Shown here in pieces: positions 1 to 64,000 of a DNA stretch of 64,000 nt. Positions within the stretch are counted from its first letter, which is position 1; each line of letters begins with the position of its first letter. The stretch comes from Candidatus Multivoradales bacterium. GTDB taxonomy: Bacteria > Acidobacteriota > Thermoanaerobaculia > Multivoradales > J023. Where the stretch lies: NCBI GenBank assembly GCA_965248925.1, contig CBDFLE010000005.1:2293354-2357353 (forward strand), given 5' to 3'. Made by a program: the position numbers and the translations under genes. The notes under the pieces are model-generated. The model was given only the letters and a program-made list of their open reading frames with translations. It ran no database searches and was not told the origin of the DNA.

Positions 1-2381
1 AATCGTGAATCGTCCCAACTGGCAGCGTCGATCTCGAGAAAATCGGCGGCGGTTCCTTCGACCACTCGCTGGAACGGCTTGCCTCGCTGATCACCGAATA
101 CGCAACGCAGCGCCTCGTGCCTGCCGACCAGAGCGCTGAAAGCCTGTCCCAGAACCGCGCCGTCGATCGCGCCGATCCCTGCCGCGGCATGGGATATCAG
201 GTAAGCGCGGTTTCCGGGCTGCAGCTTCTCCAAGAACCACAACGCCTCCTGACCGTGGGTCAGGTCGAACGGCACGCCGACGGCAAATTCTTCGCATCCC
301 TCCCGGGCCAGGGCGCTCTCGAGAATCGCAGTCGGCGCCGGTTCGGGCGCCGTCAAGCCGGCAAGAACCTGCTCACACAGTTGGTCGACGGAACCCTCGC
401 CAAGCAGTAGATGGAGCGGAACCGCGACCCCAAATCGCGCTTCGAGCTGGTTGCTGAGTTCCACCGCTCGCAACGAGTCCAGGCCCCAGGCGACCAAGGG
501 GCCTGCCGCCGGCAGCTGGCTCGTCGGCACTGCCAGCACTCGGCCGACCAGAGCGCGAACCACGTTCGCTAGCCGAGTCAGGCGTTCTCCGGCGTGGAGA
601 GCTAACAGCTCGGCTCGATCCAGCATATCCACCAAGGGTTCTGGATCCGAGGCGCTCGCCGCAGCCGCGACGAGCAGCGGAAGCTCGCCGGCCAGGTAGG
701 CATCCCGGACGGCGGATCGCCGCAGCTTGCCGCTCGAGGTGCGCGGCATCTTGCCGGCGCCGATCAGTACTACTTCCTCGACTGAGACCTCCTGCTGCTC
801 GGCGATCGCTGCCCGAATCGCCGCCGTGACCTCGTCGTGCGCAGCCTTGCTCCGCCGATCGATCTCACAGACAATCACCGCCCCTTCGCGATCCTGATAG
901 TGCACCGAGAACGCCGCCGAACCATTCGGCCGCACCGCCGGATGGCCGTTCTCCGCCGCCTGTTCGAGATCCTGCGGATAGAGGTTGCGACCGCGGATAA
1001 TCAGTAGATCCTTGATCCGACCGCTGACGAAGAGCTCCCCAGCGACCAGAAAACCGAGGTCGCCGGACTTAAGAAACGGCCCACGATCGGGCTCATCGGT
1101 GAGCACCGCGCCGAAGATGGCCAGGGTCGACTCCGGCTGATTCCAATAGCCCGAGGCGACACTGGTGCCGCTGATCCAGATCTCGCCGACCCGGCCCGGC
1201 GGCTGCTCCCGACAGCTCTCTGGGTCGACGATCAGCACCTCTTGCCCATGCACCGCCGATCCACAGCCGACGAGGTGAGAAGCCCCTGCCGCGGCATCGC
1301 TGACGGTTCTCGCCCGGCCCTCGTGCTCATAGGTCTGGCGGTCTAGAGCCTCGACCACCGGAACCCCATCGGTAGAGGCAGTCACCAAGAGGGTGGATTC
1401 AGCAAGACCGTAGCAAGGGCAGAAAGCGGAACGCCTGAAGCCCCACGGCAAAAACATCTCGGCAAAACGCTCCAAGGTCTGTGCACGAACCGGCTCCGCA
1501 CCGTTGAAAGCGGTCTGCCAGGTCGACAGATCAAGGCCCTGAACCTGCTCCTCGGTCATCCGCTTGACGCAAAGCTCGTAAGCGAAGCTCGGCCCGCCAC
1601 TGGTGGTGGCGCCATACTTCGAGATCGCCTGCAGCCAATTCGCCGGCCGCTGCAAGAACGATATCGGCGACAGCAAGATGCAGTGGGCGCCGACAAACAG
1701 AGGCTGCAACATCCCGCCGATCAACCCCATGTCGTGGTAGAGCGGCAACCAGCTGACAATCACCGAGTTGTGGTCCTGGCGGAAGACGCGGCGAATCGCC
1801 TCTTCGTTGTGCGACAGGTTGGCGTGGGTCACCATCACACCCTTGGGCAGGGAGGTCGATCCGGAGGTGTATTGCAAGAACGCCAGCGTCTCGGGTAGCG
1901 GCTCAAGCGGCGACCAATCGCTAGCCGGCGGCTCGCCCAAGTCGTCGATCTCCAACCAGCGGCAGCTGGAGAAGGCCGGAATCACCGCCGCCAACTTGGC
2001 CAGACGGCGCCGCAGCTTGCGGGTCGTCAGAATCAACGTGGGATCGGCATCGGCACAGATCGCTTCGAGAGTCCGTGGTCGCCGGCCAAGGCGCGGAGGG
2101 TAGGCGGGCACCGCGACGACACCGGCGCTCAGACAGCCCAAGAAAGCGTGCAAGAACTCAAGACTCGGGGGGAAGAGCAGCACGGCGCGCTCGCCAGGAG
2201 CAGCGAGCTTGGAGATCGCAGCACCTGCCGCCAGCACACCTTGCTCCAGCTGCCGGTAGGTTTGCTCGGCCGCCACTAACTTGCCGTCGCGCAAGAAGGT
2301 GAAGGCGGTCCTGTCACCATGCTCCGCGGCTTGCTGCCGCAGTAGCTCGATGACGCTCTTTCCAAGGACGTGGGTGTTCAT
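1..2381 (-). CDS. NRPS starter module: fatty acyl-AMP ligase (FAAL) - ACP - condensation domain; truncated by the left window edge
   Basis: Manual minus-strand translation from ATG 2381 (MNTHVLGKSVIELLRQQA). FAAL motifs: LAFLQYTSGSTSLPKGVMVTHAN, SWLPLYHDMGLIG, AFNGAEPVR, CYGLAESTL. ACP motif WGLDSLRAVEL at ~460-490. C-domain start LTHGQEALWFLEKLQPGNRAY...RHEALR at ~100-260. Exact start codon uncertain. Confidence 0.92.
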   Translation of the reverse strand, partial: MNTHVLGKSVIELLRQQAAEHGDRTAFTFLRDGKLVAAEQTYRQLEQGVLAAGAAISKLAAPGERAVLLFPPSLEFLHAFLGCLSAGVVAVPAYPPRLGRRPRTLEAICADADPTLILTTRKLRRRLAKLAAVIPAFSSCRWLEIDDLGEPPASDWSPLEPLPETLAFLQYTSGSTSLPKGVMVTHANLSHNEEAIRRVFRQDHNSVIVSWLPLYHDMGLIGGMLQPLFVGAHCILLSPISFLQRPANWLQAISKYGATTSGGPSFAYELCVKRMTEEQVQGLDLSTWQTAFNGAEPVRAQTLERFAEMFLPWGFRRSAFCPCYGLAESTLLVTASTDGVPVVEALDRQTYEHEGRARTVSDAAAGASHLVGCGSAVHGQEVLIVDPESCREQPPGRVGEIWISGTSVASGYWNQPESTLAIFGAVLTDEPDRGPFLKSGDLGFLVAGELFVSGRIKDLLIIRGRNLYPQDLEQAAENGHPAVRPNGSAAFSVHYQDREGAVIVCEIDRRSKAAHDEVTAAIRAAIAEQQEVSVEEVVLIGAGKMPRTSSGKLRRSAVRDAYLAGELPLLVAAAASASDPEPLVDMLDRAELLALHAGERLTRLANVVRALVGRVLAVPTSQLPAAGPLVAWGLDSLRAVELSNQLEARFGVAVPLHLLLGEGSVDQLCEQVLAGLTAPEPAPTAILESALAREGCEEFAVGVPFDLTHGQEALWFLEKLQPGNRAYLISHAAAGIGAIDGAVLGQAFSALVGRHEALRCVFGDQRGKPFQRVVEGTAADFLEIDAASWDDSR

Positions 2382-2721
2382 CTCCAAAGCGCTGCCGGTG
2401 CGTAGCCCGGAGGCCACGGCATGGTCGAACCGTTTCAGCTAGTGGTAGGTAGCCGGACCAGGCGCCGGGGGCTCTCCGCGAGGCCAGCGGAGAAATCTCG
2501 ACGAATATGCCAACTACCCCTCTATAACGCAAAGAACTCTGGCAAAAAGAACAACTCAACTTAGACTAGTCTGCACACTCTAACGTCAATCAGCAGCGTA
2601 CCGCCGCAATCAGAAACACCTCTGCAAGAGCGTGATTTCTTTCCATGACCATGGACGCCCTTCGAGGTTTGGCGAGCTGCGAACGGTACGGGATAATGGC
2701 CGCCGTGAAGGAATCAAAACT

Positions 2722-5079
2722 GTGAAGGAATCGAAGATTGGCATCGCCCTGACCATTCTCGCGGTAGTCGGTTGTTTGATAAGCGCCCGTTCGCTAACCC
2801 CGCCACCGGTTCGTGCAGTTTCAGAAAGCATTGACCTATTCTCTGCCCACCGCGCCATGCGGCATCTCGATCGCTTGGCTATCGACCCTCGTGCCACTGG
2901 CTCCGAAGGGAACGAGCGGGCACGCCGGTACATCACCGAGCAGATCGAGTCAATGGGTTTGGCTGTCGAACTCCAGAACGGACTTTCAATTGATCGAAAC
3001 TCCTGGCTCGACGTCGCCAATGTGACCAACGTCTTGACCAGAATCGAAGGTAGCGATTCCCAAGCCGGGTGCCTTTTGATCGCCGCACACTACGACACTG
3101 TTCCGACCAGCCCAGGAGCCGCCGACAACGGCTCCGCGGTAGCGTCGGCGCTCGAAGTGGTACGAATTCTCACTCTGGGACCTAAACCTCGTAACGATTT
3201 GATATTCCTTTTCAGTGACGGCGAAGAACCTGGCCTGCGTGGCGCGCATATTTTCATGTCACAGCACCGCTGGGCCAAGGAAATTGACTTTGCTATCAAT
3301 TTTGAGGCAAGAGGCACTAACGGTCCGACCTTGATGTTCGAGAGTAGTCCGAAAAACTCTCGCCTGGCCGCTTTGCTAGCGCAATCCAGCGCCCATCCAA
3401 TAGCATTCTCATACGCGCCCGAGGTCTACAAGAGACTTGGCAACGACACCGATTTTTCCGTTTTTAGATCATTCGGTATCGAGGGCCTAAATTTCGCCTA
3501 CATCGGCGGCGCTGACAAGTATCACACCTCCCGCGACGACCCGAGTGAGCTTGATCCCCGGAGCCTTCAGCATCAAGGTGATCTACTCCTGAGCTTGAGT
3601 AGAGATCTGGGCAACCAAGACCTCTCTGACTTACAATCTGCCGCCGATGCGACGTTCTTCACACTGCCCCTTCTCGGACTTGTCGTCTATACCAACTCCA
3701 TCGGCTGGATCATGGCTCTGCTTGCGGTTTCACTGTTGCTGGGCAAGCTCGCGAGGGGGCTCCTCAGCCACACGATCAAGTTACTGAAAGTGCTTGCCGC
3801 GTCCGGTCTCTTGTTGATTTGTGTAGCGCTCTGCGGAGTGGCCGCGGACTTTTTGGCTCGCGCCCTAGGCCGCGATTTCAACCTCAGCCATGGTTGGTCG
3901 ACAACCTCGCTCTATCTGATCGCCTTGACCCTGGCCGTGTTCGCCCTGGCTGTTCTTTTCTATCGCTTGTGCGAGGGTAAATTCGGCGATGAGCTTCCAC
4001 TTGGCGGTCTCTTGCTGATAGCAGTCTTGGTGATTCTCATCGGCCGGTTGGCCCCGGGCGCCAGCTACCTTTTCGCTATTCCTCTCTTGCTGGCCTCGAT
4101 CACCGAGTTCTTTCGTAGCTCCTCCAGGAGGCAGGGAAATCCCCCGGTTGGGGAAATTCTACTGCTAGCGGCAACTCTGATCGCCGTGGTGCTGATCTGG
4201 ACACCGACGTTGGTACTGACGCGAGAAGCGCTGGGGAACAACGCCACCCCGATCATCGCTGGCGTGGTCTTTTTACTACTCTCGTGTCTGTTGGCTCCGC
4301 ACCTGCTCCTGCTGGTTCGGGGTTGGCGCCAAGGGATGCCCACGGTCATCGCGACCTTGCCGGTAGTCCTGCTCCTGGTGGGCATCGCCTACGCCGGCTC
4401 CGGTATCGACAGCGACGATCCAAAAGCCAACAGCGTCTTCTATGTCCGCGATGCAGACCTGGATTCGCAGCACTGGATGACTTTTGATCATCAGCTGGAC
4501 TCATGGACGGAGCAGTTCTTCGAAGTTCGCCCAGAGTCCACCCCAGCACCAGCGTTCTTGGGATTCACCAGCCAGATCCTGGCCGGCAGCGCTCCAGCCG
4601 TCGATCTGGGCCACGGCGTGGCAGAGATCTTCAGCGTCGAGCCAACCGCCACCGGCCGCCGGATCGAGCTCCGGCTACGCTGGCCATTTCGCGTTCATCG
4701 CGCATTGCTCTACTTCGATCTCGGCGACCGGGGCGTGGTCGAAGCGGTCGGCGGCCACCCTTTCGATCCAGCCGACGACGACGAGAATCCGCTCTTCGGC
4801 CAGAGAATGGCCTTTTACGGCCCGCCTGTGGAAGGCATCGAGCTGGCCCTTCACCTGAGCGGCGACCAGCCGCTGAAGCTCACCCTAGTCGCCCAACGCT
4901 ACGCCCTGCCCAACCTCGCCGATTTCTCCTATTCCCCTCGCCCCGCCGAGACTCGGCCCAGACAGAGCTGGGTCACTGATTCGACATTTATCAAGAACAC
5001 GATCCTGGTTGAACCCGCGACTGCACCCAACGCAGGTCGAGTCGACCGAGTACTTCTGGTCGGTCAGCCGCCGTTGTGA
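2722..5079 (+). CDS. Membrane-embedded M28-family metallopeptidase (ERMP1-like architecture)
   Basis: Motifs AHYDTVPTSPGAADNG, DGEEPGL, NFEARG, YHTSRDD. N-terminal hydrophobic helix, then multiple TM segments and a soluble C-terminal domain. GTG 2722 with upstream GAAGGA is preferred over the track start 2632. Confidence 0.88.
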   Translation: MKESKIGIALTILAVVGCLISARSLTPPPVRAVSESIDLFSAHRAMRHLDRLAIDPRATGSEGNERARRYITEQIESMGLAVELQNGLSIDRNSWLDVANVTNVLTRIEGSDSQAGCLLIAAHYDTVPTSPGAADNGSAVASALEVVRILTLGPKPRNDLIFLFSDGEEPGLRGAHIFMSQHRWAKEIDFAINFEARGTNGPTLMFESSPKNSRLAALLAQSSAHPIAFSYAPEVYKRLGNDTDFSVFRSFGIEGLNFAYIGGADKYHTSRDDPSELDPRSLQHQGDLLLSLSRDLGNQDLSDLQSAADATFFTLPLLGLVVYTNSIGWIMALLAVSLLLGKLARGLLSHTIKLLKVLAASGLLLICVALCGVAADFLARALGRDFNLSHGWSTTSLYLIALTLAVFALAVLFYRLCEGKFGDELPLGGLLLIAVLVILIGRLAPGASYLFAIPLLLASITEFFRSSSRRQGNPPVGEILLLAATLIAVVLIWTPTLVLTREALGNNATPIIAGVVFLLLSCLLAPHLLLLVRGWRQGMPTVIATLPVVLLLVGIAYAGSGIDSDDPKANSVFYVRDADLDSQHWMTFDHQLDSWTEQFFEVRPESTPAPAFLGFTSQILAGSAPAVDLGHGVAEIFSVEPTATGRRIELRLRWPFRVHRALLYFDLGDRGVVEAVGGHPFDPADDDENPLFGQRMAFYGPPVEGIELALHLSGDQPLKLTLVAQRYALPNLADFSYSPRPAETRPRQSWVTDSTFIKNTILVEPATAPNAGRVDRVLLVGQPPL

Positions 5080-5095
5080 AACCGAGAGGAATGCA

Positions 5096-6028
5096 ATGCC
5101 TGTGAAGCACCTTCTGAGCCTTGGAGATCTGAGCCCTGACGTAGTCCTCCACCTAGTGGACCGCGCGGTGGCTTTCTCCGCCTCCAAGCAACCTTCAAAG
5201 GTCCTGAAGGACAAGATCGTCGGCATCTACTTCAGCAAATCTTCGACCCGCACCAGGACCTCATTCGCCGTCGGAGCGATGAAGCTCGGTGCCGATACGA
5301 TCATTTACGGTGCTGGCGACTTGCAGCTCTGCACAGGCGAAACCCTCACCGACACCTCGCGAGTTTTGTCGGGCTACCTCGATGGACTGGTGGTCAGGAC
5401 CAACGGTCCGCAGGCCGAAATGGCGGCGCTCTGCCATGACCAGATGGCGGTCATCAACGCCATGAGCCAAGAGGAACACCCGACTCAAGCGATCGGTGAC
5501 TTGGGTACTTTGAAAGAGTGCTTTGGCCACCTCGATGGGCTGCGGGTGCTCTACCTCGGCGACGGCAACAACACCACCACCGCACTGGCCCGGGCCTGCT
5601 CGATAGTTCCTGGGATGGAGTTCCACATCGTCACCCCGGAAGGTCACGGCATCGACCCCAGCCTGCTGGCGCATTGTCACCACCGCGCCACCGCGAACGG
5701 CGGCAAGATCTCGCAGCAACACTCGATCAACGCGCTGCCCTCGGAAGTCGACGCGGTCTACACCACGCGCTGGCAGACGATGGGCGAAGGTAAGCCCGGC
5801 GACGACGGCTGGAAGGAGAAATTCCAACCCTATCGGGTCGACCAGGAGCTCATGGGGCGGGTTTCCAAAGCAGACGGGTCGACCATTTTCATGCATGACC
5901 TACCGGCCGTTCGCGGCGAGGACGTCACCGACGCGGTGCTTGACAGCAAGGCCAGCTGGGCCTGGCGGCAAGCCAACTTCAAGCTCTACAGCGCGATGGC
6001 CGTATTGGAGTGGTGCTTCGCCGGTTGA
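5096..6028 (+). CDS. Ornithine-carbamoyltransferase-fold carbamoyltransferase, probably diaminopropionate/diaminobutyrate type (VioL/ZmaT-like)
   Basis: Carbamoyl-phosphate motifs SSTRTRTSF and EHPTQAIGD. Substrate loops read TRWQTMG and HDLP instead of DxxxSMG and HCLP. ATG 5096 follows GAGGA. Confidence 0.85.
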   Translation: MPVKHLLSLGDLSPDVVLHLVDRAVAFSASKQPSKVLKDKIVGIYFSKSSTRTRTSFAVGAMKLGADTIIYGAGDLQLCTGETLTDTSRVLSGYLDGLVVRTNGPQAEMAALCHDQMAVINAMSQEEHPTQAIGDLGTLKECFGHLDGLRVLYLGDGNNTTTALARACSIVPGMEFHIVTPEGHGIDPSLLAHCHHRATANGGKISQQHSINALPSEVDAVYTTRWQTMGEGKPGDDGWKEKFQPYRVDQELMGRVSKADGSTIFMHDLPAVRGEDVTDAVLDSKASWAWRQANFKLYSAMAVLEWCFAG

Positions 6029-6536
6029 TCGGGCTGCCGAATTTGCGGCCCGTTGGAAGACTGGGGAGATAATTCTCTAGCTGCGTGGCAAGCGGACCCT
6101 AACTAGGCGACAATCCCGTCGAAGGTGTAGGGTTTTACCGGAGAAGGCAGAAAAAGGGGCACAGGGAGAGAACAACACCTTGCCGCTCACGATCTTCGCC
6201 ACGAGGTTCTGGCATGGCGATGAAATGGGGCGGCAACTCCGAAAATTCGGAGTAGGAGAGCATCGGTGGGGAGCGTGAAGATGCCCGTCCGACCTGGACC
6301 TTCGGCCGGGTGCAGCCTCGATACTTACAGGCCATTTGGCCAACTTCTGGCTCGCGATCCGCATTCCGAGGGAACGCGGCTGGTTGTGCTTGCGCTCGAG
6401 ACAGGCCACCAGGCTCGCGCCCCTGTTCGCTACCTTGCCCTCTTGGGCGACCACCACCGCCGCAACCTGATCGACCCCGATCAGCTGCCAATGCAAACTT
6501 ATCAGCCTACCCCAGGCTCCAAGGTTCCAAGGTGAC

Positions 6537-6956
6537 GTGATGAATCCTCTCGCCTGTCTACTCCCCAGCTTATGCGTCTGCCTCGTCTGGCTCGCCCAGC
6601 CGGCCGACGCCGCGACATCAACGGCGGCCGAGACGACCTTTCTTCCCGAGCTGACCGTGCTAGCCCTCGATCCAGCCGCCCAAGGCGCAGTAGTGAAGGT
6701 GGCAGACGGCGACTTGCTGTTGCTGGTCGCTGGCGATCTGCTGCCCGGTGAGGCGATCAAGGTGCGCCGCGTCCTGGCAGACCGGCTGGTGCTGAGTGAG
6801 CGCCTGCCCTCGGGCGTCCAGCGTCTCGCCTGGCTCTACCTGATCGACCCCGACAGTGGTCGCTCGCAGCTGCGTTACCTCGACCGACTACCCGCTGACA
6901 ACTCCCTCCAGCTGAGCCCGGCAACCCCGGATCTGGGCACGGAAGACCGCCGATGA
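6537..6956 (+). CDS. Small exported protein, PilP/GspC-HR-like beta domain
   Basis: Signal peptide (..LAQPADA). Pattern LTVLAL..AVVKVADG..LLVAGDLL..IKVRRVLADRLVLSE resembles PilP/GspC. Stop overlaps the next start (ATGA 6953-6956). Confidence 0.6.
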   Translation: MMNPLACLLPSLCVCLVWLAQPADAATSTAAETTFLPELTVLALDPAAQGAVVKVADGDLLLLVAGDLLPGEAIKVRRVLADRLVLSERLPSGVQRLAWLYLIDPDSGRSQLRYLDRLPADNSLQLSPATPDLGTEDRR

Positions 6957-9900
6957 AGACCTGCCGCAGATCGTCGCTAGCTCTCATTCTCGGGCTACCC
7001 CTGCTCTTGGCACTGCTGTGGATCGGGGCATCGCCAGTGGCGGCAGACTCGCTCTGGCTGAGCACCGATCCGCTTGCTACCAAGGATCCAGCAGCAGCGC
7101 CCAAGGCTGACCACGTCACCTTTCGCCAAGACCATGGTGTGGTGGCGGTGCTGGAGGTCGAAGGCAATTACGATCTGCGCATCGACGGTGTGCTCAACAG
7201 CGAGCTGCGGGCCGCGGTGGGCCAGGAATTCTTGGCTCACCATCCCGACATCTACGATTTCCTGGTTGTTTTTACTTCTTTCGAAGTGGATCTGGGCCCG
7301 CAAGTGCTGGGCAACCATCTCGGCTTGCGCAATTCGGTCGCCGGCATCGGCTTGCCACTGTTCGACAACAGCTCGCTGTTCGGCAGCAACAGCCGGTTAC
7401 AGGGCTACATCGACATGCGGTCGGTAACCCAAAATCCCACCCAACCGCTGGCTGCAGAATTCGAATCCACCCTCACCGTGCTCAGCCACGAACTAATGCA
7501 CCAATGGTGCTGCTATGTCGACTTTGAACTCGCCAATGGCTCGATCAGCGACTCGCTGCGAGCCGCCAACGGCCATTGGAGTTATCTGTTAGCTAGCGAC
7601 GCCTCGGTGATGTACGGCGGTGAATGGCAGGACCAGGGTGACGGCACCTTCAGCAACTTGCGACGCCAACGCGCCTACGGCCCGCTGGACCGCTATCTGG
7701 CCGGATGGCTGAGCACCGAGGAGGTGCCGGCGGCGCTGCTGATCGACAATCCAGCGATCGACCCGGCCACTCCGCCGCCAGCACCGGGGACGCTGCTCAG
7801 CGGCATCGCCTCGGCGATCGAAATCGCCGCTGTGGTCGCCGCCGAGGGCCCGCGCCTGCCAGCCACCGACCAGGCGCAGCGGGACTTCCGCATCGCTTTT
7901 CTGCTGCTGCTGCGACCGGGCGAGGCCGTCGCCAATCGAGACCTGGCCGGCCTCGAGCGTGTCGCCGCCGAGATCGCCACCCGCTTCACCGTGCTCAGTG
8001 GCGGTCAGGCGCTGGCCGACAGCGGGCCTTTGGCCGACTCCGAGGGCACGATTGGTACCCCAGGCGGCACTTTCGGTGGTGATCCACGACCCGCCCAGGA
8101 CCTGGACCTAGCGGCCGCGCTGACCTGGCTGCGCGGCCGCCAACAGCCTGCCGGCTATTGGCAAGACACCGCCGGTACGCGGGTGCGCGACACGGTGATC
8201 GCCCTGCGCACCTTGAATGCTCTCGATCCCACCTTCACCGGCGCTCCGCAGGCCCTTGTCTGGCTGGCACAACAAGAGCAGCCCAGCACCGACTCGGTGG
8301 CTCGCCTGGCCGCCGCCCTGAGCCTCGCCGGGCAGGACGTCAGCAACCTCCGCGAGCAGCTCGCCGGGCGCCAGAACGCCGGCGGCGGCTGGGGCATCGA
8401 AGCCAACGCGGCTAGCGATCCCCTCGACACCGCCCTGGCTTTAGTGGTCCTCGGCGGCGCCCTGGCCGAAGATCCGGCGGTCGGCTTTCTCGAAGCCAGC
8501 CAGCGGACTGATGGTGGTTGGGGACACGTTGCCGCAGGACCCAGTCGCACCACCACCACCACCACGGTACTCCGCGCTTTGCAGGCCGCCGATCGTCAGG
8601 GAGCTGCACTCGACGCCGCTTTGAGCTTTCTCGGCGGTCGTCAGAATGGCAACGACGGCGGCTTTGGCGATAGCCCGTCGACGGTGCACGACACCGCCCA
8701 GGTGATCTCCACTTTGAGCCGCCTGGAAGCCCTCGAGCACATCGACTCGGCGGCAGCCAAGGACTTTCTCGCCGGCCGTCAAACCGACGATGGCAGCTGG
8801 GACGGCAGCGTTTACGCCACCGCCTTGGCGGTCGACTCCCTGCGCCGCTTCGAAGTCCCGGACTGGAACTTCGCCCAGGGCCTGTCGGCGCAGCCGGCTT
8901 CCCCCCGCGATGGCCAGCGGGTACAGCTCGAAGTGAGCGTGCGTAACGCTAGCTCGGCGGCGGCGCCCGCCGCCACCTTGCGCTTCTACAACCACCCACC
9001 AGAGCAAGGGGGCATAGTGATCGGCGACGAAGTCCCGATCCCCGCCTTGCTCCTCGGTCAGAGCGCCACCCTGGGCACTACCTGGGACACTTTCGACCAG
9101 GCCGGGCCACGGCGACTGGTGGCGGTGATCGACCCTGACAATCTGGTCGCCGAAGCCGACGAATTGAACAATCGCAGCCAGCTCGATCTCACCGTCGAGC
9201 CACCCCCCGCCGGGATCGACCTGGAGATCGACGCCAGCGAAGTGATCGCCATGCCGGCGCACCCTACCCGTCTGCCTACTGCGGTCGAAATCGCCGCCGT
9301 AGTGCGCAACTTCGGCAGCAGCGACGCGGCAAACGTGGTCCTGCGCCTATTCCTCGGCGAGCCCGAGTTCGGCCAACTGCTCGACCAAATCGTGCTGCCC
9401 CAGGTCGCCGCCCGCAACAGCAGCAGCGGTCTCTTGACTTTCCAATTGAGCGATCCGGGCAGCTTCGAGCTGTGGGTCGAGGCGGCCCCGGAGGGCGATG
9501 TCGAGCCCAGCAACAACCGGGCGCTGGTGCGGGTGGAGACCGCCCCAGCCCTCGACCTGGAAATTCTGGCCAGCGACCTGCAAGTCTCCGCCGACCCTGC
9601 TGTGCTCGGTTCCGATGTCACCTTTACGGTGTTGGCGCACAACCGTGGCACGGTGGACTCGGTGAGTTTCGCCCTGGCTTTGTCGGTGAGCGACGGCACC
9701 GAGGTCCGCCAACTGCCGACCCTCAGCACCCAATTGGCCGCCGGCCAGACGGTCGAGCTGGAGATCCACTGGCGGGTCGATCTCACCGGCGCCTTGACCT
9801 TCACTGCCGCTGCCGACCCGGATGGGCTGCTGCCGGAGAACGACCGGGACAACAACCAGGCGAGCTTGGCTTTCACCGCCAGCGCATTGACCGAGCCCAA

Positions 9901-12900
9901 CCTCAGCGTGGCATCGCTCGACCTGAGCTTCGACCCGGAACCGGCCCTCGCCGGCGCACCGCTACAGCTGTCGATTCTGCTGCGCAACACCGGCGGCACC
10001 GCCCTGAGCAATGTGGCGGTCGCTTTCTGGGACGGCCATCCGCAGCAGGGAGGCAGCCGCATCACCGAGACGACGGTCGCCGCCCTGGCCGCTGGCGACC
10101 AAGCCCTAGTCAGCGCCAGCTGGATGGTCAGCGGCGACCAAGATCGACTGATCTATGCCACCGCCGACCCGGATGATGCGGTGGCCGAAATCGACGAGAG
10201 CGACAATCTCGCCTTCCGTCCACTGAGCGTTCTCGGTCTGCCCGACCTGGTGCTCTCGGACGCCGCCCTGAGCCTCACTCCCCCCTTCCCGACACCGGGG
10301 GAGACGGCCTTGCTCAGCGCCCGGATCAGCAACCTCGGCGAGCGCCCCGCCGGTCCTTTTGCGGTTCGTGCTCTGCGTCTCGACGCGGCCGGCAACGAAG
10401 TGCTGATCGGTGAGCAGAGCCTCAGCATTGCCGCCTTCGACGAGGACTCGGTGAGCTTCTCCCTGACCCTGCCCGCGGACGATCAACCCGGACTGCTGCG
10501 GATCATCGCCGACGTCTTGGACGAGGTGGTCGAAGGCCACGAGGACAACAACCAAGCCAGCTTGGCTTTCGCCGTTCAAGGCAGCGATTTCTTCGTCAGC
10601 GAGCGCTATTTCTCGCCCGACGGCGACGGTCTGCAAGACAGCACCCGACTGTTCTTCCGCCTACCGGCGGCGGCCGATGTCGACCTGGTGGTGCGCAACC
10701 TCGAGGGGGCCGCGATCCGCCGCTTCGAACATGTGCTAGCGAACGGCGCTAGCAGCGGCGAGACGCTGTGGGACGGCCGCGACGATCAAGGGCGCTTGGC
10801 GATCGATGGCGACTACCGGCTGACCATCGAGTCGCATCCCGAGGGCGAGACGCTGGGCGAGGTGCTGGGCACGGCGCTGGTCAGTCTCGACACCAACCAC
10901 TCCAGCTCTCGCCTGGCTTTGGGTAGCGAGTTCGCTCGCTTCACCCGCTTCACTTGCGAACTCTACGAAGCGCAGCGTTTTGAGCTCAGCGACGACGAAC
11001 GTTGGCTCTACTTCCAGGCCCTCGACGACACCTTCCAACCCGGCCTTTACCGGGCTCGGCCCAGCGGTCCAGGGGTGCCACAAGAGGTCTTGCGCGGTCG
11101 CTTAACCGACTTCGCGGTTTCCGCCAACGCCAGCCGGCTGGCCTTCTCGCCCGATCTGGCATTCGGCGATTTTGAAGATGTCTTCCTGGCCGCTGGCGAT
11201 GGCAGCTCCGCCAGCTTGGCGCGTCCCGCCAGCCGGGTGCTGGCGTTCGACTACCTCGACCGCCTGTTGCTGTTGCACCGCGCCGGCAACGACCACTTAG
11301 AAGCCCTGCCGCGAGGCGGCGGCTTGCCCATCGAGCTGGCCTCTTGGCCGGCCACCGAAGACTGGCGCTACGCCCTGTCGAGGGATCGCCAGAGCTTGGC
11401 GATCCTGCTCGATGGCAGCGAAATGCGCCTCTTCGACCTGCTCAGTGGCACTACGGCGACGCTCACTATCCCCGGCGCTAGTGATCCCTTCACCCTGCCT
11501 AGAGACGGTGGCGATCACGCTGTCATGCGCTGGTCCCCGGACGGCAGCCTGCTGGCCATCGCCGATGAGGACGGCGAACAGTTGCACCTGCTGGATCAGG
11601 GCGGCACCCTGCTGCACAGCGTGCCGTTAGCCGCGGCTGACTATCCCGCGGCGTTGCAGGACCTCGACGAATTCAGCCCCCAGGACTATGCCAACGCGAA
11701 CTTGCGAGCTGTGCGACCGATCGAATGGAACAGCCGCGGTGACCAGCTTGCGGTGCTGCTGATCTTCAGCGGCAATGGCATTGACTTCTTCGCCGTGATG
11801 ACGGTCGACGCCAGCACCGGCAGCGCCGCCGCAGCAGCTTGGTCGGCAGCGGTCGAGACCGCGCCGGTCATGTCGCCGGTGATCCTCGGCAAGGCTCTCG
11901 GCGAACCCAGCGAGCTGTTGCCCTTCGAAAGCGGGCAGATTCCCTCGCGCATCGAATGGTGGCACCCTGACGAGCAGCTGTTGCTCTATGGCCCGCAGGG
12001 CATCGAGCTACGGCCGGGGCTACCCTTGGATCGGGTATTCGAGGATTTCGACGACTTCAGCCCCCTGGCTTTTCTGCCCAGTGGCCGCGGCCTGATCTTC
12101 TCTACAGTTGACGGCATCGACGATCCCGGCTGTTTTGGCGACGATGTGCCAGATCTGTGGTCCTTCTTCTCGCTACTGAATCTGTGGGTCGAACTCACCG
12201 TCGAGGCCAGCGAGCAGCTCGGCACTTTCCAGCTCAGTGGCACCGCCGCCGACCTTCACCTCGCCAATTGGCGCCTGGAATGGCGGCGCACTACCGAGCT
12301 CGAAGAGGTTTGGCGACCGATCGCCGCGCCGTCGTCGACCGCGGTGGTCGATCAGCCCTTGGCGCAGTGGATAGCACCGGGACCGGGACTCTACGAAGTC
12401 CGCTTGCTGGTCACCGACCTCGCCGGCAACCAACGCCAGGTGCGCCGCATGGTGGCCAACGCCGACACTCCGTCGATCGCCAATGTGCGGCTCGAACCGG
12501 CGGTGTTCTCCACCACCGGTGGGTCGACCCTGGCCAACCACACTGAAGTGATCTACGACGTCTTGCTGCCGGTCAACCTGCGTTTCGATATTTTCGACGT
12601 TTCAGGCACCTTCGTCACCACTCTCCTGCGAGACCACCCCACCGCTGGCTCGGGCTTCCGCCAGCTGTGGAACGGCACTGACTCCCTCGGCCGACCGGTG
12701 CCGGACGGCGGCTATATCATCCGCGTCGCCGGCCTCGAGTTGGCGGTAGAAATCGACTCGGCGACACCGCGGATCGAGCATGGCGCCACCCTGCGTACTG
12801 AGCGCCGGATCGAGGGCAGCTGCGGAGACTTGCTGCCCATCCAGGATCTGCAACCGCTGCGGCTGTTTGACTTCTTCGAACCCAACTTGGATACGACCTC

Positions 12901-15900
12901 CTTCGAGCACGGTGCCGGCGCCACGCCAGCAATCTGGCAACCGGTCGGCAGCGACCTGATCGACTGCTTCGCTAGTCAGACCTCGGATTTGCGGTGTCAG
13001 ATCAGCGTGCCCTCATTGACCGCAGCGACTAGCTATCGCGCCACCGCCACCGACCTGGCCGGCAACCGCTCGGTGGTGGTGTCGCCACCGAGGGTGCAAA
13101 CCGCCCTGCTGATCGAGAGGATCGATCCCCCTGCGGCCGGTCGCGACCGTCGGCTCGGCGGTCGCCTACAGCCGTTCTTCCCGCCCTCGCTGCCCGGCGA
13201 TCTGCTGCTGCATCAAGCTCAACTGCTGCGTCTGTTGGTTGCCGAATCGACCGCCGCGGCGCTGAATTCGATCAGCATCCAGTACCGTCCAATCAACGCG
13301 GCCGCTCCCTGGTTATCCCAGACGGTCGCCAGCTCAGCGCCCTTGGATGGTCGCTTCGAGGTAATTTGGGACGCCACCTTGGCCCTTCGCGGCGTGGAGT
13401 TGGAAGTGCGCCTGCGCGGCCTGGCCAGCGATGGCTCGGAACTGCTGTCGAATTCCTTCCCGCTGCTGCTCGACCCGGTCGAATCCCGCGGCCGACTGCG
13501 CCCCGCCGATCTCGAACCGACGGCCCCCCACGGCGAGTTGCTCAGTACTTTGCTGACCGAGGCCGCACTCGATCTTGACCATCAAAGCGTGCTCTGGGCG
13601 GTGGTTAAGAGTGATGATCCGACCCTCCGGCTGAGTGCCTCGATCTCCAGTCTCGACGACCCAGCCTTCGCCTCAAGCCAGGCCCTAGCGGTGGCCATCA
13701 GCGCTCAGGGGATCTACCTGCTGGTGCCGCGCCAGCCACTCGACGACGACTCCACTTATCTGCTGAGCTTCCGCCTCAGCCGCCCCCTGTCCTGCCCCGA
13801 CGGTGGCCTGCCGTTTTCCTTGGATTCCAGTCTGGGTTCCGCGCTGAGTGTGGAGATCGACAGTCGCTTCGAGGCCACCGACTGCGACCCTGCAGACGCC
13901 AGCTTGGAAATCTCGATGGTGCCTCGGGGCGGGGCGCTGGTCAGCCTGCGACTCGAACAGCGACTAGGCGACGAACTCAGCACGGTGTTCAGCATTCAGC
14001 AGCCGGAGGATGGCGAGACCTACCGTTTCACGCCCTCGTTGAGCCTGCCGCTGGAGCAAGCAGTGACTTTCATTGCCGCGGTCCAAGACGGCTCCGGCAT
14101 CCCTGCCTACGCCCAACTCGAGCTACCCGGCCAGCCTGCGCTGCCGCTTCTCGACCTCACCCAGCCCGGCGCCAGCCAGCGCCTGTGCGGCGGCGCCGAG
14201 ATCCCGCTGGCGGGCTCGATCGACAGCGAACTGCTTTTCGCCTACCGCCTGCAGCTGAGTCGCGACGGCGAATCGTTCTCAACCTTTCACGAAGTCACGC
14301 AGGCCACCAGCCTTGACAGTCTGCTAGCGATCTACGGCGACGCCGACGAAGAACCCTCCTTGGCCGCCGGCCCAGCCAGTTGGCGTTTGCAGGTGGTCGA
14401 TATTGGTGGCAATGTGGTTTGCGCCGAAGTCGCGACCGAGATCGTCGAACTTCAAGCGATGCCGCTGATCGCTCTCGACAACCCTTTGATCTCCCCCAAC
14501 GGCGATGGCCTCCTCGACCAGCTGACGGTGACCTACGACAGCGCTGATCCGGCCACCCTGAGCCTGGCGATTCGCGATCCGGCTGGCAATCTAGTGCGCC
14601 AGCTGGCCAGCAGCGTGGCCATCCAAGGCAGCGGCGCCTTGAGCTGGGATGGACATGACGCCTCAAACCAACTGGTGGCGGATGGGGTCTACACCGTGGC
14701 CGCCAACTTCGGCGGCCTGTGTGGCGATCTGCAAAGCCTGCTGCTAGCGGTGGAGGTCGACACCACGGCGCCAGAAGTCGCCATCGCCTTCCCCCGTCCG
14801 GGCGATCCCCTCGACACCCTGATCGAGATCTTCGGCAGCGCCATCGACCGAAATTTCTCGCAGTTCACTGTCGAGCGCAGCGCCACCGGCAGCGCGGTGT
14901 GGAGCCTGATCGACAGCGCTACCACGCCACGGCAAGACGGCCTGTTGGCAGTGTGGAATAGCTTCGGTCTGCAGGGTGCGCACAGCTTGCGTCTCAGCGC
15001 CAGCGACCGGGCCGGCAACCGGGCCAGCACTCAGGTCGACTTGTTCTTCGATCAGCGCCTGGAGCTGATCAGCGACCTCAGCGCGGTGCCCCGGCTGCTG
15101 TCGCCCAACGGCGATGGCCAACTCGACGCCAGCTCGATCGTCTTCGGCCTCAGCGCCGCGGCGCGGATCGACTTGCAAATCGTCAACAGCGACGGCGCGG
15201 TGCAGCTCGACTTGCTGAGCGCGGTCGAGCGCGGCGCCGGCACCCACCCCGCCCGCTGGACCGGTGAACTGGCCGGTGGCATCTTGGCCGACGACGGCGA
15301 CTACCGCCTGCGACTCACCGCCGCCCCTCTCGACCAGCCGTTGGCGCTGCAAGTCGAAGACCTCGTGCTGAGTGTCGATGCGAGCCCTCCGACCCTGGCT
15401 CTCAGCCAGCCCGGCGCGGGCAGCGTGGTGCGCGGCACCGCGGCCATCACCGGTTCGGTGACCGATCCTCACCTGCTGGCTTACCGGGTCGAACTGGCGA
15501 GCGGCGACGCCGGCCCGTGGAGTGTGCTGGCGACCGGCAGCGTCGAGCGGCTCGACTACGACTTCGCCCACCTCGCCAACGTGACCGAGGGTGGTTACTT
15601 CCTCCGTCTAGCGGCCGAGGACAGTGCCGCCAACGGCAGTTCGTTGCCAGTCGCCTTCACCGTCGACAACACACCGCCCGAAGTCAGCTGGCAGCTACCT
15701 GAGAACGGTGCGGTGTTGAGCGGGGTGAACGGCCCGCAGAACTTGCTCGGCAGCCTGGTGGAGCTGAACCTGGTGCAATACCGCATCGAATTCGGCGCCG
15801 GTTCCAACCCCGCCAGTTGGCTGCCGATTGCCTTCGGCACCGAAGTCAGCGGCAGCACCGTCAGCACGCCTTGGGACATCGCCGCCGTGGCCGATGGCCC

Positions 15901-18900
15901 CTACATCCTGCGCTTGCTGGCCGAAGATGGCGCCGGCTGGATCAGCGAGGCTCGGCGCTCGATAGAGATCGACAACAGCCCGCCGATGGTCGCCCTGACC
16001 GCTCCTGGCGATGGCGACTTCATCACCGAGCCAACGGCGATTCTCGGCACCGCCACCGACGCCCACCTGCTGGACTATCGCCTGGCGGTCGCCGCCGCCG
16101 GCAGCCAGGCATTCACCGAGGTCTTCGTCGGCCAACAAGCGGTGATGACTGGCCTGCTAGCCAACTGGGCGGCCCTGCCGCCGGACGGTCCCCACACCCT
16201 ACGGCTCAGCGCCACCGACCTGGCCGGCCAGCAAGCCAGCGTTGAGATCGAGGTCGAGATCGACCTCACCCCACCTCCACCGGTAGTGCTCAGCGGCGAG
16301 CTGCAGCAGAGCCGCGACGCCCACTTATCGTGGACCAGTTCGGCCGCCGCCGACTTGGCGGGCTATGAGATTCAGCGCGACGGCGTCGAGATCAGCGGCA
16401 GCCCGACCCAGACCACCCAACTGGTCGACGCCGCTCTCACCACCGGCAGCTACTTCTACACCGTGCGCGCCATCGACCACGCCGGTTTGCGCAGTCCTGC
16501 TTCGAACGAGGTCGAGCTGACCGTCGATATCGATCCGCCGCTGGCGGTGCTGTTGCGGCCGGCTGACGGGCAGCGGGTGCGCGGTCTGGTCGAGGTCCTC
16601 GGCAGCGCCCACAGCGCCCTCGACTTCGCCGAATATCGCCTGTCGATCGCCGAGGGTGATCTGAGCACCGGCGAGGGCAGCTGGCAGCTGCTAAGACGCT
16701 CACCGGTGCCGGTGCTGGCTGGCGACCTGGGCCAGTGGCAGGCGCCAACACTCAGCGACGCGACCTACACCCTGCGTCTCGAAGCCGAGGATCTGGTCGG
16801 CAACGTCGCCGACGTGCGCTTGCTGTTGACCGTCGACAACGCGCCGCCGGCCACCCCGACCGGCCTGGCCGCCAACGCCAACGGTGACGACGTCACCACC
16901 AGCTGGGATGCCAACATCGAGCCCGACCTGGCCGGCTATCTGCTCTACCGCGATGGCCAGCCGCTCGGCGACGGCAGCGACACCGGCGACTTCGGCAACC
17001 TCCTGATCGAGCCCAGCGGCAATCCCCTGGAGCTTTACCTCGATACCGACGTCGCCGACGCCGAGCACATCTACACGGTCGTGGCAATTGATCTGGCCGG
17101 CAATCTCAGTCCGCCCTCCGCCCCAGCGCATGTGGTGGTCGAGACCGGCCCACCGCGAGCGATCCTGGTCAGCCCCGAAGACGGCAGGGAGTTCGATCAG
17201 ACTCTATTCCTCGCCGCCATCGCCGAAGATGGCGACATCGCGCAAGTGCAATTCCAGCAGCGGGCGACCGGCGCAGCCATCTGGACCGATCTGTCGATCG
17301 ATCTGACGCCGCCCTGGGAGGCCACTTGGGACCCCGGCATCCTGCCTTTCGGCGGCTACCAGCTGCGCGCCTTGGCGACTGACTTTGGTGCTCGCGGCGA
17401 TGCCAATCCGCCGTCCTTGTCCGTCACCTACCGTGATCTCACCGCCCCGGCGGCGGTCGATGGCCTGACTCTGGTGGCGGTCGATGGCGGCCAGGTCGAG
17501 CTGAGTTGGAATGCCAACACCAGCGACCCAGACCTCGCTGGCTACCGGGTCTTCCGCGCCGTGTCGAGCGAGTCACCAACGGCGCTCAACAGCAACCCGA
17601 TCAGCGCCACCACCTACACCGACAACGGCCTCGCCGACAGCCGCTATGACTACACGGTGCGGGCTGTGGACGACCAAGGCAATGTCTCGTTGGCCTCGAA
17701 TTCGGTCGACGCACTGATCTACACGCCAACCCTCGACCCACTGCTATCACCCACGCCGGAGAGTTCGCTCGACGCCACCGGCACCACCCCAGTGGCCGGC
17801 GCCAGCATCGAAGCAGTCCTGGTCGGCCCGGCCGGCAGCCAGACCTTGGCGGCCGTACTGGCCGACGCCGCCGGTGTCTTCGTGCTGCCGGCGGTCAGCC
17901 TGCAAGCGGGCGATCAAACCCTAACCGTGCGCAGCCGCAGTGGCGTGGTGCTGAGCAAGCCGGCCAGTCAAGGGGTGATCTCGGCTCCACCCCCGGCCGC
18001 CCCCAGCGGCTTGGCAGCGGTGGTCACCGGCCAGCAAGTAGAGCTGTCGTGGAACGCCAACAGCGAGCCCGACCTGCTGGGCTATCACTTGCTGCGCGAC
18101 GATCTGCGGCTGACCGAACCGGCGCTGACCAATCCCGACTACAACGAGAGCTTGGCCGACGGCACTTACGGCTACCGGGTCCAGGCGGTCAACATCCACG
18201 GCTTCGAAAGTCCGCTCTCAGCACTGCTCGAGGTCGAGGTCGGCGACGGCCTGGCCCCCGAACCGGTGGTGCTCTCAGGGCAGGCCGAGGGCTCCGACGT
18301 GGTGCTCACCTGGAGCGCCAGCGCCAGCGGCGACGTGGCCCGCTACCGGGTCTTCCGTGACGGACTGGAGATTGGCTCCCACGCTGACCTCGGTGACCTC
18401 TCATACCGCGATCAGCAGCTGGCCAACGCCACCTACGTCTACCAAGTGGCGGCGGTCGATGTCGGCAGCAACGTCAGCGAGCTGTCCAACCAGGTGGCGG
18501 TCACGGTAGCGATCGCGCCGCTAGCCGCGCCCGAGATCCTGGCGGTGAGCCCGCTGGCTGAGGGCGGAGTCTTGGCAGTGACTTGGCAAGCCGCCCCGGC
18601 GAGCAATCCTGCCACCTTCGAGCTGCGCCGCGCTACCCTCTCGGGCGGCCCCTACGCAACCCTGCAGCAGACTCCACTAACCAGCCACCAGGACCTGGAT
18701 CTGACCAGTGGATTGGAGTATTTCTACATCGTCGTCGCTTTCGACTCGCTGGGCAACCCCAGCCCCCCTTCGGCCGAGGCCAGCGGCATCCCCGGCGCCC
18801 TGGGCCCGTTGGCACCGCCGGTGTTCAGTGAGCCCGGCAGTGCTGCCCAACCCCATCTCACCGACCAGCTGGTGATCACCGTCGGCGGCCGCACCGAGTC

Positions 18901-21900
18901 CGGCGCCGTGGTCACCGTGCTGCACGACGGCACCGAGATCGGCCAAGCCAGCACTACCGAACAGTCGCAAGCCGTCCCCGGTCCCGGTGCCGAGTTGAGT
19001 TTCAACCCGTCAGCCGATGGCCGTTGGGCGATCGTCTACAACCCCTTCGGTGTGGGGCTCTACGACTTCAACAGCGACAGCGAAACGGCCATCCTGGGCC
19101 TCGATCCACCGCTGAGTTTCTTCGCCGACAGCAGCGCGGCGGTGTTTGCCAATCGCGGCGCGATCAGTCGCTACTCGCTGAGCGACGGCAGTGTCGAATT
19201 GCTGGCGACGATCGACAGCGCCAGTTTTGCCGTACCGTCGCCCGATGGCCAACGCCTAGCAGTGATCGGCACACAGCAAGGTCTGACCGGGCTGTGGATC
19301 TACGACTTAGACAGCGCCAACTGGACTCTGCTGATCGAGGGCTTCGGCTTCGACCTGCCCCAGTGGTCGCCCGACGGCGTGTGGCTCGCCTACCCACGCT
19401 TCTCCCAGGTCAACATCATCCAGGTGGCCAGTGCGGCGGCGCAGGTGGTCGATCCGGGCTTCAGCTCCAGCTTGCCGAGTTGGTCCCCCGATTCCCAGAC
19501 CCTGGCCTACAGTCTGTCCGGCAACCAGGACGAAGATCTGTGGCTCTTCCACCTCGCCACCGGCAGTCGCGAACCATTGCTCGAGGGTCCCCGCGATCAA
19601 ATCGAGCCGCGATTCTCTGCCGACGGCAGCGCCGTGGGCTACATCGACACCGACCGTGAGACTGAGATCGACGGCTCCCTCTTTCGTCTCGACCTGGCCA
19701 GCGGCAACAGCGAAGAGTTGTTCCACATCGGGCCGGACGCGGATGGTTACTTCAACTTCTCGATCACCCGCTTCTGGAGCTGGACACCGGCCGACGCCCT
19801 TTTTGTCGATGCCGATCTGACCCTCTACCGAATTGCCAGCGGCAGCCGCTTCACCCTGCTGGGGGTTGAGGTGGAGCCAGGCGACAATCTGTTCACCGCC
19901 GTCGCCGCCGATGACCTCGGCCGCATCAGCCAGCCCGCGGAGCCCATGCTGGTGACGGTGGTGATCGCCGATCGTCCAGACCTGGAAATCACCGCCTCCG
20001 ACTTGCACCTAGTGCCGGCGGTGGGCCGCATCGGCGAACCGCTGCGGCTGTCGGTGACAGTCCACAATCGTGGCGATCAGGCCGCGGCACCGAGCGAGCT
20101 GGCCTTGCTGCAACTGGGTGAGGACGGCAGCAGTGACCCCCTCGGCTCACCACTGACAGTGGCGGCGATAGCGGCTGGCGCCAGCAGCACGGTGCTGGTC
20201 GATCTGGGGCCATTCGCCGCCGCTGGTAGCTTCGAGATCCGTGCCGAGGTCGATCCCCAAGGTCTCCTGCCAGAGATTAGCGAGGCCAATAATCAGGCCA
20301 GCACCAACTTCCAAGTGCTGGCCGGTTCGGCGCCGCGGCTCACTGTCACTACCGACCGAGCGACCTACGGTGCCGCCACCGAGGTGGCGATCCGCAGCTC
20401 GGTGATTCAAGGCGGCGAACCGTGGAGCGGCGAGTTGCTGGTGAGCATCGAGGACCGCCAGGGATTCTTGGTCCAGGCTCTGGGCAGCACAGCGATCGAA
20501 GAGCTAGAAATCGGCGTCGAGTTACTGCTCGACAACCAGTGGAACTCCGCCAACACCTTCGCCGGCACCTACCAGGTGCACGGCCAGCTGATCGACAGCA
20601 GCGGCCAATTAGTGGCCGAAGATCTGGCCGAATTCGAACTCGACGAAGATCTCGAGTTGGCGACCGAGGTGATCACAGATCAACCCCACTACACCCTGGG
20701 CGAGACCGTTCAACTGACCGGCGGGCTGACCTACCTCAACGGCAACGCGGCGCTGACCGGCGCCACCGCCACTTTGCTGATCAAGAGTCCCGCAGGGGCC
20801 GTACTGCAACAGTGGACCGAACCCCTCGGCGTCTTGCTGCCGGGAGCGAGCAGCCAGTTAGTCAGGAATTGGCCGAGCAGCGGCAACCCCGGCCTACACA
20901 CCGCTCGCTTTGAGATTCACCGCGCGGAGACTCTCCTAAGCGCCAGCGAAACAACCTTCGAGCTGCTCGCCGAAGAGCCCCTCTTCGCCGAGTTGAACGC
21001 CACCAAGACCGTCGAATTGACCTTCGACGGCGATGGCGATGGCTTCGCCGATCCAGGCGACCGCCTGCGCTACCGCATCACCCTCTCCAATAGCGGCACC
21101 GGCCCGGCCACCGCGGTGCTGCTGGAAGATCCAATCCCCGCTCACACCGAGCTGGTGGCGGGCTCGGTGAGTGGCGCCGGCACCCTGCTGAGCAGCGATC
21201 CCTTGCGCGTCGACTTCGGCCAGATCGCCGCTGGCGCCAGCGGCGAGATCAACTTCGAAGTCACTGTCGACAATCCGCTGCCGGGCGGCGTTGAAGAGAT
21301 TGTCAATCAAGGCACGGTCAGCGCCGACGGCTTGGAAAGTCTGCCGACTGACGATCCGACCACCCCCGAGCCCCTCGATGCGACCCGCCTGCCGGTGCGC
21401 GCCGCCGCTGAGCTGGTGGTCAGCAAGATCGACATTCTGCAGCTAGACGCCGATGGCAATGGAGCCGCCAGCGCGGGCGATACTCTGCGCTGGGAGATTC
21501 ATATCGAGAACCACGGCAACGCCAACGCCGACCAGGTGGTGCTGCGTGACTTCGCTCCCCAGCACACCTCGATAGTTGTGGGTTCGGCCACCACCACCGG
21601 CGGTCAGATCGACAGCGAAGACCCGCTCCGGGTGAGCCTCGGCGCTCTGCCAGCAGGAGGGTCGGCGACGGTGAGCTTCGCCGCGATGATCGATTCGCAG
21701 CTGACCGACGAAGTACGAGAGGTCCTCAACCAAGCCACCGTATCGAGCACTTCCCTGCCGGTGGTCCTATCCGACGACCCCGACCTTGGCGGCGATGCCG
21801 ACCCGACCCTCACCCCGCTAGAACACGCCCCACGCCTGGTGGCCGAGAAAACCGTCTCTCTCGACGCCGCCGATAGCGATGGCCGAGCCGGCCCTGGCGA

Positions 21901-24892
21901 CCTGCTGCACTACACCTTGGTGTTGCGCAATCTCGGCGCTGGCGCCGCCACCGGCTTGCTGTTGAGCGATCCGATTCCGGCCCACACCAATGTCGTACCC
22001 GGCTCGGTCCTCAGCAGCCTGGGCACAGTGCTCAACGAACAGCCTCTAGAAGTGGCAATCAACGAGCTAGCCGCCGGAACGGTAGCGACGGTGAGCTTCT
22101 CCGTGCGCATCGATCAGCCCTTGGCCAGGGGGGTTGAAGAGATCGTCAATCAAAGTACCTTGACCGCCGACGACCAGCCCATTCTGCTGAGCGACGACCC
22201 GACCCTCGCCGGCAGCGCCGATCCGACAGTCATCGCGGTGCTCACCGGCACTCCCAGACTGCTGCCCCGCAAGACCGCCCTACTCTTCGACGACCGCGAC
22301 GGCGATGGCCTGCTGTCGCCCGGCGATGGCTTGCTCTATCTGATCGAGGTTGGCAATCGGGGCGATGGTCTGGCCACCGGGCTGCGGCTCGAAGACTCCC
22401 TGCCTCCAGGTACCAGCCTAGAAGCCGGCTCGGTGCAGACTTCCCAGGGCACAGTGCTCAGCGAGCAGCCGTTGATCATCGACCTCGGCCAGTTGGGCAG
22501 CGGTGCCGAAGCCACCGTGACCTTGGTGCTGCGTATCGCCGAGCCCTTCCCCGCCGATCAACTGGCGGTGGTCAACCAGGCACGGATCACTAGCGCCGAG
22601 CTGCCTCTCTTGCTGACCGACGATCCGACCACCAGCGCGGTCGACGATGCCACCGTCCGCGAGGTGTTCATCACTCCGACGGTGTCTCTCAGCGACAGCT
22701 CAGTCTCCGAGAACAGTGGCCCGGCCAGCTTCGACCTACTGCTGTCGACCCCGCCCAATCGGCCCCTGTCAGTCGCCTGGCAGACCGCCGATGGCACGGC
22801 CAGCGCGGGCAACGACTACTTGGCCACCAACGGCAGCAGCGAGCTAGCCGCTGGCGAGACTGCCGCGGTGGTGGAAATCGAAATCGTCGACGACCAGCTC
22901 AACGAGCACGACGAGACCTTCCTACTTCAGTTGACGGCGGCCACCGGTGCAGTGATCGGCGATGGCGCAGGGCAAGCGACCATCACCGACCAGGATCCAC
23001 CACCGGCCATCACCCTCGGCGACGCCAGCACCTTGGAGGGTGATGCTGGAGCCACTCCGGTGGGACTCAAATTGCTGCTGTCGAACGCCAGCGGCCTCGA
23101 CATCGCGGTCGACTACACCACTGTCGACGGCAGCGCCATCGGCGGCGAGGACTACCGTAGGAAGAGCAGCAGCCTAGCGATCGCCGCGGGCGAGACCAGC
23201 GCCACCCTCGAGGTCGAAGTGCTCGGCGACCTCAAGGATGAGCTCGACGAGAGCTTCGCGGTGCTAGTCACCTCGGCTTCGGGAGCCACCGTGGCCGACC
23301 CCAGCGGCACCATCGAGGTGATCGACGACGACCAGACCCGCCTATCGGTCCTCGACCGCACCGTCACAGAAGGTGACGAGGGTAGCCGCGAAGCGGCCTT
23401 CGAGGTGCGCCTCAGCCACGAGAGCGACCGTCCGGTGAGCGTCGACTACCAAACCCGCGAGGACACCGCGCGAACCGGCGAGGATTTCCTGGCGACCCAA
23501 GACACCCTGCTGCTGGAGGCCGGCCGCATGCGAGCCGAGATCGCAGTGCCCGTGCTGGGCGACGAGATCTTCGAGCCCTTGGAGGAGACCTTCCACCTCG
23601 ATCTGACCCATCCCATCGGCGCCGAGCTGGCCACCGCCAGCGCGCTAGGTACGATCCTCGACGACGAGCTCTGCGCCGGCCCCGAGCTGCTGCGCAATCC
23701 GGGGGCCGAGCTGCCCCTGCTAGGGAGCGATCTGCCCAACGAACAGGCACAGCTGGCGGTGTGGGTCCAGGTCGCTGGTGAGCATTGGTACCGGCGTGAG
23801 CAAGATCCGCTGGCGGCCGAGGGTGCCGCTTATTTCGCCGCTGGCCAGGCCGAGACAGCCGAACTGTCCCAGGTGGTCGACCTTAGCGGTTACAGCGAAG
23901 TGATCGCCCGCGGCGAGTTGCTGCTGGCCTTCTCCGGCCACCTGCGGACCGCCGAGGAACAGCCCTCGGACACCGCGCGGGTGGTAGTAGAGTACTTCGA
24001 GGAGGATGGGAATTTGCTGCTCGATAGCTTCGACAGCGGCGAGATCGTCAGTCCCTCAGAATGGCTGCGGGTAGAGGATCTACGCTTGGTGCCGGTCGGC
24101 ACCGACCGAGTGCGGGTGCGACTGCTCAGCAACCGCCTGGAGGGCGACACCAGCGATGGCTACTTCGACGCCCTTTCCCTGCGGGTCATCCGCCAACCGG
24201 TGGTCGAGATCGACGACCTACGGATCGCCGAAGGCCACAGTGCCAGCGCGGTCGGCGAGCTGTCCGTCCGGCTGAGCTGCGCGATCGATCGTCCGCTGAG
24301 CATCACTTGGGAAACCGTCGATGGCACAGCGACGAGCGGCGTCGACTACATCGAAGCCCGCGGCGCCCTGGAGCTGGCCAGTGGTACCGTCGGGGGTGTG
24401 ATCGAGGTAGAGATTCTTGGCGATACGGAGCACGAGCTGCACGAGGACTTCTTCGTCGAGCTGCGGGAGATCGAGCCCGCTGGGCTGGCGATAGCGCCCC
24501 AGCCGCGGGGCCGGGTGAGCATCCTCAACGATGATTTCTGCGCTCGCTCGCCAGGCTATTGGCAGCACCACAGCGACCTCTGGCCATTGTCGGAGTTGGC
24601 GTTGGGCGACCAGCAGATCGATCAGAGCGGCACTCTGGCGCTGCTGCAATATGGCGGCTCGGACGCCGCCAGCAAGCTCGCTCGCCAGTTGATTACCACT
24701 GAGTTGAATCTGGCCGTGGGCTCCGATCCGCTAGACATCTTGGCAACCGTCGAAGCCGCCCATGCCTTCCTTGCAGACTGGCCGCCAGGCAGCCGCCCCA
24801 GAGGCCCAGACCGAGCCGAGGCCAACCGGCTAAAAGACATCCTCGACGCCTACAACAATCCCGGCTGCACGCCGGTTGCGGTGCTCCCATGA
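6953..24892 (+). CDS. Giant secreted multidomain surface/scaffold protein (5979 aa)
   Basis: Signal peptide (..ASPVAA). HELMH zinc motif at 7487-7501. Five QxxxGxW/F repeats at ~8100-8850. CARDB repeats (DPDNLVAEADELNN) at ~8860-10575 and ~19970-20320. FlgD-Ig-type SPxGDG units at ~10600, 14480 and 15090. Propellers with WSPDG at ~10940-12180 and ~18980-19830. Fn3 repeats at ~16270-18790. DUF11 at ~20990-22670. Calx-beta at ~22680-23660 and ~24200-24535. ELLRNPGAE lectin/FBA-like domain at ~23680-24190. Domain bounds approximate. Confidence 0.9.
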   Translation: MKTCRRSSLALILGLPLLLALLWIGASPVAADSLWLSTDPLATKDPAAAPKADHVTFRQDHGVVAVLEVEGNYDLRIDGVLNSELRAAVGQEFLAHHPDIYDFLVVFTSFEVDLGPQVLGNHLGLRNSVAGIGLPLFDNSSLFGSNSRLQGYIDMRSVTQNPTQPLAAEFESTLTVLSHELMHQWCCYVDFELANGSISDSLRAANGHWSYLLASDASVMYGGEWQDQGDGTFSNLRRQRAYGPLDRYLAGWLSTEEVPAALLIDNPAIDPATPPPAPGTLLSGIASAIEIAAVVAAEGPRLPATDQAQRDFRIAFLLLLRPGEAVANRDLAGLERVAAEIATRFTVLSGGQALADSGPLADSEGTIGTPGGTFGGDPRPAQDLDLAAALTWLRGRQQPAGYWQDTAGTRVRDTVIALRTLNALDPTFTGAPQALVWLAQQEQPSTDSVARLAAALSLAGQDVSNLREQLAGRQNAGGGWGIEANAASDPLDTALALVVLGGALAEDPAVGFLEASQRTDGGWGHVAAGPSRTTTTTTVLRALQAADRQGAALDAALSFLGGRQNGNDGGFGDSPSTVHDTAQVISTLSRLEALEHIDSAAAKDFLAGRQTDDGSWDGSVYATALAVDSLRRFEVPDWNFAQGLSAQPASPRDGQRVQLEVSVRNASSAAAPAATLRFYNHPPEQGGIVIGDEVPIPALLLGQSATLGTTWDTFDQAGPRRLVAVIDPDNLVAEADELNNRSQLDLTVEPPPAGIDLEIDASEVIAMPAHPTRLPTAVEIAAVVRNFGSSDAANVVLRLFLGEPEFGQLLDQIVLPQVAARNSSSGLLTFQLSDPGSFELWVEAAPEGDVEPSNNRALVRVETAPALDLEILASDLQVSADPAVLGSDVTFTVLAHNRGTVDSVSFALALSVSDGTEVRQLPTLSTQLAAGQTVELEIHWRVDLTGALTFTAAADPDGLLPENDRDNNQASLAFTASALTEPNLSVASLDLSFDPEPALAGAPLQLSILLRNTGGTALSNVAVAFWDGHPQQGGSRITETTVAALAAGDQALVSASWMVSGDQDRLIYATADPDDAVAEIDESDNLAFRPLSVLGLPDLVLSDAALSLTPPFPTPGETALLSARISNLGERPAGPFAVRALRLDAAGNEVLIGEQSLSIAAFDEDSVSFSLTLPADDQPGLLRIIADVLDEVVEGHEDNNQASLAFAVQGSDFFVSERYFSPDGDGLQDSTRLFFRLPAAADVDLVVRNLEGAAIRRFEHVLANGASSGETLWDGRDDQGRLAIDGDYRLTIESHPEGETLGEVLGTALVSLDTNHSSSRLALGSEFARFTRFTCELYEAQRFELSDDERWLYFQALDDTFQPGLYRARPSGPGVPQEVLRGRLTDFAVSANASRLAFSPDLAFGDFEDVFLAAGDGSSASLARPASRVLAFDYLDRLLLLHRAGNDHLEALPRGGGLPIELASWPATEDWRYALSRDRQSLAILLDGSEMRLFDLLSGTTATLTIPGASDPFTLPRDGGDHAVMRWSPDGSLLAIADEDGEQLHLLDQGGTLLHSVPLAAADYPAALQDLDEFSPQDYANANLRAVRPIEWNSRGDQLAVLLIFSGNGIDFFAVMTVDASTGSAAAAAWSAAVETAPVMSPVILGKALGEPSELLPFESGQIPSRIEWWHPDEQLLLYGPQGIELRPGLPLDRVFEDFDDFSPLAFLPSGRGLIFSTVDGIDDPGCFGDDVPDLWSFFSLLNLWVELTVEASEQLGTFQLSGTAADLHLANWRLEWRRTTELEEVWRPIAAPSSTAVVDQPLAQWIAPGPGLYEVRLLVTDLAGNQRQVRRMVANADTPSIANVRLEPAVFSTTGGSTLANHTEVIYDVLLPVNLRFDIFDVSGTFVTTLLRDHPTAGSGFRQLWNGTDSLGRPVPDGGYIIRVAGLELAVEIDSATPRIEHGATLRTERRIEGSCGDLLPIQDLQPLRLFDFFEPNLDTTSFEHGAGATPAIWQPVGSDLIDCFASQTSDLRCQISVPSLTAATSYRATATDLAGNRSVVVSPPRVQTALLIERIDPPAAGRDRRLGGRLQPFFPPSLPGDLLLHQAQLLRLLVAESTAAALNSISIQYRPINAAAPWLSQTVASSAPLDGRFEVIWDATLALRGVELEVRLRGLASDGSELLSNSFPLLLDPVESRGRLRPADLEPTAPHGELLSTLLTEAALDLDHQSVLWAVVKSDDPTLRLSASISSLDDPAFASSQALAVAISAQGIYLLVPRQPLDDDSTYLLSFRLSRPLSCPDGGLPFSLDSSLGSALSVEIDSRFEATDCDPADASLEISMVPRGGALVSLRLEQRLGDELSTVFSIQQPEDGETYRFTPSLSLPLEQAVTFIAAVQDGSGIPAYAQLELPGQPALPLLDLTQPGASQRLCGGAEIPLAGSIDSELLFAYRLQLSRDGESFSTFHEVTQATSLDSLLAIYGDADEEPSLAAGPASWRLQVVDIGGNVVCAEVATEIVELQAMPLIALDNPLISPNGDGLLDQLTVTYDSADPATLSLAIRDPAGNLVRQLASSVAIQGSGALSWDGHDASNQLVADGVYTVAANFGGLCGDLQSLLLAVEVDTTAPEVAIAFPRPGDPLDTLIEIFGSAIDRNFSQFTVERSATGSAVWSLIDSATTPRQDGLLAVWNSFGLQGAHSLRLSASDRAGNRASTQVDLFFDQRLELISDLSAVPRLLSPNGDGQLDASSIVFGLSAAARIDLQIVNSDGAVQLDLLSAVERGAGTHPARWTGELAGGILADDGDYRLRLTAAPLDQPLALQVEDLVLSVDASPPTLALSQPGAGSVVRGTAAITGSVTDPHLLAYRVELASGDAGPWSVLATGSVERLDYDFAHLANVTEGGYFLRLAAEDSAANGSSLPVAFTVDNTPPEVSWQLPENGAVLSGVNGPQNLLGSLVELNLVQYRIEFGAGSNPASWLPIAFGTEVSGSTVSTPWDIAAVADGPYILRLLAEDGAGWISEARRSIEIDNSPPMVALTAPGDGDFITEPTAILGTATDAHLLDYRLAVAAAGSQAFTEVFVGQQAVMTGLLANWAALPPDGPHTLRLSATDLAGQQASVEIEVEIDLTPPPPVVLSGELQQSRDAHLSWTSSAAADLAGYEIQRDGVEISGSPTQTTQLVDAALTTGSYFYTVRAIDHAGLRSPASNEVELTVDIDPPLAVLLRPADGQRVRGLVEVLGSAHSALDFAEYRLSIAEGDLSTGEGSWQLLRRSPVPVLAGDLGQWQAPTLSDATYTLRLEAEDLVGNVADVRLLLTVDNAPPATPTGLAANANGDDVTTSWDANIEPDLAGYLLYRDGQPLGDGSDTGDFGNLLIEPSGNPLELYLDTDVADAEHIYTVVAIDLAGNLSPPSAPAHVVVETGPPRAILVSPEDGREFDQTLFLAAIAEDGDIAQVQFQQRATGAAIWTDLSIDLTPPWEATWDPGILPFGGYQLRALATDFGARGDANPPSLSVTYRDLTAPAAVDGLTLVAVDGGQVELSWNANTSDPDLAGYRVFRAVSSESPTALNSNPISATTYTDNGLADSRYDYTVRAVDDQGNVSLASNSVDALIYTPTLDPLLSPTPESSLDATGTTPVAGASIEAVLVGPAGSQTLAAVLADAAGVFVLPAVSLQAGDQTLTVRSRSGVVLSKPASQGVISAPPPAAPSGLAAVVTGQQVELSWNANSEPDLLGYHLLRDDLRLTEPALTNPDYNESLADGTYGYRVQAVNIHGFESPLSALLEVEVGDGLAPEPVVLSGQAEGSDVVLTWSASASGDVARYRVFRDGLEIGSHADLGDLSYRDQQLANATYVYQVAAVDVGSNVSELSNQVAVTVAIAPLAAPEILAVSPLAEGGVLAVTWQAAPASNPATFELRRATLSGGPYATLQQTPLTSHQDLDLTSGLEYFYIVVAFDSLGNPSPPSAEASGIPGALGPLAPPVFSEPGSAAQPHLTDQLVITVGGRTESGAVVTVLHDGTEIGQASTTEQSQAVPGPGAELSFNPSADGRWAIVYNPFGVGLYDFNSDSETAILGLDPPLSFFADSSAAVFANRGAISRYSLSDGSVELLATIDSASFAVPSPDGQRLAVIGTQQGLTGLWIYDLDSANWTLLIEGFGFDLPQWSPDGVWLAYPRFSQVNIIQVASAAAQVVDPGFSSSLPSWSPDSQTLAYSLSGNQDEDLWLFHLATGSREPLLEGPRDQIEPRFSADGSAVGYIDTDRETEIDGSLFRLDLASGNSEELFHIGPDADGYFNFSITRFWSWTPADALFVDADLTLYRIASGSRFTLLGVEVEPGDNLFTAVAADDLGRISQPAEPMLVTVVIADRPDLEITASDLHLVPAVGRIGEPLRLSVTVHNRGDQAAAPSELALLQLGEDGSSDPLGSPLTVAAIAAGASSTVLVDLGPFAAAGSFEIRAEVDPQGLLPEISEANNQASTNFQVLAGSAPRLTVTTDRATYGAATEVAIRSSVIQGGEPWSGELLVSIEDRQGFLVQALGSTAIEELEIGVELLLDNQWNSANTFAGTYQVHGQLIDSSGQLVAEDLAEFELDEDLELATEVITDQPHYTLGETVQLTGGLTYLNGNAALTGATATLLIKSPAGAVLQQWTEPLGVLLPGASSQLVRNWPSSGNPGLHTARFEIHRAETLLSASETTFELLAEEPLFAELNATKTVELTFDGDGDGFADPGDRLRYRITLSNSGTGPATAVLLEDPIPAHTELVAGSVSGAGTLLSSDPLRVDFGQIAAGASGEINFEVTVDNPLPGGVEEIVNQGTVSADGLESLPTDDPTTPEPLDATRLPVRAAAELVVSKIDILQLDADGNGAASAGDTLRWEIHIENHGNANADQVVLRDFAPQHTSIVVGSATTTGGQIDSEDPLRVSLGALPAGGSATVSFAAMIDSQLTDEVREVLNQATVSSTSLPVVLSDDPDLGGDADPTLTPLEHAPRLVAEKTVSLDAADSDGRAGPGDLLHYTLVLRNLGAGAATGLLLSDPIPAHTNVVPGSVLSSLGTVLNEQPLEVAINELAAGTVATVSFSVRIDQPLARGVEEIVNQSTLTADDQPILLSDDPTLAGSADPTVIAVLTGTPRLLPRKTALLFDDRDGDGLLSPGDGLLYLIEVGNRGDGLATGLRLEDSLPPGTSLEAGSVQTSQGTVLSEQPLIIDLGQLGSGAEATVTLVLRIAEPFPADQLAVVNQARITSAELPLLLTDDPTTSAVDDATVREVFITPTVSLSDSSVSENSGPASFDLLLSTPPNRPLSVAWQTADGTASAGNDYLATNGSSELAAGETAAVVEIEIVDDQLNEHDETFLLQLTAATGAVIGDGAGQATITDQDPPPAITLGDASTLEGDAGATPVGLKLLLSNASGLDIAVDYTTVDGSAIGGEDYRRKSSSLAIAAGETSATLEVEVLGDLKDELDESFAVLVTSASGATVADPSGTIEVIDDDQTRLSVLDRTVTEGDEGSREAAFEVRLSHESDRPVSVDYQTREDTARTGEDFLATQDTLLLEAGRMRAEIAVPVLGDEIFEPLEETFHLDLTHPIGAELATASALGTILDDELCAGPELLRNPGAELPLLGSDLPNEQAQLAVWVQVAGEHWYRREQDPLAAEGAAYFAAGQAETAELSQVVDLSGYSEVIARGELLLAFSGHLRTAEEQPSDTARVVVEYFEEDGNLLLDSFDSGEIVSPSEWLRVEDLRLVPVGTDRVRVRLLSNRLEGDTSDGYFDALSLRVIRQPVVEIDDLRIAEGHSASAVGELSVRLSCAIDRPLSITWETVDGTATSGVDYIEARGALELASGTVGGVIEVEILGDTEHELHEDFFVELREIEPAGLAIAPQPRGRVSILNDDFCARSPGYWQHHSDLWPLSELALGDQQIDQSGTLALLQYGGSDAASKLARQLITTELNLAVGSDPLDILATVEAAHAFLADWPPGSRPRGPDRAEANRLKDILDAYNNPGCTPVAVLP

Positions 24893-27800
24893 ACTGCCCA
24901 ACAACGCGGCCTCGCTTTGCTCGCAGCTTTCGGCGCTGGCTGACCAGCGCTGGAATTCTCCTGCTTGCCAGCGCCGTGCTTGCGACCGAGCCGCCTGCTG
25001 AGACTTCGCGCACCGCGCTAGAGACACGAATCCTCGACCAGCTAGCTCGCGGCCGGTCGATCGAGGGGCCGCTGGCGAGCTGGCGTTCGACCCGTCCAGT
25101 CTCGACCGAGGAATCGCCCACAAAGACTGCGCCTACCAGCCTCAACGAAGCGCTGGTAGAGCTGCGCCAGGCCCTACCCTCGAAGGCTAAGAGCCGCCTT
25201 GACACCTCTGCCCTTACTGCCGCCTGGGAGAGCTTCCAAGCCTGGGACCTGCTGCAAGGCGACCGCTTCGAACGCACCGCCGCCCGCCTCGATGCGGCCG
25301 GCCTCAGCGGCGAGCCCAGAGCCCGCCTAGAGCGGGTCCGCGGCGATTGGCAAGAGTTCCACGACCGCCTGAAGACCCTGCTCGCTGAGCCCTTGGCCAG
25401 TCTCCGAACGGCACAGAGAACCGAGCAGCCGGCCCTCAACGTAGCCGCCAAAGCCGCCGCCGAGCTGCTCGACACTTACCCGGCCACCCTTGACCGCCCA
25501 ATGCTGCGGGCTACCAGCTTGCCCTATCGCCAGCTGCGCCTGCCGGCCCGTCTGCCAGTCACTGAACCGGCGATCGTGCCGAGCTATCTCGATCTCGCCG
25601 ATCCCGGCTCCACGCCTACCGACTTGGAGCCCAGCAGCGCCGCGCCGCTAGCTGATGAGATTCTCTTGCAGGCTGAAGAGCTGGGCTACGACTATGTGGC
25701 GATCTACGAGTTCGTTCGCCACCAGATCGCCACCGAGTGGTACGCCGGCAGCATGAAAGGCGCGCTCGGCACTCTACGCCAGGGAGCCGGCAACGATGTC
25801 GACCAGGCGAGTCTGCTGATCGCCCTCTACCGCGCCAGCGGAGCGGCGGCGCGCTACGTCGGCGGGGTGATTGAATTGCCGCTGCCCTGGCTCAACACCC
25901 AGCTGGGCCTTGACGACGGCACTGCGGTGGCCGACTACTTGGCTCGCGCCGGTATTGCCCACCGGCCAGTGATTCGCGGCGGTCGTATCGCCGCCTTCGA
26001 TGTCGAGCACACCTGGGTCAGCGCTCACGTGCCCTACAGCAATTACCGTGGCTCGGTGGTCGACTTCTCAGGCCGTAGCTGGATCCCGCTGACGCCGGCT
26101 CTGGAACCGGTCGAGAGACAGCCGTCCACCGAGGTGCTGGCGGCGATGGGCTTCACGGCCAACAATTTCGTCACCGAGATGCTGAGCGCGGCCCAGCTCG
26201 AGACCCCGCTGAGCTTGCTGCGCCAGCGAGTCGAGCAATACCTGCTGGACACCGATGGCGGCACCTACGCCGAGCAACTCGGCTCGGTGACCTCTACCGG
26301 CCAACCCCTCGGCCTGCTGCCCAACGGCTTCTATCATCCAGTTCTGGCGGTAACCTTCGAAGACTCCGAGCTACCGGCGAGCGCCCGCCACCGGCTGCGA
26401 TTGATCACCCGCGGCGAGACCACGGCAGGCTCGCCAGCCATCCTCGATCACCAGCTAGACCTACACCAAGCTCTCGGTCGACGTCTGACTCTGTCCTACG
26501 CCCCGGCAACCTCCGACGATCACCTGATTATCAACCTCTGGGGCGGCCTGGCAGAAGTACCACCTTTCCTGGTGCGGCTGCGGCCCCAGCTCTATATCGA
26601 CGGCCGCCGCATCGCCGTCGGCGAGCCGGTGGACGCCGCCAAGCTGCATCGTTTCGAAGCAGTAGTCGAAGGGCCGTTTGGCAGCCAAGAGATCAGCCAG
26701 ATCGTCCTATCAGGCGCCTATCACGCCATCGCTGTGGGCGGTCAGCACTTCCAGGCCACCGAGCTGGCGGACAACGACCCAGGCGACGGCGAGCAGCTCG
26801 CCGCCCGCCTGCTGAGCGGCCTCGCCTACAGCTATGGTGCCGATTGGGACGCCGCTGAGACCGAGATTGGCGGCCTCTTAGCCGTGAGCCCGGCACGGCC
26901 GCTGCCGGCGCTGGTCATCGCCAGCAACTCCTTGCGCGCCGAATTACTGCTGGGAGTGCCGCAGCGGTTGATCTGGGAAGGCGTCACCCTCGACGCCGCG
27001 CTGCGCGTCGCTGAACCCGCAGCTCGTGACGGCTCCACCGAAACCGCCGCCGACTGGATGCGCCTGGCGGCGCTCGAAGGCTCGGCGCTGGAGCAGGCGA
27101 TTTTCGAAGGACAATTCCAGGTCGCGGCAATCTCGGCCGACAGGGGCCTGGCCCTGGCCCGCGACTCGGGCATCGAGGTGCTACGCCTCGACGCTGGCAA
27201 TCTGACCGCCGAGCTGCCCAGCCTGAACCACCCTCAAACCGTGCGTGACGACGTGGTCGCCCTCATCGCCCAAGGGCTGACGGTCGAGATCCCCCGCCAG
27301 CCGATCTCCGTCAGTGCCTGGACCGGCTCGACATGGCGAGCCGAAGATCCAGAGAGCGGCACGGCCGGCTACTTCCTCTCCGGCGGCCTGGCCGGTGGCG
27401 CCACCGTCGAGGCGCCTGAGAACTGGCTGCTGGGCTTCCTCGCCGATGCCCTGGCCGCGCCCATGTCAGACTCCCCCAACACCGATCCTCTCGCTGGCGT
27501 CGAGCTACTCGTCGCCGAGGGTACTGACAGCCAGCTCGGCACCGTCGACAGGGTCTATCGTCACCCTCTGGCGGTGCGCGTGCTCGACGCGGCCGGCCGA
27601 CCGGTCCAGGGCACCGAAGTCACCTTCTACATCTGGGCTGGCGACGGCCGGCTGCTCGACACCCAGAACCAAGAATCCACCAGCCTCACCCTACGCAGCG
27701 ACGCCCGTGGAATGGCCCGCGTCAAGTTACGTTCAGGAAAGCACACCGCGGCTAACCCCCTCTTCCTTCGTCGCTTCGACAGCGACATCTTCCAAACCCG

Positions 27801-30800
27801 AGTGCTGGAGAACGTGGTCGAGGCGGTGGCCAGCTCCAGACTCGGCAATCTGGTGCTGCGCCAGCCGATTTCCTCGGTCGCCTTCCCCCAGGATCCGGCG
27901 GCTCTGCGCCGCACCAACCGCGACGACAGCCAGGGCACCGACCTCACCGTGCTGCACGGCCTGTGGCAAGACACCCTGGCGATCGCCGTCGAGGATCCGC
28001 ACGGCAACCCGGTGGCCAACCAAGACGTGGCTTTCACCAACACCGTCTTCGTCGCCCCTGGCATCACCTGCACCAACGCTCCGCCGGACCCCACCCCAGG
28101 TGCCTTCTTCGACGCCTCAATCGACTCGATCACCGGTGGCTTCACCGGCTGCCCGGTCACTACGCCCCGTTTCGGCGATTGCGGCAGCTCCGATTTGACC
28201 CTGAGAACGACCTCCTCGGGTCAGGTCTCGGCCGGTTTCATCGCCGGCCCCAGCGCCATTACCAGCTACCCGGCAACCGTCAGTTCAGCCGCCTTGCCAC
28301 CGCTGTCTTACGAGTACAGCATTTCCTTCATCAACAACACGGGCCTCAACCACGACCACTGCGGGCCGCTGGCACAGCGCTTCGTGCGCACTTTCGGGTT
28401 CTTCGCCGACGCCGCCGGCCAGCCCAGCTCGGCAGTGCGAGCCGGCCAGGTCTACGACCCACCGGTCGGAGTCGAGGCCCTCGAATGGGTGCCCGAGTGC
28501 CAGGGGATAGGGATCGCCGACCCCAGCCCGGGGGGACCGCTGTTCTTCCTGGTCTGCAACGAGCTACGAGGCGAGTGGCGACCCGCCTATTTCTACCAGG
28601 ACGGCAGCCATCCGCTGGCGGTTGAACTGCTGCCCGCCGGCACCACCACGCCGCCACAGATCGACAACCTCCTCGGCCGCCTCGAGAGCCGGCTGCAAGC
28701 CGGCCTCGACCCAGCCTTGCACACTGCTCGGGTGTCGCTACCAGTGCTGCCCAAGAGTCCCTACCTCGACGACTTCAATGGCGAAGTCACTGTGCTCGAA
28801 ACCCCCGAGGACTACCTCGCCGTCGGCCTGCTCGACATTGCCCTCGGACTGATCGCCAACATCGACCAAGAAATCGGCAGTCTGTGGGGGGTGCAAGCTC
28901 AGATCACCAGCTTCGAGCCGCCTATCGTGCCCCTCGACGACGACGGCCTCGCAGCTGAGCCGGTAGCGGTGAGCTACCAGATCGCGCCGGCCGAGTATCA
29001 GCCCACTAGTGCTTTCGTCGAGCTGCTGCGCGACGGCCAACAGGTCGACCTCTTGCGCGGCCAGAGCATCGCTGGAGAAGGTCTCGCCGAGCTGCCCCGC
29101 GGCCTTGAGCTGGGCCTCGACGGTCTGTGGCAGGCCGAGCTGGTGCTCAATCTCGACACTCCGATCGAAGTACGCGGCGACCCCGTGCCGGTGCCCCTAG
29201 AGCAGCAGCTCTTCGCCGACTACAGCCGCGCCTTGGCGGTGCGCCAGGATGTCGACCTGCTCAACCAGCGACGCTGCGCCCAGCCGACCCTCTTCAGCTT
29301 TGAGCTCAACCGCCCGGCCGAGGTCACCCTGATCGCCCGCCGGATCGAGAGCGTCGAGACCGACGGCAGCCTCAACACCGCCGCCGCCATCACCCTGATC
29401 GAAGCCGAGATGTTTGCCGACGGCGAGCACGGCGAGCCGATCAGCCCCACCGACCTGCCCCCCGGCGACTACCTGATCGAGCTGCGCGGCATCGACGCGG
29501 TGGATGGCTACGAGGAGGTCCGCGAGGCCCGGCTGAGTTCCGATTGGGACATCTCCGAAATACTGCCCATCGGCCATACCTTGGTCCACGGTGTCGACCT
29601 TTTCGATGGCCACCTCACCATCAGTAGAACCGATCTCGAAATCCCCGGCCGCGGCATCGGCCTGGCGCTGCGGCGCACCTATTCGAGCCTGGCGGTGTCG
29701 AGCGGCGGCCCCTTCGGCCTGGGCTGGAACCATCGCTACCAGTCGCGAGTCGTGATCACCCCCTGCGGCGAGGCCATCTTGATCGGCGGCGAGGGCTCGG
29801 GCCTGCGTTTCGTCGACGATGGCCAGGGCGGACTACGCCCGCTGCGCGGCTCTCACGGCACCCTGCGGGCCGACCCGGCTGACGGCGGCTTCGACTTCTT
29901 CACCACCTCCGGCAACCGCTTCCACTATCTCTTCTCGGAAGACAGCACCTGGCATTTGGCCTGGACCGAAGACCCCAACGGCAACCGCACCACCCTCACC
30001 TACATCGCCGGCGCCGATGGCCCCCTGCTGCGTCAAGTCACCGACTCCAGCGGCCGAGCCCTGGTTTTCGACTACCGCCAGGCCAGATTTGCTGCCTGGG
30101 ATGGACCGGTGATCGAGCACATCACCGGCCCTGGCGGCCTGGCGATGAGCTTCGATTACGACCGTTTCGGTAACCTGATCACCGCCCAGCGCGACAACCA
30201 GAGTCGCATCGAGCGCTACACCTACCAGACCCAGCCCAACGCCGGCCTGGAGCTGCGGCCGGTGATGACCTCGACGACCAATGGTCTCTCAGGCGCCAGC
30301 ACCCATTACACCTGGCAGAGCGGCGCCGTGGCCATCGAAGCCGGATTGTCGATCGATGCCTTGCTAGTAAGCTCGATCACCCACCCTGAAGGAGGAGTCG
30401 CCACATTCGCCTTCGATCAGCAGCTGCTCGGCAACGCCGCCACGCTAGAGCTAGAGACCACCGTCACCGATCGCCGCCAGCGGGCCACCACTTACCGTCT
30501 TAACCGCTACGGCAGCCCGGTGGTGATCACCGACCCCATCGGCCACACAACCCGCAAGACCTGGACCCCCGGCGACGTGCTGATGCTCAGTCGCACTGAC
30601 CAGAATGGGGTCGTCACTAGCTTCGAGTACGACCAGCACGGCAACCGGACCACCGAGCGCGTCCAAGTCACCGACGAGACCGGCACCCTGGTCACCCGCG
30701 AGCGCCTGAGCACTTACTTTTCGCCCTCAGCCTTTATCGCAGAAGGCATCAAAAACCACCTCAAGAGCCACACCGACGGCCGTGGCCACACCACCCAATT

Positions 30801-33800
30801 TGAGTACGACGCCCAGGGCAATCTGACCCGCCAACACATCACCGTCATCGATGCCGAGGGCGCCGCCTCCACCGTCGAGAGCCGCCACACCTACTACTCA
30901 AACGGCGACCGCCGCACCACCACCGATGCTCGCAGCCACGCCAGCACCTTCACTTGGGACACTTTCGGCAACCCGGCCACCGTGCGCGACCGCGAAAACG
31001 GCCTGACCACCTTCGCCTTCGATTCACGAGGCCGCCAGCTCAGTCAGACCGACCCCAACAGCCACACCACCCGGCTGGCCTACGACGACCTAGACCGCCT
31101 GATCCTGCGCACCCTCGCCGACGGCAGCGTAGAGCAGATCCAGCACGACGACATCGCCCGCACCCGCACCCAGATCGATCCCCGTGGCCACGCCACCCGG
31201 ACCAGCTTCGATCTAGAAGGCCGGCCCATCGAGATCGTCAACGCCGAGGGCGGTCAGCAGCAGATGGAGTACGACCCAGAAGGCAACCTAACGCTAGAGA
31301 GCACCGTCTTCGACGCCACCACCCTCCGCCACAACACCCTGCTGGTTTACGACGACGCCGGCCGCCTGATCCGTCGCGAAGAGCCCGAGGGCCGCACCAC
31401 AGACCGAGAACTAGACCCAGCCGGCAACGTCCTGCGCCAGACCCTCGCCGACCGCGGCGACCCGAGCTTCACCCCCCGCGTCACCGAGACCGACTACGAC
31501 CGGCTCAACCGCCCCATCGAGACCCGACGCCTGCTCGACGCCGGCTTCATCGCCGGCCAGATCGCCTTCGATCTGGAAAACAACCCCGTCCACAGCACCG
31601 ACCCTCTCGGCCGAGTGACGACGATCACATTCGACGCCCTCGACCGCGAGATCGAGCGCACCGAGCCCGAGTGGAAAGCCGGCACCCCGAGAGTCAGTCA
31701 ACGTTTCTGGGACGGCAACGGCAACCTGATCAAGACGGTGCTTTTCAACGAGCCCGAAAACCAGATCCGCGAGACCACCTACGATCGCCTCAACCGCCCG
31801 ATCCGCCAGCTCGACGCCACCGGCGAGCTGCGGACGATGGAATACGACCCGGCAGGAAATCTGACTGTCAAGATCGACCGCCGCGGCCACCGCACCGAGC
31901 ACCAATACGACGAACGCAACCGCCGCATCAAAACCACCGTCAAGCTCGCCGCTGGCAACGCCATCACCGAATTCACCTTCGATCCCTCTAGCAACCTGAT
32001 CGAGCAGCTCCAGCCCAACCAGAACCGCATCACCCACACCTACGACCCGCTCAATCGCCGTCTCACAAGCGACGACCGCGAAGGCCAGCTCAGCCAGACC
32101 GGCTACGACGCTCGCGGCGTCCCCATCCGCCAAGAAGACGCCAACGGCAATGTCACCCTCAGCCAGTTCGACGGCCTCGGCCGCATGATCCGCCAGGATC
32201 TGCCCGAAGACCGCACCGTCCTACAAACCTACGATGTAGCCGGCAACCGCCTAGCCACCACTAACCCCCGCGGCCACGCCACCACCGCCCGCTTCGACAC
32301 CCTCAACCGTCAGATCGAAGAACTCTCGCCAGCCCCCTTCAACTACCTGCGCCAGATGACCTGGGACGACGCCGGCAACCTGCTCTCAGAAACCGACCGC
32401 CGAGGCAACACCACCGAATTCACCTACGACGACCTCGACCGCCGGATCACCCGGCTAGAACCACCCGTCCTGAGCGACGGCTCCGAGGTCCGCTACCTCA
32501 CCACTTGGGCCCAGGACACCGCCGGCAACCAGCTCACCGAGGTCGACCCCCGAGGCATCCTCACCGAGAACCGCTGGGACGCCGAGAACCGCCGCACCCA
32601 CACCCTGCGCGCCAATCTGCTCATCGAGCAGGTTGAGTTTGATGCCGCCGGCAACCGAACGAAAATCTGGGATGCCAACCGCAACCTAGCCCAATTCGAC
32701 TATGACGAACGCCAGCTCATCATCACCGAGCGCCGCCCCCTCGGCGCCACCACCACCTTCACCCGCGACAGTATGGGCGACGTAATCCGCCGCCAAGACC
32801 CAGCCGGCAGATTCACCGATTCCACCTTCGACTTCCGCAGGCGCAAGCTCACCAGCACCCGCTTTGGCGAAGGAAATCGCCCCGAAACCACCACTTCCTC
32901 TTACGATTCCCAGGGCAACCGCATCGGCAAGCTGCGCCCCGAGGGCAACGCCTGGACTTACAGCTTCGACGGTGCCCACCGCCTCACCGAAGTCGAAGAC
33001 CCCGACGGCGATCTCACCACCTACGAACTCGACCAAAACGGCAACCTCATCACCCAGATCGACGCCGCCAGCCAACCCACCACCTACACTTGGGACGAGC
33101 TAGACCGCCGCACCTCCATCACCCAGGCCGACGGCGCCACCGAGACCTTTACGTTCGACGAAAACGGCAACCTCGCCCAACACCGAGACGCCAAAAACCA
33201 ACTCTTCACCCGCACCCACGACTCGCTGAATAGGGAAATAGCCCTTCAGTACCCAGAAGACCCCTCCACCGACGACGACCTCGAGCAGATCACCACCACC
33301 TGGGACGCCAACGGCAACCACCTCCAAACCGCCGAACACTTCACGCAAACGGGGGAACTCACCACCACCCAGACCTGGGACGATTTTGATCGCCTAGCCA
33401 CCCGAACCGACCGCTGGGACAACACCCTCATTCACGGCTACGATCTCAACGGCAACCGCACCCTGCTCATTGACCCGGCGGGCATCCCAACCACCACCAC
33501 CTTCGACGCCCTCAACCGAGTCGACACCGTCACCACCCCCGGCGGAGTCACCGACTATCAGTACCTCGCCAACAGCCTGCTCAGCCAGATCGACTATCCC
33601 AACGGCACCACCAGCACCTGGCAATACGATCCCGCCAACCGCATCAGGGACCTCGACCATCGCCAGAACACCGCCCTGATCTCCAGCTTCCAATACCAGT
33701 ACGACCGCAACGGCAACCGCACTGAGCAGATCGAGACCCACACCAGCCAGCCAGCCGAAACCACCATCTACGCTTTCGATCTAGTAGACCGCCTCGCCAC

Positions 33801-35547
33801 CGTCGCCTACCCCGAGAAAACCGTCACCACCACCTACGATGCTGTAGGCAATCGCATCTCAGAATCGGCCGTCGACAACGGCGCCACGACGATCACCGAC
33901 CGCCTCTACGCCTACGACAATCGCCACCGATTAGTAACTGTCACCGACCAACTCGACGCCGCCCAAGCCGTCACCTACACCCACGATGCCAACGGCAATC
34001 AGTCAACCCGAACAAGAGACAGCCAGCTAACCCAGCTGACCTACGACACTCGCGATCAGCTCACCCAGGTCATCGAAGCCAGCGTCATCCAAGGCACCTA
34101 CGCATTCGACGCCACCGGCCTCAGAGTCCAAAAGCTAACTGCTGAAGGTGAAGCGAGATACGTCTACGATCAGCAAAGCGTCCTGACTCGAGAAGACAAC
34201 GATGGAATCACCAAATTCAACTACGCCCCAGATCGCTTGCTCTCCGTCGATGACCCCGTAGAAGGCCGCGCCTACTACCTCCACGACGCCCTGGGCAGCG
34301 TCGTCGGGCTGATGACCCCCGGCGGCAGCCTGCTCGGTCGATATCGCTGGGACGCCTGGGGCAACAAGCGGGCCTCAGTTGAAACCGACGCCAACCCCTT
34401 CGGCTTCACCGGCCATGAGCACGATGAGGAAACCGGGCTGATCTACGCCAAGGCACGGTTCTATGATCCGGAATTGGGGCTCTTCTTGAACTCTGATCCG
34501 GCCGAAGGCGACTTGCAGAATCCACCGAGTCTGCATCGGTATCTGTATGCCTTCCAGAACCCGACCGTCTACACCGATCCCGATGGTAGAGCGCCCCTCG
34601 GCCTAGACTTTGCGCCTCTGCTCATTCCCGTCCAGGACGCATACCGCCAATCGCTCGCAGAAGAGTCGCGATTCCTGACCAATGCAGAATTCGACGCGCT
34701 ACCCGACGCAGAGCGAGAGCGCCGCATCGACGAAGAGTTCGATCGGCTCATCACTGGTCGTCCCTCCACGCCTACCGGCACCACCAGCGAGCAGGGCAAG
34801 ACCCAAGAATCCGGTATTCGTGCGGCCCTCGACAACTTCTTCATCGACCCGTTCAGAAGGCTTGGCGAATCCGCCCGGCGCACTATTGAGGGCTTCGAGA
34901 AGCTAAGCGACAAGATCTCCACCCGCGACAACCGCGACGAATTCCAGAAAGCCAAAGAACCATCCCTTGGAGGAGCCCACGGCGGTGTAACAATCCTCGT
35001 CGAAGCCAATGAGCAAGCGGGTGTCGTGGCATCGAGAGCTGCCCAGACAGCCCTCGATGCCGAAGAAGCCATCGGCCGTGTTAGCCTCGGCGGGTTGGGG
35101 ATTGGGCTAGGGAAGAGGCTAGTAAAGAAGGGCGCGCAGGAGGGTGCGGAGTTTGGCGCGAAGGCTGCGGCGAGAGGCCCAAGAAGCACGCCAAGCGGGA
35201 TACCCGGCTTACCTCGATCACTTGGAGCCGCCGGTCAGATAGAAATCCAAAGCAGCATCGGAAGTAGCAAGTATGCGGTCAGGCTAGCAGAGAGCATGGG
35301 AGATGCCGCTCAACGCGATGTCGACGCACTTATCAGTGCGCTTCGCAGCGGCAATTCAAACCCGGGTATTGGAACGAAAAATATCGGCGGCGGGTTCTTT
35401 GAACTCCGCGGCCGCAACGCTGGAAGAGTGATCGTAAGGCGGACTGGGATCAACTCCTTCGATGTTGTCGGCAAGTTCCAAGGCCATGCCCGTGGAGACG
35501 CGGCAAACTCACAGATCATCCGTCGCCTAATCGAGGACGCGCAGTGA
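24889..35547 (+). CDS. rhs: Rhs/YD-repeat polymorphic toxin copy 1 (signal peptide, degenerate transglutaminase, Ig-like, DUF6531, Rhs core, RelE-like C-terminal toxin)
   Basis: DUF6531 motif VDLFDGHL..TDLEIPGRG..RTYSS..GPFGLGW. Many YD repeats. Core FGFTGHEHDEETGLIYAKARFYDPELG..PTVYTDPDG ends at 34587. The C-terminal extension is 319 aa. Confidence 0.95.
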   Translation: MNCPTTRPRFARSFRRWLTSAGILLLASAVLATEPPAETSRTALETRILDQLARGRSIEGPLASWRSTRPVSTEESPTKTAPTSLNEALVELRQALPSKAKSRLDTSALTAAWESFQAWDLLQGDRFERTAARLDAAGLSGEPRARLERVRGDWQEFHDRLKTLLAEPLASLRTAQRTEQPALNVAAKAAAELLDTYPATLDRPMLRATSLPYRQLRLPARLPVTEPAIVPSYLDLADPGSTPTDLEPSSAAPLADEILLQAEELGYDYVAIYEFVRHQIATEWYAGSMKGALGTLRQGAGNDVDQASLLIALYRASGAAARYVGGVIELPLPWLNTQLGLDDGTAVADYLARAGIAHRPVIRGGRIAAFDVEHTWVSAHVPYSNYRGSVVDFSGRSWIPLTPALEPVERQPSTEVLAAMGFTANNFVTEMLSAAQLETPLSLLRQRVEQYLLDTDGGTYAEQLGSVTSTGQPLGLLPNGFYHPVLAVTFEDSELPASARHRLRLITRGETTAGSPAILDHQLDLHQALGRRLTLSYAPATSDDHLIINLWGGLAEVPPFLVRLRPQLYIDGRRIAVGEPVDAAKLHRFEAVVEGPFGSQEISQIVLSGAYHAIAVGGQHFQATELADNDPGDGEQLAARLLSGLAYSYGADWDAAETEIGGLLAVSPARPLPALVIASNSLRAELLLGVPQRLIWEGVTLDAALRVAEPAARDGSTETAADWMRLAALEGSALEQAIFEGQFQVAAISADRGLALARDSGIEVLRLDAGNLTAELPSLNHPQTVRDDVVALIAQGLTVEIPRQPISVSAWTGSTWRAEDPESGTAGYFLSGGLAGGATVEAPENWLLGFLADALAAPMSDSPNTDPLAGVELLVAEGTDSQLGTVDRVYRHPLAVRVLDAAGRPVQGTEVTFYIWAGDGRLLDTQNQESTSLTLRSDARGMARVKLRSGKHTAANPLFLRRFDSDIFQTRVLENVVEAVASSRLGNLVLRQPISSVAFPQDPAALRRTNRDDSQGTDLTVLHGLWQDTLAIAVEDPHGNPVANQDVAFTNTVFVAPGITCTNAPPDPTPGAFFDASIDSITGGFTGCPVTTPRFGDCGSSDLTLRTTSSGQVSAGFIAGPSAITSYPATVSSAALPPLSYEYSISFINNTGLNHDHCGPLAQRFVRTFGFFADAAGQPSSAVRAGQVYDPPVGVEALEWVPECQGIGIADPSPGGPLFFLVCNELRGEWRPAYFYQDGSHPLAVELLPAGTTTPPQIDNLLGRLESRLQAGLDPALHTARVSLPVLPKSPYLDDFNGEVTVLETPEDYLAVGLLDIALGLIANIDQEIGSLWGVQAQITSFEPPIVPLDDDGLAAEPVAVSYQIAPAEYQPTSAFVELLRDGQQVDLLRGQSIAGEGLAELPRGLELGLDGLWQAELVLNLDTPIEVRGDPVPVPLEQQLFADYSRALAVRQDVDLLNQRRCAQPTLFSFELNRPAEVTLIARRIESVETDGSLNTAAAITLIEAEMFADGEHGEPISPTDLPPGDYLIELRGIDAVDGYEEVREARLSSDWDISEILPIGHTLVHGVDLFDGHLTISRTDLEIPGRGIGLALRRTYSSLAVSSGGPFGLGWNHRYQSRVVITPCGEAILIGGEGSGLRFVDDGQGGLRPLRGSHGTLRADPADGGFDFFTTSGNRFHYLFSEDSTWHLAWTEDPNGNRTTLTYIAGADGPLLRQVTDSSGRALVFDYRQARFAAWDGPVIEHITGPGGLAMSFDYDRFGNLITAQRDNQSRIERYTYQTQPNAGLELRPVMTSTTNGLSGASTHYTWQSGAVAIEAGLSIDALLVSSITHPEGGVATFAFDQQLLGNAATLELETTVTDRRQRATTYRLNRYGSPVVITDPIGHTTRKTWTPGDVLMLSRTDQNGVVTSFEYDQHGNRTTERVQVTDETGTLVTRERLSTYFSPSAFIAEGIKNHLKSHTDGRGHTTQFEYDAQGNLTRQHITVIDAEGAASTVESRHTYYSNGDRRTTTDARSHASTFTWDTFGNPATVRDRENGLTTFAFDSRGRQLSQTDPNSHTTRLAYDDLDRLILRTLADGSVEQIQHDDIARTRTQIDPRGHATRTSFDLEGRPIEIVNAEGGQQQMEYDPEGNLTLESTVFDATTLRHNTLLVYDDAGRLIRREEPEGRTTDRELDPAGNVLRQTLADRGDPSFTPRVTETDYDRLNRPIETRRLLDAGFIAGQIAFDLENNPVHSTDPLGRVTTITFDALDREIERTEPEWKAGTPRVSQRFWDGNGNLIKTVLFNEPENQIRETTYDRLNRPIRQLDATGELRTMEYDPAGNLTVKIDRRGHRTEHQYDERNRRIKTTVKLAAGNAITEFTFDPSSNLIEQLQPNQNRITHTYDPLNRRLTSDDREGQLSQTGYDARGVPIRQEDANGNVTLSQFDGLGRMIRQDLPEDRTVLQTYDVAGNRLATTNPRGHATTARFDTLNRQIEELSPAPFNYLRQMTWDDAGNLLSETDRRGNTTEFTYDDLDRRITRLEPPVLSDGSEVRYLTTWAQDTAGNQLTEVDPRGILTENRWDAENRRTHTLRANLLIEQVEFDAAGNRTKIWDANRNLAQFDYDERQLIITERRPLGATTTFTRDSMGDVIRRQDPAGRFTDSTFDFRRRKLTSTRFGEGNRPETTTSSYDSQGNRIGKLRPEGNAWTYSFDGAHRLTEVEDPDGDLTTYELDQNGNLITQIDAASQPTTYTWDELDRRTSITQADGATETFTFDENGNLAQHRDAKNQLFTRTHDSLNREIALQYPEDPSTDDDLEQITTTWDANGNHLQTAEHFTQTGELTTTQTWDDFDRLATRTDRWDNTLIHGYDLNGNRTLLIDPAGIPTTTTFDALNRVDTVTTPGGVTDYQYLANSLLSQIDYPNGTTSTWQYDPANRIRDLDHRQNTALISSFQYQYDRNGNRTEQIETHTSQPAETTIYAFDLVDRLATVAYPEKTVTTTYDAVGNRISESAVDNGATTITDRLYAYDNRHRLVTVTDQLDAAQAVTYTHDANGNQSTRTRDSQLTQLTYDTRDQLTQVIEASVIQGTYAFDATGLRVQKLTAEGEARYVYDQQSVLTREDNDGITKFNYAPDRLLSVDDPVEGRAYYLHDALGSVVGLMTPGGSLLGRYRWDAWGNKRASVETDANPFGFTGHEHDEETGLIYAKARFYDPELGLFLNSDPAEGDLQNPPSLHRYLYAFQNPTVYTDPDGRAPLGLDFAPLLIPVQDAYRQSLAEESRFLTNAEFDALPDAERERRIDEEFDRLITGRPSTPTGTTSEQGKTQESGIRAALDNFFIDPFRRLGESARRTIEGFEKLSDKISTRDNRDEFQKAKEPSLGGAHGGVTILVEANEQAGVVASRAAQTALDAEEAIGRVSLGGLGIGLGKRLVKKGAQEGAEFGAKAAARGPRSTPSGIPGLPRSLGAAGQIEIQSSIGSSKYAVRLAESMGDAAQRDVDALISALRSGNSNPGIGTKNIGGGFFELRGRNAGRVIVRRTGINSFDVVGKFQGHARGDAANSQIIRRLIEDAQ

Positions 35548-35789
35548 GGGGCAAGCAAGAGGTTAGGACCGTGCGCGAGCTGAGCGGCGAGATCTGGGCC
35601 GAGGTTCAAAGCAGATTCAGCAACGAAGAAATCGATTGGCGTGTTCAGGGCCGCCTCGCCGATGTTGTGATGGGTATCTTGGCCCGCCACGCGGGTAAGG
35701 TCATCGAAAATGATCGGGACCTTCCAGTCTTGCCACTTCCAAAGTTGGATTTTGGCGCGACCTGCGAGGATGAGGAGCAGGCTGAATAG
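35544..35789 (+). CDS. Putative immunity protein for toxin 1
   Basis: Small ORF whose GTG overlaps the toxin stop (GTGA); acidic C-terminus. Call is positional. Confidence 0.7.
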   Translation: MRGKQEVRTVRELSGEIWAEVQSRFSNEEIDWRVQGRLADVVMGILARHAGKVIENDRDLPVLPLPKLDFGATCEDEEQAE

Positions 35790-35839
35790 GTGTCAACCGA
35801 ATCTATTCTCACCTAGAACAAGCAGCTTGCTTTGAACAC

Positions 35840-35861
35840 AGCCCGGCGATCGCCGGGCTTT
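35840..35861. terminator. Perfect 20-bp palindrome, probable terminator between convergent genes
   Basis: AGCCCGGCGA|TCGCCGGGCT (35840-35859) followed by TT, lying between immunity-1 (+) and the HTH gene (-). Confidence 0.6.
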
Positions 35862-35877
35862 CGTGATTCAGGAACTA

Positions 35878-36213
35878 CTAGCCAGAGGCCAGCCGCTTGG
35901 CCTGATGCTGGAGGATGAGCCCATCGAGGACTGTCTTGGCGACCTTCCTGGCGTCGGGATCAAACTGGGCCAGGGCCTCGAACTGAAGCAGCAGATCATC
36001 GCTGGGTCCTCTTTCCTCGGCATCGAAGAGCAACGCATCTGCACTCACGCTGAGAGCGACTGAGAGTTTCCGAATCGCGTCGAGTCCAGGCTGGGAAGAA
36101 CCTCCCTCGTAGCGGCGCACCTGCACAACGTGGAGCCCGACAGTGTCAGCAAGCGCCTGCTGGGTAAGGCCCCGTTGCTTTCGTAGTGTGCTCAGCCGTT
36201 GTGCGAATTCCAT
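35878..36213 (-). CDS. XRE-family HTH transcriptional regulator (RstR-like)
   Basis: MEFAQRLSTLRKQRGLTQQALADTVGLHVVQVRRYEGGSSQPGLDAIRKLSVALSVSADALLF..GPSDDLLLQFEA. ATG 36213 is preferred over the track start 36267. Confidence 0.9.
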   Translation of the reverse strand: MEFAQRLSTLRKQRGLTQQALADTVGLHVVQVRRYEGGSSQPGLDAIRKLSVALSVSADALLFDAEERGPSDDLLLQFEALAQFDPDARKVAKTVLDGLILQHQAKRLASG

Positions 36214-36446
36214 CTCAAGGTGTCCCGTCCGCCGCGTCCACAAGCATATTTGTGGCTGAAGGGTCACTTTATTGGTCGCCTGCCCTTGCTGGTGGCCAGC
36301 GCCGTACTGACAATTCTCAACTCACTCAGAGAACCTCCTCGACGGATCTCGATTTCCTCTGGTTGCCCAGAATCCTTGTGTCCCGGACGCAGCTCACCAT
36401 GGACAGCGTGCTGCGGTCTGCCCTTCCTTCGCCGTCCCGAGCCGCT

Positions 36447-37276
36447 CTACTTGGGCGCGTAGAAGCCAGAGAGCACTCCTTGCCAGGCGGTCAAGAATTG
36501 TAGCTGCCCTCGCGGGCGCCAGCGACCGGTCCAGATCTCGCCCGGCGTACAGCCGTCGAGGCTCTGGTGCGGGCGAAGATCGTTGTACCAATAGCGGAAG
36601 ACATCCCGCGGCCGTTCTGCCAGGGCGAGGCCACCTGAGTGCGCTGGTGGCGAATGCCGAGCAGAAGAAGCGAAAGCCTGAAGATCCACGAGGTGAAGAC
36701 CGGCTCGTTGTCGGTGCGCAGGCACTTTGGCTTACCACCTAGCTCAATCGCGTCGAGCAGCTGGCGCACCAGCTCGACCGACGCCTTCGTCTTCAAAGTC
36801 TGAAGGCGCAAGCAAAGCCGAGTCCCGTGATCGAGCAAGCCGAAGATGGTCTCTTTCTGCCCGGCGGCGTTGTTGGCATAGGTGAGATCGGCGGCCCAGA
36901 TCAGCCGCTTGTCGACCGTCCCAGGTTTCCTCCTGCGGATCTTCTGACGCCAAGCGAGGATCTCCAGCTGGTGCTCTTTGAAGATCTTCGCAACATAGCT
37001 CTTGCCGACCGTCATCCGGCGATGGCGGTAGTTGCGATTGAAGGCGGCTGCGATGGCTCGACAGCCATCGGAGGGCTGCAACGCCTTGAGCCGGATCACT
37101 GCTTGCCGAACCCACCTGGGCTTGGGCCGGCAGAAGCCGCGATAGGTCGTCGGGCCGGGTGGACACTACGCTCGGCGGCGGTGCTTTGCTTTGGGCTGTT
37201 GAGCGAGCGAAGTGACCGCAAGAAGGAGAAGCAAGACAGGCGCGCAGAGCAATGCGCCGGCAAGATCGGAAGTCAT
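36447..37276 (-). pseudogene. Degenerate DDE (rve) integrase/transposase
   Basis: Motifs WAADLT, LLDHGTR, LRTDNEPVF and SPWQNGR, then YN..RPHQSLDGCTP in a different frame. The segment expected to carry the catalytic Glu is missing (~36605). In-frame TAG at 37166-37168 after ATG 37276. Confidence 0.85.
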
Positions 37277-37515
37277 TGCCCGAGGATATCGACCTCGCCC
37301 GGCTCAACGCGAAGCGGCGCGCTGGTCCTCTGATGAGCTGCGAGCGGATCGCTCCCTCACCGGTCACCGCCAGAAGACCAGGGGCTCGGATCGTACAGAG
37401 CTAGCTCGAAATCCATCTCTGCCACCCTCGCCTCGACCCTACGTCTGGCTTTGGCCCCTACGGTCCTGGCGGCGATCTCGTTGGCCAGCCGCTCGCCTTT
37501 GCCGAGTACCGATGG

Positions 37516-37980
37516 TTGACCGCGGCCAGAAAGGTCGCGGTCAGGTCTTCGATCGGCGCATCGGGGGGGGAGCTTGGTCTCGGAGAGGCTCTCGATGCTA
37601 GGGTGCTGCAAGCGTTGGTTTGCGCCAGAGACTTGTGCAACGATCTGGCGCACCGCCTGTCGGATGGAGTTATGGTCGGAAGGTTGGCGTTGGGCGACCA
37701 GCAGATCGATCAGAGCGGCACTCTGGCGCTGCTGCAATATGGCGGCTCGGACGCCGCCAGCAAGCTCGCTCGCCAGCTGATTACCACTGAGTTGAATCTG
37801 GCCGTGGGCTCCGATCCGCTAGACATCTTGGCAACCGTCGAAGCCGCCCATGCCTTCCTTGCAGACTGGCCGCCAGGCAGCCGCCCCAGAGGCCCAGACC
37901 GAGCCGAGGCCAACCGGCTAAAAGACATCCTCGACGCCTACAACAATCCCGGCTGCACGCCGGTTGCGGTGCTCCCATGA
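37516..37980 (+). pseudogene. 3' remnant (~98 codons) of the giant gene fused in frame to unrelated upstream sequence
   Basis: LALGDQQIDQSG...PVAVLP is identical to the giant-protein C-terminus; homology starts at 37683. The ATGA overlap with rhs copy 2 is retained. Confidence 0.85.
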
Positions 37981-40900
37981 ACTGCCCAACAACGCGGCCT
38001 CGCTTTGCTCGCAGCTTTCGGCGCTGGCTGACCAGCGCTGGAATTCTCCTGCTTGCCAGCGCCGTGCTCGCGACCGAGCCGCCTGCTGAGACTTCGCGCA
38101 CCGCGCTAGAGACACGAATCCTCGACCAGCTAGCTCGCGGCCGGTCGATCGGGGGGCCGCTGGCGAGCTGGCGTTCGACCCGTCCAGTCTCGACCGAGGA
38201 ATCGCCCACAAAGACTGCGCCTACCAGCCTCAACGAAGCGCTAGTAGAGCTGCGCCAGGCCCTACCCTCGAAGGCTAAGAGCCGACTTGACACCTCTGCC
38301 CTTACTGCCGCCTGGGAGAGCTTCCAAGCCTGGGACCTGCTGCAAGGCGACCGCTTCGAACGCACCGCCGCCCGCCTCGATGCGGCCGGCCTCAGCGGCG
38401 AGCCCAGAGCTCGTCTAGAGCAGGTCCGCGGCGATTGGCAAGAGTTCCACGACCGCCTGAAGACCCTGCTCGCTGAGCCCTTGGCCAGTCTCCGAACGGC
38501 ACAGAGAACCGAGCAGCCGGCTCTCGCGCCGGCCCTCAATGCGGCCGCCAAAGCCGCCGCCGAGCTGCTCGACACTTACCCGACCACCCTTGACCGCCCA
38601 ATGCTGCGGGCTACCAGCTTGCCCTATCGCCAGCTGCGCCTGCCGGCCCGTCTGCCAGTCACTGAACCGGCGATCGTGCCGAGCTATCTCGATCTCGCCG
38701 ATCCCGGCTCCACACCTGCCGACTTGGAGCCCAGCGGCGCCGCGCCGCTAGCTGATGAGATTCTCTTGCAGGCTGAAGAGCTGGGCTACGACTATGTGGC
38801 GATCTACGAGTTCGTTCGCCACCAGATCGCCACCGAGTGGTACGCCGGCAGCATGAAAGGCGCGCTCGGCACTCTACGCCAGGGAGCCGGCAACGATGTC
38901 GACCAGGCGAGTCTGCTGATCGCCCTCTACCGCGCCAGCGGAGCGGCGGCGCGCTACGTCGGCGGGGTGATTGAATTGCCGCTGCCCTGGCTCAACACCC
39001 AGCTGGGCCTTGACGACGGCACTGCGGTGGCCGACTACTTGGCTCGCGCCGGTATTGCCCACCGGCCAGTGATTCGCGGCGGTCGTATCGCCGCCTTCGA
39101 AGTCGAGCACACCTGGGTCAGCGCTCACGTTCCTTACAGCAATTACCGTGGCTCGGTGGTCGACTTCTCAGGCCGTAGCTGGATCCCGCTGACGCCGGCT
39201 CTGGAACCGGTCGAGAGACAGCCGTCTACCGAGGTACTGGCCTCGATGGGCTTCACGGCCAACGATTTCGTCACCGAGATGCTGAGCGCGGCCCAGCTCG
39301 AGACCCCGCTGAGCTTGCTGCGCCAGCGAGTCGAGCAATACCTGCTGGACACCGATGGCGGCACCTACGCCGAGCAACTCGGCTCGGTGACCTCTACCGG
39401 CCAACCCCTCGGCCTGCTGCCCAACGGCTTCTATCATCCAGTTCTGGCGGTAACCTTCGAAGACTCCGAGCTACCGGCGAGCGCCCGCCACCGGCTGCGA
39501 TTGATCACCCGCGGCGAGACCACGGCAGGCTCGCCAGCCATCCTCGATCACCAGCTAGACCTACACCAAGCTCTCGGTCGACGTCTGACTCTGTCCTACG
39601 CCCCGGCAACCTCCGACGATCACCTGATTATCAACCTCTGGGGCGGCCTGGCAGAAGTGCCACCCTTCTTGGTGCGGCTGCGGCCCCAGCTCTATCTCGA
39701 TGGCCGCCGCATCGCCGTCGGCGAGCCGGTGGACGCCGCCAAGCTGCATCGTTTCGAGGTGGTGGTGGAAGGGCCGTTCGGCAGCCAAGAAATCAGTCAG
39801 ACAGTCCTATCAGGCGCCTATCACGCCATCGCTGTGGGCGGTCAGCACTTCCAAGCCGTCGAGCTGGCGGACAACGACCCAGGCGACGGCGAGCAGCTCG
39901 CCGCCCGCCTGCTGAGCGGCCTCGCCTACAGCTATGGTGCCGATTGGGACGCCGCTGAGACCGAGATTGGCGGCCTCTTAGCCGTGAGCCCGGCACGGCC
40001 GCTGCCGGCGCTGGTCATCGCCAGCAACTCCTTGCGCGCCGAATTACTGCTGGGAGTGCCGCAGCGGTTGATCTGGGAAGGCGTCACCCTCGACGCCGCG
40101 CTGCGCGTCGCTGAACCCGCAGCTCGTGACGGCTCCACCGAAACCGCCGCCGACTGGATGCGCCTGGCGGCGCTCGAAGGCTCGGCGCTGGAGCAGGCGA
40201 TTTTCGAAGGACAATTCCAGGTCGCGGCAATCTCGGCCGACAGGGGCCTGGCCCTGGCCCGCGACTCGGGCATCGAGGTGCTACGCCTCGACGCTGGCAA
40301 TCTGACCGCCGAGCTGCCCAGCCTGAACCACCCTCAAACCGTGCGTGACGACGTGGTCGCCCTCATCGCCCAAGGGCTGACGGTCGAGATCCCCCGCCAG
40401 CCGATCTCCGTCAGTGCCTGGACCGGATCGACATGGCGAGCCGAAGATCCAGAGAGCGGCACGGCCGGCTACTTCCTCTCCGGCGGCCTGGCCGGTGGCG
40501 CCACCGTCGAGGCGCCTGAGAACTGGCTGCTGGGCTTCCTCGCCGATGCCCTGGCCGCGCCCATGTCAGACTCCCCCAACACCGATCCTCTCGCTGGCGT
40601 CGAGCTACTCGTCGCCGAGGGTACTGACAGCCAGCTCGGCACCGTCGACAGGGTCTATCGTCACCCTCTGGCGGTGCGCGTGCTCGACGCGGCCGGCCGA
40701 CCGGTCCAGGGCACCGAAGTCACCTTCTACATCTGGGCTGGCGACGGCCGGCTGCTCGACACCCAGAACCAAGAATCCACCAGCCTCACCCTACGCAGCG
40801 ACGCCCGTGGAATGGCCCGCGTCAAGTTACGTTCAGGAAAGCACACCGCGGCTAACCCCCTCTTCCTTCGTCGCTTCGACAGCGACATCTTCCAAACCCG

Positions 40901-43900
40901 AGTGCTGGAGAACGTGGTCGAGGCGGTGGCCAGCTCCAGACTCGGCAATCTGGTGCTGCGCCAGCCGATTTCCTCGGTCGCCTTCCCCCAGGATCCGGCG
41001 GCTCTGCGCCGCACCAACCGCGACGACAACCAGGGCACCGACCTCACCGTGCTGCACGGCCTGTGGCAAGACACCCTGGCGATCGCCGTCGAGGATCCGC
41101 ACGGCAACCCAGTGGCCAATCAAGACGTGGCTTTCACCAACACCGTCTTCGTCGCCCCTGGCATCACCTGCACCAACGCTCCGCCGGACCCCACCCCAGG
41201 TGCCTTCTTCGACGCCTCAATCGACTCGATCACCGGTGGCTTCACCGGCTGCCCGGTCACTACGCCCCGTTTCGGCGATTGCGGCAGCTCCGATTTGACC
41301 CTGAGAACGACCTCCTCGGGTCAGGTCTCGGCCGGTTTCATCGCCGGCCCCAGCGCCATTACCAGCTACCCGGCAACCGTCAGTTCAGCCGCCTTGCCAC
41401 CGCTGTCTTACGAGTACAGCATTTCCTTCATCAACAACACGGGCCTCAACCACGACCACTGCGGGCCGCTGGCACAGCGCTTCGTGCGCACTTTCGGGTT
41501 CTTCGCCGACGCCGCCGGCCAGCCCAGCTCGGCAGTGCGAGCCGGCCAGGTCTACGACCCACCGGTCGGAGTCGAGGCCCTCGAATGGGTGCCCGAGTGC
41601 CAGGGGATAGGGATCGCCGACCCCAGCCCGGGGGGACCGCTGTTCTTCCTGGTCTGCAACGAGCTACGAGGCGAGTGGCGACCCGCCTATTTCTACCAAG
41701 ACAACACTCACCCGCTGGCGGTTGAACTGCTGCCCGCCGGCACCACCACGCCGCCACAGATCGACAACCTCCTCGGCCGCCTCGAGAGCCGGCTGCAAGC
41801 CGGCCTCGACCCAGCCTTGCACACTGCTCGGGTGTTGCTACCGGTGCTGCCCAAGAGTCCCTACCTCGACGACTTCAATGGCGAAGTCACTGTGCTCGAA
41901 ACCCCCGAGGACTACCTCGCCGTCGGCCTGCTCGACATTGCCCTCGGACTGATCGCCAACATCGACCAAGAAATCGGCAGTCTGTGGGGGGTGCAAGCTC
42001 AGATCACCAGCTTCGAACCGCCTGTCGTGCCCCTCGACGACGACGGCCTCGCAGCTGAGCCGGTCGCGGTGAGCTACCAGATCGCGCCGGCCGAGTATCA
42101 GCCCACTAGTGCTTTCGTCGAGCTGCTGCGCGACGGCCAACAGGTCGACCTCTTGCGCGGCCAGAGCATCGCTGGAGAAGGTCTCGCCGAGCTGCCCCGC
42201 GGCCTTGAGCTGGGCCTCGACGGTCTGTGGCAGGCCGAGCTGGTGCTCAATCTCGACACTCCGATCGAAGTACGCGGCGACCCCGTGCCGGTGCCCCTAG
42301 AGCAGCAGCTCTTCGCCGACTACAGCCGCGCCTTGGCGGTGCGCCAGGATGTCGACCTGCTCAACCAGCGACGCTGCGCCCAGCCGACCCTCTTCAGCTT
42401 TGAGCTCAACCGCCCGGCCGAGGTCACCCTGATCGCCCGCCGGATCGAGAGCGTCGAGACCGACGGCAGCCTCAACACCGCCGCCGCCATCACCCTGATC
42501 GAAGCCGAGATGTTTGCCGACGGCGAGCACGGCGAGCCGATCAGCCCCACCGACCTGCCCCCCGGCGACTACCTGATCGAGCTGCGCGGCATCGACGCGG
42601 TGGATGGCTACGAGGAGGTCCGCGAGGTCCGGCTGAGTTCCGATTGGGACATCTCCGAAATACTGCCCATCGGCCATACCTTGGTCCACGGTGTCGACCT
42701 TTTCGATGGCCACCTCACCATCAGTAGAACCGATCTCGAAATCCCCGGCCGCGGCATCGGCCTGGCGCTGCGGCGCACCTATTCGAGCCTGGCGGTGTCG
42801 AGCGGCGGCCCCTTCGGCCTGGGCTGGAACCATCGCTACCAGTCGCGAGTCGTGATCACCCCCTGCGGCGAGGCCATCTTGATCGGCGGCGAGGGCTCGG
42901 GCCTGCGTTTCGTCGACGATGGCCAGGGCGGACTACGCCCGCTGCGCGGCTCTCACGGCACCCTGCGGGCCGACCCGGCTGACGGCGGCTTCGACTTCTT
43001 CACCACCTCCGGCAACCGCTTCCACTATCTCTTCTCGGAAGATAGCACCTGGCATTTGGCCTGGACCGAAGACCCCAACGGCAACCGCACCACCCTCACC
43101 TACATCGCCGGCGCCGATGGCCCCCTGCTGCGTCAAGTCACCGACTCCAGCGGCCGAGCCCTGGTCTTCGACTACCGCCAGGCTAGCTTCGCCGCCTGGG
43201 ACGGGCCAGTGATCGAGCACATCACCGGCCCTGGCGGCCTGGCGATGAGCTTCGAATACGACCGATTTGGCAACCTGATCACCGCCCAGCGCGACAACCA
43301 GAGTCGCATCGAGCGCTACACCTACCAGACCCAGCCCAACGCCGGCCTGGAGCTGCGGCCGGTGATGACCTCGACGACCAATGGCCTCTCAGGCGCCAGC
43401 ACCCAGTACACCTGGCAGAGCGGCGCCGTGGCCATCGAAGCCGGATTGTCGATCGATGCCTTGCTAGTAAGCTCGATCACCCACCCTGAAGGAGGAGTCG
43501 CCACATTCGCCTTCGATCAGCAGCTGCTCGGCAACGCCGCCACGCTAGAGCTAGAGACCACCGTCACCGATCGCCGCCAGCGGGCCACCACTTACCGTCT
43601 TAACCGCTACGGCAGCCCGTTGGTGATCACCGACCCCATCGGCCACACCACCCGCAAGACCTGGACCCCCGGCGACGTGCTGATGCTCAGTCGCACTGAC
43701 CAGAATGGGGTCGTCACTAGCTTCGAGTACGACCAGCACGGCAACCGGACCACCGAGCGCGTCCAAGTCACCGACGAGACCGGCACCCTGGTCACCCGCG
43801 AGCGCCTGAGCACTTACTTTTCGCCCTCAGCCTTTATCGCAGAAGGCATCAAAAACCACCTCAAGAGCCACACCGACGGCCGTGGCCACACCACCCAATT

Positions 43901-46900
43901 TGAGTACGACGCCCAGGGCAATCTGACCCGCCAACACATCACCGTCATCGATGCCGAGGGCGCCGCCTCCACCGTCGAGAGCCGCCACACCTACTACTCA
44001 AACGGCGACCGCCGCACCACCACCGATGCTCGCAGCCACGCCAGCACCTTCACTTGGGACACTTTCGGCAACCCGGCCACCGTGCGCGACCGCGAAAACG
44101 GCCTGACCACCTTCGCCTTCGATTCACGAGGCCGCCAGCTCAGTCAGACCGACCCCAACAGCCACACCACCCGGCTGGCCTACGACGACCTAGACCGCCT
44201 GATCCTGCGCACCCTCGCCGACGGCAGCGTAGAGCAGATCCAGCACGACGACATCGCCCGCACCCGCACCCAGATCGATCCCCGTGGCCACGCCACCCGG
44301 ACCAGCTTCGATCTAGAAGGCCGGCCCATCGAGATCGTCAACGCCGAGGGCGGTCAGCAGCAGATGGAGTACGACCCAGAAGGCAACCTAACGCTAGAGA
44401 GCACCGTCTTCGACGCCACCACCCTCCGCCACAACACCCTGCTGGTTTACGATGACGCCGGCCGCCTGATCCGTCGCGAACAGCCCGAGGGCCGCACCAC
44501 AGACCGAGAACTAGACCCAGCCGGCAACGTCCTGCGCCAGACCCTCGCCGACCGCGGCGACCCGAGCTTCACCCCCCGCGTCACCGAGACCGACTACGAC
44601 CGGCTCAACCGCCCCATCGAGACCCGACGCCTGCTCGACGCCGGCTTCATCGCCGGCCAGATCGCCTTCGATCTGGAAAACAACCCCGTCCACAGCACCG
44701 ACCCTCTCGGCCGAGTGACGACGATCACATTCGACGCCCTCGACCGCGAGATCGAGCGCACCGAGCCCGAGTGGAAAGCCGGCACCCCGAGAGTCAGTCA
44801 ACGTTTCTGGGACGGCAACGGCAACCTGATCAAGACGGTGCTTTTCAACGAGCCCGAAAACCAGATCCGCGAGACCACCTACGATCGCCTCAACCGCCCG
44901 ATCCGCCAGCTCGACGCCACCGGCGAGCTGCGGACGATGGAATACGACCCGGCAGGAAATCTGACTGTCAAGATCGACCGCCGCGGCCACCGCACCGAGC
45001 ACCAATACGACGAACGCAACCGCCGCATCAAAACCACCGTCAAGCTCGCCGCTGGCAACGCCATCACCGAATTCACCTTCGATCCCTCTAGCAACCTGAT
45101 CGAGCAGCTCCAGCCCAACCAGAACCGCATCACCCACACCTACGACCCGCTCAATCGCCGTCTCACAAGCGACGATCGCGAAGGCCAGCTCAGCCAGACC
45201 GGCTACGACGCTCGCGGCGTCCCCATCCGCCAAGAAGACGCCAACGGCAATGTCACCCTCAGCCAGTTCGACGGCCTCGGCCGCATGATCCGCCAGGATC
45301 TGCCCGAAGACCGCACCGTCCTACAAACCTACGATGTAGCCGGCAACCGCCTAGCCACCACTAACCCCCGCGGCCACGCCACCACCGCCCGCTTCGACAC
45401 CCTCGACCGCCAGATCGAAGAACTCTCGCCAGCCCCCTTCAACTACCTGCGCCAGATGACCTGGGACGACGCCGGCAACCTGCTCTCAGAGACCGACCGC
45501 CGAGGCAACACCACCGAGTTCACCTACGACGACATCAACCGCCGAATTACCCGGCTCGAACCACCCGTCCTGAGCGACGGCTCCGAGGTCCGCTACCTCA
45601 CCACTTGGGCCCACGACGCCGCCGGCAACCAGCTCACTGAGATCGACCCCCGAGGCATCCTCACCGAGAACCGCTGGGACGCCGAGAACCGCCGCACCCA
45701 CACCTTGCGCGCCAGCCTGCTCATCGAGCAGGTTGAGTTTGATGCCGCCGGCAACCGAACGAAAATCTGGGATGCCAACCGCAACCTAGCCCAATTCGAC
45801 TATGACGAACGCCAGCTCATCATCACCGAGCGCCGCCCCCTCGGCGCCACCACCACCTTCACCCGCGACAGTATGGGCGACGTAATCCGCCGCCAAGACC
45901 CAGCCGGCAGATTCACCGATTCCACCTTCGACTTCCGCCGCCGCCAGCTCACCAGCACCCGCTTCGGCGCCGGCAACCGACCTGAAACCACAGCCTTCAC
46001 CTACGATTCACAAGGCAACCGCACGAGCAAGCTGCGCCCCGAGGGCAACGCCTGGACTTACAGCTTCGACGGTGCCCACCGCCTCACCGAAGTCGAAGAC
46101 CCCGACGGCGATCTCACCACCTACGAACTCGACCAAAACGGCAACCTCATCACCCAGATCGACGCCGCCAGCCAACCCACCACCTACACTTGGGACGAGC
46201 TAGACCGCCGCACCTCCATCACCCAGGCCGACGGCGCCACCGAGACCCTCACTTTCGACGAAAACGGCAACCTCGCCCAACACCGAGACGCCAAAAACCA
46301 ACTCTTCACCCGCACCCACGACTCGCTGAATAGGGAAATCGTCCTTCAGTACCCCGAAGACCCCTCCACCGACGACGACCTCGAGCAGATCACCACCACC
46401 TGGGACGCCAACGGCAACCACCTCCAAACCGCCGAACACTTCACGCAAACGGGGGAACTCACCACCACCCAGACCTGGGACGATTTTGATCGCCTAGCCA
46501 CCCGAACCGACCGCTGGGACAACACCCTCATTCACGGCTACGATCTCAACGGCAACCGCACCCTGCTCATTGACCCGGCGGGCATCCCAACCACCACCAC
46601 CTTCGACACCCTCAACCGAGTCGACACCGTCACCACCCCCGGCGGAGTCACCGACTATCAGTACCTCGCCAACAGCCTGCTCAGCCAGATCGACTATCCC
46701 AACGGCACCACCAGCACCTGGCAATACGATCCCGCCAACCGCATCAGGGACTTGGACCATCGCCAGAACACCGCCCTGATCTCCAGCTTCCAATACCAGT
46801 ACGACCGCAACGGCAACCGCACTGAGCAGATCGAGACCCACACCAGCCAGCCAGCCGAAACCACCATCTACGCCTTCGATCCAGTAGACCGCCTCGCCAC

Positions 46901-47687
46901 CGTCGCCTACCCCGAGAAAACCGTCACCACCACCTACGATGCGGTAGGCAATCGCATCTCAGAATCGGCCGTCGACAACGCCGCCACGACGATCACCGAC
47001 CGCCTCTACGCCTACGACAATCGCCACCGATTGACGAGCGTAGCTGATCAACTCGACGCCACCCAGACCGTCACCTACACCCACGATGCCAACGGCAATC
47101 AGTCAACCCGAACAAGAGACTGCCAGCTAACCCAGCTGACCTACGACACTCGCGATCAGCTCACCCAGGTCATCGAAGCCAGCGTCATCCAAGGCACCTA
47201 CGCATTCGACGCCACCGGCCTCAGAGTCCAAAAGCTAACTGCTGAAGGTGAAGCGAGATACGTCTACGATCAGCAAAGCGTCCTGACTCGAGAAGACAGC
47301 GACGGAATCACCAAATTCAACTACGGCCCAGATCGCTTGCTCTCCGTCGATGACCCCGTAGAAGGCCGCGCCTACTACCTCCACGACGCCCTGGGCAGCG
47401 TCGTCGGGCTGATGACCCCCGGCGGCAGCTTGCTCGGTCGCTACAAATTCGACGCCTGGGGCAACAAGAGAGCCTCCGTCGAAACCGCCGCCAACCCCTT
47501 CGGCTTCACCGGCCACGAGCATGACGACGAAACCGGGCTGATCTACGCCAAGGCACGGTTCTATGATCCGGAGCTTGGGCTGTTCCTGAGCAGCGACCCG
47601 GTCGAAGGCGATTTGCAGAACCCGCCGAGTCTGCATCGGTATCTGTATGCCTTCCAGAATCCAACGGTTTTTACAGACCCGGATGGG
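37683..47687 (+). repeat. Direct repeat unit 2, homologous to 24595-34587
   Basis: Sequence from GTTGGCGTTGGGCGACCAGCAG matches copy 1 at offset 13088 (13100 after a 12-bp insertion near 38520) through DPDG. Confidence 0.97.
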
Positions 47688-48659
47688 CGGATCGCGGAAC
47701 TAGTCTCCTTCGCGGACAATCTGGCTGAGGAACGTAGAAAACACATCAGCGGCGAGGCCGACCAAGGAATCTCCGGCAGGATCCTCGGCAGCAAGCTAAG
47801 TAGAGCCATCAACGCGGCAATCTTCGGCGTGCTCGGTGGCACGGTCAGTACAGCAAACTTCATCGCCAACAATCTCGCCGCAGAGCTACTATCCGAAGAT
47901 AACGTCCTGCGTCGAGAAGCTAACGATGAGCTTGGCCAGCTAGCCCTCGGCCTTGAGGGCCTCGTTGCCACCGTTCGCGAAGACCCCCTCGGCACAGTCC
48001 GCCAGATTGTTGAATTCCCGAGCAACACTTCCAGAGGAGTTCTTGACACTCTCACGGGCGACTCTGCGGAGGGATTAGTAGGCCTAGCCGCGACCACCTT
48101 CGAATTCCCTCTTGAGTCCATCGCGGGCGGCGGACTCAACAAGGCCGTGCGCGGGACCGTCGGTGCGGCCGTTGAGCGGCAAGTGATCCAGAGGCGGGTG
48201 CACCAAGCTGTTGCGGCCAGCCGAGATGCCAGACCGACTTCGAACTTTGCTGAGCATACTGCTAGAGTGCGGGGAGTACTCGAAGGGCCACAAGGGAACA
48301 CGGCAGCGCTACCGGATCGAATATTCCGAGGCGCTCGCGAGGGAAATGCCAAAGATGTTTCGTTGCGCCCAGGCGAAACGGCGGTATCATTTCGTGACTC
48401 CTCAACCAACCCACTACCACTTCCTGGATCGAGATCCCAGCCTGTCCTTCGCCCAGGACAGAAATTTATTGAAGTTGATCCACTCAAACTCCCCAGAAGA
48501 AGCGTTTTGGTCGACGGCGGCACTAACGGACTCCCCTCAGGCCACGTATCAGTCATTGCAACTGCGGAGGAGATCATTGAAGCGACGGTTGGAGGTGGAA
48601 AGTTCCCTAATCTGTCAAAATCTGAGAAAGCCGCACTACGCGAGAGAGGCCTTCGATGA
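37977..48659 (+). CDS. rhs: Rhs polymorphic toxin copy 2 (putative ADP-ribosyltransferase-fold C-terminal toxin)
   Basis: Near-identical to copy 1 up to PTVFTDPDG (ends 47687). The 323-aa extension ends in IFRG..VSF..IEVD..GHVSV. Confidence 0.95.
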   Translation: MNCPTTRPRFARSFRRWLTSAGILLLASAVLATEPPAETSRTALETRILDQLARGRSIGGPLASWRSTRPVSTEESPTKTAPTSLNEALVELRQALPSKAKSRLDTSALTAAWESFQAWDLLQGDRFERTAARLDAAGLSGEPRARLEQVRGDWQEFHDRLKTLLAEPLASLRTAQRTEQPALAPALNAAAKAAAELLDTYPTTLDRPMLRATSLPYRQLRLPARLPVTEPAIVPSYLDLADPGSTPADLEPSGAAPLADEILLQAEELGYDYVAIYEFVRHQIATEWYAGSMKGALGTLRQGAGNDVDQASLLIALYRASGAAARYVGGVIELPLPWLNTQLGLDDGTAVADYLARAGIAHRPVIRGGRIAAFEVEHTWVSAHVPYSNYRGSVVDFSGRSWIPLTPALEPVERQPSTEVLASMGFTANDFVTEMLSAAQLETPLSLLRQRVEQYLLDTDGGTYAEQLGSVTSTGQPLGLLPNGFYHPVLAVTFEDSELPASARHRLRLITRGETTAGSPAILDHQLDLHQALGRRLTLSYAPATSDDHLIINLWGGLAEVPPFLVRLRPQLYLDGRRIAVGEPVDAAKLHRFEVVVEGPFGSQEISQTVLSGAYHAIAVGGQHFQAVELADNDPGDGEQLAARLLSGLAYSYGADWDAAETEIGGLLAVSPARPLPALVIASNSLRAELLLGVPQRLIWEGVTLDAALRVAEPAARDGSTETAADWMRLAALEGSALEQAIFEGQFQVAAISADRGLALARDSGIEVLRLDAGNLTAELPSLNHPQTVRDDVVALIAQGLTVEIPRQPISVSAWTGSTWRAEDPESGTAGYFLSGGLAGGATVEAPENWLLGFLADALAAPMSDSPNTDPLAGVELLVAEGTDSQLGTVDRVYRHPLAVRVLDAAGRPVQGTEVTFYIWAGDGRLLDTQNQESTSLTLRSDARGMARVKLRSGKHTAANPLFLRRFDSDIFQTRVLENVVEAVASSRLGNLVLRQPISSVAFPQDPAALRRTNRDDNQGTDLTVLHGLWQDTLAIAVEDPHGNPVANQDVAFTNTVFVAPGITCTNAPPDPTPGAFFDASIDSITGGFTGCPVTTPRFGDCGSSDLTLRTTSSGQVSAGFIAGPSAITSYPATVSSAALPPLSYEYSISFINNTGLNHDHCGPLAQRFVRTFGFFADAAGQPSSAVRAGQVYDPPVGVEALEWVPECQGIGIADPSPGGPLFFLVCNELRGEWRPAYFYQDNTHPLAVELLPAGTTTPPQIDNLLGRLESRLQAGLDPALHTARVLLPVLPKSPYLDDFNGEVTVLETPEDYLAVGLLDIALGLIANIDQEIGSLWGVQAQITSFEPPVVPLDDDGLAAEPVAVSYQIAPAEYQPTSAFVELLRDGQQVDLLRGQSIAGEGLAELPRGLELGLDGLWQAELVLNLDTPIEVRGDPVPVPLEQQLFADYSRALAVRQDVDLLNQRRCAQPTLFSFELNRPAEVTLIARRIESVETDGSLNTAAAITLIEAEMFADGEHGEPISPTDLPPGDYLIELRGIDAVDGYEEVREVRLSSDWDISEILPIGHTLVHGVDLFDGHLTISRTDLEIPGRGIGLALRRTYSSLAVSSGGPFGLGWNHRYQSRVVITPCGEAILIGGEGSGLRFVDDGQGGLRPLRGSHGTLRADPADGGFDFFTTSGNRFHYLFSEDSTWHLAWTEDPNGNRTTLTYIAGADGPLLRQVTDSSGRALVFDYRQASFAAWDGPVIEHITGPGGLAMSFEYDRFGNLITAQRDNQSRIERYTYQTQPNAGLELRPVMTSTTNGLSGASTQYTWQSGAVAIEAGLSIDALLVSSITHPEGGVATFAFDQQLLGNAATLELETTVTDRRQRATTYRLNRYGSPLVITDPIGHTTRKTWTPGDVLMLSRTDQNGVVTSFEYDQHGNRTTERVQVTDETGTLVTRERLSTYFSPSAFIAEGIKNHLKSHTDGRGHTTQFEYDAQGNLTRQHITVIDAEGAASTVESRHTYYSNGDRRTTTDARSHASTFTWDTFGNPATVRDRENGLTTFAFDSRGRQLSQTDPNSHTTRLAYDDLDRLILRTLADGSVEQIQHDDIARTRTQIDPRGHATRTSFDLEGRPIEIVNAEGGQQQMEYDPEGNLTLESTVFDATTLRHNTLLVYDDAGRLIRREQPEGRTTDRELDPAGNVLRQTLADRGDPSFTPRVTETDYDRLNRPIETRRLLDAGFIAGQIAFDLENNPVHSTDPLGRVTTITFDALDREIERTEPEWKAGTPRVSQRFWDGNGNLIKTVLFNEPENQIRETTYDRLNRPIRQLDATGELRTMEYDPAGNLTVKIDRRGHRTEHQYDERNRRIKTTVKLAAGNAITEFTFDPSSNLIEQLQPNQNRITHTYDPLNRRLTSDDREGQLSQTGYDARGVPIRQEDANGNVTLSQFDGLGRMIRQDLPEDRTVLQTYDVAGNRLATTNPRGHATTARFDTLDRQIEELSPAPFNYLRQMTWDDAGNLLSETDRRGNTTEFTYDDINRRITRLEPPVLSDGSEVRYLTTWAHDAAGNQLTEIDPRGILTENRWDAENRRTHTLRASLLIEQVEFDAAGNRTKIWDANRNLAQFDYDERQLIITERRPLGATTTFTRDSMGDVIRRQDPAGRFTDSTFDFRRRQLTSTRFGAGNRPETTAFTYDSQGNRTSKLRPEGNAWTYSFDGAHRLTEVEDPDGDLTTYELDQNGNLITQIDAASQPTTYTWDELDRRTSITQADGATETLTFDENGNLAQHRDAKNQLFTRTHDSLNREIVLQYPEDPSTDDDLEQITTTWDANGNHLQTAEHFTQTGELTTTQTWDDFDRLATRTDRWDNTLIHGYDLNGNRTLLIDPAGIPTTTTFDTLNRVDTVTTPGGVTDYQYLANSLLSQIDYPNGTTSTWQYDPANRIRDLDHRQNTALISSFQYQYDRNGNRTEQIETHTSQPAETTIYAFDPVDRLATVAYPEKTVTTTYDAVGNRISESAVDNAATTITDRLYAYDNRHRLTSVADQLDATQTVTYTHDANGNQSTRTRDCQLTQLTYDTRDQLTQVIEASVIQGTYAFDATGLRVQKLTAEGEARYVYDQQSVLTREDSDGITKFNYGPDRLLSVDDPVEGRAYYLHDALGSVVGLMTPGGSLLGRYKFDAWGNKRASVETAANPFGFTGHEHDDETGLIYAKARFYDPELGLFLSSDPVEGDLQNPPSLHRYLYAFQNPTVFTDPDGRIAELVSFADNLAEERRKHISGEADQGISGRILGSKLSRAINAAIFGVLGGTVSTANFIANNLAAELLSEDNVLRREANDELGQLALGLEGLVATVREDPLGTVRQIVEFPSNTSRGVLDTLTGDSAEGLVGLAATTFEFPLESIAGGGLNKAVRGTVGAAVERQVIQRRVHQAVAASRDARPTSNFAEHTARVRGVLEGPQGNTAALPDRIFRGAREGNAKDVSLRPGETAVSFRDSSTNPLPLPGSRSQPVLRPGQKFIEVDPLKLPRRSVLVDGGTNGLPSGHVSVIATAEEIIEATVGGGKFPNLSKSEKAALRERGLR

Positions 48660-49063
48660 CCGACCAATCTATCAGATCGTTTCTGGACGCCCTGGCTATT
48701 GTCCGCGAGCTATTCCGATCAGCCGCAATAGAACTTGAGAAGAGTGGAAAACTGAAAGATATACAGATATCAGTTTCGCCATTTCGAACAAGTAAAAACA
48801 CTAGTCTTACTATTTCTCTTGACGCGGACTTCGCGTTGCACCACAGGTCTGGAGCCCCTATCGGAATCTCTGTAAAACTTGAATCAGTAGGCACAAAGTG
48901 GCTACTTGAAGAGTACATTCACTTTCCAGACGGAGATCTTGATTGGTTTGATTACGAGGAGCGCGAGTACGAACTAAAGTCGGCCAGCAAGCTACTTGCT
49001 CTGCTACCTTGTTTTGCGAGACAGGCTCTGGCAACGTACAAGAAGGCAATAGAGTCCGCATAG
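48656..49063 (+). CDS. Putative immunity protein for toxin 2
   Basis: ATGA overlap with the toxin stop. Visibly AT-richer than the flanks; 135 aa. Confidence 0.8.
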   Translation: MTDQSIRSFLDALAIVRELFRSAAIELEKSGKLKDIQISVSPFRTSKNTSLTISLDADFALHHRSGAPIGISVKLESVGTKWLLEEYIHFPDGDLDWFDYEEREYELKSASKLLALLPCFARQALATYKKAIESA

Positions 49064-49125
49064 TCTCGCCGCAGCGCTGAGAGAGTTGAGAGTATCGTAG
49101 GGCGCTACACTCTTCGAATGTCATT

Positions 49126-49154
49126 TTCAAGAAATCGCTAAGTGAAACTATATT
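49126..49154 (+). promoter_or_regulatory. Candidate sigma70 promoter upstream of unit 3
   Basis: TTCAAG-17 bp-TATATT in an AT-rich intergenic stretch, ~60 nt before ATG 49213. Confidence 0.25.
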
Positions 49155-49212
49155 TGCCAATCGAAATAATAGGTGCCTGAATGGCTGCGTCGATTTTCCT
49201 TTCCAGACTGCT

Positions 49213-52200
49213 ATGCCTTCACTCATCAAACTCAGCGCCGCCGAGATCGTCGATCTAGCAGTGATCGACGATTCGCAGCTGACCGACGAAGTACGAGAGG
49301 TCCTCAACCAAGCCACCGTATCGAGCACTTCCCTGCCGGTGGTCCTATCCGACGACCCCGACCTTGGCGGCGATGCCGACCCGACCCTCACCCCGCTAGA
49401 ACACGCCCCACGCCTGGTGGCCGAGAAAACCGTCTCTCTCGACGCCGCCGATAGCGATGGCCGAGCCGGCCCTGGCGACCTGCTGCACTACACCTTGGTG
49501 TTGCGCAATCTCGGCGCTGGCGCCGCCACCGGCTTGCTGTTGAGCGATCCGATTCCGGCCCACACCAATGTCGTACCCGGCTCGGTCCTCAGCAGCCTGG
49601 GCACAGTGCTCAACGAACAGCCTCTAGAAGTGGCAATCAACGAGCTAGCCGCCGGAACGGTAGCGACGGTGAGCTTCTCCGTGCGCATCGATCAGCCCTT
49701 GGCCAATGGGTTTGAAGAGATCGTCAATCAAAGTACCTTGACCGCCGACGCCCAGCCCATTCTGCTGAGCGACGACCCGACCCTCGCCGGCAGCGCCGAT
49801 CCGACAGTCATCGCGGTGCTCACCGGCACTCCCAGACTGCTGCCCCGCAAAACCGCCCTACTCTTCGACGACCGCGACGGCGATGGCCTGCTGTCGCCCG
49901 GCGATGGCTTGCTCTTTCTGATCGAGGTTGGCAATCGGGGCGATGGTCTGGCCACCGGGCTGCGGCTCGAAGACTCCCTGCCTCCAGGTACCAGCCTAGA
50001 AGCCGGCTCGGTGCAGACTTCCCAGGGCACAGTGCTCAGCGAGCAGCCGTTGATCGTCGACCTCGGCCAGTTGGGCACCGGTGCCGAAGCCACCGTGACC
50101 TTGGTGCTGCGTATCGCCGAGCCCTTCCCCGCCGATCAACTGACGGTGGTCAACCAAGCACGGATCACCAGCGCCGAGCTACCTCTCTTGCTGACCGACG
50201 ATCCGACCACCAGCACGGTCGACGATGCTACCGTCCGCGAGGTGTTCATCACTCCGACGGTGTCTCTCAGCGACAGCTCAGTCTCCGAGAACAGTGGCCC
50301 GGCCAGCTTCGACCTACTGCTGTCGACCCCGCCCAATCGGCCCCTGTCAGTCGCCTGGCAGACCGCCGATGGCACGGCCAGCGCGGGCAACGACTACTTG
50401 GCCACCAACGGCAGCAGCGAGCTAGCCGCTGGCGAGACTGCCGCGGTGGTGGAAATCGAAATCGTCGACGACCAGCTCAACGAGCACGACGAGACCTTCC
50501 TACTTCAGTTGACGGCGGCCACCGGTGCAGTGATCGGCGATGGCGCAGGGCAAGCGACCATCACCGACCAGGATCCACCACCGGCCATCACCCTCGGCGA
50601 CGCCAGCACCTTGGAGGGTGATGCTGGAGCCACTCCGGTGGGACTCAAATTGCTGCTGTCGAACGCCAGCGGCCTCGACATCGCGGTCGACTACACCACT
50701 GTCGACGGCAGCGCCATCGGCGGCGAGGACTACCGTAGGAAGAGCAGCAGCCTAGCGATCGCCGCGGGCGAGACCAGCGCCACCCTCGAGGTCGAAGTGC
50801 TCGGCGACCTCAAGGATGAGCTCGACGAGAGCTTCGCGGTGCTAGTCACCTCGGCTTCGGGAGCCACCGTGGCCGACCCCAGCGGCACCATCGAGGTGAT
50901 CGACGACGACCAGACCCGCCTATCGGTCCTCGACCGCACCGTCACAGAAGGTGACGAGGGTAGCCGCGAAGCGGCCTTCGAGGTGCGCCTCAGCCACGAG
51001 AGCGACCGTCCGGTGAGCGTCGACTACCAAACCCGCGAGGACACCGCGCGAACCGGCGAGGATTTCCTGGCGACCCAAGACACCCTGCTGCTGGAGGCCG
51101 GCCGCATGCGAGCCGAGATCGCAGTGCCCGTGCTGGGCGACGAGATCTTCGAGCCCTTGGAGGAGACCTTCCACCTCGATCTGACCCATCCCATCGGCGC
51201 CGAGCTGGCCACCGCCAGCGCGCTAGGTACGATCCTCGACGACGAGCTCTGCGCCGGCCCCGAGCTGCTGCGCAATCCGGGGGCCGAGCTGCCCCTGCTA
51301 GGGAGCGATCTGCCCAACGAACAGGCACAGCTGGCGGTGTGGGTCCAGGTCGCTGGTGAGCATTGGTACCGGCGTGAGCAAGATCCGCTGGCGGCCGAGG
51401 GTGCCGCTTATTTCGCCGCTGGCCAGGCCGAGACAGCCGAACTGTCCCAGGTGGTCGACCTTAGCGGTTACAGCGAAGTGATCGCCCGCGGCGAGTTGCT
51501 GCTGGCCTTCTCCGGCCACCTGCGGACCGCCGAGGAACAGCCCTCGGACACCGCGCGGGTGGTAGTAGAGTACTTCGAGGAGGATGGGAATTTGGTGCTC
51601 GATAGCTTCGACAGCGGCGAGATCGTCAGTCCCTCAGAATGGCTGCGGGTAGAGGATCTACGCTTGGTGCCGGTCGGCACCGACCGAGTGCGGGTGCGAC
51701 TGCTCAGCAACCGCCTGGAGGGCGACACCAGCGATGGCTACTTCGACGCCCTTTCCCTGCGGGTCATCCGCCAACCGGTGGTCGAGATCGACGACCTACG
51801 GATCGCCGAAGGCCACAGTGCCAGCGCGGTCGGCGAGCTGTCCGTCCGGCTGAGCTGCGCAATCGATCGTCCGCTGAGCATCACTTGGGAAACCGTCGAT
51901 GGCACAGCGACGAGCGGCGTCGACTACATCGAAGCCCGCGGCACCCTGGAGCTGGCCAGTGGTACCGTCGGGGGTGTGATCGAGGTAGAGATTCTTGGCG
52001 ATACGGAGCACGAGCTGCACGAGGACTTCTTCGTCGAGCTGCGGGAGATCGAGCCCGCTGGGCTTGCGGTAGCGCCCCAGCCGCGGGGCCGGGTGAGCAT
52101 CCTCAACGATGATTTCTGCGCTCGCTCGCCAGGCTATTGGCAGCACCACAGCGACCTCTGGCCATTGTCGGAGTTGGCGTTGGGCGACCAGCAGATCGAT

Positions 52201-52470
52201 CAGAGCGGCACTCTGGCGCTGCTGCAATATGGCGGCTCGGACGCCGCCAGCAAGCTCGCTCGCCAGTTGATTACCACTGAGTTGAATCTGGCCGTGGGCT
52301 CCGATCCGCTAGACATCTTGGCAACCGTCGAAGCCGCCCATGCCTTCCTTGCAGACTGGCCGCCAGGCAGCCGCCCCAGAGGCCCAGACCGAGCCGAGGC
52401 CAACCGGCTAAAAGACATCCTCGACGCCTACAACAATCCCGGCTGCACGCCGGTTGCGGTGCTCCCATGA
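49213..52470 (+). pseudogene. 5'-truncated copy of the giant gene (last ~1065 aa: DUF11, Calx-beta, FBA-like, C-terminal domain) with a new 19-aa N-terminus
   Basis: Matches 21691-24892 from 49269 (offset 27578). The frame is open, there is no signal peptide, and the ATGA overlap with rhs copy 3 is retained. May still be translated. Confidence 0.85.
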
Positions 52471-55400
52471 ACTGCCCAACAACGCGGCCTCGCTTTGCTC
52501 GCAGCTTTCGGCGCTGGCTGACCAGCGCTGGAATTCTCCTGCTTGCCAGCGCCGTGCTTGCGACCGAGCCGCCTGCTGAGACTTCGCGCACCGCGCTAGA
52601 GACACGAATCCTCGACCAGCTAGCTCGCGGCCGGTCGATCGAGGGGCCGCTGGCGAGCTGGCGTTCGACCCGTCCAGTCTCGACCGAGGAATCGCCCACA
52701 AAGACTGCGCCTACCAGCCTCAACGAAGCGCTGGTAGAGCTGCGCCAGGCCCTACCCTCGAAGGCTAAGAGCCGCCTTGACACCTCTGCCCTTACTGCCG
52801 CCTGGGAGAGCTTCCAAGCCTGGGACCTGCTGCAAGGCGACCGCTTCGAACGCACCGCCGCCCGCCTCGATGCGGCCGGCCTCAGCGGCGAGCCCAGAGC
52901 CCGCCTAGAGCGGGTCCGCGGCGATTGGCAAGAGTTCCACGACCGCCTGAAGACCCTGCTCGCTGAGCCCTTGGCCAGTCTCCGAACGGCACAGAGAACC
53001 GAGCAGCCGGCCCTCAACGTAGCCGCCAAAGCCGCCGCCGAGCTGCTCGACACTTACCCGGCCACCCTTGACCGCCCAATGCTGCGGGCTACCAGCTTGC
53101 CCTATCGCCAGCTGCGCCTGCCGGCCCGTCTGCCAGTCACTGAACCGGCGATCGTGCCGAGCTATCTCGATCTCGCCGATCCCGGCTCCACGCCTACCGA
53201 CTTGGAGCCCAGCAGCGCCGCGCCGCTAGCTGATGAGATTCTCTTGCAGGCTGAAGAGCTGGGCTACGACTATGTGGCGATCTACGAGTTCGTTCGCCAC
53301 CAGATCGCCACCGAGTGGTACGCCGGCAGCATGAAAGGCGCGCTCGGCACTCTACGCCAGGGAGCCGGCAACGATGTCGACCAGGCGAGTCTGCTGATCG
53401 CCCTCTACCGCGCCAGCGGAGCGGCGGCGCGCTACGTCGGCGGGGTGATTGAATTGCCGCTGCCCTGGCTCAACACCCAGCTGGGCCTTGACGACGGCAC
53501 TGCGGTGGCCGACTACTTGGCTCGCGCCGGTATTGCCCACCGGCCAGTGATTCGCGGCGGTCGTATCGCCGCCTTCGATGTCGAGCACACCTGGGTCAGC
53601 GCTCACGTGCCCTACAGCAATTACCGTGGCTCGGTGGTCGACTTCTCAGGCCGTAGCTGGATCCCGCTGACGCCGGCTCTGGAACCGGTCGAGAGACAGC
53701 CATCCACCGAGGTACTGGCCTCGATGGGCTTCGCGGCCAACGATTTCGTCACCGAGATGCTGAGCGCGGCCCAGCTCGAGACCCCGCTGAGCTTGCTGCG
53801 CCAGCGAGTCGAGCAATACCTGCTGGACACCGATGGCGGCACCTACGCCGAGCAACTCGGCTCGGTGACCTCTACCGGCCAACCCCTCGGCCTGCTGCCC
53901 AACGGCTTCTATCATCCAGTTCTGGCGGTAACCTTCGAAGACTCCGAGCTACCGGCGAGCGCCCGCCACCGGCTGCGATTGATCACCCGCGGCGAGACCA
54001 CGGCAGGCTCGCCAGCCATCCTCGATCACCAGCTAGACCTACACCAAGCTCTCGGTCGACGTCTGACTCTGTCCTACGCCCCGGCAACCTCCGACGATCA
54101 CCTGATTATCAACCTCTGGGGCGGCCTGGCAGAAGTACCACCTTTCCTGGTGCGGCTGCGGCCCCAGCTCTATATCGACGGCCGCCGCATCGCCGTCGGC
54201 GAGCCGGTGGACGCCGCCAAGCTGCATCGTTTCGAAGCAGTAGTCGAAGGGCCGTTTGGCAGCCAAGAGATCAGCCAGATCGTCCTATCAGGCGCCTATC
54301 ACGCCATCGCTGTGGGCGGTCAGCACTTCCAGGCCACCGAGCTGGCGGACAACGACCCAGGCGACGGCGAGCAGCTCGCCGCCCGCCTGCTGAGCGGCCT
54401 CGCCTACAGCTATGGTGCCGATTGGGACGCCGCTGAGACCGAGATTGGCGGCCTCTTAGCCGTGAGCCCGGCACGGCCGCTGCCGGCGCTGGTCATCGCC
54501 AGCAACTCCTTGCGCGCCGAATTACTGCTGGGAGTGCCGCAGCGGTTGATCTGGGAAGGCGTCACCCTCGACGCCGCGCTGCGCGTCGCTGAACCCGCAG
54601 CTCGTGACGGCTCCACCGAAACCGCCGCCGACTGGATGCGCCTGGCGGCGCTCGAAGGCTCGGCGCTGGAGCAGGCGATTTTCGAAGGACAATTCCAGGT
54701 CGCGGCAATCTCGGCCGACAGGGGCCTGGCCCTGGCCCGCGACTCGGGCATCGAGGTGCTACGCCTCGACGCTGGCAATCTGACCGCCGAGCTGCCCAGC
54801 CTGAACCACCCTCAAACCGTGCGTGACGACGTGGTCGCCCTCATCGCCCAAGGGCTGACGGTCGAGATCCCCCGCCAGCCGATCTCCGTCAGTGCCTGGA
54901 CCGGCTCGACATGGCGAGCCGAAGATCCAGAGAGCGGCACGGCCGGCTACTTCCTCTCCGGCGGCCTGGCCGGTGGCGCCACCGTCGAGGCGCCTGAGAA
55001 CTGGCTGCTGGGCTTCCTCGCCGATGCCCTGGCCGCGCCCATGTCAGACTCCCCCAACACCGATCCTCTCGCTGGCGTCGAGCTACTCGTCGCCGAGGGT
55101 ACTGACAGCCAGCTCGGCACCGTCGACAGGGTCTATCGTCACCCTCTGGCGGTGCGCGTGCTCGACGCGGCCGGCCGACCGGTCCAGGGCACCGAAGTCA
55201 CCTTCTACATCTGGGCTGGCGACGGCCGGCTGCTCGACACCCAGAACCAAGAATCCACCAGCCTCACCCTACGCAGCGACGCCCGTGGAATGGCCCGCGT
55301 CAAGTTACGTTCAGGAAAGCACACCGCGGCTAACCCCCTCTTCCTTCGTCGCTTCGACAGCGACATCTTCCAAACCCGAGTGCTGGAGAACGTGGTCGAG

Positions 55401-58400
55401 GCGGTGGCCAGCTCCAGACTCGGCAATCTGGTGCTGCGCCAGCCGATTTCCTCGGTCGCCTTCCCCCAGGATCCGGCGGCTCTGCGCCGCACCAACCGCG
55501 ACGACAGCCAGGGCACCGACCTCACCGTGCTGCACGGCCTGTGGCAAGACACCCTGGCGATCGCCGTCGAGGATCCGCACGGCAACCCGGTGGCCAACCA
55601 AGACGTGGCTTTCACCAACACCGTCTTCGTCGCCCCTGGCATCACCTGCACCAACGCTCCGCCGGACCCCACCCCAGGTGCCTTCTTCGACGCCTCAATC
55701 GACTCGATCACCGGTGGCTTCACCGGCTGCCCGGTCACTACGCCCCGTTTCGGCGATTGCGGCAGCTCCGATTTGACCCTGAGAACGACCTCCTCGGGTC
55801 AGGTCTCGGCCGGTTTCATCGCCGGCCCCAGCGCCATTACCAGCTACCCGGCAACCGTCAGTTCAGCCGCCTTGCCACCGCTGTCTTACGAGTACAGCAT
55901 TTCCTTCATCAACAACACGGGCCTCAACCACGACCACTGCGGGCCGCTGGCACAGCGCTTCGTGCGCACTTTCGGGTTCTTCGCCGACGCCGCCGGCCAG
56001 CCCAGCTCGGCAGTGCGAGCCGGCCAGGTCTACGACCCACCGGTCGGAGTCGAGGCCCTCGAATGGGTGCCCGAGTGCCAGGGGATAGGGATCGCCGACC
56101 CCAGCCCGGGGGGACCGCTGTTCTTCCTGGTCTGCAACGAGCTACGAGGCGAGTGGCGACCCGCCTATTTCTACCAGGACGGCAGCCATCCGCTGGCGGT
56201 TGAACTGCTGCCCGCCGGCACCACCACGCCGCCACAGATCGACAACCTCCTCGGCCGCCTCGAGAGCCGGCTGCAAGCCGGCCTCGACCCAGCCTTGCAC
56301 ACTGCTCGGGTGTCGCTACCAGTGCTGCCCAAGAGTCCCTACCTCGACGACTTCAATGGCGAAGTCACTGTGCTCGAAACCCCCGAGGACTACCTCGCCG
56401 TCGGCCTGCTCGACATTGCCCTCGGACTGATCGCCAACATCGACCAAGAAATCGGCAGTCTGTGGGGGGTGCAAGCTCAGATCACCAGCTTCGAGCCGCC
56501 TATCGTGCCCCTCGACGACGACGGCCTCGCAGCTGAGCCGGTAGCGGTGAGCTACCAGATCGCGCCGGCCGAGTATCAGCCCACTAGTGCTTTCGTCGAG
56601 CTGCTGCGCGACGGCCAACAGGTCGACCTCTTGCGCGGCCAGAGCATCGCTGGAGAAGGTCTCGCCGAGCTGCCCCGCGGCCTTGAGCTGGGCCTCGACG
56701 GTCTGTGGCAGGCCGAGCTGGTGCTCAATCTCGACACTCCGATCGAAGTACGCGGCGACCCCGTGCCGGTGCCCCTAGAGCAGCAGCTCTTCGCCGACTA
56801 CAGCCGCGCCTTGGCGGTGCGCCAGGATGTCGACCTGCTCAACCAGCGACGCTGCGCCCAGCCGACCCTCTTCAGCTTTGAGCTCAACCGCCCGGCCGAG
56901 GTCACCCTGATCGCCCGCCGGATCGAGAGCGTCGAGACCGACGGCAGCCTCAACACCGCCGCCGCCATCACCCTGATCGAAGCCGAGATGTTTGCCGACG
57001 GCGAGCACGGCGAGCCGATCAGCCCCACCGACCTGCCCCCCGGCGACTACCTGATCGAGCTGCGCGGCATCGACGCGGTGGATGGCTACGAGGAGGTCCG
57101 CGAGGTCCGGCTGAGTTCCGATTGGGACATCTCCGAAATACTGCCCATCGGCCATACCTTGGTCCACGGTGTCGACCTTTTCGATGGCCACCTCACCATC
57201 AGTAGAACCGATCTCGAAATCCCCGGCCGCGGCATCGGCCTGGCGCTGCGGCGCACCTATTCGAGCCTGGCGGTGTCGAGCGGCGGCCCCTTCGGCCTGG
57301 GCTGGAACCATCGCTACCAGTCGCGAGTCGTGATCACCCCCTGCGGCGAGGCCATCTTGATCGGCGGCGAGGGCTCGGGCCTGCGTTTCGTCGACGATGG
57401 CCAGGGCGGACTACGCCCGCTGCGCGGCTCTCACGGCACCCTGCGGGCCGACCCGGCTGACGGCGGCTTCGACTTCTTCACCACCTCCGGCAACCGCTTC
57501 CACTATCTCTTCTCGGAAGACAGCACCTGGCATTTGGCCTGGACCGAAGACCCCAACGGCAACCGCACCACCCTCACCTACATCGCCGGCGCCGATGGCC
57601 CCCTGCTGCGTCAAGTCACCGACTCCAGCGGCCGAGCCCTGGTCTTCGACTACCGCCAGGCTAGCTTCGCCGCCTGGGACGGGCCAGTGATCGAGCACAT
57701 CACCGGCCCTGGCGGCCTGGCGATGAGCTTCGATTACGACCGTTTCGGTAACCTGATCACCGCCCAGCGCGACAACCAGAGTCGCATCGAGCGCTACACC
57801 TACCAGACCCAGCCCAACGCCGGCCTGGAGCTGCGGCCGGTGATGACCTCGACGACCAATGGCCTCTCAGGCGCCAGCACCCAGTACACCTGGCAGAGCG
57901 GTGCCGTGGCCATCGAAGCCGGGCTGGCGATCGATGCTCTGCTGGTGGACTCGATCACCCACCCCGAGGGCGGCGTCACCACCTTCGACTTCGATCAACA
58001 GCTGCTCGGCAACGCCGCCACGCTAGAGCTAGAGACCACCGTCACCGATCGCCGCCAGCGGGCCACCACTTACCGCCTCAACCGCTACGGCAGCCCGGTG
58101 GTGATCGCCGACCCCCTCGGCCACACCACCCGCAAGACCTGGACCCCCGACGACGTGCTGATGCTCAGCCGCACCGACCAGAACGGGGTCGTCACCAGCT
58201 TCGAGTACGACCGGCACGGCAACCGGACCACCGAGCGCGTCGAGGTCACCGACGAGACCGGCACCCTGGTCACCCGCGAGCGCCTGAGCACTTACTTTCC
58301 GCCCTCAGCCTTTATCGCAGAAGGCATCAAAGACCACCTCAAGAGCCACACCGACGGCCGTGGCCACACCACCCAATTTGAGTACGACGCCCAGGGCAAT

Positions 58401-61400
58401 CTGACCCGCCAACACATCACCGTCATCGATGCCGAGGGCGCCGCCTCCACCGTCGAGAGCCGCCACACCTACTACTCAAACGGCGACCGCCGCACCACCA
58501 CCGATGCTCGCGGCCACGCCAGCACCTTCACTTGGGACACTTTCGGCAACCCGGCCACCGTGCGCGACCGCGAAAACGGCCTGACCACCTTCGCCTTCGA
58601 TTCACGAGGCCGCCAGCTCAGTCAGACCGACCCCAACAGCCACACCACCCGGCTGGCCTACGACGACCTAGACCGCCTGATCCTGCGCACCCTCGCCGAC
58701 GGCAGCGTAGAGCAGATCCAGCACGACGACATCGCCCGCACCCGCACCCAGATCGATCCCCGTGGCCACGCCACCCGGACCAGCTTCGATCTAGAAGGCC
58801 GGCCCATCGAGATCGTCAACGCCGAGGGCGGTCAGCAGCAGATGGAGTACGACCCAGAAGGCAACCTAACGCTAGAGAGCACCGTCTTCGACGCCACCAC
58901 CCTCCGCCACAACACCCTGCTGGTTTACGACGACGCCGGCCGCCTGATCCGTCGCGAAGAGCCCGAGGGCCGCACCACAGACCGAGAACTAGACCCAGCC
59001 GGCAACGTCCTGCGCCAGACCCTCGCCGACCGCGGCGACCCGAGCTTCACCCCCCGCGTCACCGAGACCGACTACGACCGGCTCAACCGCCCCATCGAGA
59101 CCCGACGCCTGCTCGACGCCGGCTTCATCGCCGGCCAGATCGCCTTCGATCTGGAAAACAACCCCGTCCACAGCACCGACCCTCTCGGCCGAGTGACGAC
59201 GATCACATTCGACGCCCTCGACCGCGAGATCGAGCGCACCGAGCCCGAGTGGAAAGCCGGCACCCCGAGAGTCAGTCAACGTTTCTGGGACGGCAACGGC
59301 AACCTGATCAAGACGGTGCTTTTCAACGAGCCCGAAAACCAGATCCGCGAGACCACCTACGATCGCCTCAACCGCCCGATCCGCCAGCTCGACGCCACCG
59401 GCGAGCTGCGGACGATGGAATACGACCCGGCAGGAAATCTGACTGTCAAGATCGACCGCCGCGGCCACCGCACCGAGCACCAATACGACGAACGCAACCG
59501 CCGCATCAAAACCACCGTCAAGCTCGCCGCTGGCAACGCCATCACCGAATTCACCTTCGATCCCTCAAGCAACCTGATCGAGCGGCTCCAGCCCAACCAG
59601 AACCGCATCACCCACACCTACGACCCGCTCAATCGCCGTCTCACAAGCGACGATCGCGAAGGCCAGCTCAGCCAGACCGGCTACGACGCTCGCGGCGTCC
59701 CCATCCGCCAAGAAGACGCCAACGGCAATGTCACCCTCAGCCAGTTCGACGGCCTCGGCCGCATGATCCGCCAGGATCAGCCCGAAGACCGCACCGTCCT
59801 ACAAACCTACGATGTAGCCGGCAACCGCCTAGCCACCACTAACCCCCGCGGCCACGCCACCACCGCCCGCTTCGACACCCTCAACCGTCAGATCGAAGAA
59901 CTCTCGCCAGCCCCCTTCAACTACCTGCGCCAGATGACCTGGGACGACGCCGGCAACCTGCTCTCAGAAACCGACCGCCGAGGCAACACCACCGAATTCA
60001 CCTACGACGACCTCGACCGCCGGATCACCCGGCTAGAACCACCCGTCCTGAGCGACGGCTCCGAGGTCCGCTACCTCACCACTTGGGCCCAGGACACCGC
60101 CGGCAACCAGCTCACCGAGGTCGACCCCCGAGGCATCCTCACCGAGAACCGCTGGGACGCCGAGAACCGCCGCACCCACACCCTGCGCGCCAATCTGCTC
60201 ATCGAGCAGGTTGAGTTTGATGCCGCCGGCAACCGAACGAAAATCTGGGATGCCAACCGCAACCTAGCCCAATTCGACTATGACGAACGCCAGCTCATCA
60301 TCACCGAGCGCCGCCCCCTCGGCGCCACCACCACCTTCACCCGCGACAGTATGGGCGACGTAATCCGCCGCCAAGACCCAGCCGGCAGATTCACCGATTC
60401 CACCTTCGACTTCCGCAGGCGCAAGCTCACCAGCACCCGCTTTGGCGAAGGAAATCGCCCCGAAACCACCACTTCCTCTTACGATTCCCAGGGCAACCGC
60501 ATCGGCAAGCTGCGCCCCGAGGGCAACGCCTGGACTTACAGCTTCGACGGTGCCCACCGCCTCACCGAAGTCGAAGACCCCGACGGCGATCTCACCACCT
60601 ACGAACTCGACCAAAACGGCAACCTCATCACCCAGATCGACGCCGCCAGCCAACCCACCACCTACACTTGGGACGAGCTAGACCGCCGCACCTCCATCAC
60701 CCAGGCCGACGGCGCCACCGAGACCTTTACGTTCGACGAAAACGGCAACCTCGCCCAACACCGAGACGCCAAAAACCAACTCTTCACCCGCACCCACGAC
60801 TCGCTGAATAGGGAAATCGTCCTTCAGTACCCCGAAGACCCCTCCACCGACGACGACCTCGAGCAGATCACCACCACCTGGGACGCCAACGGCAACCACC
60901 TCCAAACCGCCGAACACTTCACGCAAACGGGGGAACTCACCACCACCCAGACCTGGGACGATTTTGATCGCCTAGCCACCCGAACCGACCGCTGGGACAA
61001 CACCCTCATTCACGGCTACGATCTCAACGGCAACCGCACCCTGCTCATTGACCCGGCGGGCATCCCAACCACCACCACCTTCGACGCCCTCAACCGAGTC
61101 GACACCGTCACCACCCCCGGCGGAGTCACCGACTATCAGTACCTCGCCAACAGCCTGCTCAGCCAGATCGACTATCCCAACGGCACCACCAGCACCTGGC
61201 AATACGATCCCGCCAACCGCATCAGGGACCTCGACCATCGCCAGAACACCGCCCTGATCTCCAGCTTCCAATACCAGTACGACCACAACGGCAACCGCAC
61301 TGAGCAGATCGAGACCCACACCAGCCAGCCAGCCGAAACCACCATCTACGCTTTCGATCCAGTAGACCGCCTCGCCACCGTCGCCTACCCCGAGAAAACC

Positions 61401-62165
61401 GTCACCACCACCTACGATGCTGTAGGCAATCGCATCTCAGAATCGGCCGTCGACAACGGCGCCACGACGATCACCGTCCGCCTCTACGCCTACGACAATC
61501 GCCACCGATTAGTAACTGTCACCGACCAACTCGACGCCGCCCAAGCCGTCACCTACACCCACGATGCCAACGGCAATCAGTCAACCCGAACAAGAGACAG
61601 CCAGCTAACCCAGCTGACCTACGACACTCGCGATCAGCTCACCCAGGTCATCGAAGCCAGCGTCATCCAAGGCACCTACGCATTCGACGCCACCGGCCTC
61701 AGAGTCCAAAAGCTAACTGCTGAAGGTGAAGCGAGATACGTCTACGATCAGCAAAGCGTCCTGACTCGAGAAGACAGCGACGGAATCACCAAATTCAACT
61801 ACGGCCCAGATCGCTTGCTCTCCGTCGATGACCCCGTAGAAGGCCGCGCCTACTACCTTCACGACACGCTGGGCAGCGTCGTCGGGCTGATGACCCCCGG
61901 CGGCAGCTTGCTCGGTCGCTACAAATTCGACGCCTGGGGCAACAAGAGAGCCTCCGTCGAAACCGCCGCCAACCCCTTCGGCTTCACCGGCCACGAGCAC
62001 GACGACGAAACCGGGCTGATCTATGCCAAAGCGCGGTTCTATGATCCGGAATTGGGGCTGTTTCTCAGCAGCGACCCGGTCGAAGGCGAGCTGCAGAACC
62101 CGCCGAGTCTGCATCGGTATCTGTATGCCTTCCAGAATCCAACCGTGTTTGTAGATCCCGATGGA
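49269..62165 (+). repeat. Direct repeat unit 3, homologous to 21691-34587
   Basis: Sequence from CGATTCGCAGCTGACCGACGAAG is colinear with copy 1 at offset 27578 through DPDG. Confidence 0.97.
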
Positions 62166-63161
62166 AGGCTGGCGGTCCTGACGAACGCGGCCGAGAAGCT
62201 CGCTGAGATCCGTAGGCAAAACATCAGCGGCGAAGCCGATCAAGGGATCTCCGGCAAGCTCCTCGGCAACGAGCTCAGTAGAGCCATCAACGCGGCCTTC
62301 TTCGGCCTGCTCGAAGGTGGAGTCCGCACCGGCAACCTCATCGCCAACAATGTCGTCACAGAGACCCTGTCGGACGAAAGCACCCTGCGCCAGGAAGCCG
62401 ACGAAGAGCTCGGCCGGTTGGCCCTCGGGCTTGAGGGCCTTGCTCAAAGCATTCGCGAAGACCCCCTAGGCACCACTCGCCAGGTCATTGAATTCCCCAG
62501 CCACCTGGCTCGCTCATCCCTCGACACCCTCCTCGACGGAACCGCCGACCAGAGGGTCGAGCTGACCGCCAACGTCGTCGAGATTCCTCTCGGAGCCGCC
62601 GCAGGGGTCGGAGTCAACAGTGCTTTGCGCAGGAGTCTCGGCACGGCGGTCGAGAGGCGGGTGATCCAGAGGCGGGTGCGAGAAGCTGTCGCGGCTAGCC
62701 GAGAAGGCAGAGCGGCTTCGAGATTTGCCGAGCACACTGCTAGAGTTCGAGGTGTGTTTGAAGCGGCGCCTGATGGCGCCAACGCAAGGGGGCTACCAAG
62801 CAACGCCAACTTCGCTCAGAAGACATTCAGCAGCTCGTTCAGTGAAGAAGGTCGAGTTGTCCTTAGTCGAATTGCGGGGCGCCGGATTGAGACAGTCGGC
62901 GATCTGGCAGGCGCAATTCGCTCGGGATCAGTGAACCCGGCGGATATACCTGTGAACGTAATTGTACGTGACGGCAATACTCTGATTCTGAATACCCGAT
63001 CTGTACAAGCCTTGGAACAGGCCGGCTTTCCCAGGAGTTCCTTCAATGTCATCGATAAGACAGGTGATCCGTTCTTTGAGGGTTTGTTGAGCGGCCAGCT
63101 CAGAAGGAACAGACTAACAAGCCAAGGTGTATCGACAGTCCGGCCAAGTGGAAGTAACTGA
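52467..63161 (+). CDS. rhs: Rhs polymorphic toxin copy 3 (putative ParB/Srx-fold C-terminal toxin)
   Basis: Near-identical to copy 1 up to PTVFVDPDG (ends 62165). The 331-aa extension ends in NFAQKTFS..DIPVNVIVRDGNTLILNTRS..AL. Confidence 0.95.
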   Translation: MNCPTTRPRFARSFRRWLTSAGILLLASAVLATEPPAETSRTALETRILDQLARGRSIEGPLASWRSTRPVSTEESPTKTAPTSLNEALVELRQALPSKAKSRLDTSALTAAWESFQAWDLLQGDRFERTAARLDAAGLSGEPRARLERVRGDWQEFHDRLKTLLAEPLASLRTAQRTEQPALNVAAKAAAELLDTYPATLDRPMLRATSLPYRQLRLPARLPVTEPAIVPSYLDLADPGSTPTDLEPSSAAPLADEILLQAEELGYDYVAIYEFVRHQIATEWYAGSMKGALGTLRQGAGNDVDQASLLIALYRASGAAARYVGGVIELPLPWLNTQLGLDDGTAVADYLARAGIAHRPVIRGGRIAAFDVEHTWVSAHVPYSNYRGSVVDFSGRSWIPLTPALEPVERQPSTEVLASMGFAANDFVTEMLSAAQLETPLSLLRQRVEQYLLDTDGGTYAEQLGSVTSTGQPLGLLPNGFYHPVLAVTFEDSELPASARHRLRLITRGETTAGSPAILDHQLDLHQALGRRLTLSYAPATSDDHLIINLWGGLAEVPPFLVRLRPQLYIDGRRIAVGEPVDAAKLHRFEAVVEGPFGSQEISQIVLSGAYHAIAVGGQHFQATELADNDPGDGEQLAARLLSGLAYSYGADWDAAETEIGGLLAVSPARPLPALVIASNSLRAELLLGVPQRLIWEGVTLDAALRVAEPAARDGSTETAADWMRLAALEGSALEQAIFEGQFQVAAISADRGLALARDSGIEVLRLDAGNLTAELPSLNHPQTVRDDVVALIAQGLTVEIPRQPISVSAWTGSTWRAEDPESGTAGYFLSGGLAGGATVEAPENWLLGFLADALAAPMSDSPNTDPLAGVELLVAEGTDSQLGTVDRVYRHPLAVRVLDAAGRPVQGTEVTFYIWAGDGRLLDTQNQESTSLTLRSDARGMARVKLRSGKHTAANPLFLRRFDSDIFQTRVLENVVEAVASSRLGNLVLRQPISSVAFPQDPAALRRTNRDDSQGTDLTVLHGLWQDTLAIAVEDPHGNPVANQDVAFTNTVFVAPGITCTNAPPDPTPGAFFDASIDSITGGFTGCPVTTPRFGDCGSSDLTLRTTSSGQVSAGFIAGPSAITSYPATVSSAALPPLSYEYSISFINNTGLNHDHCGPLAQRFVRTFGFFADAAGQPSSAVRAGQVYDPPVGVEALEWVPECQGIGIADPSPGGPLFFLVCNELRGEWRPAYFYQDGSHPLAVELLPAGTTTPPQIDNLLGRLESRLQAGLDPALHTARVSLPVLPKSPYLDDFNGEVTVLETPEDYLAVGLLDIALGLIANIDQEIGSLWGVQAQITSFEPPIVPLDDDGLAAEPVAVSYQIAPAEYQPTSAFVELLRDGQQVDLLRGQSIAGEGLAELPRGLELGLDGLWQAELVLNLDTPIEVRGDPVPVPLEQQLFADYSRALAVRQDVDLLNQRRCAQPTLFSFELNRPAEVTLIARRIESVETDGSLNTAAAITLIEAEMFADGEHGEPISPTDLPPGDYLIELRGIDAVDGYEEVREVRLSSDWDISEILPIGHTLVHGVDLFDGHLTISRTDLEIPGRGIGLALRRTYSSLAVSSGGPFGLGWNHRYQSRVVITPCGEAILIGGEGSGLRFVDDGQGGLRPLRGSHGTLRADPADGGFDFFTTSGNRFHYLFSEDSTWHLAWTEDPNGNRTTLTYIAGADGPLLRQVTDSSGRALVFDYRQASFAAWDGPVIEHITGPGGLAMSFDYDRFGNLITAQRDNQSRIERYTYQTQPNAGLELRPVMTSTTNGLSGASTQYTWQSGAVAIEAGLAIDALLVDSITHPEGGVTTFDFDQQLLGNAATLELETTVTDRRQRATTYRLNRYGSPVVIADPLGHTTRKTWTPDDVLMLSRTDQNGVVTSFEYDRHGNRTTERVEVTDETGTLVTRERLSTYFPPSAFIAEGIKDHLKSHTDGRGHTTQFEYDAQGNLTRQHITVIDAEGAASTVESRHTYYSNGDRRTTTDARGHASTFTWDTFGNPATVRDRENGLTTFAFDSRGRQLSQTDPNSHTTRLAYDDLDRLILRTLADGSVEQIQHDDIARTRTQIDPRGHATRTSFDLEGRPIEIVNAEGGQQQMEYDPEGNLTLESTVFDATTLRHNTLLVYDDAGRLIRREEPEGRTTDRELDPAGNVLRQTLADRGDPSFTPRVTETDYDRLNRPIETRRLLDAGFIAGQIAFDLENNPVHSTDPLGRVTTITFDALDREIERTEPEWKAGTPRVSQRFWDGNGNLIKTVLFNEPENQIRETTYDRLNRPIRQLDATGELRTMEYDPAGNLTVKIDRRGHRTEHQYDERNRRIKTTVKLAAGNAITEFTFDPSSNLIERLQPNQNRITHTYDPLNRRLTSDDREGQLSQTGYDARGVPIRQEDANGNVTLSQFDGLGRMIRQDQPEDRTVLQTYDVAGNRLATTNPRGHATTARFDTLNRQIEELSPAPFNYLRQMTWDDAGNLLSETDRRGNTTEFTYDDLDRRITRLEPPVLSDGSEVRYLTTWAQDTAGNQLTEVDPRGILTENRWDAENRRTHTLRANLLIEQVEFDAAGNRTKIWDANRNLAQFDYDERQLIITERRPLGATTTFTRDSMGDVIRRQDPAGRFTDSTFDFRRRKLTSTRFGEGNRPETTTSSYDSQGNRIGKLRPEGNAWTYSFDGAHRLTEVEDPDGDLTTYELDQNGNLITQIDAASQPTTYTWDELDRRTSITQADGATETFTFDENGNLAQHRDAKNQLFTRTHDSLNREIVLQYPEDPSTDDDLEQITTTWDANGNHLQTAEHFTQTGELTTTQTWDDFDRLATRTDRWDNTLIHGYDLNGNRTLLIDPAGIPTTTTFDALNRVDTVTTPGGVTDYQYLANSLLSQIDYPNGTTSTWQYDPANRIRDLDHRQNTALISSFQYQYDHNGNRTEQIETHTSQPAETTIYAFDPVDRLATVAYPEKTVTTTYDAVGNRISESAVDNGATTITVRLYAYDNRHRLVTVTDQLDAAQAVTYTHDANGNQSTRTRDSQLTQLTYDTRDQLTQVIEASVIQGTYAFDATGLRVQKLTAEGEARYVYDQQSVLTREDSDGITKFNYGPDRLLSVDDPVEGRAYYLHDTLGSVVGLMTPGGSLLGRYKFDAWGNKRASVETAANPFGFTGHEHDDETGLIYAKARFYDPELGLFLSSDPVEGELQNPPSLHRYLYAFQNPTVFVDPDGRLAVLTNAAEKLAEIRRQNISGEADQGISGKLLGNELSRAINAAFFGLLEGGVRTGNLIANNVVTETLSDESTLRQEADEELGRLALGLEGLAQSIREDPLGTTRQVIEFPSHLARSSLDTLLDGTADQRVELTANVVEIPLGAAAGVGVNSALRRSLGTAVERRVIQRRVREAVAASREGRAASRFAEHTARVRGVFEAAPDGANARGLPSNANFAQKTFSSSFSEEGRVVLSRIAGRRIETVGDLAGAIRSGSVNPADIPVNVIVRDGNTLILNTRSVQALEQAGFPRSSFNVIDKTGDPFFEGLLSGQLRRNRLTSQGVSTVRPSGSN

Positions 63162-63162
63162 G

Positions 63163-63585
63163 ATGTCTGAGCGGGCGGTTTTGGCGCTTCCAATCACTGA
63201 TGCGGGCTGCGGTGATATCCGAGTCGTGGCGACCAGCACAAGGCTTGACGCTGAGTACCAGTATTTCTCTGAGGCATTGAATATAGACCGGATTGGCATT
63301 ATCCGCTTCGTGGGCCTTGGGGCATACAGATTTCGTGGCGAATTGCAGAGCCTGGGCTTCGCAGAAGGGAGCTACGACTCACTAGTCGAGATCGTCGATT
63401 CTGCGTGGTGTAAGGAACTTCTGAGTATCGAGCCAAACGGCATCTGGGGGAGTGTAGCGACCAAGAAACACTTTGCCGTATTTTTCAGCAATAACGGCTA
63501 CTTGGAAGTCATCGCAGATGACTTCCAAGAGTTACTTCCGCGAGAGGGGCTTCTGGTATCTCAAAGTACGACTCACCTCGACTAA
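63163..63585 (+). CDS. Putative immunity protein for toxin 3
   Basis: ATG 63163 lies 1 nt after the toxin stop (TGA-G-ATG). 140 aa with [13 protein letters not shown] and HFAVFF..GYLEVIA. Call is positional. Confidence 0.8.
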
Positions 63586-64000
63586 GCCGCACAATCTCGC
63601 ACGCTCTGCGCCACGAGCCGTGGCTATACGAGCTGGAGCTGGACGAAGAGGGCTGGGTGGAGATCGAGACACTGTTGTCGGGATTACGAAGCCAGCGCCG
63701 GGAATGGCGTCGGCTGTCCGAGCAAGACATCGAGCAAGTGATGGCAGCTGCCGACAAACAACGCTTCGAGTTGCGCAGCGGACGGATTCGAGCGCTCTAC
63801 GGTCATTCGACGCCGCAACGCCTACTGAAGGTGCCGGCAACTCCACCGGCGGTGCTCTACCACGGCACGGCACCCAAGACGGCTGAAGTGATCTTGGCCG
63901 AAGGTCTCAAGCCGATGGGTCGACAGTACGTCCACCTCTCGGCCGACCGGGAAACGGCCAACCAGGTGGGCCACCGAAAGGCCCGCAACGCGGTAATCCT
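63558..64000 (+). CDS. kptA: RNA 2'-phosphotransferase (KptA/Tpt1); runs off the right edge; non-canonical or mutated start
   Basis: Manual translation: [59 protein letters not shown]. No ATG/GTG/TTG between the in-frame stop at 63519-21 and the conserved LSR..LRH motif. ATC 63558 sits 8 nt after GAGGGG. Confidence 0.9.

Follow-up and report, generated by a model that had tools for sequence, protein, structure and literature searches.

The window analysed here, a stretch of 64,000 nucleotides, raises the question of whether three near-identical rhs genes with different toxic ends represent one scaffold that serves three warheads or three complete weapons, and of how such an array could arise. 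Positions 24889-63585 are occupied by three open rhs genes arranged head to tail, all on the forward strand and with zero internal stops (Table 1). Their common core of 3233 aa is conserved at 98.21% protein identity between the first and second copies, 98.89% between the first and third, and 98.08% between the second and third. The products of rhs1 and rhs3 part exactly at a DPDG motif (aa 3230-3233); between rhs2 and rhs3, 60% identity continues for a further ~213 aa through a common linker, and the difference is confined to the last ~115-125 aa. In the modules formed by the C-terminal regions (CTs) and immunity genes, the GC content drops to 0.56-0.60, down from ~0.66. These ORF and identity data bear out the earlier note, which had described near-identical frames diverging at DPDG, each followed by a different small gene. 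For a member of the Rhs toxins, a weapon family already known from bacteria, the array is unusually large.

Table 1. Features of the rhs array and its flanks (window positions).
Feature	Position	Strand	Remarks
Giant secreted repeat protein	6953..24892	+	5979 aa; stop overlaps rhs1 start
rhs1	24889..35547	+	3552 aa; DPDG at nt 34576-34587
rhs1 C-terminal region, CT1	34588-35544	+	starts after DPDG
CT1 toxin tip	35140..35544	+	predicted RelE/HigB/YoeB/ParE-superfamily fold; AF2 pLDDT 82.6
imm1	35544..35789	+	81 aa; GTG start overlaps rhs1 stop; candidate cognate immunity for CT1
XRE-type HTH protein	35878..36267	-	129 aa; convergent with rhs1; Pfam HTH_3 E 2.5e-11
Split rve-type transposase-like element	36294..37296	-	Pfam rve
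Remnant, last ~306 bp of giant gene	37672..37980	+	self-blastn; ORF 37516..37980
rhs2	37977..48659	+	3560 aa; DPDG at nt 47676-47687; CT2 with type-B linker
CT2 toxin tip	48300..48656	+	predicted ADP-ribosyltransferase-like fold; AF2 pLDDT 91.8
imm2	48656..49063	+	135 aa; ATG overlaps rhs2 stop
Giant-gene copy, last 3.2 kb	49263..52470	+	ORF 49213..52470, 1085 aa
rhs3	52467..63161	+	3564 aa; DPDG at nt 62154-62165; CT3 with type-B linker
CT3 toxin tip	62796..63158	+	tip of rhs3
imm3	63163..63585	+	140 aa; ATG two bases past rhs3 stop
5'-truncated KptA/Tpt1-like gene	63579..64000	+	runs off contig end; Pfam PTS_2-RNA E 1.1e-21

The rhs1 product has a signal-peptide-like N-terminus followed by a transglutaminase-like domain (aa 255-381), a DUF6531 plug (aa 1568-1641) and then RHS repeats, and Pfam searches returned RHS_repeat (E 1.9e-101), DUF6531 and Transglut_core. 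The transglutaminase-like domain is devoid of cysteine (zero in aa 241-420 in 6/6 copies), and the module is predicted from its sequence to be inactive. The end of the core aligns with solved Rhs shells as far as their DPxG terminus. Each 10.7-kb gene would thus encode, from N- to C-terminus, a signal peptide, a surface module (inactive transglutaminase-like plus Ig-like), the plug, an RHS shell of ~1650 aa closing in an aspartyl autoprotease motif (...YDPxxGxF...DPDG), and a C-terminal region of ~320 aa composed of a linker, of which there are two types, and a toxin tip of ~100-130 aa. The genes are signal-peptide/inactive-transglutaminase/DUF6531/RHS polymorphic toxins, an architecture that was reportedly described in 2012. 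These Rhs (YD-repeat) toxins would be exported by the Sec pathway; TssC, the T6SS sheath protein, was not found in the 96.9%-complete genome.

The three tips differ in kind, and their toxicity is presumed. CT1 is, by its model, a RelE/HigB-fold toxin and probably an RNase: the top Foldseek matches of its model in the PDB were HigB, RelE, YafQ and YoeB (best E 3.9e-4, prob 1.0), and 24 homologues lie at the C-termini of other Rhs/HINT proteins. CT2 is, according to its modelled structure, a small ADP-ribosyltransferase-fold toxin closest to the NAD lobe of Tpt1/KptA; VIA-align scored Tpt1 at Z 7.6 and 6.7, the Rhs toxin TreX at 5.9 and pertussis S1 at 5.5, and nearly all of the top 50 matches were ART folds. 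Its homologues form 165 representative clusters at E<=1e-3 and are mostly C-terminal. CT3 matched nothing in sequence searches of Pfam, NCBIfam and the PDB, and the Atlas gave weak ParB-like/MafB leads; its 48 homologues are found at the C-termini of Rhs, PAAR, HINT and LysM proteins. All three tips are also borne by many other scaffolds.

That each rhs gene carries a different toxin/immunity pair, as had been claimed, gains support from a comparison of gene adjacency, in which each of the three small genes has counterparts in other organisms that directly follow a toxin of the corresponding type. A homologue of imm1 (39-60% identity) follows the tip directly, on the same strand, at 16 of the 30 metagenome loci encoding a CT1-like tip; a gene similar to the neighbouring XRE-type HTH gene lies near a CT1-like toxin at only 1 of the 30. 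For imm2, a homologue (27% identity over 140 aa, E 6e-8) stands directly 3' of a CT2-like domain at one of three genome loci (L014). The imm3 gene, which could alternatively start at a GTG at 63127 (152 aa), has a homologue (31% identity, E 4e-9) directly 3' of the only other CT3-like domain among 250 genomes of the order (L048; 1/1). Each tip would be neutralised in the producer by the protein encoded directly downstream.

The genome holds six intact paralogues of this Rhs family and one fragment; its large Rhs frames number at least 30. The last base of the window is the last base of its contig (C5), so that the array is cut there; a 669-bp overlap (100%) links this end to that of contig C6, which bears unit 4, and the KptA/Tpt1-like gene forms the right flank common to units 3 and 4. 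Every tip and every immunity gene occurs just once in the genome, and orphan CT modules of this family were not found in it. The earlier proposal that one scaffold gene serves three warheads has to be abandoned: every warhead comes with a complete scaffold of its own, three of them in the window and six genome-wide.

The genome was assembled from a single metagenome sample, and contig ends coincide with Rhs arrays. The long-range order of the array rests on the assembly, since the read check used k-mer contigs of the same sample; the weakest stretch is 36294-37121, an rve-like repeat with a 98% twin 5' of rhs4; it belongs to an element whose copies in this genome occur solely beside Rhs units. 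The duplication junction at 49263 is spanned by a Logan contig (47636..49298) with 0 mismatches in 4/4 runs, and that at 37672 by a contig in run X4. Read depth, which had been suggested as a check, agrees in part: core contigs were 3.8-8.2 times as deep as unique CT contigs in runs X1-X3, but the CT1 and CT2 contigs were not equally deep within a run (CT1/CT2 0.49, 1.63 and 0.98 in X1, X2 and X3), and in X4 the core contigs were only 1.5 times as deep as the CT2 contig and the CT1 contig did not appear. Such a pattern could come from noise, from part of X4 having gone unread, or from strains that differ in unit content.

The origin of the array can be read from the giant gene upstream, whose product contains CARDB, FlgD_ig, Big_13, fn3, PD40, DUF11 and Calx-beta domains (Pfam). 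A collinear homologue of 5100-6600 aa lies directly 5' of the rhs homologue in 5/5 relatives with long flanks, and tail matches occur at 4 of 9 short loci; the pairing of the giant gene with an rhs gene on its 3' side is conserved on this comparison. It is complete only once; the other units carry remnants of 306 bp to 3.2 kb, which in units 2 and 3 retain the overlap with the rhs start. Whole units were therefore duplicated, and the left junctions, which differ from unit to unit (306 bp, 1.1 kb and 3.2 kb from the end of the giant gene), point to at least three events. DNA self-comparison by blastn pairs 21685-34568 with 49263-62146 (99.05% over 12,887 bp), 24586-34559 with 37672-47659 (98.1%) and 37672-48268 with 52164-62746 (96.6%). 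Recombination between the repeats, which the earlier note had anticipated, is shown by mosaic identity tracts, a mark of gene conversion, and by an internal rhs fragment beyond unit 4. For instance, rhs5 shows 65-128 differences per 500 nt in nt 1-4500 and 0-3 in several later windows; between rhs1 and rhs3, most windows have 0 differences but nt 5501-6000 has 33.

We suggest that the array arose by whole-unit duplication starting inside the gene for the 5979-aa partner, that warheads were subsequently swapped at the DPDG boundary, and that gene conversion keeps the cores alike, all copies being held under purifying selection. The extra copies might instead be silent and decaying, which would make the first position special and rhs1 the sole expressed copy; dN/dS values of about 0.2 (0.19-0.28 in 15/15 pairs among the six copies) and the fact that all six frames are fully open argue against silent decay. 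When random substitutions were simulated at the numbers of changes observed between copies, the 9.7-kb core stayed open in 5% of trials at 108 changes and in 0.55% at 181. Import from other strains, whose alleles were functional, could also account for the differences, so that a low dN/dS is no strict proof of the present-day function of every copy. Under purifying selection, all copies would probably be weapons fit for use and not a silent reserve, and we infer that all are expressed; promoter-like sites 5' of rhs2 and rhs3 did not exceed shuffle expectation. Deletion of a unit by recombination would also remove its immunity gene, so segregants that had lost a unit would be killed by their siblings; this may stabilise the array. 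For the whole reading, an amplified Sec-exported Rhs family in the genome of what is probably an acidobacterium, duplicated as whole units, with warheads swapped and cores converted, we estimate a probability of about 0.7.

Rhs biology normally includes several full-length rhs paralogues that carry different CT/immunity pairs. In Salmonella, according to a 2014 source (PMC3967940), duplication followed by recombination was proposed as the route to a second full-length rhs gene; the present array would represent the same route, here fixed.

The window carries three very long rhs genes in tandem on the forward strand (rhs1, rhs2 and rhs3), each followed by a different small gene, and their coordinates are collected in the table below together with those of neighbouring and related features. 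Comparison of the window with itself aligns 21685-34568 with 49263-62146 at 99.05% identity over 12,887 bp, 24586-34559 with 37672-47659 at 98.1%, and 37672-48268 with 52164-62746 at 96.6%. Since the open frames, these long self-alignments and the small genes all agree with it, an earlier note's description of the region as three intact tandem rhs genes with different downstream partners was correct. The three proteins are 98.1-98.9% identical across a core of 3233 aa. Identity between rhs1 and rhs3 stops at the codons for DPDG; in rhs2 and rhs3, about 213 aa beyond the core are still 60% identical, and the divergent part consists of the final ~115-125 aa. At its left end the window holds a non-ribosomal peptide synthetase module, a gene for an M28 peptidase and one for an ornithine/aspartate carbamoyltransferase.

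Features of the window and of related loci in the same genome (C4, C5 and C6 are contigs; L001 and L003 are extracted loci)
Feature	Sequence	Position	Strand	Length	Remark
Non-ribosomal peptide synthetase module	window	3-2417	-		AMP-binding, PP-binding, start of condensation domain
M28 peptidase	window	2632-5079	+
Ornithine/aspartate carbamoyltransferase	window	5009-6028	+
ORF before giant gene	window	6537-6956	+	139 aa	overlaps giant-gene start
Giant partner gene	window	6953..24892	+	5979 aa	directly upstream of rhs1
rhs1	window	24889..35547	+	3552 aa
CT1 tip	window	35140..35544
Small ORF after rhs1 (imm1)	window	35544..35789		81 aa	overlaps rhs1 stop
XRE-type HTH gene	window	35878-36267	-		convergent with rhs1, just past imm1
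rve-type element	window	36294-37296	-	~1.1 kb	transposase-like
rhs2	window	37977..48659	+	3560 aa
CT2 tip	window	48300..48656
Small ORF after rhs2 (imm2)	window	48656..49063		135 aa	overlaps rhs2 stop
rhs3	window	52467..63161	+	3564 aa
CT3 tip	window	62796..63158
Small ORF after rhs3 (imm3)	window	63163..63585		140 aa	ATG two bases past rhs3 stop
KptA/Tpt1-like gene	window	63579-64000			just past imm3
KptA/Tpt1-like gene	L001	2920-3528	-		just past imm4
Internal rhs fragment (L001)	C6	5199526-5201330			aa 772-1392
IS4-like DDE transposase gene	L003	13132-14286	-		overlaps final 36 bases of rhs6
Further intact tandem pair (rhs5, rhs6)	C5	1.235-1.258 Mb		3572, 3552 aa
Second array, C4 open frames	C4	147-250 kb		5075, 5085, 2503, 5010, 5114, 1810 aa
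Second array, C5 start frames	C5	2-61 kb		3330, 5078, 2485, 2503 aa	first frame cut by contig start

In the rhs protein submitted to the domain search (P0001), Pfam reports RHS repeats (PF05593, E 1.9e-101, 11 stretches), a DUF6531 plug at aa 1568-1641, a weak Big_1 match and, just after a signal-peptide-like start, a Transglut_core domain (E 5.7e-8, aa 255-381). The transglutaminase-like stretch (aa 241-420) contains no cysteine in any of the six intact copies of the genome and therefore cannot be a thiol enzyme; a sequence search of this region against the PDB gave no match. The N-terminus, judged by eye, resembles a Sec signal peptide, with a basic n-region, the hydrophobic stretch LTSAGILLLASAVLA and then TEPP. 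The end of the core, RFYDPELGLFLNSDP ... NPTVYTDPDG, aligns to the C-terminus of solved Rhs shells (8h8a, which ends ...DPTG; E 1.6e-34). A candidate aspartyl autoprotease motif ending in DPxG is recognizable in the sequence of all six copies, and the hypervariable C-terminus lies directly past it, the six paralogues bearing six different tips. No PAAR or VgrG domain was found in P0001 (Pfam, E<=0.01), and the T6SS protein TssC (PF05943) had no match in this 96.9% complete genome, the E. coli control being positive; these proteins do not belong to the usual T6SS effectors. Homologues that share these domains and a size of ~3500 aa are known; in the N-terminal part the best of them reach 44-49% identity, and their named sources are metagenome bins of Thermoanaerobaculia/Acidobacteriota, Delftia, Lampropedia and myxobacteria.

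Neither the six C-terminal (CT) regions nor imm1-4 have a significant family in Pfam or NCBIfam, and sequence searches of the three window tips against the PDB returned chance-level matches only. For the CT1 tip, 24 homologues are known, all C-terminal parts of further Rhs and HINT proteins, and its predicted structure (AF2, pLDDT 82.6) consists of two helices and an antiparallel sheet; the top Foldseek matches are HigB, RelE, YafQ, YoeB and ParE, with probabilities up to 1.0 and a best E of 3.9e-4, so that the modelled fold is of the RelE/HigB/YoeB/ParE type. At E<=1e-3 the CT2 tip has matches in 165 representative clusters, for the most part C-terminal in their proteins, and its predicted fold has a pLDDT of 91.8. 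Foldseek gives it only weak matches (best E 0.16, Tpt1). VIA-align matches it to the NAD lobe of Tpt1/KptA with Z 7.6 and 6.7, to TreX, an Rhs toxin, with 5.9 and to pertussis S1 with 5.5, and in the exhaustive search the top 50 are nearly all ADP-ribosyltransferase (ART) folds, yet every Z is below 8. The CT2 model is read here as a probable small ART-fold toxin, at Z scores that all stay under that value. Three invariant residues, H82, S30 and R32, may correspond to the NAD-binding motif. BLASTP showed no similarity between the CT2 tip and the neighbouring KptA-like protein. The CT3 tip has 48 homologues, on Rhs, PAAR, HINT and LysM scaffolds. In an Atlas search its clusters at 0.94-0.95 are nameless, and the named ones, all below 0.9, are leads only (MafB 0.88, ParBc_2 0.81, ParB_N 0.77); the profile of CT3-tip homologues matched the PDB only through Rhs core residues that the homologues carry, and BLASTP found no similarity between the tips of CT3 and CT4. 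The array adds three families of toxins and three of immunity proteins to which neither Pfam nor NCBIfam has a match, and for two of these families a predicted fold, RelE-like in one case and that of a minimal Tpt1-like ART in the other.

Behind the tips, gene order is conserved in other loci. An imm1 homologue (39-60% identity) stands directly behind the toxin stop, on the same strand, in 16 of 30 metagenome loci with a CT1-like tip; an imm2 homologue lies directly downstream of a CT2-like domain in one of three genome loci; and in 250 genomes of the order a single further CT3-like domain came up, which has an imm3 homologue directly behind it (1/1). This conserved adjacency marks the small genes as real partners of the tips, that is, as putative cognate immunity genes. 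Every tip and every immunity gene is single-copy in the genome, and imm3 and imm4 show no similarity by BLASTP. The predicted complex of the CT3 tip with imm3, at 0.47 against 0.36 for the control, speaks neither for nor against their pairing. The XRE-type HTH gene just past imm1 was considered as a HigA-like immunity gene for the HigB-like CT1 and was rejected: a homologue occurs near the toxin in 1 of the 30 loci, as against 16 for the 81-aa gene. In that one locus (L024) the HTH gene is 33% identical and has the same relative position and orientation. At rhs6, an IS4-like DDE transposase gene occupies the expected site of an immunity gene, which may have been displaced or lost.

The window, which is the last 64 kb of contig C5, holds only part of the Rhs complement of this genome. 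Over its final 669 bp it matches the terminus of contig C6 in reverse complement at 100% identity, the two contigs being in opposite orientation. Onward from that C6 end come the remainder of a KptA/Tpt1-like gene, an IS21 pair, the rve-like remnant and the 306-bp tail remnant that also precede rhs2, and then a fourth intact rhs gene (rhs4, 3543 aa), which has a tip of its own and is accompanied by a 126-aa gene and a complete KptA-like gene. Beyond this unit lies an internal rhs fragment, 99.7% identical to rhs2 and without a start or CT, which is the scar of a deleted or rearranged fifth unit. Two further intact copies, rhs5 and rhs6, stand in tandem elsewhere on C5, so that the intact paralogues number six in all; their tips are all different, and their linkers are of two types. 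The two KptA/Tpt1-like genes (RNA 2'-phosphotransferase) beside units 3 and 4 are the only ones of the genome. In the gene behind imm3 the first ~25 codons are missing and no start codon precedes 63657, as though the CT3-imm3 cassette had taken the place of its 5' end; no KptA gene is present within 1.5 kb of the sole other CT3-like locus examined (L048).

Outside the window, a second tandem array of ~5000-aa Rhs genes extends over the end of C4 and the start of C5, its C-termini all different, and about 15 dispersed Rhs genes of ~1650 aa bring the large YD frames in the whole genome to at least 30. The rve-type element of the window recurs seven times on C4, four times at the start of C5 and once at the end of C6 (C4:163-270 kb, C5:11-62 kb for the first two groups), split identically in all copies into an N part of aa 1-164 and a C part in another frame; within this genome it was found beside Rhs units and nowhere else. 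The classical orphan CT/immunity array, in which 5'-truncated, CT-bearing rhs fragments follow the main gene, is not present here: blastn found no short core-end rhs fragments in the window or the genome, the sole fragment being the internal one without CT. A match to the N-terminal part is present in 17 of 40 relatives; those that are well assembled have one gene, and most are fragmented bins, where repeats would collapse. Several full-length rhs paralogues per genome are commonplace, and a mussel symbiont, for instance, has 33 YD genes (PMC4612132).

The 5979-aa product of the gene directly upstream of rhs1 has a signal-peptide-like start and CARDB, FlgD-Ig, Big_13, fn3, PD40, DUF11 and Calx-beta domains (Pfam). 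A collinear homologue of 5100-6600 aa (31-45% identity) stands directly upstream of the rhs homologue in all five relatives with long upstream flanks, and matches to the tail of the giant gene occur in four of nine short loci. By this conserved order the giant gene and rhs are a conserved module. The claim of the earlier note that one scaffold gene serves three complete warheads is better put differently: there is one partner gene, and there are several complete scaffold-warhead genes. An ORF of 139 aa with a signal-peptide-like start and no Pfam match overlaps the start of the giant gene, and one relative (L053) has a weak match to it (50% over 34 aa, E 0.002) in the corresponding position before the giant gene. 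A more novel but rather unlikely reading, at a probability of roughly one in five, is that the ~6000-aa Ig/CARDB/beta-propeller/Calx-beta surface protein and the translationally coupled ~3500-aa Rhs protein with its signal peptide might together form a T6SS-independent, contact-dependent delivery system of this acidobacterial lineage, in which the giant protein would act as export or docking platform and one platform gene would serve six interchangeable, complete Rhs cocoons. If true, it would explain both that the duplicated units all start inside the partner gene and that the cocoon gene was amplified, not the warhead alone. How Sec-exported Rhs toxins get to and into their target cells without a T6SS is a question to which this conserved two-gene module is relevant, and six near-isogenic cocoons with different warheads offer a convenient natural series for it.

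The extra copies are preceded by tails of the giant gene of different lengths, 306 bp at rhs2 and rhs4, 3.2 kb at rhs3 and 1.1 kb at rhs6. As all of them start inside the giant gene, whole units were duplicated, on at least three separate occasions. At position 49263 the sequence downstream of imm2 runs straight into a mid-gene part of the giant gene, the arrangement that a tandem duplication would leave at its joint. A simple history would be that the segment 21685-49262 was duplicated and that the new rhs1-like core then recombined with a CT3 module, and this fits the 99% identity between rhs3 and rhs1. Similarity among the copies changes from stretch to stretch of the genes: between rhs5 and rhs1 there are 65-128 differing sites per 500 nt in the first 4.5 kb but 0-3 in several windows further on, divergence of rhs6 is confined to nt 7500-9500, and rhs1 and rhs3 are identical in most windows, with 33 differing sites in nt 5501-6000, where rhs3 equals rhs4. 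This mosaic of identity is due to gene conversion, and the array in this way shows concerted evolution of 10-kb toxin genes. GC content is lower across the CT/immunity modules, as expected for imported cassettes. A full-text literature search of openly accessible main texts returned no report of tandem full-length rhs arrays or of pairing with a giant partner.

The source is a metagenome, and both the window and another Rhs array touch contig ends; in the assembly of six contigs, the end of C5 (window position 64000), the end of C6, and the end of C4 with the start of C5 all fall inside Rhs arrays. The assembly is the basis for the order of the units, including the link across the rve-like repeat. 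The copies could in principle be alleles of one or two loci from co-existing strains, joined by the assembler, and this is judged quite improbable. The left junctions differ (a full giant gene, an IS remnant plus 306 bp, a 3.2-kb tail), and the copies are therefore not alleles of one locus; the 1-3% difference between copies is, moreover, separable by long accurate reads. Four sequencing runs of one sample (X1-X4), none of them of RNA, contain the region, in the form of k-mer contigs only. A contig crosses the junction of imm2 with the middle of the giant gene without mismatches in all four runs, another crosses the 37672 junction in X4, and the stretch from CT1 through imm1 to the HTH gene is covered by a contig in X1-X3. 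Read depth, suggested in the earlier note as a check on the copies, bore them out in part: the core lies 3.8-8.2 times above the unique CT contigs in X1-X3, near the assembled copy number, although such k-mer-contig depth does not amount to a copy number, and the contig of the giant-gene tail, present in two copies, has ~1.5-3 times the depth of the unique CT contigs. The contigs of CT1 (34924-36323) and CT2 (47636-49298), on the other hand, are unequal within runs, at 3.33 against 6.8, 15.9 against 9.77 and 22.9 against 23.3 in X1-X3 (ratios 0.49, 1.63 and 0.98), and X4 differs, with no CT1 contig seen against a CT2 depth of 47 and no cover at 35200-35799 in the 69% of that run examined; comparison with the runs reported no joints. 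The inequality may be noise, or the cells may differ in the units they carry.

According to the earlier note, recombination among the repeats could swap or delete the toxin in the first position. In the corresponding rival reading the array would be a full-length reserve: rhs1 alone, coupled to the intact giant gene and its promoter, would be expressed, and copies 2-4 would be promoterless but complete stores, from which homologous recombination or a deletion would bring a CT to the place behind the expressed copy. The copies have indeed recombined with one another, copies 2 and 3 are preceded by upstream-gene remnants only, and a promoter and terminator scan found nothing above shuffle expectation at 35400-38100 and two weak sites at 48500-52600, host promoters possibly lying outside the models. 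What makes such a reserve doubtful is the state of the copies themselves. For a store the CT alone would suffice, as in classical orphans, yet the 10.7-kb frames are open in all six copies, and simulated random changes at the observed numbers would usually close them. In all 15 pairs dN/dS is 0.19-0.28, and it remains around 0.2 even in segments with dS 0.44-0.62 (0.16-0.20 in the most diverged segments). In every extra copy the rhs start still overlaps the stop of the upstream gene, so that the context for translational coupling has been retained, and read-through transcription from an upstream unit is possible because all units are co-oriented. A role directed at eukaryotes or at adhesion (Tc-like or teneurin-like), not at interbacterial killing, is very improbable, although the huge Sec-exported YD shell with its giant adhesin-like partner would suit it, the shell end shares sequence similarity with an insect SGS protein and with 9pt5, a teneurin-like protein of bacteria (E 5.8e-19), and host-directed toxins also include ART folds. 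The conserved cognate small gene behind each tip is a hallmark of self-protection against a bacterially active toxin, the fold predicted for CT1 is that of bacterial mRNA interferases, and TcA/TcB-type and NHL domains were not found (Pfam).

Among known systems, E. coli K-12 has several full-length paralogues, rhsA-E, with near-identical cores and different core extensions, and recombination between these copies rearranges the chromosome; an insertion-like (transposase-like) repeat, H-rpt, stands beside the units, which are dispersed and T6SS-linked (vgrG/PAAR). The rve-type element at the present Rhs units recalls H-rpt, whereas the copies here are in tandem and their adjoining repeat is of the rve type and found only at Rhs units. 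In Tc toxins, an RHS cocoon (TcB-TcC) encloses an autoproteolytically released toxin and is encoded beside a very large partner, TcA. The likeness lies in the cocoon, the very large partner encoded next to it and the ART-type warhead of TccC3, itself a structural match of CT2; in contrast, Pfam reports no TcA, SpvB or TcB (TcdB mid) domain for either the Rhs protein or the giant partner, the partner is an Ig/CARDB/Calx-beta repeat protein, and immunity genes are present. WapA of Bacillus subtilis is a Sec-exported, surface-attached YD-shell toxin with a polymorphic C-terminus and a downstream immunity gene. Bacterial teneurin-like proteins, of which some genomes have several, are likewise described as Sec-exported surface YD-shell toxins with polymorphic C-termini and downstream immunity, defined by an FN-plug, NHL and YD shell (PMC13018210). 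No NHL domain was found here (Pfam, E<=0.01), yet the shell end resembles 9pt5, and the present proteins are 1.5-2 times larger than WapA and the teneurin-like proteins.

The closest class in architecture is that of Zhang et al. (2012), who describe a signal peptide, an inactive transglutaminase, bacterial Ig domains, an RHS array and a variable toxin (PMC3482391). The order of parts is the same here, including a transglutaminase-like domain without the catalytic Cys and an Ig-like region, and a RelE-type tip (Tox-RelE) on RHS/HINT scaffolds, comparable to CT1, is listed there as well. That account, in its available part, deals with architecture only, without whole-gene tandem amplification or a conserved giant upstream partner, and the present tips and immunity proteins have no Pfam or NCBIfam model. 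The region belongs to a known class, as a large and amplified representative; it is no novel type of system, and the accepted picture of Rhs systems is unchanged. [quoted passage not shown] 2014; PMC3967940). Both have an Rhs core, cognate immunity genes and exchange of the CT where the conserved core ends. In Salmonella the orphan, a fragment, lacks a start and an export signal, and recombinants make up a rare subpopulation, whereas here there are no orphans, and the full-length duplicates are fixed, 1-3% diverged and homogenised in tracts; the genes are also longer by a factor of ~2.6, and the search for a T6SS sheath gene gave no match. The model set out there, in which the locus is duplicated and main and orphan genes recombine to give a second full-length rhs with another CT, predicts exactly the present layout, and the array represents a fixed natural case of this duplication-then-recombination route to new full-length rhs genes.
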